NCBI RefSeq assembly: GCF_006345805.1
Contig: NC_042999.1
Coordinates: 139,500,001-139,564,000, forward strand
DNA from: Octopus sinensis
Lineage: Eukaryota
Reading direction: 5' to 3'
Length of the DNA: 64,000 bases
Below the pieces are notes generated by a model. It was not told where the DNA came from. It was given only the letters and a program-made list of their open reading frames with translations, and did not search any database. Made by a program: the position numbers and the translations under genes. Position 1 is the first letter of the stretch, and each line of letters opens with the position of its first letter. Below, piece by piece: positions 1 to 64,000 of this stretch.

Positions 1-166
1 ATCCTTCTACCAACAAAAGTCTTGATAGATGTATGTATGCATCAAATTGAATAAACCTGTTGGATATTATTAATGTCTTGTCATTAGACACATGGTTAAA
101 TATGTAGATCAGCTTTATAGTAACATCCTGAACCCTTTCTTTTTTTCTTTTCTTTTTAGCACTTAC

Positions 167-315
167 TAGTTTTAAATTCTTCAATTCTTCCCGCATCAGC
201 TCATCAACTTGAATCCTAATCTCAGTCTCCACTTCAAGTCGCTTCTCCTCTTTGATTAGTTCAACGTCATGTTTCTGCATGAAGTTGTGTTCTTCCTGCC
301 GCTCAGCCCAGATTT
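167..315 (-). CDS. IQCA1: IQCA1 coding exon 11
   Basis: ccttgcag / GTAAGT; (E)[49 protein letters not shown]. Confidence 0.93.
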
Positions 316-3184
316 CTGCAAGGCAATACTAATAACAGTGATTTTTTTTTTTCTACTGACACAAAGTTACAAATTAAGAATATGAGGGTAATATAATCAA
401 ATCAACCCTTATACTACCATTTTTTTGTAGAAATACACTGCCTTTGCTTCAAATGATTTTTTTTTAATAAAGCATTTTGTTAAATAACTTAGGCATTATT
501 AAGCCAATGTTGAGAACATGAAATAACAAGAAATTTTATGGAAGATTTTAATTCAAATCACTTTAATTCAAAAAGTTTGTATCACAAAATTATAGGTGGG
601 TTCAGGTGGGCTGGTATCAAAAAGGTTAATAAACTTCACTAAATGACTAATACATATTTTATTAACTCTGGAAGGACAATAGACCAAACTAGAAAAATCC
701 TATCCATTTAAATGTCTGTGTTGTATTACATAAAAGTATTTCACTACCTCCTCTCCCCAAGCTTTCAGTCATTCTGTAACATCTCTTATCCTTCACTCAC
801 TCCAAGACTCCGAGTGTGTCTTGGCAAGTGACTGTAACAAACATGCAGATTAAAAGTAAAAATGGCAATAATAAAAATGCTTTCTACTATAGGCACAAGG
901 CCTGGATTTTTGTGGGGAGGGGGACAGTCGATCACATTGACCCTAGTACTTGACTGTACTTAATTTATCAACCCCGAAAGGATGAAAGGCAAAGTCAACC
1001 TTGGTAGAATTTGAACTGAGAAAGTAAAGACAGATAAAAAGCCACTAGCTAACCGCATTCATATGACGATGATGATGATGGTGATGGCTTCATACATTAA
1101 TACATGACAACAAAATGTATGGGTAGAGAATAATCAACTGAGTCAACATCTTTACATGACTGAAACTTACTTTATGAAGGTAAATTCAAATGCACAAGAC
1201 TATGAATTCATAATGTAGAGGAACAAATCACAATATTGTAAAGTATTTAATTCAATGTGAGACACTCTGGCTGAGTGGATAGCAGAATCAGTTCAAATTT
1301 GCTGCAAGCATTTTTTTATTTGTTTCATTGGATTTAGAATAAGCACCAAGTTATCTGTGAATCTAAACTGTGATAGACTGAATCCCTGAGCTCTAAACAA
1401 CAACTGTATCAGTCCATCACCCTGCTGTCCATTACTATTACTACTAACAACATACAAGTATAACCACATTCAGGGTTCCAAGGCTTCCTTGAGGCTGACT
1501 GTTTAGTTCTAGCTTCATGTTGTTAAGGTAAATCCTTCATGTTGTTAAGATAAATCCTTCATGTTGTTAAGGTAAATCCTTCATGTTGTTAAGATAAAAC
1601 CTTCATGTTGTTAAGATAAAACCTTCATGTTGTTAAGGTAAATCCTTCATGTTGTTAAGGTAAATCCTTCATGTTGTTAAGATAAATCCTTCATGTTGTT
1701 AAGATAAATCCTTCATGTTGTTAAGGTAAATCCTTCATGTTGTTAAGATAAATCCTTCATGTTGTTAAGATAAATCCTTCATGTTGTTAAGATAAATCCT
1801 TCATGTTGTTAAGATAAATCCTTCATGTTGTTAAGATAAAACCTTCATGTTGTTAAGATAAAACCTTCATGTTGTTAAGGTAAATCCTTCATGTTGTTAA
1901 GGTAAATCCTTCATGTTGTTAAGATAAATCCTTCATGTTGTTAAGATAAATCCTTCATGTTGTTAAGATAAATCCTTCATGTTGTTAAGGTAAATCCTTC
2001 ATGTTGTTAAGATAAAACCTTCATGTTGTTAAGATAAAACCTTCATGTTGTTAAGATAAATCCTTCATGTTGTTAAGGTAAATCCTTCATGTTGTTAAGA
2101 TAAAACCTTCATGTTGTTAAGATAAATCCTTCATGTTGTTAAGATAAATCCTTCATGTTGTTAAGATAAATCCTTCATGTTGTTAAGGTAAATCCTTCAT
2201 GTTGTTAAGATAAAACCTTCATGTTGTTAAGATAAATCCTTCATGTTGTTAAGGTAAATCCTTCATGTTGTTAAGGTAAATCCTTCATGTTGTTAAGATA
2301 AAACCTTCATGTTGTTAAGATAAAACCTTCATGTTGTTAAGATAAAACCTTCATGTTGTTAAGATAAATCCTTCATGTTGTTAAGGTAAATCCTTCATGT
2401 TGTTAAGATAAAACCTTCATGTTGTTAAGATAAAACCTTCATGTTGTTAAGATAAATCCTTCATGTTGTTAAAATAAAACCTTCATGTTGTTAAGATAAA
2501 TCCTTCATGTTAAGATAAAACCTTCATGTTGTTAAGATAAATCCTTCATGTTAAGATAAAACCTTCATGTTGTTAAGATAAATCCTTCATGTTGTTAAGA
2601 TAAATCCTTCATGTTGTTAAAATAAATCCTTCATGTTGTTAAGGTAAATCTCTCATGCTGTTAAGTCACTCTCCAGAAACAATACTAGTCTCCTATCAAG
2701 TAACATTCCTAATAAGTTTCATAGATATTGCCAACCACTGGATAAACTGAAGAATGTAAAATAAAGTGTACTTCTCAAGTACACAACAAAGCATCTACAC
2801 TGGATTTGTACTCAAAATCTCTTAACACAGAGGTCACAGTCAGGTACACTTGATCATTTTGCTTCTATTAGGTTACCAATGCCAGCACTAAAATCATTGC
2901 AACTATCACTGTTTTTTATTTCTCTATTGCCCATAAGGGGCTAAACATAGAGGGGACAAACAAAGACACACAAAGGGATTAAGTCGATGACATCGACACC
3001 AGTGCGTAACTGGTACTTAATTTATCAACCTCAAATGATGAAAGGCAAGGTCGACCTCGGTAGAATTTGAACTCAGAACGTAACGGCAGACAAAATACCG
3101 CTAAGCATTTCACCCGGCATGCTAACATTTCTGCCAACTCGCCACACCAAACTGACTACTATTCCCACTACTACTACTACGACG

Positions 3185-3217
<33 letters not shown>

Positions 3218-6200
3218 GCTACTACTACTACTACTACTACACTACTACTACTACTACTACTATTACCATCACCACCACCTCCACCACAATCACCACCACC
3301 AGAACCACCACCACCACCACCACCACTACTACTGGCACTCTATCAGTTGTAACGACAAGGGTTCCAATTGATGTGATCAATGGAACAGGATGCTCATGAA
3401 ATTAATGTAACAGTGGCTGAACATTCCACAGACAAACATACCCATAATGTAATTCTCAGGGAGATTCAGCATGACAAAGAATTTGACAAAGTTGACCTTT
3501 TGAATTACAGGTAAACTCATTTTCGCCAGCTGAATGAACTGAAACAACATGAAATAAAGTGTCTTGCTCAAGGACAGAATGCATTGCTAGGAACCAAACT
3601 CATAACCATGAGCTGAAAACTCTGACACTAATCCACATGCCTTCACTACTACCACTACTACTACTACTACTACTACCATCACCACCACCACCACCAACAC
3701 TACCAATATCACCACCACTACTGCTGCTACAGCCATCACTTGCTGTTTCCTACATCTGATGAGGAAGCTACCAAATTACTTTTCCATCCACATTACTACC
3801 ACCAATCCTACTAATTATACTGTTGTTCATAGTACCATGACCACCACTACCTTCCTCACTCATACAACTACTACTCATATATACACTGTCTCTATATTGT
3901 GATACCCATTAAAAACATAGGTGTTAAACAGACAGGTAAATAACTCGAGAAATGACCAATTTACCAACTTAATGCTTACCTTTATATTTATGGTTCCCTT
4001 CTTGCAGAGAAGTAATAAAATTGGAAGGGGCCATTTTCCAGCCCTCATACTCTGCCTGTTAGATTAGAAGATAAATAAATAATTAATATAATTACATTTA
4101 ATAACTGGATCTTTCATTTCAAGACATTTTTGTCAAGAAAGATTCTAATTATATCAGAATCAAACAGAAGATATTTGTAGATTAATTCCATTCTAAACGG
4201 GTTTTTTTTACATGATCATGATGATGATTATAAAATTGCTTAAAACAGCATTGCAGTGAGAGTCGTTAACATAGACAATGATTTTGTAATAGCCATAACT
4301 CAAAAGACTGCTTCTATTGTGATCATAACTCACAACTTCAAGAGAAAAACAGCAATGTTTACCTCTTTCTTTTTCCCAACTTTCTTTGGTTCTTTTCTCG
4401 CTTTGGTTTTACCCTCGTCTTTCTTTTTTCCTTTCTTTTCACCTTCCTCTTCCTCCTGAAACCAAAATTTTGGAATGTCAGTGTGCTTTTTTACTCATCT
4501 GCCTCACACACATAGTTTACACTTTCTCACATGACACCAGATATATATCAGACGAAGAATGTCTAACATAGCACTAGAGATAGACCTAGCCTGTATCACA
4601 CTCCTAGATTATGCACGTATCCCAAAACATCCAGGACACACATCTGGCATGAAACATGCCATTTGCAGAGACTGGATACAAAATTACAGCTAATTATTGA
4701 CATTGAAACAATAACAATTAACAAGTAACAAACTTCCAGCTCAAAGCTAAATAATGGCCAACTGCTTCTAGTGCCAGAAATCAGTGAATTCAAACTAATT
4801 TCTACTTGGTAGCTAACTAAAAACAACCTGAAACTAAATGCAAATCAGTTGTGAAATGAATGCTAACTGCTTATTGTGCTTTCAGACTAATGAAGACAGC
4901 ATGTTTCAGCTGACCTCTCTAACAATTAACCAACAGCTAAAGCCAAACTGAATGTTAATTAAATACTAATTAACATTCTATTGAATTTTAACTAACTACT
5001 GCATGAATACCAAACACTGACAACAAATTAATAAAGGTAAGATAGTTCTTTTTTGCTATCTTATTATTAACTGAATACTAACTGGTTATTTGCTGTTCAC
5101 TGAAATCCAAATAATAAAAAATGAGAACTTCACATTTCTCTGAAAACTAAATGCTTAACTGCTACTTAAACTTAATAATGGCTAACAAATAAAAAGATAA
5201 TAGTTGACAAACTGAACTAAATGCAAAAATGTAAACAAACTATCAAGTGAATATAAATGCTGTATATGAGCCAACAAGAGCCCAACTGACAAACTCTTCA
5301 CATAGCAAAGACTGCATTACAAAAACTGGTCTTCTTTCCTCTTCAGAGCCAGAAATTACTTTGTTTCCAACAATAACAAATCTTCTATAAAACTGAGATA
5401 ATATTCATAACTGAGTACTTCTACATCTTGGTCAGTATTGCTGCTACACATGTTCTAGATGAACAGACATCCTATACCACATCCAAATAAAGGTCATCTG
5501 ACTTAACATGAAGTCATTCACCAACACACTCCATTTGGCCCACTTAACATAGTCTCCACTCTGATTTTTTTTTACTGCTATTGCAATGGCCTCTTGTTGT
5601 TGGAGTTGATTGGTTCCATAACCACTTCCACTCAGACCCTCCTTAACTCTCTCCCCTCTCATTACCTATAATGCATCTGCCACCACCACCACCACCATCA
5701 CCCAGGCCCTGTATTAACCACCGCATTTGTCTCTCTCTACCCAGAAATCCCTCCTTACACAAATTTTTTTCACTGTAGCCATTAATTTGCAACTGTTCAA
5801 GAATATTAACTACATCAATCTCAAAGGTTATGGCTCTTTCTCCAAAGCAATCCAAATAAATAAACTCACAATCACCTGATCAGTTGTAGTTATGATCTTA
5901 CCTTTGCCTTCAGTTCCAGTTCCAATTCTAGAGGGTCTTTTTCTTGAAATATCAGTGCAGAACCACCATCTTCTGCAGGAGGGTAATCTGGAAATTTTCC
6001 ACTGGCATCTCTGAAATAATACATTCATCCCTTATAAATGGAAACTGTAACCCCTCTCCCACTGGTCATTATCTCTTTGCCCAGTGTCCATTTGTCTTTT
6101 ACAATTTTGTCACTGTGCTTTGGTTGTTTTTTTTAAATGGGAAATGCTCACTTTGGTACTTGTCCATTTTACGACAATTCCTATAACAATTGTTCCCTTT

Positions 6201-9200
6201 TATTATTCTCCCGCAACAATTCTATTTCTGATCTTCAACTGACAATTATTCGTTGTCTACTCAATCTTTTCTTTAGATTAATCGTTGTCTCTTTAGTCAT
6301 TAATTTTCAACCAGTTAAATGAAATAACATTAGAAAGAAAAGTTACAATGTTTTTTAAGCAGAAATTAGAATTATCAGTTAGATCAACACCAGTATCTTA
6401 CTGGTATATATTTTAATGATACATGAGGATGAAAGACAAAGCTGATGTAGTGATGCTACAGTGTAGGGTTCGGCGCGCATGCGCAGAATGGGACTACTTC
6501 CGGGTGGCCACCGGAAGTCTTCCCCATGCGCATGTGCGGGAAAACATCTCTCGAGCCCGCGAACCTCAAATCTCTCTCTTCGGCTCAAGACAGCACTGCG
6601 ATCGGTCACGGTTTTCCTGGCTCTGACAGCCACACACCAGCTTCAACCAACTTCAACCAACCTCAACGACCAACACCAGCAGTATATCAGAGGCTGTCTA
6701 TTCCCCCATCAGACAACGTACAACCATGAATCAATAAACCAAGTTGTCTGTTCACCTTTAACCTGAGTTTCGTCTGTTTGTTTTCTACAAGAATTATTGT
6801 ATGTGACTAGAAAGGATCTCGACACCCTGCCAGTGCTTCGATGATAGATCCTTTCACGTTACAATTGGTGACCCCTAGTTGAGAAAAAGAACAGGATAGA
6901 AAAAGACACAGCGAACAGGTTTTTTTTGGGGCCGAAGAGCGCGGAAATTCACATTTATTTTCCTATTTTCTCCTTTTCAGCACGGCGAGGTGGGTCAAAA
7001 AAAAAACAAAGAAAAAAGAAAACACACACACACATCATTTTTTTTCCTTTTCTGTATTTTGTTTTCTTGTACACACTATTCCTCTTTTTGCTACCCACGA
7101 GTGCACACACAAACACAATTTTGAATTGCCTTCTCGGTTCCACGTGTTCTCTCTCCACTCTAGACCATACCTTCTGCCCCCTTCTCACAGATTCCTTCCG
7201 ACAAAGGCATGGCTTCAGGTTTGCCTTCATTTACGGGGGATATGGGCCTGTGGTTTGCCCAAGTGGAGTGGTATTTTGTTGCACATGCCATTTCTCCACA
7301 GCAGCAGTTGCACCTGCTATATTCCGGCTTACATCCCCGACTCGCCGCATCGATCAGGGATCTAATAATAAGTCCCCACCCGGATGCCACATACGCGTCT
7401 GTGAAAGCAGAAATCCTCCGCCGCAACACACGTTCGGGGGAGAGCAATATTCAGATTGCCACGATGGCCGATGGAATACTGGAATTTCCGAATCCATCTC
7501 CATCGCGAGGCCTCTGTGCATGTACAGGGGGCCCTGCGCAAATTTCACTAACCGAGCGGATTGATGCGCTCACGCGGCGAATCGACGATCTATCCCGTGC
7601 GATCGAGCGCCGACAACGCAGTCGTAGTCGCTCTACCAAAAGGGCAGATCGGTGTACCCAGCCGTGCACTTTTAAGCCTCGGAAAACTAAATCCGGAGGA
7701 GGTGAGCACGTCACCTTCTTCCATCTCGTTTCCCAAACATCGTGCATTCTATGTAAAAGATCTGGTGTCGAAGACATTCTTCATGGTAGACACCGGTTCT
7801 GTTGCAGCATCTGGCCCCTTCGTCTGGCTGCAGACAAGCCGAAGCGCTCTTCGATTGTCTTGCATGCTATTGACTCGTCTCCCATAACCACTTACGGTCA
7901 GATTTCGCTGCGCCTCAACCTCAACCTTCGCCGAGACTTTCGATGGGTTTTCGTCATCGCTGACATCCCACATCCTATTCTCGGCGCTGATTTCCTGGAT
8001 AGGTTTAACCTATTGGTGGATGTCAGGCGTCGGAGGCTTCTTGATAGCACGACGTCGCCTCTACACCGACTGGGAGTTCCACCACTGCGGTCCTTAGCCC
8101 GACATTCTTTGTTGCCACCTCTGGAGACCTTTTCACTCTCTTTTGGTTTCATTTCCGGAGCTAGTGGACATTGCCTTTAAACCGGAAAATCCTACCCACT
8201 CGACCCTCCATTTCATCACCACCAATGGGCCACCTGTATTCTCACGCCCCCGGCGCCTAGCGCCAGACCGAATAAAACGGCCAGAGCCGAGTTTGAGCAC
8301 ATGCTTCAACTTGGCCTTATACGCCCCTCCACCAGCCCATGGGCATCTCCCCTCATTTGGCGCGAAAGGGCGAGTCTGATTTTCGCCGGTTGGAGACTAT
8401 CGACGCCTCAATGCCGTCACAATAGCCGATCGCTATCCGATTAGAAATCTCCGGGACTTTACAGCAAATCTCCATGGTTGTACCATTTTTTCGAAGGTCG
8501 ATCTGATACGCGCTTACCACCAAATACCGGTCAACCCAGCCGACGTTCCAAAAACTGCAATCACTACCCCGTTTGGGTGTTTTGAGTTTTTGTACATGAG
8601 TTTCGGTTTGCGGAATGCTACTAGCACCTTCCAGCGTTTCATTGATGAGGTGTCCGCGGTCTTGATTTTGTGTTTGCCTATGTCGATGACATACTCATTG
8701 CGAGCGACACACGAGAAAATCATCTCCGGCACCTTTCTCAACTCTTCCAGCGTCTTCGCGCGTATAGCATAGCATACATAACCCCGACAAGTGTGTTTTC
8801 GGACGCTCTTCCTAGATTTCTAGGGCATCATATTGATTCGACTGGAATCAGCCCCCTCTCGTCAAAAGTCGATGCCATTCAACGCATCGCCCCCCCACTT
8901 CCTTGCGCCAGCTCAGGCATTATCTAGGATGGTCAATTTCTACCGACGCTTCATTCCCGGTTGTGCAGATAAGCTGCTACCTCTCACCAGGCTGTTAAAG
9001 GACTCTCCTAGAAAGGACAGTCAAGTCACCCTCTCTGTTGAGGCAGTGACAGCCTTTGAGTCCATTAGAAGGAGCTGGCTTCTGTTTCTTTGCTTGCACA
9101 TCCAGTTCCTGGTGCTTCTCTCTCTTTGACTGTGGACGCATCGGACACTGCCATTGGCGCTGTGTTACAACACACAGTGGATGACCATGTTCGACCTCTA

Positions 9201-12200
9201 GCCTTCTTTTCCCGTCAACTGCAACCAGCTGAACGACGATACAGCACCTTTGATCGTGAGCTCCTAGCGATCTATCTATCGGTTCGTCATTTCCAGCATC
9301 AACTTGAAGGCGAGATTTTGTGATCTATACGGATCACAAGCCCCTTACGTTTGCCCTGTTTTCAAAAACGGACAAACTCTCACCCCGTGCTTTCGGCACC
9401 TGGATTTTATCTCTCAATTTACTAGCAACATTCGACACATACCTGGAAAGAGAACGTTCCTGCTGACGCTCTCTCTCGCCTTCCAGTTTGCGCCCTTTCG
9501 TCTCCTGCTGCTATCGACTTAGGGCCATATCGCAGGAGCAGCCACCTTTGGCGTCGTTAGATTTAACTTCTCCCAAGTTCTCCTGTTGCCAGTTTTCCTA
9601 CCTTCCGCTTCGTCAGCCGAAGGCACCATTCTTTGTGACACTTCAACTGGATCTCCCAGGCCACTGGTGCCTGAGACCCATCAACGCTCAGTGTTTGAAG
9701 CACTGCACTCCTTATCACATCTGGCATCGCTGCCACCCTCAAACTAATCACTGCTCGGTTTTTCTGGCCAAATATGCGTCGCACAATTACTTCTTGGACA
9801 CGCACCTGCTCCAAGTGTCAACGATCCAAGATTCAACGGCACGTTCGTGCCGCTTGGACAATTTCCCCCCACGGAGGCCCGTTTTCGCCATGTCCACATC
9901 GATCTGGTTGGACCATGGCCTGTGAGTCGCGGGTTCTCTTATCTATTAAACTTGGTCGATCGTTTCTCCCGCTGGCCAGAAGCCATTCCGATAGCAGACA
10001 TTTCTGCTGAAACTGTTGCGCGAGCTTTCGTTTCAAACTGGATTTCTCGCTTCGGAGTCCGTCCCGATTGACAACTGATCGTGGACGACAGTTTGAGGCC
10101 TCGCTATTCGCGAATTGTCGCGAATTTTGGGTATGCACCATATCCACACCACAAGCTACCATCCAGCGTCTAATGGATTGGTTGAGCGGTTCCATAGACA
10201 GCTCAAGGCCGCTCTTCGTGCCTCTTCGGACCCACAGTCCTGGATCGAATTTCTGCCCATTGTGCTTCTCGGCTGTCGGACTGCTGTCAAGGCAGACCTG
10301 GGGTTTTCTGCTGCAGAGCTGCTGTATGGTACCACACTGGCATTGCCCGGTACGATGTTGGTGCCAGACACTTCCTCGCCCCATGATCCGGCGACCTATG
10401 TCACCAGACTGCGGGAATATTTTTCAAACTTCCGCCCATGCTTCCCAGAAAGCAATCTCCACCGTCCCATCCTCCCACCGGATATGAACACCTGGTCGCA
10501 TGTTTTTGTTCGGGACGATTCTGTGAAGGGCCCACTTGTTTCTCCCTATAAAGGACCTTTTCGTGTGCTTTCTCGCACACCAAAGGTTTTCACGATTGAG
10601 ATAAATGGTCGTTCGGAGACCGTTTCCGTGGACCGTTTAAAAAAGGCACATTTTGAGACGTCTTCATCTTTTGATGACAACCTTGACACACCCACCTATG
10701 CACCTTTAACAACACTTTCACCTGCACAAACGCCTTCACCTGCACAAACGCCTTCACCTGCACAATCACCTTCACCGGCTCCTACAACACCACCCTCGCC
10801 GTCAACGGGTGCCCCGAGCACACCGTATGTTACAAAATCGGGCAGAACAGTGCATTGGCCCAAGAAACTTTCAAAAACAATTTACATTTAACTTTCTTTA
10901 AAATGTTTCTTATTGTATAATAGTATGTACCAAGTCTTCTGGGGGATCGGCAAGCCTTCTGTTTTCTGCAGCACCACCAAAAATCTGGTTGCCGTACTTC
11001 GCACTCGGGGGAGCCTGTAGTGATGCTACAGTGTAGGGTTCGGCGCGCATGCGCAGAATGGGACTACTTCCGGGTGGCCACCGGAAGTCTTCCCCATGCG
11101 CATGTGCGGGAAAACATCTCTCGAGCCCGCGAACCTCAAATCTCTCTCTTCGGCTCAAGACAGCACTGCGATCGGTCACGGTTTTCCTGGCTCTGACAGC
11201 CACACACCAGCTTCAACCAACTTCAACCAACCTCAACGACCAACACCGTATATCAGAGGCTGTCTATTCCCCCATCAGACAACGTACAACCATGAATCAA
11301 TAAACCAAGTTGTCTGTTCACCTTTAACCTGAGTTTCGTCTGTTTGTTTTCTACAAGAATTATTGTATGTGACTAGAAAGGATCTCGACACCCTGCCAGT
11401 GCTTCGATGATAGATCCTTTCACGTTACACTGACTTCAGTAGCATTTCAACTTTGAGCAAAACACCACTAAATTGAGTCTCATCAGACCTATAGAGAGCT
11501 AGAACTACCAATTATTGCAGTTTCTAACTAATCTTTTTTTTTTTACTTCACAGAGTAGTAAACGCTCAGCCAATAGAGATCTGTTATGAATCAAAATAAT
11601 AATCTATGGGATAATTATTGCACATCCTACTGAACATTTCATAATGTAAATACATCTGCATCTGATGGCATTCCACACATACATGCCATTTGTTGTGATG
11701 AGAAATGTGAATATTATTCATGTGTAGACTAGCAAAACAGTTACAAGCAAATAACATTGTCATTAAAAAGAGGACTGGATCTGCTTTGAAATGATAAAAG
11801 ATATAAAAACTAAATATAATAAAAATTGTATAGATTTATATGTATGTGCTGTAAATTATTGTAAAGCTGATTATGTTTCAGGATGTTCATATTTTTTGTT
11901 TAAATTTTTATATTTTGTTTAGAACAATAAATTTCCAATGTCTATCAAAATTTTAAAATCTTCCCAGACTGATCTTCACAATGAAAAAATTCACATAGTA
12001 GTTGTTATTAGCACTTTACTATAAAACAAGAGCCTTGACAACTGGTGTTTGTGTCTCCTTCATAACAACTGGTCTTGGAAATTGCTCATTTTACTATTGA
12101 AATCAGGCCTTTCACAGAATTCAGAAATAGTTTGGCTGTAGTGTCTGTGTTAATCAGTTGTTATCATCATCTTCATTTAATGTCCACTTTCCATGGGCTG

Positions 12201-15200
12201 GCCAGGTTTGACAGAAAACCAGAGAGCTATAGAGAGGCATCAGATTCTAATGTCATCTTTGAGATGGTTTCTACAGCTGGGTACTTTTTATGTGCCACTG
12301 GCACTAGTAAGGTTTTCATGAAACTTCCAAGACAGAAAAGAACAGAGAAAAAAATGAAAGGAAAACATCTCTCACAACAAAGAAAAGTATTTGGGAGAGG
12401 AAGGCAGGGGTGAGTGCCTTTATGTTAAGTGTTGAAAAGCTAAAGTATGATAGAGGGACAAACACAGGTGTCTTGCCATAGAGGAGATACATGATTGAAG
12501 GAGATAAAAGGAAGATAGTGATGGCGGGTTAAAGCAAATTCTCAAGGAACAAGGTGAGCGTAAGAGAGGATATAAACAGTGGATTATGAGAGGAGTGAGA
12601 GTGTGTGGATTCTATCATAGGAGTGTGATGGGAAGTAAACAGGTGGAGGTGGAGGTTAATGTTGTGAGTGATTAGCAAGGGTGGAAGTGTAGATGATGGG
12701 AAATACCAGTAATGAGAGGGATAAATAAAGTGGGAGATATAGGAATGGCTCAAGAAGAAGAATAGAACAAAAAGTATGTACAAGGTGTCAGAGCAGTGGA
12801 GAGGGAAATATAGGTATGTAACGGGGGGGGGGCATAGTAGGTGGGTGGGTCATGATGGTAGATATGGGAGGACTTTGAGAATGACAGCTGATAAGAGAGG
12901 TGTTTAGAATGGAGTATAGCAGAGGGGAAAGAGAGCAGATGGCCCTAAGGCACAGAAAAAAGTGGGTAGTGATGAGTTGAAATAGTGTGGGTAGGGGTGA
13001 TTGAAGAATGTGGGAGAATGTTGGAGAGAGGTTGGGATGTAATATGTGCCAATACTGTTCTCAGGTAAATAAAATAGGCAGGAGATAAAATATTTAATTT
13101 TGGTAGTTTTTGTAGTATATAATATGGTTTTTCTTTTTATGAGTTTTTGTACTATATAACATGTTTTTTCTTTTTACAAGTCAAATGTGAATCCAGTGTT
13201 CAACCTATGGGTAGTCAGTAAAGTAGACTGAGGCATGTAGCATTATGTGTCTTAAACTTGAGAAATAACACAATGACAATAGAAAAAAAAAATAATAGGG
13301 TTTCACTTCAGAATTATGTTGACAGTAAATAGTCTCACTATCTAACTTCTGAACTATTGTTAAAATGCAAGGAAACTAAATAGCTTAAACTACGAGGGGC
13401 GTTCAATAAGTAATGCTCCTGGCCCACTTCCCATAGCAGTAGAGCAACGAAACTTGGCACAGTTATTAGTCTTTTTCTACATAGGAACCACCCAGAGTTA
13501 TGCATTTCTCCCATCGTTTGATGCAGCTCTGGAGACCGTTTTTGTAGAAGACCCCAGCTTGGTCCTCCAACCACAACATGACTTCAGAAATCAAGGCTGC
13601 TCATCTGGGAAACGCTTTCCTTTCAAAAACAACTTCATGGCTGGGAAGAGGTGAAAATCAGAGGATGCAAGGTCAGGATGGGAGAGGAGTTCATAGCCGC
13701 ACGCCTGTGCTTCTGATCTGGCGACACGCGAGTTGTGGACCGGAGCGTTGTCCTGCAGGAGGAGGATGCCTTTGCTGATCTTGCCCCGCCTCTTGATTTT
13801 GATAGCTTCTCTTAATTTCCTCAAAAGTGAAGCATAATAGGCTCCTGTAATTGTGGTACCCTTTGCCAGGAAATCTGTCATCACTACTCCGTCCTGGTCC
13901 CAGAAGACTGTGAGCATGACCTTGCGAGTGGAGGGCTGCACCCTTGCCTTCTTTGGAGAAGGTGAGTCATGGTGCTTCCACTGCATTGACTGGGCTTTGG
14001 TCTCTGGATCATAGTGATGGACCCAGGTTTCATCCTGTATAATCAGGAGTCTTTTGAAAAATTTTGACTCATCTTCTTGGCCCATCTCCAAATTCAACCT
14101 CGAGCACTCGACACGTTCTTGCTTCTGGAAGGTGTGAGCAACCTGGGAATCCATCTGGCAGGCACCTTTTGCATATGCAAATGGTCATGAATGATAGTTT
14201 CCACAGACCCGGTACTAATCTTGACCTCATGGGCTATTTGGCGAATAGTTGTGCGTCGATCTTCCAAAATGGCAGCCTCAACTTGAGGGACAGATGCCTC
14301 ATCAATGGCAAAAGGGTGGGGCGACCAGATCTGGGAGCTGTTTCTATAGAGTTCCGACCATGTTTGAATTCATGATGTCAGCGTTTTACAAGGTCAAATG
14401 ATGGGGCATCATCACCATAAGTTACTTTCATTTCATCAAAAGTCTCCCATGGTGTGAGTCCTTTCAAATACAAAAACCAGATCACTGCTCGACACTCAAC
14501 AGGCTCCATTTCACACTTGACTCAGTTCAAACATCTGTAAATCAGAAACCACAATTAGTTCAGAGCTGTAATTTGCCACTTAATCTATAGAGATATAAAT
14601 AATTGCACAGATCAAACAACTGCAAGTGGGTCAGGGGCATTACTTATTGAACGCCATTCCTACCTCACTACACTGCTCTAGTACTTCATAAAAATGAAAC
14701 TCTGATAATGATAAAGAACTTTTTACGTAGTCTGTACCTGCATTCAATAAACCATTGCCGTATCTGATCTTGCATTCTTTCTTTCATGTCAGAACCTTCA
14801 ACATCTTGAATTCTTTCTTTAACACTAACCAATGCCTGCCGATATTCCTCTTCATGCACTTCCTGTATAGCTCGACGTTTCTCCATGGTATTCAATGCAG
14901 ATGCTACAGCAGTGTTACCTGGGATGTTTGGCAACGGTGGAGGAGTCTTAAATATGGTACAAAAGAGATGAAATTCAGTGAATTTAAAGATACCATATAG
15001 AAGACTACCATACAGAAAAAAAACAGAATTAGTAAATCAGTTCTAGTTGTTTTTGTGTATCTTTAGACTGACTTTTATGATCTACAAGAATAGTACTACC
15101 TCCAGGTTCCATAGCATTAAGCAAGTGAGAAACAGATTTACTGCTACATAGTATGTCAATCTATTCATAAGTAACTTTTGTCACAGGAAGATGTAACCTT

Positions 15201-15837
15201 AGTGCTACATGGCGATGAATCACTTATCAATTCCAGTACAACTACTGTTTGTACTAATCTGTAAGAAATAACAGCCAAATCTTGCTCAAATCTCATCCTG
15301 TCAGCTCAAAAAAGGAAAGACATATTGGACACTGAAGTCCTAAATATACAAAATTATGGGAAGGTCACAGTGAGAATACATTTGATCACAGAACTGCTCA
15401 GCTGGGCTTAACCTGGGGATAAATAACAACAATCACCTAATTAGGGTAAGCTAAGTAGACTTTATGGTTTACTCAAAAGAAAACGGACAGTGCCCATGAT
15501 TTTTTGGTGGGCCTCAAATATTGGCTGGGGGAGGAAGGAAGGAACTTAAACTCAAGGTTTAATACAGGGATAAGCATAGATGTCTCATTATATATATATA
15601 TATATATATAGGGAGAGTTTACGAAAAAAAACAAAAGACGAAGACAGGTGGTGTACAAAACAAACTGATGTATTAGTATAATGCTCAGGAATAGAAGTCT
15701 TTTACGTTTCGAGCCTACGCTCTTCTACAGAAAGGGACACAGAAAAAACAAGGAGAGAAAAAAATGTGTGTAGTGGCTAACAATCTATCATGGCATTAAG
15801 GAATGGAGTAGATAAAATCTGGGCTACATGTCTTAGT

Positions 15838-15897
<60 letters not shown>

Positions 15898-15906
15898 TGT
15901 GTGTGC

Positions 15907-15946
<40 letters not shown>

Positions 15947-16672
15947 GGCCGTCGAAAGTTTCACTATGTGTTGTTGTCTGATGCTTCTAAAATTAGCACT
16001 TTGGGTGTCATTCAACAGTGTAATATACCTGTCACTTTCTGCTTAACAAAAATTCTTTCTTGCTCTGAACAAAATCTTTCATTAATTGAAGAGGGGGCTA
16101 TCTATGACTATCTTAGAAAGTCTAAGGAAATGACTAACGTTTTTACTCCAAAACTATTTTAAACTACACACCAATCAACAACAATCAATCCATTTATATT
16201 TGGTTGCAAAAGTATAAGATCGATTGGCACATTGAATAATTATTCTACAATAATGACATTCAACATATTCCTGGTAAAGACATGACTGCTGTTGTTCTTA
16301 CCAGATGCTTCTCTTTAACACCTTCTCCTGGAATCATAAATTCTATGTCATTTTGAAGAATGACTCAATTATGACACTATGTCAGATCTAAGAACTTGCC
16401 ATTTTCTTTGAAAGATGTGAAAAATTTATGAATGCATAACATACTTTAAATTAAAACTATGATTCTACCATCTAGTCCATAACAAACACCTTATAGGCGT
16501 AGGAGTGGCTGTGTGGTAAGTAGCTTGCTTACCAACCACATGGTTCCAGGTTCAGTCCCACTGCATGGCACCTTGGGCAAGTGTCTTCTACTATAGCCTT
16601 GGGCTGACCAAAGCCTTGTTAGTGGATTTGGTAGACGGAAACTGAAAGAAGCCCATCATATATATGTATATG

Positions 16673-16718
<46 letters not shown>

Positions 16719-17883
16719 TTATTTGGAAAAGGACGCGTGGCGTTCAATCATATAATAACAATTTAATAAATAAAACATATGCATACATACATACATATAT
16801 GTACATACCTACATCTATATGTATATATACACGCATATATGAGTACAGGACACCACAAAAAAACGTAGAACACAACGAGAAATGAAAACATAAAAACAAA
16901 ACGTGGAAACGGACTTTTTTAACAACGAAAAACAGAGTACAAGACATACAACACAAGGAACATTCCCCTTCTTCAGCTGCCCCTGTTTCGATTTATTGCA
17001 TGTTTCATATATATATATATATATATGTGTGTGTGTATGTATGTATGTGTGTGTATATGTTTGTGTGTCTGTGTTTGTCCTCCCAACATCGTTTGACAAC
17101 TGATGGTGGTGTGTTTACGTCCCCGTAACTTAGCGGTTCAGCAAAAGAGACTGACAGAATAAGTACTAGGCTTATAAAGAATAAGTCCTGGGGTCGATGT
17201 GCTCAACTAAAGGCGGTGCTCCAGCATGGCCACAGTCAAATGACTGAAACAAGTAAAAGAGTAAAAAAGAGTATTATTAGCAGCTACAAAAGTTCTCTAC
17301 TATTATCTAATTCTCACTATTACTTGGAGTTATAGATGAATTCTCGTGACTGTCTTTTGGGTTTGTGTGATCAGATATGATAACTCCTACAGTAATTCAC
17401 CTCTTTCAAAATACAGGGTGTCCATAAAGTCTCTTTACAATTTCAAAAATTTACGACGATGATGATGATGATGATTCCAAAGGCAATTGATCGTATATGT
17501 TTATCAGGTTTGTTCTATGGACTCAGTGGTTATCAAAGTTTTTAGCTATATTGCATCTGTGTTTTTCAGGTACCCTGTTGATGGATAAGAGTTGAGCTGG
17601 GGCTAACCAATAACACACACAGACCCATATCCATTCTTGAATTAAAAACTATCGCCATCATCATTGGGTCAGACAGAATCCATTGTGGAAGATTTTCTTT
17701 ATCCAGATTCCTTTCTTGACACCAGCTTCCCTATTGGAAGACATGTTTTCACATGAGAATGGAAATGAATGACATCTCTTGTATAATTGTGATACCCAGT
17801 TACAACCATCACAAGATGTCAAGACAAGGAGACACAAACACACACTCCACGCACACACACGCACGCACGCACACACGCACACA

Positions 17884-17914
<31 letters not shown>

Positions 17915-20900
17915 CCACACACACACACACACACACATATGCATACATATACCACTTTCGGTTTGGTCTACCAGATCCAGTCACAAGGCTTTAGTCGACC
18001 AAGGGGTTATAGTAGAAGACACTTGACCCAGGTGCCACACAGATAGATTGAACCTGAAACCATATAGTTGAGAAGTGAACTTCTTGAGCACAAAGTTATA
18101 TACCAGTGCCTCTTGAATTTAAATAACAACTTTGTTACATCTAATCTAAACAAATGTGAATAAGGAAATGTTCTTAGATCACTTTCGAATTTCTGCTAAA
18201 TGTTAGATAGAGAAACACTTTCATCAACAACACTATCTAATTGTTATTAGAAATTAATTAGAATGTTTCAAAGTTTGGCAAAGTCAGGTTATCACTTCAA
18301 CCAATAACAAAGCTAAGTTGAAAAACAGAAACAAGAAAATCTCTCACCATTCCCAAGAACTCCAATTCAACATTTCTTTCTATTTCTGTCCGCTTTCTCT
18401 GCAAGAAACCTTTCCATACCTGCAAACAAATTTCATTATCTATTATTGTCTTCTACAGAAATATGACATAATCTACATTTACGGTTCCATCTTGGAACTT
18501 CAAGGGCTTCACTGTCTTTTTGTTGATTAGGTATTTAGTAACAATCTTCTGTGCTTGGATTGCAGATACATAGCCTTCGAAGTGTGATGTTATGTAGCAG
18601 TAACGAATCCAAGAGAGGCTTTGCTTCATGCCAATATTACTATCTTCTTCAAGTCTTTGAGAAACATAACCCATGAATGGTATTTTTTGGTATGTTGAGC
18701 ATTTCACCTCCAGGTCTTCTTTGAGGTATACTAGTCTGGCTGATTTGGGGTTGTATGGGAGGTCATCAGGAAGAGAGTGCTTCCTGAGGATCTCACTTCC
18801 AACACATAGGATATTTTTTCTTCACTTTTCAGCTAATATATTTATTTTCAGTTAATGTATTTATTTTTGCTGCTGTTGTTTACTAAGTGCTGTCTGGGAG
18901 AAACTGTATGACATTCAAAGGCTGTCTGCACTGATTTCAACCCTGCTTCCTTTATCTCCTCTTAGGTAGAGCCTGTCAATATCACTATTTTTGTAGGGAT
19001 TTCCAGTTGATGTTAGAATCTTGTAGGTTTTAAAGCCTATGGAGTGGATTTCTTCTGCAGACCAGTCAAGTATCCCAAATGTTGGAATCAGCACTGGTAT
19101 TGCAAATGCATTGTGGAATATTGTCTTGCTGTGAGAGGGGAGTTCAGACTGCCATAGTTTTGTTTGTTGGATGTAATATTCTTGGATCACTCTATCTTTA
19201 TTCAAAGCACCTTGGTATGATGCATTTTCATCAATACCTTGATGCACATGTTTTGTGTCTGAGGGACTGATTTTCCTCATTCAACAAGAACATTTGTTCT
19301 GGCCAAATTCCATTACTTTGTCAGCTAAAAATGTTATTAATTCCAGTTGTTTGTTTGTTTTGCTTGTGTGCATGCATGCGTGTATGTGGTTTGTGTGTGT
19401 GTGCACAGAGAGAGAGAGACAGAGACAGAGGGTTATAGCTCGACTAATTAGGAAGAGAGTTCACCTAGATGAGATGCAGTTTGGTTTTGAGCCAAAAAGA
19501 AGCACTACTGATGCTACCTTACTGGTAAAGAAACATCCATTTTCAATGCTGGCATAGAGTGGACAGTTCAACTGGGGTCAGGAAGCCAGGAGGCTGCACC
19601 AGGCTCCAGTCTGATCTGGCAATCTTTCTACAGCTAGATGCCCTTCCTAACGCCAACCACTCCGAGAGTGTAGTGGGTGCTTTTTTACATTCCACTGGCA
19701 CAGGGGCCAGAGGGACTGACATATATATTTCTTTACTACCCACAAGGGGCTAAACACAGAGGGGACAAACAAGGACAGACAAAGGGATTAAGTCGATTAC
19801 ATCGACCCCAGTGCGTAACTGGTACTTAATTTATCGACCCCGAAAGGATGAAAGGCAAAGTCGACCTCGGCGGAATTTGAACTCGGAACGTAACGACAGA
19901 CGAAATACGGCTACGCAGGTCGCCCGGCGTGCTAACGTTTCTGCCAGCTCACCGCCTTAGGACTGACATATATATCTTTCATGTTTGTTGCACACGCGTC
20001 TTTGCTAGTATATACGCAGTGAAGCTATACAATAGCTTCGTATTTATTACGATTGCTATTTTCCAGTAAATATTGGTGCCTTGTTGTACCATTTATTTAC
20101 TTTTATATGTATAATTTTACCCTTATGGGCTATCTTTTACTGGAAAGCAATACTTTCGTATTGCATTATTATTTTCATTGAAACTTCTTCACTGTTCTCG
20201 TTCTGTTAACGTTTTGGCATTCAGACGAGTGTACTGGCATAGATGTGGCAACATTTGAAATATTGTCTAGGTATATGCAGCTGATGAAGACAAATCAAAT
20301 CTACGTTGTCAAACGTATTTGAAGAGTCTGAAACCGGTCCTGCATTATCTGATTCTAGGTTTTCCATTTTCAGATGTTCTTCCTAGAGGTAAAACAAATT
20401 TTTTTAATGTTTGTTGCATACACGCGTCTTTGCTAGTATATACGCAGTGAAGCTATACAATAGCGTCGTATTTATTATGATTGCTACTTTCCAGTAAATA
20501 TCGGTGCCTTGTTGTACCATTTATTTACTTTTATATATATATATATATACATATACATATAAGGAAAATAAGACAAGATAGAAAATGCTAAAATAATTTT
20601 ATCATGAAGAACATTTTAGTACCGGTTTCAGTCATTGCGACTTTTTCAACTTAGAGTAAAGTATGAAGAACAATTAAATTGTGGAAAAATTAAATGAAAT
20701 GTTTTTTAAAAAAATATATTTCCATAGTTTTCAAATGCAAGGGATATTTTTCCTTATTTCTGCCTGTCTCTGTCTCTCTTTTTTATTCTTGTGGGTTGTA
20801 GGAGGTTAGGAGCAGTTAGTTTGATATGAATTCTTGACTTTGATTGTTTAAGCAGCAGTAGTAGTAGAGAGGGGAGGGGGGGAGGAGAGAAAAAGAAAAA

Positions 20901-23900
20901 AAAGAAGAAGAAGAAGGTGGGAGTGACATGACAGTAGCAGGATGTTAATGCAATCCACATAAATGGTCAAGTGACCTAAAAGTGACTCGCTGTGGATGAT
21001 AGTAGTGATTGAAATCATTCTTAATTAATTCTTGGGGTGACTGTTTTGAATATATTATTTTTAATATTTGCGTGGGTGTCATTCTAAGGCCCTGGTGACA
21101 GTGTCATTTGTTGTGGATATATTCAAAAGAGGTTGGTATTTTGTGACAAAGAATGGCTCTTTACTAATACACAGACTACAGGTTGTATCGTCTCTGAATT
21201 GATAGAGGGGGAAAATTCTGAAGCTTGGTTGTTTGTTATTGGCGCAAATGTCGATATGTTCACTGAATGCTACTTTTCTGCTTTGGGAAATTTTGATCTG
21301 GGATCTGTGCAGAGCCATAGTAATGTTTATATATTATCAAAAGTATGGAAATTAATGTTATATAAAGTTGTTGACTTGAATTTGATGTTTGTTCTCTAAT
21401 CAATGTTTTTTATCTCTATCTCAATTTCATTTGAGCACTTCTTTTTTGTAGTCATATAAACCCTTTTGTCTCTATAAAAAGAGGCAAAAATTATTTCTTG
21501 TCATATATATATATGTATATATATACATATATATGCACACACACACATACTTACACATAGACAGACACACACACACACACAAATACTTGCGTTTCCAGAA
21601 TACACGTGCATATGCACCTAAATGCAACACATACATATATAAAGAAATGCATTAACCAGAAAAAAAAGTCACCTTTTGTATCAATAGCGCAGCTAAAAGT
21701 CGGCTCATTGCTGGTACTCCTCTAATTTCAGCCCTTTTCTCTCGTTCTTCTTGTAGCCTTATTTCTTTCATGAACTTTGCTCTTAGTCTCCCTTGTCTTG
21801 CTCTTTCATTCATCTGGATGATATGCACAGCCTCTTCAAAGGTCAACTGAATCATGTCTTTCTGTTTTGAAAGACAACAAAAAAAAAACATCACCAACAA
21901 TATCAGTAATTTGTCATTGTTAATATATACTACCTATGCTCTATTGAAAGCAATCAGTTCTAAAGAATGGGACAAAAAAATCTATGATAAAGATCATATA
22001 AAAAGCACTCATGCTGGTGCCATATAAAAAGCACTCATGCTGGTACCACATAAAAAGCATTCATGCTGGTGCCACATAAAAAGCACTCATGCTGGTGCCA
22101 CATAAAAACCACTCATGCTGGTGCCACATAAAAAGCACTCATGCTGGTGTCACATAAAAACCACTCATGCTGGTGCCACATAAAAACCACTCATGCTGGT
22201 GCCTCATAAAGAGCACTCATGCTGGTGCCATGTAAAAAGCACCCAGTACACTCTATAAAGTGGTTGCCAACAGGATAGGTATCCAGCCATAGAAACCATG
22301 GCAGAACAAATAATGGGGCCTGGTGTGACCCCTGACCTTACCAGCTCCTGTCAAAGTGTCCAACCTATACCAGCATGGTAAATGGATGTTAACTGATGAT
22401 GATGGTGGTGGTGGTGGTGGTGGTGGTGGTGGTGGTGGTAGTGGTGGTGACGACAACGATTATGATGATGATGGTAGGAATAATGATTTTCCATTCTTGC
22501 ATAGGTTGGATGTAAACTTCTACGAGGCACATTTTATATTCAGATCATGTATCTGCCTCCAACCCTTGTTTTTCAAGTAAGGGACTTTTCAGTCCACTTG
22601 TCTTTGAAAGTGTAGAGCAACAAGTTATAATCTTAACTAGGAATGTCATGGTTTTGCTCAGATGGTGACAAGTAAAGCTGTGGAATGCTGACATTTGACC
22701 ACAAACGCTTACACACACATATTCACACACACATGCACACACACACACATACACACACACACACACATTCACTCACATATACACACACAAGACATGATGG
22801 GGCTTCCATGAAATTTCCATTTGTAAATTCCACTCACAACCTATTGGACTACAATTAAAAAGACATTTGCCCAAGATGTCACAGAGTAGGACTGAACCAA
22901 AAACCATATGGTTGCCAATTGAATTATTTAACCACACAGCCATACTTGCAAATCAGTAGTAATTCTGATTTCAAATTTTGGCACAAGGCCAGTAAGCTGA
23001 GGGGAAGGAATAAATCGATAATGTCAACCCCATTACTCAATAGATACTTATTTTATTAACCCTCAAAAGGATAAAAGATAAAGTCAACCTCATCAGGATT
23101 TGAACCATGAACCTAAGGATGGATGAAATGCTGCCAAGTATTTTGCCTGACATACTAATGAGCCAGCCAGCTCACTGACTTACACCTTAGTAGAACCTCT
23201 GTTACCTTGGACATAAATTTTCATACACTTAAATTGTGAAAATATTGGTACCAATCCTGGTACTGCGCAGCATTATAATAATAATAATAATGAAATTATT
23301 GTATACAGTGCTCAGGTGCACCACAACTTGTCAAAAGTGCGTATAAAGCATATGCAGTAATGTACAAATGTCTGAAAGTGAACAGTGTATGAGTCAGATA
23401 CATGCTTGCATGTGTATAGAGGGGAGCAAATCAGGTGTAGTGTTGGCAAATCTCAAGAAGCATGGAAGTTTTGAAGGATGCAGTGCTCCAACAACTCTAA
23501 CAACTGACGCCAGCAGTTTGCTCCATGCTCCAGCAACTCTTAGAGTGAAAAAATGTTTCCAAAAGTCATGGGAGCTGTGCTGTTTTCTGACTTTGTAAAC
23601 ATGTCCACAGGTGTTAGACAGATGGAGTTTGAAAAAGTGCTCAGAGTTATTGTTTGTACGATGGTTAATGATTTTATGGGTGTCTGCCAAGTCAGCTGCC
23701 AGACATCGGAGTTTCAATGTATCCATGCCCAGGGAAGAAAGGCGTTCAGAATATGGCAAATGCCTGATGGAGGGTATTCTCTTGGTTGCACGTCACTGAA
23801 CGGTTTCCAGACAATTAATATCCTGGGCAAGATAGGGGTTCCAGACCAGTGATGCAAATTCCAGGTGAGGCCACACCATAGCTATATAAAGCCACAGATA

Positions 23901-24261
23901 GCTTAATTGCACAATTAAGCTTAATTGCACAATATAGCATTAGATGATACTTCACTCAGTTATTCTACTCTACACTATACTGGACCACATTCCTGTATAT
24001 TACCCAATAGTGCTATACTACATCACCTAATACTGCACTATAGCTCTAAAGTGTACCATAGGCTTCTATATAACAAATTTATACAGTAGTGCATGTCTAC
24101 ATAATTACACTAGGCCTGGCTGTGTGGTAAGAAACTTGCTTCCCAATCACATGGTTCTGGTTTCAGTTCCACTGTATGGTACCTTGGGCATGTGTCTTCT
24201 ACTATAGCCTCGAGCTGACCAAAGCCTTATGAATGGATTTGATAGAAACTGAAAGAAGCCC

Positions 24262-24300
<39 letters not shown>

Positions 24301-26257
24301 ACCACCATTTGACAACCAGTTTTGGTATGTTTACATTCCTGTAACATAGCAGTTCAGTAAAAGAGACTGATAGAATAAGTACCAGGCTTAAAAGAAAAAA
24401 CATAAGTAATGGGGTAGATACATTCAACAAAAAAAAATTCTTCAAGCGATGCAAATCGTTTGAAGAATTTTTCATGCAAGACAGATCCCATATTGGTGAA
24501 AACATATATATCAAAACCACCTTGTAAATAAAACTATTTGACATCTTACAAGGATCACAAGCTTATAAGACAAACCTCAATGTTGGGAGGTCCTTTCTTG
24601 AACCACCATTTTCCAGTTAACTAAACCCTAACCCATGTTTATAAGGCATAAGTTTGTTTTCTAGGAAGTTTTACTAAGAAAGAAGAGTACATTATAAGTC
24701 AAATATGGTATCTTAAATTTTAAAAATGCATGCAAGAAATCTATGAAGCAACTTACTTTGTCCAAAACTTTGATGCCCAGTTTTGTCAAAATTGAATCCA
24801 ACAAACCTTCTCGATCCTTTAATATTCTCTTCCGTTCCAAGAGAAAGTACTTGGGAATTGGCAGTTCAATGTCATGCTGAAACAAAAACACAACAGTTGC
24901 AATATAGTAAGAGAGGACAAGGGGAATAAAATCTGAATGAACTGTGCAATAACTGATAGTAAAAGAAAACATTTTAGAAATGAGTAAACGCTAAAGTAAG
25001 AGCGAAAGACCATTGAAATAACATCAAGCTAGATGAGTAGCATTAACAGGAAAATACTAGACTTAATGCCTTGTAGGGTTTACTTCAGTCTTTCCAATAC
25101 TGAGTTCAAATCTTCCTTGTCAAATGTCTTCTACTATAACATCAGTTTGACCAATACTTTGTAAGTGGAAACTGTGCAGAATCCTATGACATATAAACAG
25201 TGAATCATATTGGTTTCAAATTTTGGCACAAGCCAGTAAGTTTGGGGGAGGGTTAAGTTGATTATATTGACCCCAGTGTTTTTAACTGAAACTTATTTTA
25301 TCAACCTCAAAAGGATGAAAGGCAAAGTTGATCTCAGCAGAATTTTAACTCAGAACGTAAACATAGATGAAATGCTGGAAAGCATTTAGGTTAGCATGCT
25401 AATGACTCTGCCAGCTTGTGGCCTTGAAACACACACTCGTATTAAAACAAATACCATCTCAATTCTGGTAGTAGAGAAAATTATATGTAAAACAAGAGAA
25501 TTTTTTTAATCTTTTTAATTTACTTACTGGTGTTAATTTATAATCAGCAAGAATGTCATCAAAATAGTGGAACTCGGAAAATTCCAAGTTCACCATTTCA
25601 TTTTTGAGTTCCAAAATTCTTCCAATGGTAGCATCAAGAACCTGTCTTAACAATTGCCGTTTCTGAGGCTGAACAATTTGATCATAGCATAGTTCTAGAT
25701 TTTTATATATCTTGATATATTTCACATACATGGTGGCCAGTTGTTGAAAAGCTATCTTTCGGTCCTACAAAATAAGTATTCAATGCAGTTAGTTATAACT
25801 TAAAAGGCACCTAACAGGTGGAAACATATATAAATATGAACATGTGTGTATATGTGTATGCATGTGTTTACATGTGTATGAAGTGACCATCTCTAGGCAG
25901 ATCTACAGGTGGATCATTATCATCAGCTCTGCAGAGTCCCAGCTACTTATAAATACTCCACCATACTAAAAGTCATCATTATACACCAACATCTTACATA
26001 ATTAAGCAATTAAGTCTCCCACACCAAACACTTTACCCTTTGTGTTGAGTCTTAAATTTTAAGACAATTTGTATCACAGTAGAGAGAGAGTGGTCAGTTT
26101 GCCAAAGCTTCATTTGACCAACTGGCATTCTGCCAAAGGTTTGGCGCCCAAACAGAACTGACGACGACTGTTCAATACCAAAATATATATAATTTGTACA
26201 TATTATAATGAAATTGAAATCTCTCTGTCTGTTCAAAACACTATTAGCTGCGTGTAT

Positions 26258-26291
<34 letters not shown>

Positions 26292-26518
26292 ATGTATGCA
26301 TGCATGTGTGTGTGTGCATGTATGCATGCATGTGTGTGTGTGTGTGTGCATGTATGCATGTGTGTGTGTGTGTGTGCATGTATGCATGCATGTGTGTGTG
26401 TGTGTGTGTGCATGTATGCATGCATGTGTGTGTGTGTGTGTGCATGTATGCATGCATGTGTGTGTGTGTGTGTGCATGTATGCATGTGTGTGTGTGTGTG
26501 TGTGTGCATGTATGCATG

Positions 26519-26559
<41 letters not shown>

Positions 26560-28987
26560 TATGAGTATACTAACCTCAAGGACTGCAATCCATTTTTCTC
26601 AAGAATGAAAATTTTACAAATTCTCAAAATTTAGTATACAAAATAAATGTTATAGGTAATGAGTGTTCCAGTTGACCCAATCAACAGAACAGCCAGCTCT
26701 TAAAAGTATCATGCAAGTGGTTGAGAATTCCACAGATACACATACCCATAATATAGTTCTCTGGGAGATTCAGTGTGACACAGAAATTGAAATGGTTGGC
26801 CCTTTCGATTACAGCTACAACTCATTTTTCCCAGTTGAGTGGACTGGAGCAATGTGAAATAAAGAGTCTTGCTCAAGGATACAATATGTCACAAAGAATC
26901 GAACTCACAACCTTACAATCATGAGCTGAATACCTTAACCACTAAGCCACACACTTTCACATATTATGAGTAAATACAGGATAAATAAATAAAATAGTAA
27001 AAATGAAAAAAAGCTTTACGATTTGAAAAGTTAAAATAATTAAAGGTTGTGCAAATATAAAACACATATTGATATATTCCATAACCTTATTGGTTGCAGA
27101 GGTATTGCAAAAATTTTCAGATTCATGTAGCATTTCTAGGAAGTGCTGGTGCCACGTTAAAAGCACTGGTGCTACATAAAATCACCCAGTACACTCTGTG
27201 AAGTGGTTGGCATTAGGAAGGGCATCCAACCAGAACAGCCATGCCATAACAGACAATGGAGCCCTAGTGCAGCCCTTGGCCTTACCAGCTCCAATCAAAC
27301 TATCTAACCCATGCCAGCATGGAAAGCAGATGTTAAACGGCAGCAATGACGACAACAATGATTCTCCAAGGTTATTCTGGGCTCCAGCATAACCACAGTT
27401 CAGTAACTGAAACCAGTAAAATAAAAAAAGAATAAGCATAAGTGAAGGTTTGCTTTGATAAAATTGTGGATTTTATATATATATACATATATATATATAT
27501 AAATATACATATATATATATAAATATATACATATATATATGTGACCGCATGTGTACTGTTGTCGATTTTTTTTACTCCATCTTCCCTTCTTTGGATCTTT
27601 CCTTTTCCTATGTTTCTGACAAAGAGCTCTGCTCGAAACGTTAAACCCTTCTTCTTACCTTCTTTCCTGAGCGTCCAATAATGCTATACTTGTTCCACAT
27701 CCTCGTGTTGTGTTTTCTCTTTGCGTTTTCATGTTTGGATTAGCTATATATATATATATATATTAGCTTAAAAGCTTCAGTCCATGCAGACTTTTAAGCT
27801 ATCTCCTGAAAAGGGTTAACTGGGCCTGTGGCCCAAGTTCTTATCATGACATAAAATTAACAAAGTGAATATCATTTATCTCCCTCTTGATTTCTGATGT
27901 CATCTGACAAACACCAAGCAAGATGGTGTGAATCAGCCAAGCTTTACCTGCTAGAAATAGCAACCCAAATGTTTTTAAATCATATCAGAACACTGGATGT
28001 TCAAGAACCGAATGAAGGGCAAATTTTCAATCCTGGGATCCTCCTGATTCCAAAAAGGTATAATATCTCTATGTAGAGCAAATGCAGACTGAGATACACA
28101 CAGACAGAATTTCACGTTTTTTATAATAGATATATAAAGAAGACAATACTTACTTTCTCTGGTTTAGGTAGTTCCAGTGGCATTTCATAAAAGAGCATAT
28201 CTTTGATATTCCCCTGAGTCTCCGTCCATAATTTGTTATAGCAACTGCAAATATACAGGAAATGTCATTCAATCTGTATGATCAGTGCCTTGAAGTAGAG
28301 CTAAACTTAAGGCAAATCAACCCTACAAACTCAGTCCAATTCTTAATTTTATACATTATAAATACCCATAAGACATTTAATCATCTTCATAATTTAATGT
28401 CTGCTTTCTATGCTGGCATGGGTTGGACAGTTTGACATGGAATTGGCAAGCTGCATAGGTGTGTCAGGTTCCAATGTTCATTTTCAGTTAATCTATAAAT
28501 CTAAGATGTTGTAGCTATGTACAAACATAAACTCAAACAAAAACATATCAAAAAGGAAACAAACAGAAACAAAACCCTTACTACTTGTAAGCTGAAATAT
28601 ATTTTAACATATAAAAGAGTTCTGTAGAACCATTTAGCAAAGTTCAGAAAAATCCTTTAGTAGGGTTTGGGAGGGGCCTCACATAAAATATGTACCCAGG
28701 ACAGTAAATTTGTTGCTGATAGAAATGGCATCCAACTGTAGAAATCATGTGAAATGAAAACAGAAGAAAGAGCACGGTCGTCTGGTCAGACCTTGAAGGA
28801 CAGTAGTGACCCAAAACAAAAACTAACTCAGACTATGGTGACATATCCAACCCATGTCAGTACAAAAAGTGGATGTAAAATGAAAATGATGATGATGGTG
28901 GTGATTCATACATGAAATGCTGAGAAACTGAATGATAGTTTCTGTATGAGAATCTCTCTCTCTCTCACCTCTCTTGCTCTCTCTCTC

Positions 28988-29026
<39 letters not shown>

Positions 29027-31708
29027 GCAATTCAAACTAATACAGCTTCTTATAGACTCAATGGTTGCCTGGATTGTAGATGGGTAGTAAACTACTGAAA
29101 AGCTATATTATTAATACACTTAATTTTCAGTCAATCTGTTGCACACACAATTTTTTCTGGTTCACACAGCAAAGTAACTGATATTTTTCACTCATAATAG
29201 CTTCTACATATTCCTTAGAATGTGGCACAAGCAAAACCCAAATTGAGTCTTTGGTAAAGTGGCAATTCCATACTATCAGCAGCAGCAGCAGCAGCAGCCG
29301 TTCAAGAATTTGGATCTGGAGATCTCCATTTCCAGCAACTTCGAGGGCCACCTCCTAGTGGTGTTGGGCATCAACAAAGAGCCCTCGACTACAACAAGAC
29401 GACCAAAGTTTTTTTGTTTTGTTTTTTTTCCAAGGTCTGGAGTCTCCTACTCCTAAGCCCTAGACCATCACCTAATCCCCCCCCTTACCCGCCTTGTTGC
29501 TTAACAGCAACAACAGCAGCATCACAAAACCAGTGATCTAGCAGAATCATTGGCATATTGAACAAACAGCTTAGCAGCATTTCTTCTGACTCATTACATT
29601 CTGAGTTCAAATTCTGCTGAGGTCAACATTTCCTTTCATCCTTAAGGGTTGATAAAATAAGTGCCAGTCAAGCACTGGTGTAGATGTAATCAAGTAGCCC
29701 CTTACTCCCAAAATTCCAGGCATTGGGCCTATAGTGGAAAGGATTATTATTATTATTATTATTATTATTATCATTATCATTCAGTGATCTGGTAGCATCG
29801 TTAGCATGCTGCGTGAAAAGCTTAGCGATATTTCGTCTGTCGCTATCTTCTGAGTTCAAATTCTGCTGAGGTCAACTTTGCCTCTCATCTTTTCAGGGTT
29901 GATGAATTAGATGCCAGTCAAAAATCCAGGCCTTGTCCCTATAGTAGGAAGGGTTATTATTATTTTTATTATGATTAAGGTGGCAAGCTGGCAGAATTGT
30001 CAGCATGTCATATGAAGTGTCTATTTTTACATTCTGAGTTCAAGTTCTGCTGAGGCCCAACTTTGCTTTTCGTCCTCTCAGGGCTGATAAAATAAGTACC
30101 AGTTGAGCACTGGGGTCGATGTAATCGACTAGCCCCCTCCCGCAAACTTTCTAGCCTTGTGCCAAAATTTGAAAACATGGCAAATAAATGAAATCATTAT
30201 TATTGGTGGTGGTCATGGTTGTGGTGGTAGTAGTAGTAGTAGTAGTAGAGCAGTGGATAAGATGTCCTGTGGTATTATACCCCACTTTTTCATTCTCAAA
30301 TCCTGCTAGGGCCAACTTTGATTTCTATTCTTTTGAGACCAATAAAATAAAATACCAGTCTAGTACAGGGGTCAATGTAACTGACTCATGGTCACCTCTC
30401 AAAATTGCTGGTTTTGTACCTCATACTCTGTTACTGTTACTTATTTTAATATCTAAAGGAAATTGATGGGAAGTTGAATATATTATTCACTTGTATTATA
30501 TCACTTCACACACATGAACCATCGCTCATTATTTAGCATACCTACATTCGTGTACCCCACCCCACTGACTTTGTTTCTGCATAACTTCCAGAAAAATGAA
30601 TATTTTTTTAATGAAATTTTCTACAGATACACTTCAGATTGGGTAGATTCCGATTACATAGGAATTTGTTGTGAAAAAGTTTTTCCAAGGTTGGGAGAGG
30701 AGTTCCAGTAAATTCACAAGAGTCAACTCCTAACTTTCAGAAAAATGGATATTCTTTTATGAAATTTTCTAGAAATACCTATCAGATGGTGTAGATTACC
30801 ATTATATTGGAATTTAATGTGAAAAATAAAATTGTTGGGCACGCACACATTCATACTGTAATACTTTTCAATTTTTTCCGAAATTTCAAGTTTCATCTTG
30901 TCGATCTTTGTCGTGTGTCTGTACGTATGTGTGCAAGCCCAACAATATTTTCCATACTAAAATCCGATATAATCATTATCTACACAGTCGGAAAGGTATT
31001 TGCAGAAAAGTTCATAAAAAATACCCATTTTTCTGAAAGTTATGAGGAAACAAAACTGATTCGTATTTTCCGAAACTCCTTTCCCCACTCTTGAACAAAT
31101 TTTTCTTTTTGATACAAATTCCAATATAAACGGAATCTACACCGTCTGAAGAGTATTTCTAGATAATTTCATTAAAAAATATCCATTTTCTAGAAGTTAT
31201 GAGAAACAAATTCGTGGGTGTGGGGCGCATTTGTGGGTAAATTTTTGGTAAAATTACTAAGTAACACCCGCGCGATTTTCACTAAGGAAAAAAAAACTCG
31301 GATTTTTAGCGTAGAATCAAGTACTCTGACCTCCTAATATGCTGCAAATCCCTTATTTTGGTTCGGAAAAAAGAGTAGGGGCCGGGGGGAGGGTTAAGAT
31401 GTAAACATTAACCAATACCCGATATTATTATAGACACACAAGACGCATTACTCCCACTGTGGGATTTAGACGACTCTGCTTTTATTCAATGATTGATGAA
31501 GCATGTTTAAAAAGAGAAAATTGTCAAAATTTCATAGACATTGAAGTTAACGATTATTCAGGCAAACTATAGAGAACTTCTCTACTAAATGTAATCAATC
31601 GATACTTTAAAAAGAATAAATGTGCATCTGACAACATGTATTTTCGATAAATAAACTTAATTGGTCTATAATTATTATCCAACTTATGTAGACTTACCTG
31701 TGAGACAT
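167..31708 (-). CDS. IQCA1: IQ and AAA domain-containing protein 1 (DRC11), 5' part; spliced, continues beyond window start
   Basis: Exons 31698-31708, 28154-28244, 25528-25764, 24757-24876, 21673-21861, 18348-18419, 14738-14946, 5902-6010, 4363-4455, 3980-4055 and 167-315 have GT-AG boundaries and join in frame (1356 nt, 452 codons). The translation [69 protein letters not shown] matches the recalled IQCA1 N-terminal half including the IQ motif. AAA-domain exons would lie left of position 1. Confidence 0.93.
1513..2665. repeat. 22-bp minisatellite, about 52 copies
   Basis: Unit CTTCATGTTGTTAAG(G/A)TAAA(T/A)C; two 19-bp deletion units near the 3' end. Confidence 0.97.
3150..3335. repeat. (ACT)n/(ACC)n microsatellite
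   Basis: Direct reading; a second tract at about 3640-3730. Confidence 0.95.
3980..4055 (-). CDS. IQCA1: IQCA1 coding exon 10
   Basis: ctaacag / GTAAGC; [25 protein letters not shown] + 1 nt. Confidence 0.9.
4363..4455 (-). CDS. IQCA1: IQCA1 coding exon 9 (K/E-rich)
   Basis: gtttcag / GTAAAC; [31 protein letters not shown]. Confidence 0.85.
5902..6010 (-). CDS. IQCA1: IQCA1 coding exon 8
   Basis: atttcag / GTAAGA; (R)[36 protein letters not shown]. Confidence 0.93.
6446..6863 (+). repeat. 5' LTR (418 bp)
   Basis: Identical to the 3' LTR by eye except a 4-bp indel (AGCA); AATAAA at 6733-6738. Confidence 0.97.
6866..6875 (+). other. Primer-binding site (tRNA-Trp)
   Basis: TGGTGACCCC is the reverse complement of GGGGTCACCA, the 3' end of eukaryotic tRNA-Trp; 2 nt after the LTR. 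Confidence 0.75.
7209..10891 (+). pseudogene. Frameshifted gag-pol of the Gypsy element
   Basis: Motifs spread across ORFs at 7209, 7561, 8143, 8590, 8670, 8833, 9090, 9847 and 10115. Confidence 0.9.
11016..11429 (+). repeat. 3' LTR (414 bp)
   Basis: Preceded by the PPT at 11007-11013 and followed by the TSD CTGA. Confidence 0.97.
13393..14660 (-). mobile_element. Mariner (DD34D-type) DNA transposon, defective
   Basis: About 37-bp imperfect TIRs (CGAGGGGCGTTCAATAAGTAATGC... / ...GCATTACTTATTGAACGCCATTCC), TA on both sides, 1268 bp. Transposase from ATG at 14509 with an early stop; [25 protein letters not shown] and [11 protein letters not shown] motifs. Confidence 0.93.
14738..14946 (-). 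CDS. IQCA1: IQCA1 coding exon 7
   Basis: atttaag / GTACAG; [10 protein letters not shown]...[10 protein letters not shown] + 2 nt. Confidence 0.93.
15699..15734 (-). ncRNA. Degenerate minimal hammerhead motif (core CUGUAGA)
   Basis: CTTT-CTGTAGA-AGAGC-GTAG-GCTC-GAAA-CGT-A-AAAG; all helices present, core position 6 non-canonical. Confidence 0.55.
17414..17600. mobile_element. Terminal fragment of a Tc1/mariner-like element
   Basis: TA followed by CAGGGTGTCCATAAAGTC TIR-like end; no partner end found. Confidence 0.4.
18348..18419 (-). CDS. IQCA1: IQCA1 coding exon 6 (IQ motif second half)
   Basis: tttgcag / GTGAGA; [24 protein letters not shown]; not in the ORF track. Confidence 0.92.
18470..19300 (-). 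mobile_element. R4/Dong-like non-LTR fragment
   Basis: [15 protein letters not shown]...KILT..G...NSDIDRLYL and [16 protein letters not shown] remnants. Confidence 0.65.
19729..19959 (-). mobile_element. Young tRNA-type SINE with 16-bp TSD
   Basis: TSD GGACTGACATATATAT at 19713-19728 and 19960-19975; B-box-like GTTCCGAGTTCAAATTCC. Related copies at about 880-1060, 2925-3145, 22960-23180, 25215-25425, 29545-30420, 32995-33206 and 53400-53545. Confidence 0.85.
19981..20536 (+). mobile_element. Penelope pLTR/retrozyme-like unit (about 427-bp period, about 1.3 copies)
   Basis: About 128-bp direct repeats at 19981-20108 and 20407-20536 flank the hammerhead. Confidence 0.6.
20275..20345 (+). ncRNA. 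Minimal type I hammerhead ribozyme (Penelope/retrozyme type)
   Basis: Stem I ATGCAG/CTGCAT; core CTGATGA (20281-20287); stem II AGAC/GTCT; GAAA (20330-20333); palindromic stem III ACCGGT; GUC cleavage site after 20339. Confidence 0.8.
21673..21861 (-). CDS. IQCA1: IQCA1 coding exon 5
   Basis: aaacag / GTGACT; [30 protein letters not shown]...ALLIQK (63 codons). Confidence 0.95.
21995..22245. repeat. 26-bp tandem repeat, about 9 copies
   Basis: CATAAAAAGCACTCATGCTGGTGCCA units directly upstream of an RTE tail. Confidence 0.9.
23285..23890 (-). mobile_element. CR1-type LINE 3' fragment
   Basis: [25 protein letters not shown]...GH.YKV.K...FFTLRV..AWSKL, a typical CR1 ORF2 C-terminus; (TAA)n tail. 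Confidence 0.8.
24757..24876 (-). CDS. IQCA1: IQCA1 coding exon 4
   Basis: tttcag / GTAAGT; [23 protein letters not shown]...VLDK (40 codons). Confidence 0.95.
25528..25764 (-). CDS. IQCA1: IQCA1 coding exon 3
   Basis: ttttgtag / GTAAGT; [16 protein letters not shown]...[14 protein letters not shown] (79 codons). Confidence 0.95.
26248..26558. repeat. Compound (TG)n-CATGTATG(CATG) microsatellite
   Basis: Direct reading; other (TG/CA)n tracts at 15835-15945, 17845-17940, 22700-22790 and 24264-24298; (CT)n at 28953-29025. Confidence 0.95.
27612..27646 (+). ncRNA. Degenerate minimal hammerhead motif (core CUGACAA)
   Basis: GTTT-CTGACAA-AGAGC-TCT-GCTC-GAAA-CGT-T-AAAC; G8 to A, consistent with CpG decay of CTGACGA. 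Confidence 0.55.
28154..28244 (-). CDS. IQCA1: IQCA1 coding exon 2
   Basis: tttgcag acceptor, GTAAGT donor; [30 protein letters not shown]. Confidence 0.88.
30550..31230. repeat. Inverted repeat element in IQCA1 intron 1
   Basis: About 150-bp arms at about 30550-30700 and 31080-31230 with internal sub-repeats; similar unclassified sequence at about 52600-53330. Confidence 0.6.
31698..31708 (-). CDS. IQCA1: IQCA1 coding exon 1 (MSH + 2 nt)
   Basis: ATGTCTCACAG followed by GTAAGT donor. The 11-nt phase-2 exon joins the next exon to give MSHSCYNKLW. Confidence 0.75.
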
Positions 31709-31784
31709 TTTTTTTTTTTTTTCAAAGCAATGCAAATCCCTTGACTTAAATCCAAACTATATCAAACACAACTCTTTTTGAGTT

Positions 31785-31798
31785 GTAACCATGGAAAT
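31785..31798. promoter_or_regulatory. Candidate RFX X-box upstream of IQCA1
   Basis: GTAACCATGGAAAT, a near-palindromic match to the X-box GTTGCCATGGCAAC, about 77 bp upstream of the ATG of a motile-cilium gene. Confidence 0.55.
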
Positions 31799-32689
31799 AG
31801 TTGCAATGAGAGTTACTTCCCTTGGGTCACAAGCGCTTGATTACTTCGACTTTAAGCGAACCGACGAGGGAACGATTTGCGGTCGTTCGACCTGCTAGAA
31901 ATAGAGGCCAAATACCCCCAAATAGTAAACACTCTTACTCGTTGAAAAGACATGCACCGTTTTGTGGCCAAGGTATTTAACTCGCAAGTTGTTTTCTGCA
32001 TTTTGATAAAAATACGAATCACTTCATCAGAAAGTATAAACAGAAATTTTACCGGTGAATGTGTAACATTACAAGGCAAAGAAAATGACTCTCCCCAGAC
32101 ACAACAGAATATGCTTCAACACACGAACTCATATAAAGAATCTCGCAAACCAAATCCAAAAACGAAATATAAACAGAAAGAGTTCTATAAAATTTTTAAC
32201 AAAAACAACGAAAAGCTTTCTCAGTATTCGGCTTCAAACCTTTATCAAACATTCAATTTGCTTGGTTCTGATTGTAGAATGTGTGCGATGGTTAGTTTTC
32301 AAAAGTCAATGTTACATAAAACTCATCAATTTCATGCATCTTCCACCAAACGGACATCATTCTCAACAACGTTGGTGGTGGTGATTGCGATCCTTCGGTA
32401 TAGGTACCGTAATTGGCTTTGTTTACATTTCTGAAGATAACAGAAACCCTTTTCTCCCACCCCTAACCCTGATTATTATTATTATGTTTGACTTTTGCTT
32501 TGTATTTGTACAAGTTGGTTCCAAGTCTCACCCAGAGACTTCAAGAGACAAAAAGTTAGAAGTTCATGTTGGTGTTATGCCTGGGGTGTCATATATTTGG
32601 TTTTGCACGTAGTATTTTCTAGAGAATGTTTGAGAAAACATAAGAAAATTATAAGTTTGTTTCAAAAATTTGAAATTACATGGACAGTA

Positions 32690-32975
32690 TTTTACGTAGG
32701 ATATGGGCAGATCCCATGAGCACTATATTTTTAATTTCTGCCATTTTAGGGTTTCCTGGTATCTGAGCTAGGTAACAATCAGCCCCTTTTGCTATCTTTT
32801 CTAGGATACCTATAACAACAAGTATTATTTTAGTCTTGAGGTTGCACATTTTGCCAATTTCAAGATCTTTATATTTGCTTAATTTTTGGTAGGTCTTGAC
32901 AGATACATTTATATCGATTGGGACAGTCATATCAATGAGGAAGCATAACTTTTGTCTGAAGTCTTTCAATATAAT
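32690..32975 (-). mobile_element. R4/Dong-like REL endonuclease 3' end
   Basis: LIDMTVP.D.N...K..KYKDLE...VVIG...MGSAHILRKIL. Confidence 0.7.
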
Positions 32976-33482
32976 GTCTGTATTATTATTATTAAGGCAG
33001 GATCGTTAGCCACGCAGGGCGAAATGCGTAGCCGTATTTCGTCTGCCGTTACGTTCTGAGTTCAAATTCCGCCGAGGTCGACTTTGCCTTTCATCCTTTC
33101 GGGGTCGATAAATTAAGTAGCAGTTACGCGCTGGGGTCGATATAATCGACTTAATCCTTGTTTGTCCTCTCTGTATTTAGCCCCTTGTGGGTAGTAACGA
33201 AATAGGCATTTCATTTGTCCCCATTATTTAATGGGGGGGGGGGCGATAACCAGAAAGTACCCGTGTTTTTTGTTTAATCTTTCATCACAGTCATTGGACT
33301 GTGGTCATGATGGGGCATCACTTTCAAGGGTTTAGTCGAACAGGTCGACCCCAATACTTATTTTTAATCTAGTACTTGTGCTATCGGTCTCGTTTTGGTG
33401 AACAGCTACGTTACGGGAACGAATACAAGCCAACACTAGTTATCAAGCTGTAGGGGAACGAAGAAGCACACACATGCATATA

Positions 33483-34024
33483 CAGGGTGGCCCGTCACTC
33501 CCTACCCATCCATATATCTAATGTATCCAGTGTATCTGTGTGCTGTCATTCATTCTCGTTGCATAATATTATGCGACGCCATGTTCTGTGAGAGATTTTC
33601 TCTCAACATAGCAGGGGTTATTGTTCCAAATACCGCGGTAACAGCTGCCTTCAATTAGTCATTGGGATTATAACGTTGTTCAGATAAAATATCCTTTATG
33701 TATCTCCAAAGAGTTTTCACATGCTGTTAAGTCCGGACTTCTTGCTGGCCATTTCATGGGCGGCGGGGATGTTACTGAACCACAACCTATCCAGTTGTCT
33801 GGAAAAGTGTCATTAAGATAATCTCGCACACTAAGGGCATAATGAGCCGGAGTTCCATCTTGTTGAAACCAAAATTTCCTCTCTGATTCCAAGTTCATAG
33901 AGTTTTGGTATAAATAATTGTTGTAACATATTTAGATATGAGGTCTGGTTTACTGGCCCTCGTTGACGGGCTAGTAAACCATACCAGTAACATATGGACG
34001 GATAGGGACTTACGGGCCACCCTG
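33483..34024 (-). mobile_element. Internally deleted Tc1/mariner-superfamily element (rosa/DD41D-like C-terminus)
   Basis: About 34-bp TIRs CAGGGTGGCCCGT.../...ACGGGCCACCCTG; remnant WFQQDGTPAHY...WIG...WPARSPDLT. Confidence 0.82.
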
Positions 34025-35240
34025 TGTGTGTGTGTAAACGAGGGTGGGCGGAAACGTTCATAGGCTGACCAAGATACTCTCATGAGGGGGAAGATTGAAA
34101 AGAGGCAGAGAAATTTTCATGCTTAGTAAAATTATAAGATGAATACTGTTTTGTTTCCTCGTTAATAAAGAAGCGGGGAGTAAAGAATTTTATATTTATT
34201 TTGAGGGGAGGTGTTGGTATTCATCAGGTGGAAAACCACATAAAAAAGGAAAGAAGGATCGATAGATGGATGGAGGGACGGGTGGGTGGGTGGGTCTGTC
34301 TATCTAGCGGACTCGTTAAATGGGCCATGATCTTTTGACTTACGTTCTGAGTTCTTATGCCGCCGGGATCGACTTTGCTTTTCATCCTTTCAAAGTCGAT
34401 AAAACAGGCTGTCCCTTTAATAAAAACCAACTCCAAACTATGTCTGATTAGCATTTATTTATACAGATCTTGTCAGACTAGATCCATTTATACATATCAC
34501 GATATTTACATAATTACACAGACGCTTACCACAGCTGTATTGCGATCTGCCAGTAGTAGATCGAGTTTATAGTTGAGTTAATAATATATAAGAATGACCT
34601 CGTCGTATAAGAGTCGGGATAATACTCTGTTCTACGTAATCGACGTTTCCTTTAACCTAGAGGCAGACATAAACAAATCCTTAAGTAGAACCTGTTAATT
34701 TTAGGACTTGTCTGTGTCCGCCTCTCTTCTCCTGCTTTTTGCCCGCGTTTCTGCTTTTATAACCCCCGTTTAAGTATGAATATCTGGAAATTTGCATAAT
34801 ATGGGAATGATATTTGCAAGATGATTGGCTACTATTTTAAAAAATAAAATATAGGCCTTCAGTACTTTTTTAATTTATTTGTGTTCATCATAATTTTTCA
34901 AAGGGTATTAGTGTTAGCCTGAAAAAAAATCGTTTCCCACTGGAAGTCGAAACCACAACGGTTAAAGCAATGTGATGTTGCACTTTAGGACAAATGGCCA
35001 AGTTATCTCCCATGTCCTTACAATACAATCTTACAATGCATTATACAGACCACTCATTTTTATTGTTTCCTCTTTTTCTTATGTAATATATTACACCGAA
35101 TCAGTCGTGTAATTTCTACAATAGTTTCATGGTACTACACACCATAGAAAATTACGTGGAGGGAGAGGAGAGACGTAGAGGGATAGAAGAATTAGGGAAT
35201 ATATATATATATATATTTGCAAAACAAACAAGGAAAGACT

Positions 35241-35278
<38 letters not shown>

Positions 35279-35279
<1 letters not shown>

Positions 35280-35640
35280 GTGGCTGTGTGGTAAGAAGCT
35301 TGGTTCCCAACCACATGGAGCCTTGGACAAGTGTCTTCTACTATAGCCTCAGGCTGACTAAATCTTTTATGAGTGGATTTGGCAGACGGAAACTGCAAGA
35401 AGCCTGTCATTCATATATATATATATATCTTTATATATATATGTATGTATGTATATATTTGTGTGTCTGTGTTTGCTCCCGCCACCATTGCTTGACAACT
35501 GATGTTAGTGTTTACATCCCTGTAACTTAGCAGTTTGGGAAAAGAGGCTGATAGAATAAGTACTAGGCTTACAAAGAATAAGTTTTGGGGTTGATCTGTT
35601 CAACTAAAGGCAGTGCTCCGGCATGGCTGCAGTGCTTTTT
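35279..35640 (+). mobile_element. Second SINE family (TGGCTGTGTGGTAAG head, internal TA/TG microsatellite)
   Basis: Related copies at 16495-17275 (interrupted) and 24113-24440, and reverse copies at about 17945-18110, 22795-22950 and 42005-42160. Confidence 0.75.
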
Positions 35641-36194
35641 GATTAAACAAATAATTAGAATTTAACAAGATATAAAGTTCAGTACTTTCAAAATCTCAGC
35701 AATGACCCCTGGTGGCCCTGCTTTTCCCTTTTCTTTCTCTAAGAATCTCTCTGTATATATAATATAATATAATGAAATTATTGTATAGTGCTCAGGTGCA
35801 CCACAACTTGTCAGAAAGTGCATATAAAGTATGGTGCCTGCCTACGAGAGACATCTTGATGATTAAGTGAGGTGCATTGGAGATTATCTAAGATTTCAGA
35901 ATATTAGGAAGCTGAGATAAAAATACATTTCTTTTCTTGGGAATGCTAAGCTAAAATAAGTTTTGCCCATTGAAGGATTTCAACTCACAACAGCAAGCTA
36001 ACAAAATACATGATAACCTACACAATGCTTAACCGTTTAGCATTTAAACTGGTCATATCTGGCCCAAATAGTCTATCCATTTTATGTTCAGATTGACCGG
36101 ATTTTATTTCCCACATCTACCCTGCAAAGTTGTTCTAAGACTAAATAATCACATCATCAAAATTTTGAAGTTAAGATAATGCAAGATTAATCCA

Positions 36195-36680
36195 AGCATC
36201 TTCACCAAATCCGCAAGACAGAACATCGGTTTCCAAAAGTGATCCTGTGCAGGCTGGTTCAACTCAGTCTTGAAATCTCCACCCTGATTGATGCCAAGTA
36301 ATCGGCACTCATTGAACATCTGAACAACCCCTCATGTTCCACGAAACTCACCAGATTTGAGGAAGTCAAGTTACTCTGCCAAAGAAGGATTTGCGAGATC
36401 AAGAATCAATGGAGGCAAGCCAAAGCTGTCCAGCTCCAATCCTTTGCCAACAGCTGTGACATGAGGAACTTTTTTGCTGGAACCAAGGAAATCTACGGTC
36501 CCTAAAGATCATCAACATCCCAGCTGAAAACAGCAGACAACTCAACTGTCATCACTGAGAAGGATGGGATTCTTCATTGTTGGAAAGAACACTTCGAAGC
36601 CTTGTTGAATCACCTGTCCACTGCTTCTGAAGACCTGCTGAAAAGCATTCCTCAACACCCTGTCAGACCAAGACATGGCT
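36195..36680 (+). mobile_element. RTE (BovB-like) internal fragment
   Basis: Remnants resembling WRQAKAVQLQSFA..DMRNFF...KEIYGP and WKEHFEALLN. Confidence 0.6.
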
Positions 36681-37463
36681 ACAACGGTTATAAGGGTAGA
36701 GAAGATACAGTTACAGAAGCCTCAAACTAATGAGCTAAATCAGAAAAGATCAGTTTTAAAGTCAGTACAAGGAAAGTTCTGACTGGACAAGATGCAGTTT
36801 GTTTGTGTTAAGTAATAGAACTGTGGATACCACATTTCTAAGGGGACAACTGCAAGAGAATTTCATAGTTAAGAACAAATCACTACATTTTTCTGGTGTT
36901 TGACAAGGTCCATGCTCTCTGGTCTGATGAACACTAAAGAAACAAGATGTAGATTAACTGTTTGCAAAAAAACCATGCCAGAGTGCTGTGTAAAGATTAG
37001 CTTGGTAGTAAATTCAGTGAATAATTTAGTGTACAGCTGCATCCACCAGCTGCTCTGGCAACAACTCATTGATTCATTATATTTCATAAGGAACTTTAAA
37101 TGCTGGCTTGATTCTTGTAGTGGAATCTGAAGAGTTTGGAGTTGGGGTGAAAGTAACGAAGAACACATAATCCCAGTTCAATGTAGAAAATGGCTTTGCT
37201 CAAAATGTAAAAAAGGAATAATGTATAGATTTGTATATAAGTCACACCCTCTTTGTGTTTATAATAATCACATGTTGATTTTCAGTCTTGTTCAAATAAT
37301 AATAAAAAAAAAAGACAGCTGAAATAATTCTAATTATTGCCAATGTAGTTGAGTAAAAGCTTGGAACCATAGATATCATAGCAAGCTCAAACAGATTGAC
37401 TGGCGCTTTTAAATCATCACTCCTGATTGACTGACAAGGTTTGCGTTTGTATGTGTGTGTGAA

Positions 37464-37660
37464 GGCACATGGCTCAGTGGTTAGAGTGTCAGGCTCACAA
37501 CCATGAGGTAGGGAATTTGATTCCTGGACTGGGTTGTGTGTTGTCTTCTTGGGCAAGACACTTTATTCCACATTGCTCCAGTTTACTCAGCTACAGAAAT
37601 GAGTTGCAGCATCACTGGTGTCAAGCTGTATCGGTCTTTGCCTTTCCCTTGAACAAGATC
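37464..37660 (+). mobile_element. Third tRNA-type SINE family (GGCACATGGCTCAGTGGTTAG head)
   Basis: A-box-like TGGCTCAGTGG; related copies at 47092-47400 (+), 26660-26955 (-) and 3345-3630 (-). Confidence 0.7.
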
Positions 37661-38048
37661 AGTGGCATTGAATATTGTTAGAAAGCAACATTGATGGCAT
37701 TGAATATTGTTAGAAAGCAAGAAAACCTTTATGTTCAAATTGGATACAAATCATAAAATAAACAATCGTTAACAATTAGCTTTTCAAATCTTTCTACATA
37801 CATAATCATAGGAAATTTCTATCTTTAAGGCACAACTTTTACACCACCTACCATTATCCATTTGCCTTTCAAGTCTGCACCCATGTAACCATCTCTAAAA
37901 CCACAGAGGTCTTAAAATGTAAAAATTACTTCTTGCTTTCTACTGTCCAGTATTACAATATAAAAAGTCTCCAAAGATAGTTAATTGTAGTCAAGCAATA
38001 TAAAAATAAAAACTTGGTGAATAAAATAATTTATTAAAATATATGGTA

Positions 38049-39017
38049 TCAAGTAAGTTCATCTGTTAAATCTATAGAGATATCATTAACTTGTGGTGAT
38101 AATGACACATTATTTCCTCTGGATGTAGAAGGACCAAAAGAACAGGCACTTTTTCTACTGATTACAGATTGACTGAAAGGTTTATAAAAATTTCTTCCAA
38201 TGAGACTGGGCTGAGAACACATTTTTTGAACAATACAAGATACAGGAGATAAATCATTGGCCAGAGAGCTTTCAGATGTATTGGATTTCATATTAGATTT
38301 TTGTACATTTGATGTTGCTCTACTATCTGTGGTGTCTGAAAATGGCACAGCAAATACTTTACTGGGTACAGCTGAAGAATCTGATGGCGATATATGGGAT
38401 ATCCGAGAGGTGCTTAAATTTCTTTTGGATAGATGTGATATATTATGATTTTGTTGACTATATATACTGTTTACAGGTTCCAGGGATTTAGTTTGTGCAC
38501 TGGGGACAACAACTAAACTAGTAGAAGAGTTTCTGTTTTTACCTACATCTAGTGAACTGACTTCAGACTTCCTTTCAATGGCAATGTTTGTATTTTCTTT
38601 ATGTTGTGTTAATTCAACTACAGAAATGTCATCTTTTATATTAATAATATCTTTAGTGTTAGTTGAAAGAGGTTTGGATGATGATGGCTGAATTGGTGTT
38701 ATAGTAATGTTTGATGATACAGATGCTTTAACTGGTATTTGGTGATATTGTGGATGATGTAATGTGGTTGCAAGTTGACTGTTACACAAATACTCAAATT
38801 CGCTCATATCTAATTGTTTTGCAATAATTTTTAACTGTTGTAAAATATCTGGATCAAGATCAAGAATCCCGTTGTATGCATATTCTGCAAAAGCAGTTAA
38901 AGCTTCTTTGCTAACTTCCTGTGGTAAGTTAATTTGGAGAAACTTGTGAGAAAGCATATCTGCACCAAACACTGACAGCAGTTTAGGACACACAGCAGCT
39001 AGGACAACTTTATGCAT
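38049..39017 (-). CDS. Gene B last coding exon: C-terminal half of BTB + tail
   Basis: tttttcag acceptor; MHKVVLAAVCPKLL...FAEYAYNGILDL...LDMSEFEYLC; ends ...DLTDELT*. Confidence 0.9.
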   Translation of the reverse strand: MHKVVLAAVCPKLLSVFGADMLSHKFLQINLPQEVSKEALTAFAEYAYNGILDLDPDILQQLKIIAKQLDMSEFEYLCNSQLATTLHHPQYHQIPVKASVSSNITITPIQPSSSKPLSTNTKDIINIKDDISVVELTQHKENTNIAIERKSEVSSLDVGKNRNSSTSLVVVPSAQTKSLEPVNSIYSQQNHNISHLSKRNLSTSRISHISPSDSSAVPSKVFAVPFSDTTDSRATSNVQKSNMKSNTSESSLANDLSPVSCIVQKMCSQPSLIGRNFYKPFSQSVISRKSACSFGPSTSRGNNVSLSPQVNDISIDLTDELT

Positions 39018-40124
39018 CTGAAAAATAAGCAAGAGAAAAAGAGAAACAGTAAAAAGAAAATTATAATATAATCTCAGTTTATGAGAAACTGCAACAATGA
39101 AAAGCATGAGGACTACATATACTATATTTTCAAGCATATAAGTTGAATCTTTCAGAGCAAAATTTGTAACTAAAAAAGGCACATCAACTAACACACCAAG
39201 ACAACACTGAAGAACCAAAATTTCCATGTGAAATGCAGCAAGTTTTAAAATGTTGAGCAATCATCAGCCATTTATAGAGGTTTTCCATCAATACATATAC
39301 TTATTTCCATCTCTATAAATGGCTGATGATTGCTCATCATTTTAAAGCTGATTTAATACTTACAATGTTTAATAAAATGATGTAGCGTGAAACGATCGTA
39401 CCAAATTACCGAAGATATTCTTGTTGCTTACTTTGATTATATATATAAATTATTAAAATTATAATTTAGGGTATCTACAAGATACTGCCATGCTGAAAAT
39501 AGCAGCCAGGAACTGACTCTAAGACCACTTTAAGAGAGAAGACAAAAAGACAAAATAAAACTAGAAAAAATTACTAGATAATTCCAGATCCCGGACCTCT
39601 GGCTTTGCATTTAGAAATGCTTTACCTCATCAGTGGAATATATGCAGAGAGAAACACAAATACATATATATATGTATATATATAAATACAACATACGAAT
39701 ACTTTGGCAACCGTGTCGGTGGCACGTAAAAGCACCATCCGTTCGCATCCGTTGCCAGCCTCGGCTGGCCCCCGTGCCGGTGACACGTAAAAGCACCGTC
39801 CGTTCGTGGCCGGTTGCCAGCTCTGTCTGCCCCGTTGTCGGTGGCACGTAAAAGCACCATCCGTTCGTGTCCGTTGCCAGCATCGCCTGGCCCCGAGCCG
39901 GTGACACGTAAAAGCACCATCGTTCGTGGCCGTTCACCAGCTGTCTGGCACCTGTGCAGGTGGCACGTAAAAAACACCCACTACACTCGCGGAGTGGTTG
40001 GCGTTAGGAAGGGATCCAGCCGTAGAAACACTGCCAGATCTGACTGGGCTAACGAAGCCTTCCAGCTTCACAGACCCCAGTTGACCCGTCCAACCCATGC
40101 TAGCATGGAAAACGGACGCTAAAC

Positions 40125-40168
<44 letters not shown>

Positions 40169-41967
40169 TATACATACATACATATGCACATATGCATCAA
40201 GACCAGTTTAAAATGCCCGCTTCTTAATTCCATGTGCAATCATCATCATCATCATCGTCGTTTAACGTCCGTTCTCCATGCTAGCATGGGTTGGACGGTT
40301 CGACCGGGGTTCTGGAAGCCGAAGGCTGCACAGGCTCCAGTCTAATTTGGCAATGTTTCTACAGCTGGATGCCCTTCCTAACGCCAACCACTCCGTGAGT
40401 GTAGTGGGTGCTTTTTACGTGCCACCTGCACAGTGCCAGGCGGGCTGGCAACGGCCACGGTCAGATTGGTGTATTTTATGTGCACCGGCACGGAAGCCAG
40501 TCGAGGCGTGTGCTGGCATCGGCCCACGAGTCGGATAGTGCTTTTTACGTACCACCAGACATGGATCCTGGCTGTTCAATTCGATTTCGATTTCGCTTGC
40601 CCCAACATGTCTTCACAGCAAAGGGGGTGGCAGGGTGCCTGTCGTACGGTCGCATTGGAGTTTTACGTGCCACGGCCACGAGTCGGATAGTGCTTTTTAC
40701 GTACCACCAGACCAGGGATCCTGGCTGGTTCAATCGATTTCGATTTCGCTTGCCCCAACATGTCTTCACAAGCAAAGGGGTTGGCATGGGTGCCTGTCGT
40801 ACGGTCGCATTGGAGTATTTTACGTGCCACGGCCCCGAGTCGGATAGTGCTTTTTACGTACCACAGGCCAGGGATCCTGGCTGGTTCAATTCGGTTTCGA
40901 TTTCGCTGCCCAACATGTCTTCGCAAGCATGGGGGTTGGGATGGGTGTCTGTCGTCGGATGAGGTTCTATATCGACTTCGCTTGCCTCAACCGGTCTTTG
41001 TGTCCAAGGAGGAAAGGCTTCATAAGTGGGCTGGGCTCACTTGTCCTGCCTGGTCTTCTCACGTACAGAATATTTCCAAGGTCTCGGTCTCTGGTCATTT
41101 CCTCAGTGAGGTCTAAAGTTCGAAGGTCGTGCTTCACCACCTCGTCCCAGGTTTTCCTGGGTCTACCTCTTCCACGGTTCCCTCAACTGCTAGGGATTGG
41201 CACTTTCTCACACACCTATCTTCATCCATTCTCGCCACATGACCATACCAGCGCAATCGTCTCTCTTGCACACCACAACTGATGCTTCTTAGGTACAACA
41301 TTTCTCTCAAGGTGCTAACGCTCTGTCGAGTATGTACACTGACATTACTCATCCATCGGAGCATACTGCTTCATTCCTCACGAGCTTACGCATGTCCTCA
41401 GCAGTCACAGCCCATGTTTCGCTGCCATGTAGCATGGCTGTTCGTACACACGCATCATAAAGTCTGCCTTTTACTTGAGCGAGAGGCCTTTAGTCACCAG
41501 CAGAGGTAAGAGCTCCCTAAACTTTGCCCAGGCTATTCTTATTCTAGCAGTTCACTTTAGCGCACCCACCCCACTACTGACTGGTCACCTAGATAACGGA
41601 AGCTATCACTACTTCTAGTTTTTCCCCCTGGAAAGTGACGGAAGTTGTTTTCTGCAGATTTTCGAGAGGTTAATGCTCCCGAGCATCTGCCACATACAAA
41701 AACTATCTTCCCAGTTAGCCTACCTTTGACATTGCTGGACCTCTTATGTGTCCATAGCTTACACTGGGTACATCTTATAGAGTTTCTACCTACACCAATG
41801 GTTAAAATATCACCACAGTAAATACAATGACAAAATAAATTTAAATTTATATAAATAAGGATAAGATCGTTAATTTAAATTAAAAAACAATCTTATCAAG
41901 TGGCCAGCATGGAAATAAAAATCTTCAAATGTAATAAGTATAAAAAAACCACATTATTTATGGGATG

Positions 41968-42009
<42 letters not shown>

Positions 42010-45000
42010 CTTTCAGTTTCCATCTTCCAAATCTACTCACAAGGCTTTGATTGGACCAAGGCTATAGCAGAAGACATTTAACCAAAGTGCCACAAATTTG
42101 GACTGAACCCAGAACCATGTATTTACAAAGCAAAGTTCTTAACATAGAGCCAAGCCTGCACATATGTTTGGAAATGAATTGTAGGGATGTATAACTTCAT
42201 GGTAATCTTAGTGCTAAGATTAGAGAATTTTGAAATAGAATTCCCATTTATTTCAAAGTCAACTAAGAGAAATTAACAAAATAATGTTCCTTACCTTAAA
42301 ACACAACACATAGGCGCTACAACATAGTTTGAATTTGTGGTCAGTAGTTCAGTAACATAAACTCATTATTTGGTAAAAGTTATTGTGCAATAAGTCTTCA
42401 ATTAAACTTACCATCACTGTAGATGTACCATTTCCAATACCAGCATCACATAATTTTCCACTCTTCCATAGCAATGCCAGACTGGACATTACATTTTTCT
42501 GATGATCAGCAAGAATAAATATTTTCTTTTCGTGAGGTTGTGGCATTTCAAAAGTCTTTGGTTGCATAACAGACGTCAGAACTGGAGGCATTGAGAAGTG
42601 AACCGACTGTGGTACAGTACCAACATCCTTAATCACACAAATAGGCTTCTCAGCAGCAATTTGAGAAGTAATTTCCTGACAATTTCCAGCCATTTTAGAA
42701 ACGTGGCTATCACCACTCATTTCCCTGAAATTTATTGAAATAAGAGCTATATAAATGATATTTCATAAAAAGACCTTGAAATGAGAGAAATACGTTTAGA
42801 GAAGCGTTTTCTTTGTGGACAATAAAGGAGTAAAAATTAGGATACTCTTTGAATTTCACTTTCATCATCATTTAATGTCTGCTTTCCATGATGGCATGGG
42901 TTGAACTTTTTGACTGGAGCTGATAAGGCCAGTGGGCATACCAGGCTCTTGTCTGTTCTGGCATAGTTTCTACAGCTGAATGCCCTTCCTAATGCCAAGT
43001 GTTCCACAGAGTGTACCAAGTACTTTTTATGAAGCAGCACCAGCACGAGTGCTTTTAACAAGGCTCTGAAAATAGCCCTTAAATATTTGAATAATTTCAA
43101 ACAAATTGATATATCAAATATTTTTATACATAGAATTCACAAAAATGGCTATACAAGGGTAGATTCATGTTGTTTAACCTCTAACCTACAAAATATTATT
43201 TTTATGACCATATTCAGATTATTATTTGTTGTATAACATTGAGTTGTTGTTTAACTCTAGGTCTACCCTAATTGAGAAGGCCTGTGATCAAAGATGTTCT
43301 ACTCGTGACTAACCATTCTTTTTTTTTTCTAAACACCATGTACTTAAAGCCATATTATCCAATGTATCCTTCCTTGTTTAGGACTGTGGTGTGATTTGAG
43401 AGAGATTTAGCAGAGAGTATTGATGTTCAATGGCCAAATGTTCCTTCTCAATAACAATGTAAGTGAGGAAGATGTTTTAAAATGTCCTAGAAACCAACAA
43501 TGGAACATCTGCAGTCATTCCACTTGTTCGAAATAACAGCCATATTGTCCTACAAAATAGCAAAATAAGTCCTTTTTCTAGACATATTACATGTTTGTTA
43601 CTCATGAGATTGTTCTGGTGAAGCTGCAAACCACTAAAATGCTACATGAAATAACTAAACCAATACTCTATACCTGGTGGTACATACTTTATCACATGTA
43701 ATTATAAATGCTAAAGCTAACTTAGTCAGAATCTAAGCCACAGAACTGATGGCTCTAAACTAGTCTAATTCAGGCAGCTTTAGTAGTTCAACTTAATTAC
43801 CTAATCAGAAAAAAACATACAAAAACAAAATTATAAACACAAACTGCAATAATACAATGACAGGTGATGCCATGCGTGAAGACTCAAGTACTATAAACTA
43901 CACAATGGCAAATAAATCATAAGCTAAATAGTTAATATGGAGTGAAATAACAATGCATTCTAGGCAAGAGGACACCCTGAGAAACCTGTGGATGCTAAAA
44001 ATAAATCTGTAGCGTTACCTGTCATGTATCTGAATATTGCTTGGTGCTATTGAAGGGAGATCATCTAGATTGATACATTTGACAGAAGAGATTGGTGGTG
44101 TCTTGTTAGGGAACTCTGATCTGTATTATAGATTATTTAAGCTTAACAATCTGGCTTGATCATCTCTAAATGATTGCCTGAAATTCATGTCAGAACTAAA
44201 ACCAACCAATTCTTCAAAACAAAATGGCAAACAATCAAAAATCTATCAATTCACCTGCCAACAGAGGTATTTCCTTGATAATATTGTTCTTTTTCTGGAT
44301 GTTTTTCAAATGTCCTGGCAGCAGTCAGTTTCTTTGGAATTTTGGTAGCTGGAATTGGACAGTGTGGCTCATCTGGAATGATAACTGGGTTAGAAGAGAC
44401 AGAAGGTGATTTTCTTTGATGTATTGATATATTCTTTTTTGCTTTATTCTGGTTCAATGATCTTGCCTGCAATCATAATTGGAGAATATTGTAAAATCAG
44501 CTTGATAATAATCATGTAAATATGCAGAATTAAATGTACCTTGAACATTTTCTTCTCTCAAATTATATAAAGCCTATATATATTCAATAAAATACAATAT
44601 TTCAGAAAATTATATACACACACGAGGGCCCAGGAGATGTGGCAATTTGCTGTACTTGATAAGACATGTCAAACTAAGTAAAATAGCTGTCTTCTACACA
44701 TACAGGCTTGTTCTTTCAAGTGTCAGTGCCACAGAAAAAGCACTCGTGCTGGTACTGCATAAACACAACCATGCCAGTGGCATATAAAAAGCACCCAGCA
44801 CATTCTTAAGTGGTTGGCATTAGGATGGGCATCCAGCCAGAGAAACCATGCCACAACAGACAATCAGAGCCTGAACACCTCCCAGCTAGCCAGCTCTGTG
44901 TCAAACCATCCAACCCATGCCAGCATGGAAAGCAAACATTAAACGATGTTGATGAAGATGATACACATACAGAGTGTATCAGATATTTGAGAACAAAATA

Positions 45001-48000
45001 TTTATTAGAATAAAAGCAGGTACACATAGCAAAAGGTTATTCATTAAAACCACCATCAGTCTCATTACAGCTTTAGAAACTAGATGTATTGATCAGATGA
45101 TCTTTATTCATGTTGGCCATAAAGTCCCTGACAGTAGACATCAACAAGTCTTTGGTGTTGTGAGCATGCTAGTTGGTTTCCTTCTCAAAAACACTCCAAA
45201 TGTAAGAGGCCAAATTTTAAGGATAACATTATCCACTCCTTCATGCAAGCTGTATGAGATGGAATAAAATCTTACTGGAACACATATAGCCTCCCCCAAG
45301 CAACTCTCTTGAATCCAGGCTTGACAACTATCTATACTGTCTCAATGTTGGTTGCTGCACTAACCCTAAAACCATGACGATAAAAAAATGTTGAGTTATG
45401 ACCCATGAACATCAGACTATGGAAATTTAGTGGGGATTTCAGTGAAGCTGGCACAGTGCCATCTGTCATGTCTCTTGTTCACTTTTTGATCTTAGACAAA
45501 AATCTCATCTAAGAAGAACCAAAGCATGTCAGGCTCCTCAGAATGCTTCAATTTGTTCAGCATTCGATCCTCCATCCCTCTTCTCATAACAGGATTTGTA
45601 TCTGATGTCTTCATGCACATATATCTAATTGTCAATTCTGAAACATGGTGATGACAGACAATGGCTCTCATTTGACTTGCCAGGTTTATCATTGATTATT
45701 CCTTGGATTTGCTGGACATTTTGACTTTCTTAACAATGTCTGACAGTCAATAACGTTTATTTTTGTTTTTTTCTTTTAGCTAAAGAAGGCACATTCCCAA
45801 CAGAGACTAAGAGCTTTTTCTGATCTTAAATATGAAGGACCTGGCAACATTTAAGAAGGTTGCAATCTTAAAACCACTGTAGCTGACAGCTAAGGTGATG
45901 AGAATGGCGTGCATTTTCATCATCTGTGTTAGCTTCCATAATGGGACAGGAAAAAGAGGATAGTTTGCTTAAGTTTGGGCCACTTATTGTTTTTAAAAGT
46001 TTGGTTCTCAAATAGCCAATACACCATGTGTGTGTGTGTGTGTGAGTGTGTGTGCGTGTGTGGATATACCTGCCACATACAACAGATTTCTCATAGTTTC
46101 CAAAGTGCAACACAGTAGAACTGAACATAAAATCATGTGGTGGGAAAAGCAGCTGAAGCTCAACAGTTTTTTCAAATTCTAAATGTATACTGTTATTCTA
46201 TGTACTAGATATTTAACTAGCAAATCCACCTCACCCACTTTCAAAGCTTTCATCTCTTAAATTTCCATATACCAAGAGAAACCTAACTGCAAACATACCC
46301 ACATAGTCACAGTACAAAGTAAGTTAATAACTGAAGGACATACCATCACTGCGTGCGAACTGTTGCCAGTACCAGAATTACATGATTTTCCATTCTTCCA
46401 TACTGAAACCTGATTGGACATTTTATGGACACCAAGAATAAATTCTTTGCAGGGGAGTTGAGGTTTTTCAACAGGTGCAGGCTGAGAAATTGGATTCTGA
46501 ACTGAAGATACTGAGAATTGAACTGTTTGAGCTATATTTTCTGCTTTCTCCATTTTAGGTTTAGAACCTGGGACTGAAGTTTGAGAAGGAAATTGTTGTG
46601 GCTTCTCAACATTATCTCTACCATCTGACTGCCTGAAATACATTGAAGTATAAAATTACAAAAGAACATAATTATTCAAATTGAAAAAAAAAATACAATG
46701 AAAAGCCATGACAAAAATAAGTTACCCATCATTGAAATCATTGTTTTTATGTTTCTTTATCAAATGATCTTCTATAGGTTTTGTTCGATCATCAGTAACA
46801 GGAGGCAACAGATGTGAGTCACTTGAAGTAGGCACTGTGACAGATATGGGTTGTTTTCTTTTTCTAGTAACTCTATATTTTGAATTATGTTGATTCAATG
46901 CTGCAATCTGCAACATGAATGGGAAAAAAATCAATAGAATAGCATTAAAGGAAAGATATGTAATTGCTTTTGTGTAGGCATAGGTCAATTTCATAAGGAA
47001 TTGATTGAGGCAACTAACTGGATTAGAACTCTGAAAATAAATAACAATGAATACATGAGACTATGAATGTGTGGTGGGGGAGGGGGGTGAAGGTACATGG
47101 CTTAGTGGTTAGGGCATTCAGCTCATGATCATAAGGTCAATTCCCAGCGACGCATTGTGTCCTTGAACAAGACATTTTATTTCACGTTGCTCCAGTCCAC
47201 TCAGCTGGCAAAAATGAGTAGTACCTGTATTTGAAAGGGCCAGCCTTGTCACACTCTGTGTCAAGCTGAATCTCCCTGAGAATTATGTTAAGGGTACACA
47301 TGTCTGTGGAGTGGTCAAGTCACTTGCACATTAATTTCACGAGCAAGCTGTTCCATTGATCGTATCAGCTAGGACCATCATCATTGCAAACAACAGAGTG
47401 CTCCTCTCTTTCTCTGTGCGTGCATACTATAATGGAGAAAGCTGCTTATTAATTAGGCATGTAACAATTACTAAAAGTACTAAAAGAAAGCAATATCAAA
47501 AGCTTAACCGTCTAGAAATATTTTTATAAATTCATGTTCTAAGAAATTGCCTATATGTGTGTATGTAGGTACAAAATAATATTGCATAATAGAAATTTAT
47601 ACAGAGTCAAAGAGTCATCAACTGAGCAGAGTACATCAAAACTGAAGTAGCATAGTGGGCAGAAACAACAGGACTTAAGATTATTGTTCCTTTGTGTTGG
47701 TCAAATATAGTGCCAGTGAGTGCCATAAGTTTGTGTGCCATTTTGAAATTCTTATTAACTGTCTTCTGCATATGCTGTGAATGAGATGTTAAATCCTAAT
47801 ATTTTTGTCTTTTGGGTGACTGATCTGTTTGGGTGTGATGACTGGTTGTAAATGATGTTTTCTAGTGTTGCTGGTAAAAAGGGAAATGGTGGATTTAATA
47901 AGTGCTACTCTAGGACCTTTGTTTTGGAGTCAGTTTTCTCAGTAGTTAATGTAGAGTTGAAAAAGATGTACAACAGTTTGAAAATTGGTGGGAAGATGCA

Positions 48001-51000
48001 ACTGAGAGATTATCTTCATATGAAGTTATGTTTTGAGGAAGTGTGGGAAGGTTGTATTGATATTGAGAAGTGAGACCTTGTGATACACTTTTCAAGATAT
48101 TGCAAAAATGTTGTTGTATAGTACAGTACATAGGCTTGTCAATTCAAGAGTTTTTTAGTAAGCTAGCAATGAGTGTTGTTTCTAAAGTTCTTGAGTATTT
48201 TGAGTATAACTGGGCAACAAGAGTGGAGTCAAAAGCTTTGCATTCAGGGAAGAATATCATGTATTTTTGTTTTAAGGTTAATGAATAGTGTAGTAGTTGG
48301 GTGTGGTAGTAGTCTGAATCTATAGTATGATTTGGAAAACAGAGTGTAGGGGTGATACGTATCAAGGTTGAAAGTGTACATAGGAGAATGACAGTCCTAC
48401 GTTACTTTACATGGGTTTTAAAACTGCTATTATTCTGTCCAGTTTCCAGATTTTGAGAATTTGGCAGTACTGATACAAGTAGCTGATGACAGTGGTTTTG
48501 TCAGGCTTTAGAGCTTTCAAGGTTTTTTATTTATTTATTGCATTTTTGGTGTTTCACAGGAGAAAAGGATAATCTAAGTGGAAGATACATATTTTGTGTT
48601 TTGTACTTAGAAATTACTGTCTTTGTGTGGTTTTTAGTGATTTGTTTACAAGAAATGTCTGCTAAGAGCATTTGCTTGGTGTTGGAATGTAAATAAATTG
48701 AAGTTATTGAGGATATGGGTTTGGTGTTGCTAATACTGGTCATTATTCAGCATAAGGTTTTACAGTTTTGTTGTGTCTTAGGAGAGTCATTGGAGTAGTG
48801 ATTCTCCCAAGACACAAAATTTGTTTCAACACACAAATTCACATAAATCTAGCAAATCAAAAACAAAAACAAAGTGTTGTGATTAATGTTGAATAAAAAT
48901 GTTTGTTAGTGTCCTCTTTTTCAATGGTTAATTTTCTTGGCTAACTTTTAGTTTAGCTTCTAAGTGTGATATTCATTGTTTTAAAGACTTATCTCAAGTT
49001 TTGTTTTCTTCAGGTTACAATTTCAATAGTGTAAATGAGATATTTTTTTTATGTTATCTTGTTTTTCAGAAGTGTCTATAATAATTTTGTTGAATGTATG
49101 TACTGCTATGTCGATGTTGTTGCTGCTGTTTAACCAAGGTAAATTAAATCAAATTGATCCTATGATCAAAAGCATTTTAGGAATGACATTGTTGACTTGG
49201 AGATATTAGTGAATATGTACATACACTTCATCTTTACCATTAGCAACGCAATTAGTCAACAGAGAAGTGTGTCCAGTTGCATAACATTTACTCATCCTGC
49301 TGCTATTACTCGTGATTGCTATCCTTATTATTGATAGTGTCGATATTGATTCTTACTTGCTGTTGTTATTCAAGCTCTCCCTACACTTCACTACCAGTTT
49401 TTGTTAATGTTTGTAGCAGGTTTTGTTAATTTATTATCAGGTGAAACAATATTTTCTATGAACTAAACTTTTAATACTTTCAACAAAGCAGATGACAAGA
49501 CAGGATACTGTCCTTGCTAACAGTCTACTTTTCAAGTCTATTCAGGCAACCTACAATGAAAGATGTATTTATCTCCTCTTTTACAGCTGAAACGATATTT
49601 ACATATTCTACACTCAACATTATTTTCAACATAATGTAGGAGGAGCATATCTAGTTGTTGGCCAGACATACAAATAATATTTACTCCCAAAGTCAAATAC
49701 AGTTATGATTTATTTACCAACAAAGACATCAAAAAGAATATTACAAGGTTAAAAGCAAAACATGGAAAGCTTATACAATATTCTTATAAAATGACTTCAA
49801 AAACAATGGATAGACCAAACAGTAAACAGATAAATGCCTGGAGAAGATAGCTACACAGGTCAAATCAGTATATTTCAAAAAACTCGACCAGCAAAGACAG
49901 TTTGCAACTATTTGCAGTCCTCTCTCTCTCTCTAGAGCAGGGGTCTCCAACTCATGGCTCACCTAGCGATTTTCTACAGCCCGTTATCTCAAGGGAGAAA
50001 ATAAAATAAATATATATATATATATATATACAGGCCTGTAGCCAGTTGAGTGGGAGTGTACATTCCTTGGCCCCCGAATTATTTCAGAATGTATAAAGAA
50101 ATAATTTTAAAATATTCTTTAAAAAGTGCCCATTTCTGGCAATTTATAGGCAAGTACCCACCGAGAGCTTCCTTTTTTGCTCTCAGGAAAACTGTTTTTT
50201 AGGTACACCTCCTCCTCATCTTGCCCACCCATCCCCACTTTCTTGAATTTTTTCGGGCTATAGGCTTGTATATGTGTATATATATTGGGACGTAAAAAGT
50301 ACCCCCTACACTCTCAGAGAGATTGGTATTAGGAATCAGCTGTAGAAACCTTGCTAGATCGGATTGGATCTTGGTGCAGCCTTCTGGCTTGCCAGTCCAC
50401 AGTCAAACCATCCAACCCATGCCAGCATGGAAAGCAGACGTTAAACGATGATGATGATGATATATAGTATAATATAATATGATTCATACTAATTGTCGTT
50501 TAACAAATTTCTAATCCGGACTCCTTTTTCATTTCTTTTCAGTTAGAATTGGAGGCACACCAACTTAAGCATGATAATAAAACAAAAAGACATTGAGTAA
50601 AATCACTCTCCATCAAAATGGTTTCTGAAAAAAACGGAAAATATCAGATGAAAATAGGATATTTGAAGAACGTTGGGAAGATAGATACTTTGTGAGCCAG
50701 AGTCAAGCACGTGCAAGTGGGAAATGTCAGATTCAGTGTCTTATTTGCCTGCATACAGTGGCACTAGAATTCACAGCCTAAAGACTTTGATAAGTTTGAA
50801 GGCAAATTAAGACATGATAAACTTTGTCAGTTGAAATCATCTCTATCACAACAGGGACATGCTTTCAACTAAGTGCACAAATCGTCAGAAGATGTAAAAG
50901 CCAGCTATGTAGTCAGTCAAATGATTGAAAAGATATCACACTCATTTACTGAAGGTAAATTCGTGAAAGACTGGTGAATATTGCCCAAATTCTGTCAAGA

Positions 51001-54000
51001 AAAAGTGGAGATCTTTTCTGAAATATGAGCTGTACAGGGATACCATTAGCAAGGTAAGGGTCGGCAATGAGTATAGTGAAGAATCCTGAGTAGAAATAGG
51101 GGATCAGCCCTCAGCCCCCTTTTATTCATCATAGTCCACCAGACAATAACAGAGGAATTCAAGACAGGCTGCTCCCGGGAGCTCCTCTATGCTGATGACC
51201 TTGCTCTCATAGTGGAATCACTACTAGAACTAAAGAAATTTCAAGTGTTGAGGCAAGGTTTAGAATCAAAGGGCCTTAGAGTCAATGTTGCAAAAACCAA
51301 AGTCCTAGTAAGTAGGAAGGCAAACACATCGCAAACACCTCCAGGTAGGTGGCCTGCTCGATCTGTAGAAAAGGTGTAGGCAGAACTCCATATGATGTAC
51401 ACTCTTGGATGCATAAGAGGTACAGTAGCATCAAAGAATGGTTAACCGGGAAGATAGCTTTTGTGTGTGGCAGATGCACAGAGGCAATAAACACCACGGA
51501 TGCTCAGAAAACTGATTCAATCACATGTTAGGGGGAGAAACTAGAAATAGTTGATAGTTTCCACTACCTAAGTGACCAAGTCTGTAATGGGGGTGGATGC
51601 TTGGAGAGCATTGTCACTAGAATAAGAATAGCCTGGGCAAAGTTCAGAAAGCTCCTACCTCTACTGGTGACAAAGGGCCTCTCGCTCAGAGTGAGAGGTA
51701 GATTGTATGATGCATGTGTGCGAACTGCCATGCTACACAGCAGTGAAACATGGGCCATGACTGCTGAAGACATGCATAGACTTGAAAGAAATGAAGCTAG
51801 TATGATCCGCTGGATGTGTAATGTCAGTGTCCACACACTACAGAGTGTAAGCGCCCTGACAGAAATGTTGGACATAAGAAGCATCGGATGTGGTGTGCAA
51901 GAGAGATGACTGCACTGGTATGGTCATGTGCTGCATATGACTGAGGAGAGCTGTGTGAAGAAGTGTCACTCCCTAGCAATGGAAGGAACCCATGGTAGAG
52001 GGTGACCCAGGAAGACATGGGATGAAGTAGTGAAGCAAGACTGTCGAATGTTGGGCCTCACAGAGGCAATGACAAAAGACCGAGACCTCTGAAGATATAC
52101 TGTGATTGAGAGTATTGGTATGTGATATTGTGCAATATTCATTCATGGCATATATATATATGCACCTGTGCCGGTGGCACGTGGAAAGCACCCACTACAC
52201 TCACGGAGAGGTTGGCGTTAGGAAGGGCATCCAGCCGTAGAAACATTGCCAGATCAGACTGGGCCTGGTGCAGCCTTCTGGCTTCCCAGACCCCAGTTGA
52301 ACCGTCCAACCCATGCTAGCATAGAAAGCAGACGCTAAACGATGATGATGATGATATATATACTCTCAGGCCTTCAAGCAGGCTAGCCACATGCTAGAAA
52401 TAAGAGCCAAATCTCACAAAACTGCGATAACATAATGTAATCAACCTATTCACCTTTCTGCAAGGATTTTCAGAGTAATTTCCTGCAGTAATATGACGAA
52501 GTCAGTCATGTGAAATGAAAGTAGCTTTAAAAAAAAAAAATTTTTTTACTTTCTTTTTTAAACTTTAATTTTTTTTTTTTTTTTGCGAAATACGTAGAAA
52601 AATATGAAGATTACGATTCTGAAAAATATTTGTAAAATTTCAAGTTTTCAACAAGAAAAAAAAAGAATATATAGCCTCAGGCCTTCAAGCAGGCTATCCA
52701 CATGCTAGAAATAACAGCCAAATCTCACAATACTGCGATAAAATAATGACATTTTGAAAATGTGATTTTTGAAATATCTTTTTTTCGGAATCGGATCCTC
52801 TATAACCAAAAACGTGGGATTCCGTAAAAAAAAAAATCAATATATATATATCCATTTTAACCGAATTTATGACGGAAAAATTGGATCTTGTGAATTTTCC
52901 GAAAATTTTGAAAACGTATTTCTAGCATGTCAGGTTTTCTGATTAGATACTTTTTGCGTCTACTATTTTATAATTCTATGCATGCGTGAAAGATTAGTAG
53001 AGATTAACACTTGAATTTCACTTCTTGTCATAGAGCGGATTTTTTTTTCTTTTTGAAAAATTGAATTTTACACATTTTTTTTTCCAGAATCATAATCTCC
53101 GTATTTTTCTGCTTATTTCGCCCAAAAAAGTTTTTTTAAGAGAAAATTTAAGAAATTAGGGGAGGGGTGGAATTAAAATTTTGAAATGCTAGGTTTTTTT
53201 TTTTTGTAGATTCGGAATCTATGCACTCGATATAGTGGGTTCCTGTCAAAAAAAAATCCATTGTCTTTACCTCCGCCGGAAAGAAGTATGCAACACACAT
53301 TAGACAGACAGATAGATATATCTTATTGCTTAGTCAGAAGACAGGGCAATGCTCAAGCATCTGAGTCTAGTTGATGGGAGGGAAGACAGAATGTATAATA
53401 ATAATTCTTTCTGCTAAAAGTACAAGGCCTGAAATTTCTGAAGGAAAAATGCTAGTCGATTACATCGACCCCGTGCTTGACAGGTACATATCTTATCGAC
53501 CCCGAAAGGGTGAGCGGCAAAGCCAACCTCGACGGAATAAGCTTATTTGTATAGTGCTCAGAGGCACTGCAAATGTAAGGCCAAGTCTTACATTTGCGCA
53601 ACAGAGTAGAATATCTTTATTATGATCATGGTGATCTTACATAAAATGAGACAATACAGGACAAACAAAAGACAAAGATGTTACATGAGTTCGCATTGTG
53701 TAAATATTAAAAATTAACTTAAATAATATGTATTTTATATATCGTTTGAAAAAATTAGAACTTTGATTTAAACTGAAACTAAGTCATAGAAACACACGAA
53801 CAAAACGTTATGGGTCGCACCCGGCAGCCTGTAAGGCCCAGCAACGAACTTTTCCTTTCCTCAATGATTAAGCTGGGTTACTAACACCCACCTTTCTCAT
53901 CACATCCTTCCATCGTTTCTCGAATCTCGGTGGCAGGGTCCTCCTCTCCAGCCCCATCTTTATATTGACCGAAAATAGTTAGTTGGTGTGCGTATTGTTT

Positions 54001-55379
54001 ACCTTCGCCAACTGTTCAACCAGTCCGCCACCCTAAATAAGCTGTACAGTATTCCAGGGTACATGTCTCCATTAGACGAGTTTAAGATGTACCTTGTGAG
54101 GTCCATGTAAGCCTGGTTACTATGTAAATGTGTATGTTAATTAGTCAAAAGATTTCCATCGGTCTCACAATTCTATCTACTAGACCTAAATCCTTGGATC
54201 GACCCGAGTTGTGGAACACCTGCTCCAAATGAACATGCAGATCGAAGTGGAATGAAGCTCGTTTTGAAAGTTGTTATAAGACCAATTTCATAAACTATTC
54301 GATCATAAATGCAACCAAGAAATCCTACACATTAATAAACACGAAAATGAAATTTTTTCAAAAGCAAATGCAGAACGAATGAAACCGCATTTGTGTGTTC
54401 CAGATGTTCTTTCTTACACTACACCGAGCCGCATATGTTTGCTCAGAAACAAATACTTGCTTCACTAAGTTCCCGCTGTACTAAGAAGCTTATCGTTCGT
54501 GTATCCGTATATGATTTATAATTCGTCCAACGTCAGTCAAGAAGCGATATAACGAAAGAGAATAACAGGAACATGAAGTCGAATATTATTAATGAGGAAA
54601 CAGGATAGAGTGACGTTGCAACTAATTAACAGAGCATAAGTGACAAAACTTATATGAAGACAATAAATGAATAACAATGTAGACAATAATAACCATTTCT
54701 TATGTAAACAAAGCGATTCTTTTTTAAAATTCAGCAGAATCAATATTAATATATTATTAGGGTTACATTTTATTTCGAAGTTGTCCGAAGACTAAAAAGT
54801 AGTCAAATTTAGCGCGATTTGAATAAGTACATAAAATTATGAAACTAAATATTCCAAGGATTAGTTTAGCACTCTACTTCAATCACAACAAAACCAACAT
54901 ATACTCACATCTTCAATTTCTTCTTTCGACAATTTACATCGTCGAATTTTGGAGCGCGAAAATCCCACCAACGGTTTGTGATTGTGTTGTAAGTTGGATC
55001 TGGTTATCCTTAGTAATCCTTTAGCACTGGATAGCGAGAGGAAAGACTTACATCCGACCGGCTTGCAATGCATCTTAAGTCGCTTTGTGTTTGAATTACC
55101 TTTCGGTTCTCCATGTTGAGTACACACAAACGTCACGGAGACGTATCGGAGTGCCCGAGATCGAGTTTTGTCTCGGTACTTGTTATGGTCATTAGCATTA
55201 CACGATGATTTAATACGGTATATGTATCCAGTTCTGTTCATGAACTGGTGCAATAGCTCCGAGAAGGAGTCAAAGGAGTCAAAAGCGGTCTGAATGAAAA
55301 CATCTCCGAATATTTTTGACACATCAATCAACATTTCGCATATAAGTTTGGAGTTTACTTTCTCCTCATGCGCGCGCAT
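38049..55379 (-). CDS. BTB/POZ gene B: putative FAR1/ZSWIM3_N-like N-terminus + duplicated half-BTB cassette + BTB + S/T-rich tail (up to about 811 aa)
   Basis: Exons 54909-55379, 46726-46907, 46344-46632, 44255-44466, 42412-42724 and 38049-39017 are all in frame with GT-AG sites. The tail is homologous to gene A (PFSDTT.S.AT...DLSPVS). Linking the 55-kb exon to the rest is inferred from phase and context. Confidence 0.68.
39241..39349. other. Near-perfect hairpin, 39-bp stem, 31-nt loop
   Basis: Arms 39241-39279 and 39311-39349 give 37/39 Watson-Crick pairs. Confidence 0.9.
39703..40165 (+). repeat. RTE 3'-tail copy with about 59-bp tandem units
   Basis: About 4-5 units containing GGTGGCACGTAAAAGCACC followed by the common LINE tail and (GAT)n. 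Other tail-only copies at about 19540-19710, 22240-22400, 27140-27350, 42860-43050, 44730-44960 and 50285-50460. Confidence 0.8.
40241..41790 (-). mobile_element. RTE-like LINE 3' portion with internally duplicated 3' UTR
   Basis: Same family as 51030-52350 on the opposite strand (MLRWMSNVSVHTRQS..RRLRWYGHVARM); about 170-bp units repeated at 40500-40920; (ATC)n tail at 40241. Confidence 0.85.
42412..42724 (-). CDS. Gene B cassette 2 exon with intact N-terminal BTB half
   Basis: atttcag / GTAAGT; ends IFILADHQKNVMSSLALLWKSGKLCDAGIGNGTSTVM. Confidence 0.88.
44255..44466 (-). CDS. Gene B linker exon, cassette 2
   Basis: attgcag / GTGAAT; ARSLNQNKAKK...QGNTSVG(R); phase 0 to 2; resembles the cassette 1 linker (LNQ...RKxP). 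Confidence 0.72.
44970..46028 (-). mobile_element. Decayed mariner-like (maT/DD37D-type) element
   Basis: Degenerate TIRs (CAGAGTGTATCAGATATTTGAGAAC / GTTCTCAAATAGCCAATACACCATG); remnants LNKLKHSEEPDMLWFFLDE and HAHNTKDLL...MANMNKDHLI. Confidence 0.7.
46344..46632 (-). CDS. Gene B cassette 1 exon with degenerate N-terminal BTB half
   Basis: atttcag / GTATGT; ends KEFILGVHKMSNQVSVWKNGKSCNSGTGNSSHAVM. Confidence 0.72.
46726..46907 (-). CDS. Gene B linker exon, cassette 1
   Basis: gttgcag / GTAACT; IAALNQHNSKYRVTRKRKQP...NDFND(G); phase 0 to 2. Confidence 0.72.
49938..51025 (+). mobile_element. hAT (Charlie/SPIN-like) transposon 5' fragment, interrupted
   Basis: CTCTAGAG (NTCTAGAN target) then CAGGGGTCTCCAAC end; decayed transposase start MVSEKKRKISDENRIFEERWEDRYF...CLIC...KASYVVS...SFTEGKFVK at about 50617-51020. 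Confidence 0.75.
50031..50268. mobile_element. 238-bp MITE inserted in (TA)n
   Basis: Imperfect TIRs CAGGCCTGTAGCC / GGCTATAGGCTTG, TA on both sides. Confidence 0.55.
51030..52350 (+). mobile_element. RTE-like LINE 3' portion (decayed)
   Basis: LLYADDL; CSICRKGVG...HKR...CGRC; YLSDQV; LLHSSETWA; WYGHV; GRPRKTW; 3' UTR tail ending in (GAT)n. Confidence 0.85.
53790..54130 (-). mobile_element. Possible Tx1/L1-clade ORF2 3' fragment
   Basis: IKMGLERRTLPPRFEKRWKDV resembles the Tx1-like C-terminus; short and decayed. Confidence 0.4.
54909..55379 (-). CDS. FAR1/ZSWIM3_N-like (WRKY-GCM1/MULE-type) DNA-binding domain exon
   Basis: Open 157 codons: FDSFDSFSELL...YVSVTFVCTQHG...KPVGCKSFLSL...LRITRSNLQHNH (C..C..HxH pattern), then donor GAT|GTGAGT in phase 0. 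Confidence 0.65.
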
Positions 55380-55922
55380 CAAAGCATATGCGTTCGATAT
55401 TTCGATGGTTTCGTTGGAAATCGTTGAGCACGTGGGTTATCACATGGTATCCCACACAAATAAATAGTGATCTTTCAAGTGAACATTACTTTCAATACAC
55501 TGCATTTCCAATAATTCAATTACAACTGTGCTCTTTCATATTTACATTAAACACAAGGCACTGTACAGATCATGTCCCATTTATTTAGTTTCATTATCGA
55601 ATATTTTCTTCTTTTAAAAATAAAGATGTTTGCTTTTTATCGGAAGATGCTGGCTACTTTAACAAAAGTAATAACTTAAAGCAAAATCATGCACTAATCA
55701 ATGAAAAAGACTCTTCGTGGTTATTTGACCTATTAGAAATGCTACCGTGAAAAAAGGAATATAACTCTGTATAATGTAGTTCTAAGTAATAAACTTTTAT
55801 TGCCTTCATAGTGTTTACCGTTTTACAAAATTAAATTAGAAAATTGGACAAAACAGAGAACACAACCGAAAAAAAATTTTGAGAAAAAAGAGAGAAAGGA
55901 AATAGAAAAGAACCTAAACAAT

Positions 55923-57990
55923 TCAGCACCTTGAATTGAAAAGTTGGGGGCGCTGGGAAACCTCTTTAATGGCTATTGCAGCGTTGCCATAGGTGATTGC
56001 GAGGCTGATGCGCTGGAACAGCCAAGGACCCTCACAAGCCTCACCAGTTACTTCTGCAAGGCAAGTTGCCAGTGAAAACAGAAATCTCGCAGTTAGTGGT
56101 CCGACACCAACAAAAGTCTCGAATGCCACAGGATGGAAAATGTAGTTGGCCGACAGATCGCTGTATTTCAGGATTTTGTTCCGCTCAGCCACAGAAGCTG
56201 TGGATCTCACCCTGACCACAGCACCCAGGATGTGAGAAGCAAAGGAGTTGTTAACTGTAACATCCCCGACAAGGGCACAGGGTGAGGCCATCAGGTCTAT
56301 TTCCATCACATCTGGACAATCCAGATGGTTCCAAGATTAAGGGGATGTTTGCCCAGGCCAAGCTCTGCTTGAGTATCAGGTTTAACTCCGTATGACACAC
56401 AAAGCAACCAGCATTCAGGCAGCAAGAAAGGCCATGAAGGCCTGCAGAATTGAGAAGCCTGCCACAATGACAGATTAAACCCGTGCATACGTCAGCTCCC
56501 ACTCTGAGGGCAATTGAGACACAAGGTACGTCCAAGCTGAGCAGGCCACCAATATTAGCCACATGGATGGCATCAATCCAGACACCTCTGACAGTCCTTC
56601 TCCAGAGCAGACAAGCCCAATTCCCTCCAGTGTTGGAGAACTTCATCCAGTTCCCTGTTGAAACTGGTCCATGTTGGAGAGGACAAGATATTGCTCACCA
56701 GGGTGGAGGAAAGGAAGCAGGGGAGAGAGAGGGACAAACACTTATGAAGACCAAGACCTCCAAATGCAGCCTGATCGCATGACGTTGGAGAAAGTTTGAC
56801 ATTGATTAAGCATTCGAGTCTCTCAAAGATTAGGTTGTCGAAGCATTGGAGGCACAATGGGAATCGGTAAGATGAACTGACTCTGAATAAATATAGAAAG
56901 CTTAGGGATTGAGAAGTAATTCCTAAGTATGAAAAAATATTGATGGGATTCGATAGCTTCAATATTTTTCAGCAATTGCTCAAGGGCAGCCACCTTCAGC
57001 TGGAAGATTGACTCAAAGGCAAGGTCAGTGATTGGAATTCCTAGGAAGCACCAAGCCGATGGGGCAGGGCCTGCAATGGAAGGGAAGGACTCTGCAAAAA
57101 GGTCAATAGTTGATTGATGGTGAGAAGCCAGGTGGATGAGGATCCAGAACTAACATTTGGAGCTGTTTACTTGGAGACCCCGGTGACCAAGCTCCCTAAC
57201 TATCATATCTGCAATGGTGAGAACACTGTCCAGAGGTCCCCACAAACAAGTATCGTCGAGATAGCAGACGTTGAGGTCTAGCTCAACCCCCATCTTGGTA
57301 ATGTCATCAATGCCCAGAGGTAACAGAGCGGGCCCAAGTGGGACTCCTGAAGCGGAGGTGATGATTTGGTCACTGAGAGATAGGAGGGCTCCCGATAAAT
57401 CTGCCATGCAAGGCAGTAGAGTTGTGGGACCTTCACTTTTACTGAGCTGAGGACAGCATCGCAGTGGATGGAGATGACCTTGGGTAACAAGAACAAGTTG
57501 GCATAGGCTCTGGTAGTGTAGGCAGCAGCTTCACATCCCAATTTGGTGCCCAATCCTAGCTGGGTGGGGTAAAATTCTTCCTCCAATAAGCTAGAGATTG
57601 ATTGTAAGCACACCTTTGCATTGAGACAGCGAAGGCTGCAGCTGACTACAATGGGGCGCAGGTCTCCATTGGGTTTAGTGAGCACGAATAATTTTGCACC
57701 AATGAATAGTGGGCAGATATAAAGGAAGACGTTCACTGAAGAGAACTGATTCACAAACTGAGTCAAATTTTCCAAGAGCTCAAGTCTGGCATCACCGGCC
57801 AATAAGAAGATACCATCCTTGAGGTGTTAAGGTCGAAGGCCATCAATTCGCGCACCTGAACCAGTAGGGAAGGATGAAATCGCCTTTCTGATGTTATCAG
57901 ACATGAAGACCAGTCTCGAGTATTCTGGAGGGTTGGGCCAGTTTAGGTGATTATCAGTGGGTGCTGGTGTGTGCTTCTTTCACACGTCTA
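55923..57990 (-). mobile_element. CRE-clade non-LTR retrotransposon, decayed
   Basis: RT remnants (KPNGDLRPIVV, QLGLG...GCE, PLGP, YLDD), C-x-C...H...C zinc knuckle, REL motifs RPDGLT...DVT and FHPVAFETF...FQRISLAI..GNA; frameshifted. Confidence 0.8.
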
Positions 57991-58154
57991 AGAGACTGAA
58001 AAATTTTTTAACAAATACTCACAAGACAGAAAACTCTTCTGTATTTTTCATTGGAAAATAAAACAAGGCATGTATTTCAAAAATTATTTATTACAAAACT
58101 AAAGCTCAATTTATCAGTGTGTATGTGTGTGTAAACTGAAAACTATTTCTGATA

Positions 58155-59204
58155 TCAAGTAAAACCATCTGTTTTATATAAACCTGTATTTTTGACATTG
58201 GTAACTTGTGTTGATGATAATGGTAATCTGTCCCCTTCTGCTGTAAAAAGTCCTACAGGATAGACATCATCATTGCTACCATAATTCACACTGTTGTCAA
58301 TTGACTGAGTTGCTACAGTGCGAGTTAACGGTTTAGAAGAGTCTTCTCTTATGAGTCTAGATTCAGAACACAGTTTTTCTTCACTATATGACACAGGAGA
58401 TAAGTCAGAAACTGGAGAACTTTCAAATACATTAGATTTTAATTTGGGTGATGTTCCATATATCTTATTTGCTGTTGCTTTGCTATTTGTGGTATCTGAA
58501 AACGGTAAGCTAAAATCTGTAGTGGATACAGCTATAGAATTCAAAGGAGTGTTTAGTGCCTGAGAATTATCTGAAACTGAACCAGATGTGTAAGCTCTTT
58601 TATTCATTTGACCATATTCGTCATCATCAGGTCCTACAGGCTCGATTTTTACAGTGGGAAGAATAAGAGAACCAACTGGAGGGTTGCCACCGTTAGTGTC
58701 CAGGGATGAAGCCTGAGACTCTTGCTTAAAGGTTCTAAGTGTATCTTCTTTAAGTTCTGCTAATTCATTTTGAGAAATCTCCTGCTTAATATCCTCTGTA
58801 TGGACAGCTGAAACAAATTTGGTTGATATTGGAGTAGGAAATGAAGAAGATGTCTGAATCATTGCATCTGTTTTGCTTATTGTATTGGACACAAAAGATG
58901 GCATCTGCCTGGTATCATCAAACGCAGTGACTGTTGAAGCAAGTTGCTGACGTGCTCCACTTTGAAGATGAGCATCACACAGATTTTGTAAATCTTTCAT
59001 GTCTAATCGTTTTGCAATGACTTTTAGCTGTTGTAAAATATTAAGATCAAGATCTAATAGTCCAGTATATATGTATTCAACAAAAGCCATTAAAGTTTCT
59101 GTGCTTACTTCAGGAAATTTTACTTCAAAAACCTCAGAAGAGATGTGTGTACTAAATATTGAGAACAGTTTTGGAGACACAGCAGACAAGACTATTTTAT
59201 GGAC
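58155..59204 (-). CDS. Gene A last coding exon: C-terminal half of BTB + tail
   Basis: atttcag acceptor; VHKIVLSAVSPK...; SUMO-consensus-like IKQE and VKIE; ends ...KTDGFT*. Confidence 0.9.
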   Translation of the reverse strand, partial: VHKIVLSAVSPKLFSIFSTHISSEVFEVKFPEVSTETLMAFVEYIYTGLLDLDLNILQQLKVIAKRLDMKDLQNLCDAHLQSGARQQLASTVTAFDDTRQMPSFVSNTISKTDAMIQTSSSFPTPISTKFVSAVHTEDIKQEISQNELAELKEDTLRTFKQESQASSLDTNGGNPPVGSLILPTVKIEPVGPDDDEYGQMNKRAYTSGSVSDNSQALNTPLNSIAVSTTDFSLPFSDTTNSKATANKIYGTSPKLKSNVFESSPVSDLSPVSYSEEKLCSESRLIREDSSKPLTRTVATQSIDNSVNYGSNDDVYPVGLFTAEGDRLPLSSTQVTNVKNTGLYKTDGFT

Positions 59205-62200
59205 CTGAAATATAATAAATGATAATAGTATGTTTATAGCTTGCCAACAATAGAATGACAGACACTTAAGAAATATGTTAATAAAGTAGAAAAATGTAGG
59301 CTTATGTTTTTCTGACTTTTTCAAAAGCTAATGACTCCTAAAAATCTCAAGCCACTGGAAGTCAATTTAAACGTCTTTTATTTGGAAGGGTTATTTCATT
59401 AATACCTTAATAAAATGAACTTGATTTTCTTTTTCTGTAAAATATTCTATTCTATATTAGTAAACAAATGTTTCGGTAAAAGTTATTTTCAAAGACTGAG
59501 TCATAAAATTTTCAGATAATAATAAAACCTAAAAAGTAATAAGTTCTATAACTTCTGATAACGGCACAAAAGATTTTTAATTATAAAGCAACAGATTTAT
59601 CTAAGAATTGCACCAGTAAGAACATACAAATCAACTACACCTACATTTCAGAAATATAGTGGGGAGTAGAAAGAATAGTTTGATATTAAGCCCATTAGAA
59701 ATTAAGCATAATTTTTTAGACTTAAAAGCAACATTTTTTAGTTATCATGATGATGACATTAGAAACAGTGGATCTTTTCCCTTTGAACGGCAGATTTAGA
59801 AAATATTTTTTTGCAACTAAACACTTTCAAACTTCGGTCACTGGTAGAATATGTCATATAAAACATCTTTTACTCTTAGTGTTGTTGAGAAATTTTCTAT
59901 TTTCAAAGTTATTTTGTGTTCAAGTAGTCGTATTTCAGTAATTTCAACCAATCAATGACGTATATTCAGCTGAATAAAATTACTGCCATTGCTTGTCAAC
60001 AACAACTATCGGCGGTGTATATTTCGTTTGTCACTGTTATTTATGACATCATTCGTGCATTTGTACTGGTTTTAGCTTTAAGGTTTTAGGGTTAGGGTAG
60101 GGTTTTAGAGTTAGAATTAGGGTTTGGGGTTAGGGTTGGAGTTACAGAAAAAAGTGAAAAATGAAGAAATTGGAGGGGGAGGCGGCAAAAAAGTCTTGTG
60201 GTGGTGCCATGAAGTAAACATGCTTCAGATACACTTGTTTATTCATACAAACGTAACTGAGATGAAATATGTCATAAATAACAGTGACAAACGAAATATA
60301 CACCACCGATAGTTGTTGACAAACGACAGCAGTAATTGTTGAAATTACCAAAATACGACAACTTTAACATGAAATAACATTGAAAATACAAACTTTTCTC
60401 AACAACACTAAAAGATGTTTTATATGACACATTCTACTAGTGTCCAAAGTTTGAAAGTGTTTAGTTACAAAAAATTAAATTCTCGATCTGCTGTTCAAAG
60501 GGTAAAGATCTGAAACAGTTTATAATGTGAAAAAGTTTACAACTGTATACTTACCATCACAGTAGATGAGCCATTGCTAATACTGGCATCACATAATTTT
60601 CTACTTCTCCACATAGATGCTAGGTTAGATATGACACAATGTTGATGACTAGTAACTAGCAATTTTCGTTTCAGTAAATCTTTTTTCCTAATTATTGATT
60701 TAGATACAGTTGTTTGATTTGGATCTTTCACCAGCTTTGATTTGGATGGAGTTATTTGAAATGGTGAAGTCAACACCTGAGCTGGCTTTGTAATATTTTG
60801 CGATGCTTGTGATAAACTTGAATCTTGCTGGACTGGCATTTTAGTAGTTAGATGTACACATTTTGAAGTCTTTGGAGATGATAAAGCACTGTCCATTTGC
60901 CTAAAATGAAAATTTGCAATTAATTCAGAAGAAATATATATAAGAGAAAAACAATAACTCAACAGCATTGTCAAAATACCATTTTAGTCATCACATACCA
61001 TATGTCATGTGATTGTTGATTTCTTAACTTTTGATTCTGCAGGTGTTGCTTCCCAAGGTGCTGTGTTTTATTCTTTTTTTCCTGTGTCATTTTTATCTGA
61101 GTGTTGAGGAAGTGAGGCACGATCAAAGAAAGAAATAAAAAGATAAAAGACTAATGAATTCATTTAAATGGAAATAATTGAGACTGTGATGAATTAATAA
61201 GTTATTTTAATGAAAATGTCAATGATAGCTAAAAATTCTTGTTTGTAAGGCTGACAAATAATGCTTAATTTCCACATTGAAACTTCCACTGAGGAAAAAT
61301 GGAATCTGTCAGCCAAATCCTCAAAAGCATTCAAAATCATCCTGAACAGAGAATCATCATCATCATCATCATTTAACATCCGCTTTCCATGCTAGCATGG
61401 GTTGAACGAATCTCTACAGAATTCCCAAACTTGAATGAGAATGGAGCTGCATGTTATACATATCCTATTCTGAAATCTGACATGATGGTAGATTGTTATA
61501 ATTTGACTTCAACATCAAATATATAGTAACTGCTGCCACAATTCACACAGACGTTCTCTGGTAGATTTTTTGCAGAAAATTTTTCAACATTGTAATTCCT
61601 GATTGAACTTACAATTTACAATTGATCTGACAGCAGCTTCATTAAATTTGTATTTTTATCATATACATTGATTCCAAAGTTATACTCAATTTATAATGGA
61701 TAGTGATCCCTCAACACTGTATAGTGTACATGATACTGTATTACAGGTGTGTATTTCTGTGTTGATGATAATATTAGATAATGAAATACTGAGCATGCTA
61801 AGTTACTTGGCTTGCCCACTGATGTTTATCAATTGCACATCTCCTAACCCTGACATGGAGATTCAAGGAAGGATACAAAGTATGACTGAGTCTTAATTCA
61901 CGATTTTGTTTTCTTAATCAAAATTGTGGACAGGCTGCAGTACTAAAAGTTGACATCACAAGAGACTTCATATCATAAACCTTCTTAATACATTTATCCT
62001 ACATATATCCTTGGTCTCTATAATTAATTGCAATATCAATGATCTCACAAATAAATTCTATAAGCTGATCTTTGTTATATTTCTCCTATTGGTGTGTGAT
62101 GCTTAAAAATGTATACCTGATATCTACCTTGAGACTTGTACGATAAGTATTTGTCCTCTGTTTCTGAGCTTCCAATCTTGCCTGTCTTTGTTCTGGTGTT

Positions 62201-62508
62201 TCTGCCCGCCGTCTAGCAAGCTCTCTTTGCCTATGATTTCGTAATCTTAATTGCCTTTCTTCTGCAGTTTCATTTTTCCGTCTTTCCTTTACCCTCATAG
62301 CATTCCTATAAGCATTTGTCTTCTGTTTCCGATCTTCTAATCTTGCTTGTCTTTGTTCTGGTGTTTCTGCCCGCCGTCTAGCAATCTGACTTTGCCTATG
62401 ATTTCGTAATCTTAACTGCCTTTCTTCTGTAGTTTCATTTTTCCGTCTTTCCTTTGCCTTCATAGCACTCCTGGTGAGACGACCCAGTGCTGATACTTTG
62501 GGAGGCAT
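58155..62508 (-). CDS. BTB/POZ gene A: STPR-like repeat N-terminus + central BTB + S/T-rich tail (about 624 aa)
   Basis: Exons 62128-62508, 60999-61096, 60555-60900 and 58155-59204 join in frame (phases 0,2,0) with GT-AG sites. The BTB is split as ...LASMWRSRKLCDASISNGSSTVM|VHKIVLSAVSPKLF...FVEYIYTGLLDL...LDMKDLQNLC. Stop TGA at 58155-58157. Confidence 0.82.
59771..60510. mobile_element. Foldback/MITE-like element with degenerate (TTAGGG)n centre
   Basis: Inverted arms 59771-60049 and 60269-60510 align with indels; centre 60080-60140 reads GGTTTTAGGGTTAGGGTAGGG...TTAGGGTT. Confidence 0.75.
60555..60900 (-). CDS. Gene A exon with N-terminal half of BTB
   Basis: ttttag / GTAAGT; ends HQHCVISNLASMWRSRKLCDASISNGSSTVM. 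Confidence 0.88.
60999..61096 (-). CDS. Gene A linker exon
   Basis: Long pyrimidine tract + ctcag acceptor, GTATGT donor, phase 0 to 2; IKMTQEKKNK...QQSHDI(W); not in the ORF track. Confidence 0.7.
62128..62508 (-). CDS. Gene A first coding exon, STPR-like repeats
   Basis: Acceptor ttttctag at 62521, ATG at 62508, donor AAG|GTAGAT. Contains the 23-aa unit ETTEERQLRLRNHRQSQIARRRA and ETPEQRQARLE repeats. Confidence 0.75.
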
Positions 62509-63640
62509 AACTTCATAACACTAGAAAACAAGACGTCCTATTATCAGAGAACATTGACACATTTTCTAGATATCTAAAACTAAAATTAGTACAATATCTT
62601 TTAAACATGTTACAAGCAACAAATTATACCAATAATCCTTTCCCAATTATGTCTACAGAAAACTAGTATTTATATGAAGATTCCAACTGAAATCTTAGTG
62701 TATGGTCTTCACATTGCACAATATTGCTCTTTATAAACGGAGTGTAAGGGATTAGCTCCCCTTGAAAACTATTGTAAATTCGCCATTTTACTAGCGATTA
62801 AACTTTGTATATACTAACACGTATTGGGTCCAAAATCTAAACTCCTGACATACATATATATATATAAAGCTGCTTTGCTGGAGTTAACGTGAGAAAAGTA
62901 GTAAAATGTGATTTAAAACATTGCCAAGATGGACACATATTTTAGTAATTAGTTCGATTCCAGGTTTGTAGTTTTATATCGAATTTAGAAATATCAGGGT
63001 TTTTTTTATTTAACACGAAGACAATTGGATATTTACCCGATATTTCATTTTAGATCTTTCAACATCACAAGGATACATATGTCAAGGAAATTTAATTGTA
63101 ACACAAATTCTGAATTCGACGAAATCAATGAGTATCTACCTTTTAATCTATTCTGGTGATCGCTGCTCGTTTAGTTTGTAAATAATGAACAGATTGGAAC
63201 GATTGGGTGGTTTACTGATTTTGAAGTCACAGAATAAACTATATATTTTCGTGTTTAATTGAAGCACGTTCATAAATTATTCTTATTGATTCTAATTTTT
63301 ATAAAGTCCCTAAGGCTTTGTATTTTCTTCCCAGAAAATTTGTTATAAGAAACAAATCGATTACAGAGTTGTTCTTTCCTAATATTTTTTAAAACGAATT
63401 TTGCGTAATGAGGAGTTTTTCTAAAATTTTCTATACATTATATTTAATTAGGATATAGTATCACATATATGTAAAAGATAGTTATATGGTATAAATATTT
63501 ACCCATATATTATTCACTAAAGCGCGACAGGCATGATTAACCATTCATCGCAAAAAGAGAAAAACAATATAGGTAAGCAGGAGGAAACAAAAAATTATAA
63601 TATTTAAGATGTGAAAATAATAGAAACAAATTAAACTTAC

Positions 63641-63760
63641 CCGAGAAGGGTCAAAAGTTGGTGCAATGTTAGTTTCCAGAGCCTGCAGGTTCGATAACTC
63701 ACTCACTTAACTAGCCTCGGAAAAATCTGAATGCCAATGATATGGCCGCTGAGCAAAGCT
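63641..63760 (-). other. Possible non-coding first exon of gene A (3' boundary at 63641)
   Basis: Strong donor CGG|GTAAGTTT at 63641/63640 upstream of the exon that has an acceptor at 62521. The 5' limit is a guess. Confidence 0.35.
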
Positions 63761-64000
63761 TCAAATTTCAGTAAAATATAATTTAATGTTAGTTGGTTTA
63801 AAATTATTTATTTTTAAGTAAATATTTATATTCAAGTGAACGAAAATTGAGTGTAATTTCATAATGTAATCTTTGGAAAAGTGGTGACGATATGATTAAC
63901 TAACCCAAATTTCCTGATGCAGACCACTATACCTATTGTTATTTGACAATATCAAAACCTGACGGTGCTATTGGTCTCAGGGGATCAGTGGTCGAATAGC

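What the first reader, a model, noticed from the sequence alone, without database searches (positions are those of the whole stretch)
38049..62508. Tandem BTB paralogs that appear to have captured different transposon-type DNA-binding modules (STPR-like vs FAR1/MULE-like)
Seen: two adjacent minus-strand genes share one architecture: first coding exon ending in phase 0, linker exon (phase 0 to 2), linker + N-half BTB (2 to 0), then C-half BTB + S/T-rich tail. Their BTB intron sits at the same position (STVM|xHK), their tails are homologous (PFSDTT...DLSPVS), and they stop at the equivalent place (ACTTGAT). Their first coding exons are unrelated: gene A has STPR-like ETxEERxxRL repeats, gene B a FAR1/ZSWIM3_N-like C..C..HxH domain. 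Established: STPR and FAR1/WRKY-GCM1 folds bind DNA, FAR1-type domains come from Mutator transposases, and classical BTB transcription factors have an N-terminal BTB with C-terminal zinc fingers. Inference: a modular system in which a BTB scaffold is re-targeted by exon capture of transposon DNA-binding domains, inverted relative to ZBTB or mod(mdg4)-type proteins. I do not recognise either domain combination as described.
Basis: partly seen in the sequence, partly recalled or inferred. Interest (0 to 1): 0.85.

Follow-up and report, generated by a model that had tools for sequence, protein, structure and literature searches.

The report
Octopus BTB genes with transposon heads
Two neighbouring Octopus sinensis genes, already in RefSeq but uncharacterised, each join a transposon-type DNA-binding first exon (Helitron-type STPR, or Mutator-type FAR1/ZSWIM3_N) to a shared BTB dimerisation module; they end a 12-gene array that also holds a locus with variable first exons spread over about 180 kb, built like an inside-out fly mod(mdg4)/lola gene.

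Summary

Gene A has four STPR repeats, a linker, a split BTB and an S/T-rich tail. Gene B has a ZSWIM3_N/FAR1 domain, a duplicated linker plus half-BTB cassette, a BTB and a tail.

Gene B's six-exon structure and all its intron phases are conserved in Argonauta. Its FAR1-like exon is under purifying selection (dN/dS 0.26, p=2.5e-4) and keeps the C..C..HxH ligands. Gene A's STPR exon has dN/dS near 1, but the STPR signature positions do not vary.

The modular reading holds beyond the window. The two genes close a 12-gene tandem array. One member, LOC115209932, splices first exons encoding THAP, FLYWCH, CENPB-type HTH and Crypton-type DUF3504 domains onto constant BTB exons. These exons lie up to about 180 kb upstream, and all seven first exons I checked across the array end in phase 0. 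In this genome STPR sits just upstream of Helitron Rep domains.

One 2023 paper noted Octopus THAP and CENPB proteins carrying BTB. I found no description of the locus architecture or of these two domain combinations. DNA binding and the splice junctions were not tested with reads.

The parts
62128..62508 (-). Gene A (RefSeq 'transcription factor Ken-like' X1) coding exon 1. It holds the start codon and four 23-residue STPR repeats arranged 2+2 with a 9-residue spacer, and ends in phase 0.
   Evidence: Pfam STPRs 31 bits against a cut-off of 27. Sequence and donor AAG|GTAGAT. The positions that the BmSTPR paper calls conserved (E1, T/S2, R9) never vary across 12 repeats, with T/S at position 2.
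62143..62472 (-). A 165-bp tandem duplication (55 codons) inside gene A exon 1. It doubles the STPR repeats from 2 to 4 and is absent from the O. bimaculoides orthologous exon.
   Evidence: TRF: period 165, 2.0 copies, 91% matches, no indels. The O. bimaculoides exon has a single unit.
60999..61096 (-). Gene A linker exon, phase 0 to 2.
   Evidence: Splice sites read. The assembled CDS is in frame and identical to XP_029634340.1.
60555..60900 (-). Gene A exon 3: linker plus the N-terminal half of the BTB (beta1, alpha1 and the first strands). Phase 2 to 0, ending ...SSTVM|gtaagt.
   Evidence: Whole paralogous proteins match the Pfam BTB profile from about position 2-4 to 106-109 of 110, spanning this exon and the next.
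58155..59204 (-). Gene A exon 4: C-terminal half of the BTB, an S/T-rich tail with the conserved motifs PFSDTT, KLKSNVFESS and DLSPVS, and the stop codon.
   Evidence: Pfam BTB 47.8 bits. 100% match to RefSeq P0001 residues 221-569.
54909..55379 (-). Gene B (LOC115209895) coding exon 1: start codon and a ZSWIM3_N/FAR1-type (WRKY-GCM1 class) domain. It ends in phase 0 at GAT|GTGAGT.
   Evidence: Pfam ZSWIM3_N 41.2 bits against a cut-off of 27.8. C86, C110 and H132-x-H134 are invariant in Octopus and Argonauta, and the same cysteines and HNH align in the MULE-linked relative P0071. dN/dS 0.26 against O. bimaculoides, p=2.5e-4. There is no in-frame AG acceptor between the upstream stop and the ATG.
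46726..46907 (-). Gene B linker exon e2, phase 0 to 2.
   Evidence: 98.9% nucleotide identity to O. bimaculoides.
46344..46632 (-). Gene B exon e3a: a degenerate duplicate of the linker plus N-half-BTB exon. Phase 2 to 0, predicted disordered.
   Evidence: e2+e3a aligns to l2+e3b over their full length (BLASTP E=6e-12, 28% identity). dN/dS 0.76. pLDDT is below 35 in the model of the orthologue.
44255..44466 (-). Gene B second linker exon l2, phase 0 to 2. It has no start codon of its own.
   Evidence: 97.6% nucleotide identity to O. bimaculoides, with intron substitution divergence of 5-11%.
42412..42724 (-). Gene B exon e3b: linker plus the functional N-terminal half of the BTB. Phase 2 to 0, ending ...TSTVM|gtaagt.
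   Evidence: In the model, beta1 and alpha1 of the BTB fall here with pLDDT of roughly 65-90.
38049..39017 (-). Gene B exon 4: C-terminal half of the BTB, tail and stop codon. An AATAAA follows within about 25 bases.
   Evidence: Pfam BTB 24 bits against a cut-off of 20.5. Sequence. 40% identity to gene A exon 4, E=2.9e-40.
55923..57826 (-). Overlapping ORFs, with a YLDD-like motif suggestive of a retroelement, fill most of the 2.8-kb gap between gene A's stop and gene B's start codon. Not classified.
   Evidence: ORFs listed. No Pfam hit at E<=0.01. GC rises to 0.48 here.
51080..51379 (+). Reverse-transcriptase fragment inside gene B intron 1 (transposon debris).
   Evidence: Pfam RVT_1 35.2 bits.

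Best explanation
The region holds the last two members of an octopod-specific tandem array of BTB genes. Each protein is built N to C as follows: a DNA-binding module encoded by one self-contained first exon, a disordered linker, a canonical long-form (ZBTB/KLHL-like) dimerising BTB split by a conserved phase-0 intron, and a disordered S/T-rich tail with short conserved motifs.

Gene A's head is a four-repeat STPR domain. Gene B's head is a MULE-derived ZSWIM3_N/FAR1 zinc module.

Shown here: the exon structure, the domain identities, the family and its array, conservation of gene B's structure back to Argonauta, purifying selection on the FAR1-like exon, and phase-0 ends on every first exon examined.

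Inferred: the heads were acquired from transposons (MULE, Helitron, P-element/THAP, pogo/Tc5, Crypton, FLYWCH-bearing elements). They were inserted or duplicated upstream of a BTB unit and spliced in through the universal phase-0 junction. The proteins then act as dimeric sequence-specific chromatin or transcription regulators. The first exon sets the target, which may include the cognate transposon ends. The BTB and tail set the output (self-association and partner recruitment).

This gives an N-terminal-variable, C-terminal-constant mirror image of Drosophila mod(mdg4)/lola.
For: Identity of the models:
- The window is G000:C3:139500001-139564000, and C3 has the length of the chromosome that carries the RefSeq models.
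- Both models are exact RefSeq proteins.

Domains:
- STPRs, ZSWIM3_N and BTB all score above the Pfam cut-offs.
- The BTB fold is confident (pLDDT about 65-95 over residues 450-577 of the O. bimaculoides orthologue) and includes an N-terminal beta1 strand.
- Foldseek TM 0.75-0.81 to KEAP1, NS1-BP, Miz-1, PLZF, LRF, BCL6 and ZBTB8A. The sequence search gave the same set.

Gene B:
- Orthologues with ZSWIM3_N plus BTB exist in O. bimaculoides (92% identity, 811 aa) and Argonauta hians (40% identity, 766 aa).
- The Argonauta gene has the same six exons, the same phases and all GT-AG junctions.
- dN/dS by exon: 0.26 for exon 1 (p=2.5e-4), 0.26-0.42 for the other exons, 0.76 for the degenerate e3a.
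- The zinc ligands are invariant.
- A relative joins the same domain to a MULE/ZSWIM1-3 RNaseH-like core.

The array:
- 12 last-exon copies lie on the minus strand at C3:139.538-139.742 Mb. There are further clusters at C3:141.88-141.98 Mb and copies on C2, C14, C16, C23 and C24.
- Variable heads in paralogs: THAP, FLYWCH, CENPB/Tc5 HTH, DUF3504/QRICH1 and STPR.
- First exons of LOC115209932 map from about 3 kb to about 180 kb upstream of its constant exons.
- All seven first exons checked have an ATG and a phase-0 GT donor.

Transposon links:
- The CENPB-type exon has dozens of decayed dispersed copies.
- STPR lies about 1.1-1.8 kb upstream of Helitron_like_N at 11 or more loci. Two pairs appear to share one open frame.
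- HLE1 Helitrons carry STPRs (PMC11417382).
- STPR binds the DNA major groove (PMC4856987).

Transcript evidence for the architecture: an intronless 1788-nt Logan contig (SRR27666080) encodes an N-terminal region I read as HTH-like (no Pfam match to it) plus a BTB, 539 aa.
Against: - I could not inspect any RNA reads or cDNA for the junctions 54909>46907, 46344>44466 or 62128>61096. Support rests on RefSeq models and evolutionary conservation.
- An older O. bimaculoides annotation splits gene B into a FAR1-only model (P0068) and a BTB-only model (P0067).
- Gene A's STPR exon has dN/dS of about 1.0-1.2 against its O. bimaculoides counterpart and 0.7-1.1 among paralogs, so relaxed constraint is not excluded.
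- The structure model of the FAR1-like exon is of low confidence (mean pLDDT 50).
- No close MULE copy of the exon survives in the genome. The only other match is one relic inside the array, so the donor element is unidentified.
- DNA binding, dimerisation and regulatory output are untested.
- The BTB resembles CUL3-adaptor BTBs as closely as it resembles ZBTB ones.
Confidence: 0.7

Rival explanations
1. Gene B is really two genes, and the 811-aa model is an annotation chain. One gene would be a MULE-derived FAR1-only gene (exon 1, e2, e3a and a private terminal exon). The other would be a BTB-only gene starting near 44 kb.
For: The 2015-type O. bimaculoides models P0068 (348 aa) and P0067 (483 aa) split the locus in exactly this way. 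e3a evolves almost neutrally (dN/dS 0.76). Intron 1 is 8 kb long and carries transposon debris. No reads were available.
Against: - The private exons of the split models are not conserved. The P0067 head has an in-frame stop in O. sinensis. The P0068 tail has a 6-residue gap and only 71% identity.
- Exon l2 has no start codon, yet it is 97.6% identical between species and is in frame only with an upstream phase-0 donor.
- The six-exon structure with the same phases is kept in Argonauta at 40% protein identity.
- NCBI models in O. sinensis, O. bimaculoides and A. hians, and an O. vulgaris annotation record, all join the parts.
Confidence: 0.12
2. Gene A's STPR-like exon is a decaying or merely basic low-complexity leader. 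Gene A would then be effectively a BTB-only protein, and its Pfam hit marginal.
For: dN/dS is about 1.0-1.2 against O. bimaculoides and 0.7-1.1 among paralogs. The Pfam score is only 4 bits above the cut-off. Several paralogous heads fall below the cut-off.
Against: - The open frame, start codon and donor are intact in all four O. sinensis paralogs and in O. bimaculoides.
- The period is exactly 23 residues. Positions 1, 7, 9 and 10 are identical in all 12 repeats (E, Q, R, L), and position 2 is T or S.
- Substitutions concentrate in repeat positions 11-23. Columns that vary: 20 of 26 there against 6 of 20 in positions 1-10 (Fisher p=0.0025).
- This pattern fits change of specificity, not random decay.
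- A recent in-frame duplication doubled the repeats without any indel.
Confidence: 0.15
3. The proteins are CUL3 ubiquitin-ligase substrate adaptors, or chromatin-tethered ligase adaptors, rather than transcription factors. The transposon-derived head would serve as the substrate- or locus-recognition module.
For: The best structural and sequence neighbours of the BTB include the CUL3 adaptors KEAP1, NS1-BP/IVNS1ABP, KLHL3 and SPOP, alongside ZBTB proteins.
Against: No BACK, Kelch or MATH domain follows the BTB. The region after the BTB is predicted disordered. Every head identified is of a DNA-binding type. The 3-box region was not examined specifically.
Confidence: 0.12

Closest known systems
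Drosophila mod(mdg4) and lola (BTB loci with many alternative DNA-binding exons)
   Same: One locus produces many isoforms that share a BTB and differ in a cassette-encoded DNA-binding module, including FLYWCH (PMC11426971). The octopus LOC115209932 does the same with FLYWCH, THAP, CENPB-type HTH and DUF3504.
   Different: - The orientation is inverted. The octopus variable part is the N-terminal first exon, so choice is probably by alternative promoter or first exon. The fly variable part is a 3' exon set, joined partly by trans-splicing.
- The octopus BTB is a generic long-form BTB. TTK-type BTBs are reported as arthropod-only (PMC11426971).
- The octopus heads come from several transposon superfamilies.
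- The two window genes each have one annotated head.
Vertebrate ZBTB/BCL6/PLZF and Drosophila Ken (BTB zinc-finger factors)
   Same: The BTB fold has the N-terminal beta1/alpha1 extension, with TM 0.75-0.8 to PLZF, BCL6, LRF and Miz-1. RefSeq named gene A 'Ken-like' on this basis.
   Different: In the octopus proteins the BTB is central or C-terminal, not N-terminal. No C2H2 fingers were detected. The DNA-binding module is N-terminal and of transposon type.
Host-transposase fusion genes (KRAB or SCAN plus a transposase DNA-binding domain; Cosby et al. 2021, cited from my own knowledge) and F-box/BTB captures of transposon domains (PMC12062965)
   Same: A host effector or oligomerisation domain is joined by splicing to a transposase-derived DNA-binding domain that has lost its catalytic core. 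Gene B's head is under purifying selection.
   Different: A different host domain and lineage. Here a whole tandem family re-uses one junction phase with at least six kinds of head. The BTB fusions named in PMC12062965 are the vertebrate ZBTB11 integrase-type ones.
Octopus THAP/CENPB 'TE-derived transcription factors' of Mukherjee & Moroz 2023 (PMC10027918)
   Same: Very probably the same gene family. That paper states that most Octopus CENPB and THAP factors are associated with BTB/POZ, and it lists one Octopus FHY3-type factor.
   Different: - That paper treats BTB/POZ as the transposon-derived part.
- It does not describe the tandem array, the alternative first exons or the phase rule.
- It does not describe the STPR-BTB combination, or say in the passages I read that the FHY3-type factor carries a BTB.
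ZSWIM3/ZSWIM1 and plant FAR1/FHY3 (MULE-derived factors)
   Same: The same N-terminal C..C..HxH domain family (Pfam ZSWIM3_N above cut-off, FAR1 below cut-off).
   Different: Gene B keeps only the DNA-binding domain. It has no MULE/RNaseH-like core and no SWIM finger, and it is fused to a BTB.
Bombyx FMBP-1 / human ZNF821 (STPR proteins) and HLE1 Helitron STPR modules
   Same: 23-residue repeats with E1, T/S2 and R9, and with R6 (K in two repeats) and L10 at the DNA-contact positions. In this genome STPR lies N-terminal to Helitron Rep.
   Different: The octopus paralogs have only two repeats. Gene A has 2+2 repeats with a spacer, against four contiguous repeats in FMBP-1. Contact position 16 is not Tyr. 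The domain is fused to a BTB.
Clustered protocadherin / UGT1A loci (variable first exons plus constant exons)
   Same: LOC115209932 shows the same genomic logic: many self-contained first exons, each with its own ATG, spread over about 180 kb and joined to shared downstream exons.
   Different: The protein class is unrelated. Promoter choice was not examined. The two genes in the window are duplicated whole units, not exons of one variable locus.

Membership tests
BTB/POZ domain proteins (PF00651) | Pfam BTB match above the gathering score, covering the whole profile | tested here: met
   47.8 bits (A exon 4) and 24 bits (B exon 4) against a cut-off of 20.5. Whole paralogs score 41-52 bits over profile positions from about 2-4 to 106-109 of 110.
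BTB/POZ domain proteins (PF00651) | BTB fold | tested here: met
   AF2 model of the gene B orthologue: pLDDT about 65-95 over residues 450-577. Foldseek probability 1.0 and TM 0.75-0.81 to solved BTB domains.
ZBTB-type transcription factors | BTB at the N-terminus followed by C-terminal C2H2 zinc fingers | tested here: not met
   The BTB starts near residue 235 of 624 (A) and 450 of 811 (B). No zf-C2H2 hit in any exon or paralog scanned.
mod(mdg4)/lola-type loci | Constant 5' BTB exons joined to alternative 3' DNA-binding exons; TTK-type BTB | tested here: not met
   The variable exons are 5' and the BTB exons are 3' and constant. I did not test the TTK motif; it is reported absent from Mollusca (PMC11426971).
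ZSWIM3_N / FAR1 (WRKY-GCM1 class) DNA-binding domain | Profile match above the gathering score | tested here: met
   ZSWIM3_N 41.2 bits against 27.8. FAR1 22.2 bits against 28.1, which is below cut-off.
ZSWIM3_N / FAR1 (WRKY-GCM1 class) DNA-binding domain | Conserved C..C..HxH zinc ligands | tested here: met
   C86, C110, H132 and H134 are invariant in O. sinensis, O. bimaculoides and Argonauta, and the same cysteines and HNH align in the MULE-linked P0071.
ZSWIM3_N / FAR1 (WRKY-GCM1 class) DNA-binding domain | Four-stranded sheet fold and DNA binding | tested here: inconclusive
   The AF2 model has a helix and four strands in the expected order, but mean pLDDT is 50 with only three sequences. 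No PDB relative by sequence. DNA binding is not testable here.
Autonomous MULE transposon | MULE/RNaseH-like catalytic core (and SWIM finger) next to the N-terminal domain | tested here: not met
   Neither the exon nor the 811-aa protein has a MULE, ZSWIM1-3_RNaseH-like or SWIM hit. The exon is single-copy apart from one relic in the array.
STPR DNA-binding domain (PF21107) | Profile match above the gathering score | tested here: met
   31 bits against 27, two stretches. This is a narrow margin.
STPR DNA-binding domain (PF21107) | Tandem 23-residue repeats with conserved Glu1, Thr/Ser2 and Arg9 (PMC4856987) | tested here: met
   All 12 repeats from A, its paralogs and O. bimaculoides have E1, T/S2, R9 and L10, and R or K at position 6 (criteria).
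Host-transposase fusion genes | Transposon-derived DNA-binding domain spliced to host exons and kept by purifying selection | tested here: met
   Met for gene B (dN/dS 0.26, p=2.5e-4; structure conserved in Argonauta). For gene A the selection test shows no constraint (dN/dS about 1), although the signature positions are conserved.
Variable-first-exon loci (Pcdh/UGT1A-like organisation) | Several first exons, each with an ATG and a compatible donor, joined alternatively to shared downstream exons | tested here: met
   Met for the array member LOC115209932, from RefSeq isoforms and genomic mapping. Not shown for the two window genes, which have one annotated head each. The junction reads themselves were not seen.

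The most novel reading that the evidence does not exclude
Octopods may have evolved an inside-out mod(mdg4)/lola system. Dozens of transposon-derived DNA-binding first exons all end in phase 0 and are spread through tandem BTB arrays. They could be spliced combinatorially onto BTB scaffolds, even across paralog boundaries, as the duplicated cassette in gene B and in LOC115209901 hints. The result would be a fast-evolving repertoire of dimeric regulators that recognise the ends of the very transposon families they came from. That would be a cephalopod counterpart of the KRAB-zinc-finger surveillance of transposons, or a source of neural regulatory diversity.
Probability: 0.25. Interest if true: 0.8.

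Novelty: new variant of a known kind. Interest (0 to 1): 0.6.

Why it matters
BTB factors with exchangeable DNA-binding cassettes have so far been treated mainly as an arthropod speciality (mod(mdg4), lola). Large-scale capture of transposase DNA-binding domains has been worked out mainly in vertebrates.

This octopus family combines the two ideas in mirror-image form. One dimerising scaffold takes at least six transposon-type heads. A single splice-phase rule makes the heads interchangeable. The heads turn over quickly: there is a relic exon, a species-specific repeat doubling, and a dN/dS near 1 on STPR.

The family gives a concrete, testable case of how transposons supply new regulatory proteins in a lineage known for large genomes, heavy transposon load and a complex nervous system. 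The genes are already in public annotation, so testing needs only existing RNA-seq data and standard binding assays.

Tried and rejected
- Word-indexed homologue search restricted to the FAR1-like head found only the orthologue cluster. The exhaustive HMMER search was needed to reach relatives.
- PDB sequence search with the head found nothing meaningful.
- AF2 on the head with three sequences gave mean pLDDT 50, so I ran no fold search on it.
- The full-length model is confident only for the BTB.
I therefore placed the distant first exons by coordinates only.
- Exact look-ups of the O. sinensis proteins for transcript contigs returned nothing, so I obtained no read-level junction evidence.
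- I could not identify the organism behind the Logan transcript SRR27666080.
- I considered the split-gene model for B (P0067/P0068) and rejected it, because its private exons are not conserved.
- I considered RefSeq isoform X2 of gene A (P0001) as evidence of splicing between paralogs and rejected it. Its first 27 residues come from the paralog exon at C3:139,592,4xx-5xx, and there is no GT donor at the switch point, so it looks like a chimeric model.
- I rejected the idea that the heads are free transposon remnants. For B: purifying selection, a conserved structure and no catalytic core. For A: an intact frame in all copies.
- Literature searches for a description of the array or its first-exon system found only PMC10027918 and a passing mention in PMC11426971.

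Full report
**1. What is in the window**

All features are on the minus strand between 38,049 and 62,508.

Gene A coding exons:
- 62508-62128, ends in phase 0.
- 61096-60999, phase 0 to 2.
- 60900-60555, phase 2 to 0.
- 59204-58155, including the stop.
- All junctions are GT-AG and the product is 624 aa.

Gene B coding exons:
- 55379-54909, ends in phase 0.
- 46907-46726, phase 0 to 2.
- 46632-46344, phase 2 to 0.
- 44466-44255, phase 0 to 2.
- 42724-42412, phase 2 to 0.
- 39017-38049, including the stop.
- The product is 811 aa.

The prose of the finding simplified gene B, which has a duplicated linker plus half-BTB cassette. e2+e3a aligns with l2+e3b over their whole length (E=6e-12).

Pfam places three domains:
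- STPRs in A exon 1, 31 bits against a cut-off of 27.
- ZSWIM3_N in B exon 1, 41.2 bits against 27.8. FAR1 scores 22 bits, below its cut-off.
- BTB in both last exons.

The BTB intron (STVM|VHK and STVM|MHK), the PFSDTT and DLSPVS tail motifs and the ACTTGAT stops are as described. The last exons are 40% identical (E=2.9e-40). The first exons are unrelated.

**2. Identity**

The window is Octopus sinensis chromosome C3:139,500,001-139,564,000. Both hand-built proteins are letter-for-letter RefSeq models:
- XP_029634340.1, "transcription factor Ken-like isoform X1".
- XP_029634338.2, "uncharacterized protein LOC115209895".

**3. Is the FAR1-like exon really part of the BTB gene?**

I could obtain no reads. 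The evolutionary evidence is strong.

- O. bimaculoides has an 811-aa orthologue (92% identity). Argonauta hians has a 766-aa one (40% identity). Both have ZSWIM3_N plus BTB.
- I rebuilt the Argonauta gene from its locus. It has the same six exons, the same phases (0-0, 0-2, 2-0, 0-2, 2-0, 0-) and all GT-AG junctions.
- dN/dS against O. bimaculoides: 0.26 for exon 1 (15.5 synonymous against 15.5 replacement changes, p=2.5e-4 for synonymous excess), 0.26-0.42 for the other exons, and 0.76 for the degenerate duplicate e3a. Intron substitution divergence is 5-11%.
- The C..C..HxH ligands are invariant.
- An older annotation splits the locus (P0068 and P0067). Its private exons are not conserved: one has a stop in O. 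sinensis, the other a deletion.
- Exon l2 has no start codon and is conserved, so it needs an upstream phase-0 exon.
- No AG acceptor lies between the upstream stop and the ATG of exon 1, so it is a true first coding exon.

**4. The STPR exon**

Gene A's head has four exact 23-residue repeats, arranged 2+2 with a 9-residue spacer. The arrangement was produced by a 165-bp in-frame tandem duplication (91% identity). The O. bimaculoides orthologous exon lacks this duplication.

dN/dS is about 1.0-1.2 against O. bimaculoides and 0.7-1.1 among paralogs. Classical constraint is therefore not shown.

Two observations argue against random decay:
- Every copy keeps its frame, ATG and donor.
- Positions 1, 7, 9 and 10 of the repeat are identical in all 12 repeats, and position 2 is T or S. 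Change concentrates in positions 11-23 (Fisher p=0.0025). The BmSTPR-DNA structures define E1, T/S2 and R9 as conserved and R6, R9, L10, Y16 and R20 as contacts (PMC4856987).

I read this as a conserved scaffold with changing specificity positions. Relaxed selection remains a rival.

**5. Transposon origin of the heads**

FAR1/ZSWIM3_N:
- The exhaustive search found 51 relatives.
- One relative, P0071, couples the domain to a ZSWIM1-3 RNaseH-like/MULE core.
- In the O. sinensis genome the exon is unique apart from a frameshifted relic inside the array at C3:139,633,047-139,633,219.
- The capture is therefore old, and the donor element is gone or too diverged to detect.

STPR:
- The genome has at least 63 profile matches.
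- At least 11 of them lie about 1.1-1.8 kb upstream of a Helitron_like_N match on the same strand. Two pairs appear to share one open frame, of 1018 aa and 640 aa.
- This agrees with the report that HLE1 Helitrons stably carry STPRs (PMC11417382).
Direct descent of gene A's head from a Helitron is not shown.

**6. The wider system**

The two genes are the downstream end of a tandem array. Twelve last-exon copies lie on the minus strand at C3:139.538-139.742 Mb. A second cluster lies at C3:141.88-141.98 Mb, where STPR matches sit between the BTB exons. Further copies are on C2, C14, C16, C23 and C24.

I mapped 264 kb of the array with the annotated proteins. Heads in the family include:
- STPR in several genes.
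- THAP plus STPR in O. bimaculoides LOC106877737.
- FLYWCH in LOC115209904.
- Many heads in LOC115209932 and its orthologue LOC106877732, which have many RefSeq isoforms: CENPB/Tc5-type HTH, THAP, FLYWCH, DUF3504/QRICH1 (Crypton-type, from my own knowledge) and others without a Pfam name.

The constant exons of LOC115209932 lie at 139.7407-139.7428 Mb. Its first exons map at about 139.744, 139.745-139.746, 139.752, 139.753, 139.758, 139.787, 139.800, 139.911, 139.920 and 139.922 Mb.

All seven first exons I inspected have an ATG and a phase-0 GT donor. The linker plus half-BTB cassette is symmetrical (0 to 0). This explains how it can be duplicated in frame, as in gene B and in LOC115209901 isoform X2.

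The CENPB-type exon has dozens of decayed dispersed copies.

An intronless Logan contig from an unidentified organism encodes an N-terminal region I read as HTH-like, plus a BTB (539 aa, 56% identity to the octopus constant exon). Pfam matched only its BTB. The contig shows the architecture at transcript level.

**7. The BTB and the rest of the protein**

In the model of the gene B orthologue only the BTB is confident (residues about 450-577, pLDDT about 65-95). It has an N-terminal beta1 strand and alpha1 helix encoded by exon e3b.

The linkers, the degenerate e3a copy and the whole tail are predicted disordered.

Structural neighbours are KEAP1, NS1-BP, Miz-1, PLZF, BACH1, LRF, BCL6 and ZBTB8A/9, with TM about 0.75-0.81 (sequence search). 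This is the dimer-forming long-form BTB, not a special type. There is no BACK, Kelch, MATH or C2H2 domain.

**8. Mechanism**

Best-supported reading: these are dimeric nuclear regulators in which the first exon sets DNA target choice and the BTB plus tail provide self-association and partner recruitment.

- Shown: anatomy, family, conservation and the splice-phase rule.
- Inferred: DNA binding, regulatory output, acquisition of heads from transposons by insertion or duplication upstream of a BTB unit, and a possible role against the cognate transposons.

Rivals are a split gene B (0.12), a decaying STPR leader in gene A (0.15) and a CUL3-adaptor role (0.12).

**9. Comparison with what is known, and novelty**

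The closest functional analogues are mod(mdg4)/lola, but with inverted polarity and a non-TTK BTB (PMC11426971). Host-transposase fusion genes are also close (my own knowledge; PMC12062965).

Mukherjee & Moroz 2023 (PMC10027918) recorded that most Octopus CENPB and THAP factors carry BTB/POZ, and listed one Octopus FHY3-type factor. They took the BTB to be the transposon part and did not describe the locus organisation.

Searches for any description of the array, the first-exon system, or the STPR-BTB and ZSWIM3_N-BTB combinations found nothing else.

I rate this a new variant of a known kind. It is interesting for evolutionary genomics, already visible in public annotation, and not yet tested functionally.

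Noticed in passing
window 62143-62472 (-): A 165-bp in-frame tandem duplication inside gene A exon 1 (91% identity between copies). It doubles the STPR repeats from 2 to 4. The orthologous O. bimaculoides exon (L001:1270-1488) has a single unit.
   Followed up: yes
L004:8432-8521 (C3:139,592,432-521) and window 62254-62307: RefSeq isoform X2 of gene A (XP_036357294.1) takes its first 27 residues from the STPR exon of a paralog 30 kb upstream. It then switches into gene A exon 1 inside a shared CAGAAGAAA stretch, where there is no GT donor. It looks like a chimeric model rather than a real splice.
   Followed up: partly
C3:139,633,047-139,633,219 (L008, minus strand): A frameshifted relic of the FAR1/ZSWIM3_N exon with a stop codon (about 63-67% identity over residues 18-82). 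It lies between two STPR-type paralogs, which shows that head exons are duplicated and lost within the array.
   Followed up: partly
window 55923-57826 (-): Overlapping ORFs with a YLDD-like motif and raised GC fill most of the 2.8-kb gap between gene A's stop and gene B's start codon. They gave no Pfam hit. Gene B's promoter must lie in or beside this insert.
   Followed up: partly
window 6872-10891 (+): A decayed LTR-retrotransposon-like stretch: a gag-like DUF7041, protease- and RT-like motifs (read by eye in the ORFs) and an integrase fragment, in several shifted frames. GC is 0.45-0.51.
   Followed up: partly
window 13591-14184 (-): A mariner-type transposase fragment (Pfam Transposase_1, 85.7 bits).
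   Followed up: partly
window 39711-39972 and 40520-40955; 51080-51379 (+): Tandem repeats of period 61 (4.4 copies) and period 155 (2.8 copies) lie in gene B's last intron. A reverse-transcriptase fragment (RVT_1) lies in its first intron.
   Followed up: no
window 26033-26608: A long (CA/TG)n-type microsatellite, seen as His/Thr- and Cys/Val-rich pseudo-ORFs on both strands.
   Followed up: no
window 38052-38080 (-), C-terminus of gene B: Gene B ends ...ISIDLTDELT. From memory, this resembles a SUMO-interaction motif (hydrophobic core IDLT followed by acidic residues). Most paralogs end ...GLYKTDGLT instead. Not tested.
   Followed up: no
L001:2965-4473 and other N runs: In the O. bimaculoides assembly an N gap removes the middle of the gene A orthologue (the end of exon 3 and most of exon 4). 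The called 189-aa product there is therefore an assembly artefact, not a truncated gene.
   Followed up: yes
G000 C3:168886853-168888661, C23:19823168-19824919 and at least 9 other loci: STPR profile matches sit about 1.1-1.8 kb upstream of Helitron_like_N matches on the same strand. Two pairs appear to share one long open frame. STPR seems to be the N-terminal module of Helitron Rep proteins in this genome.
   Followed up: partly
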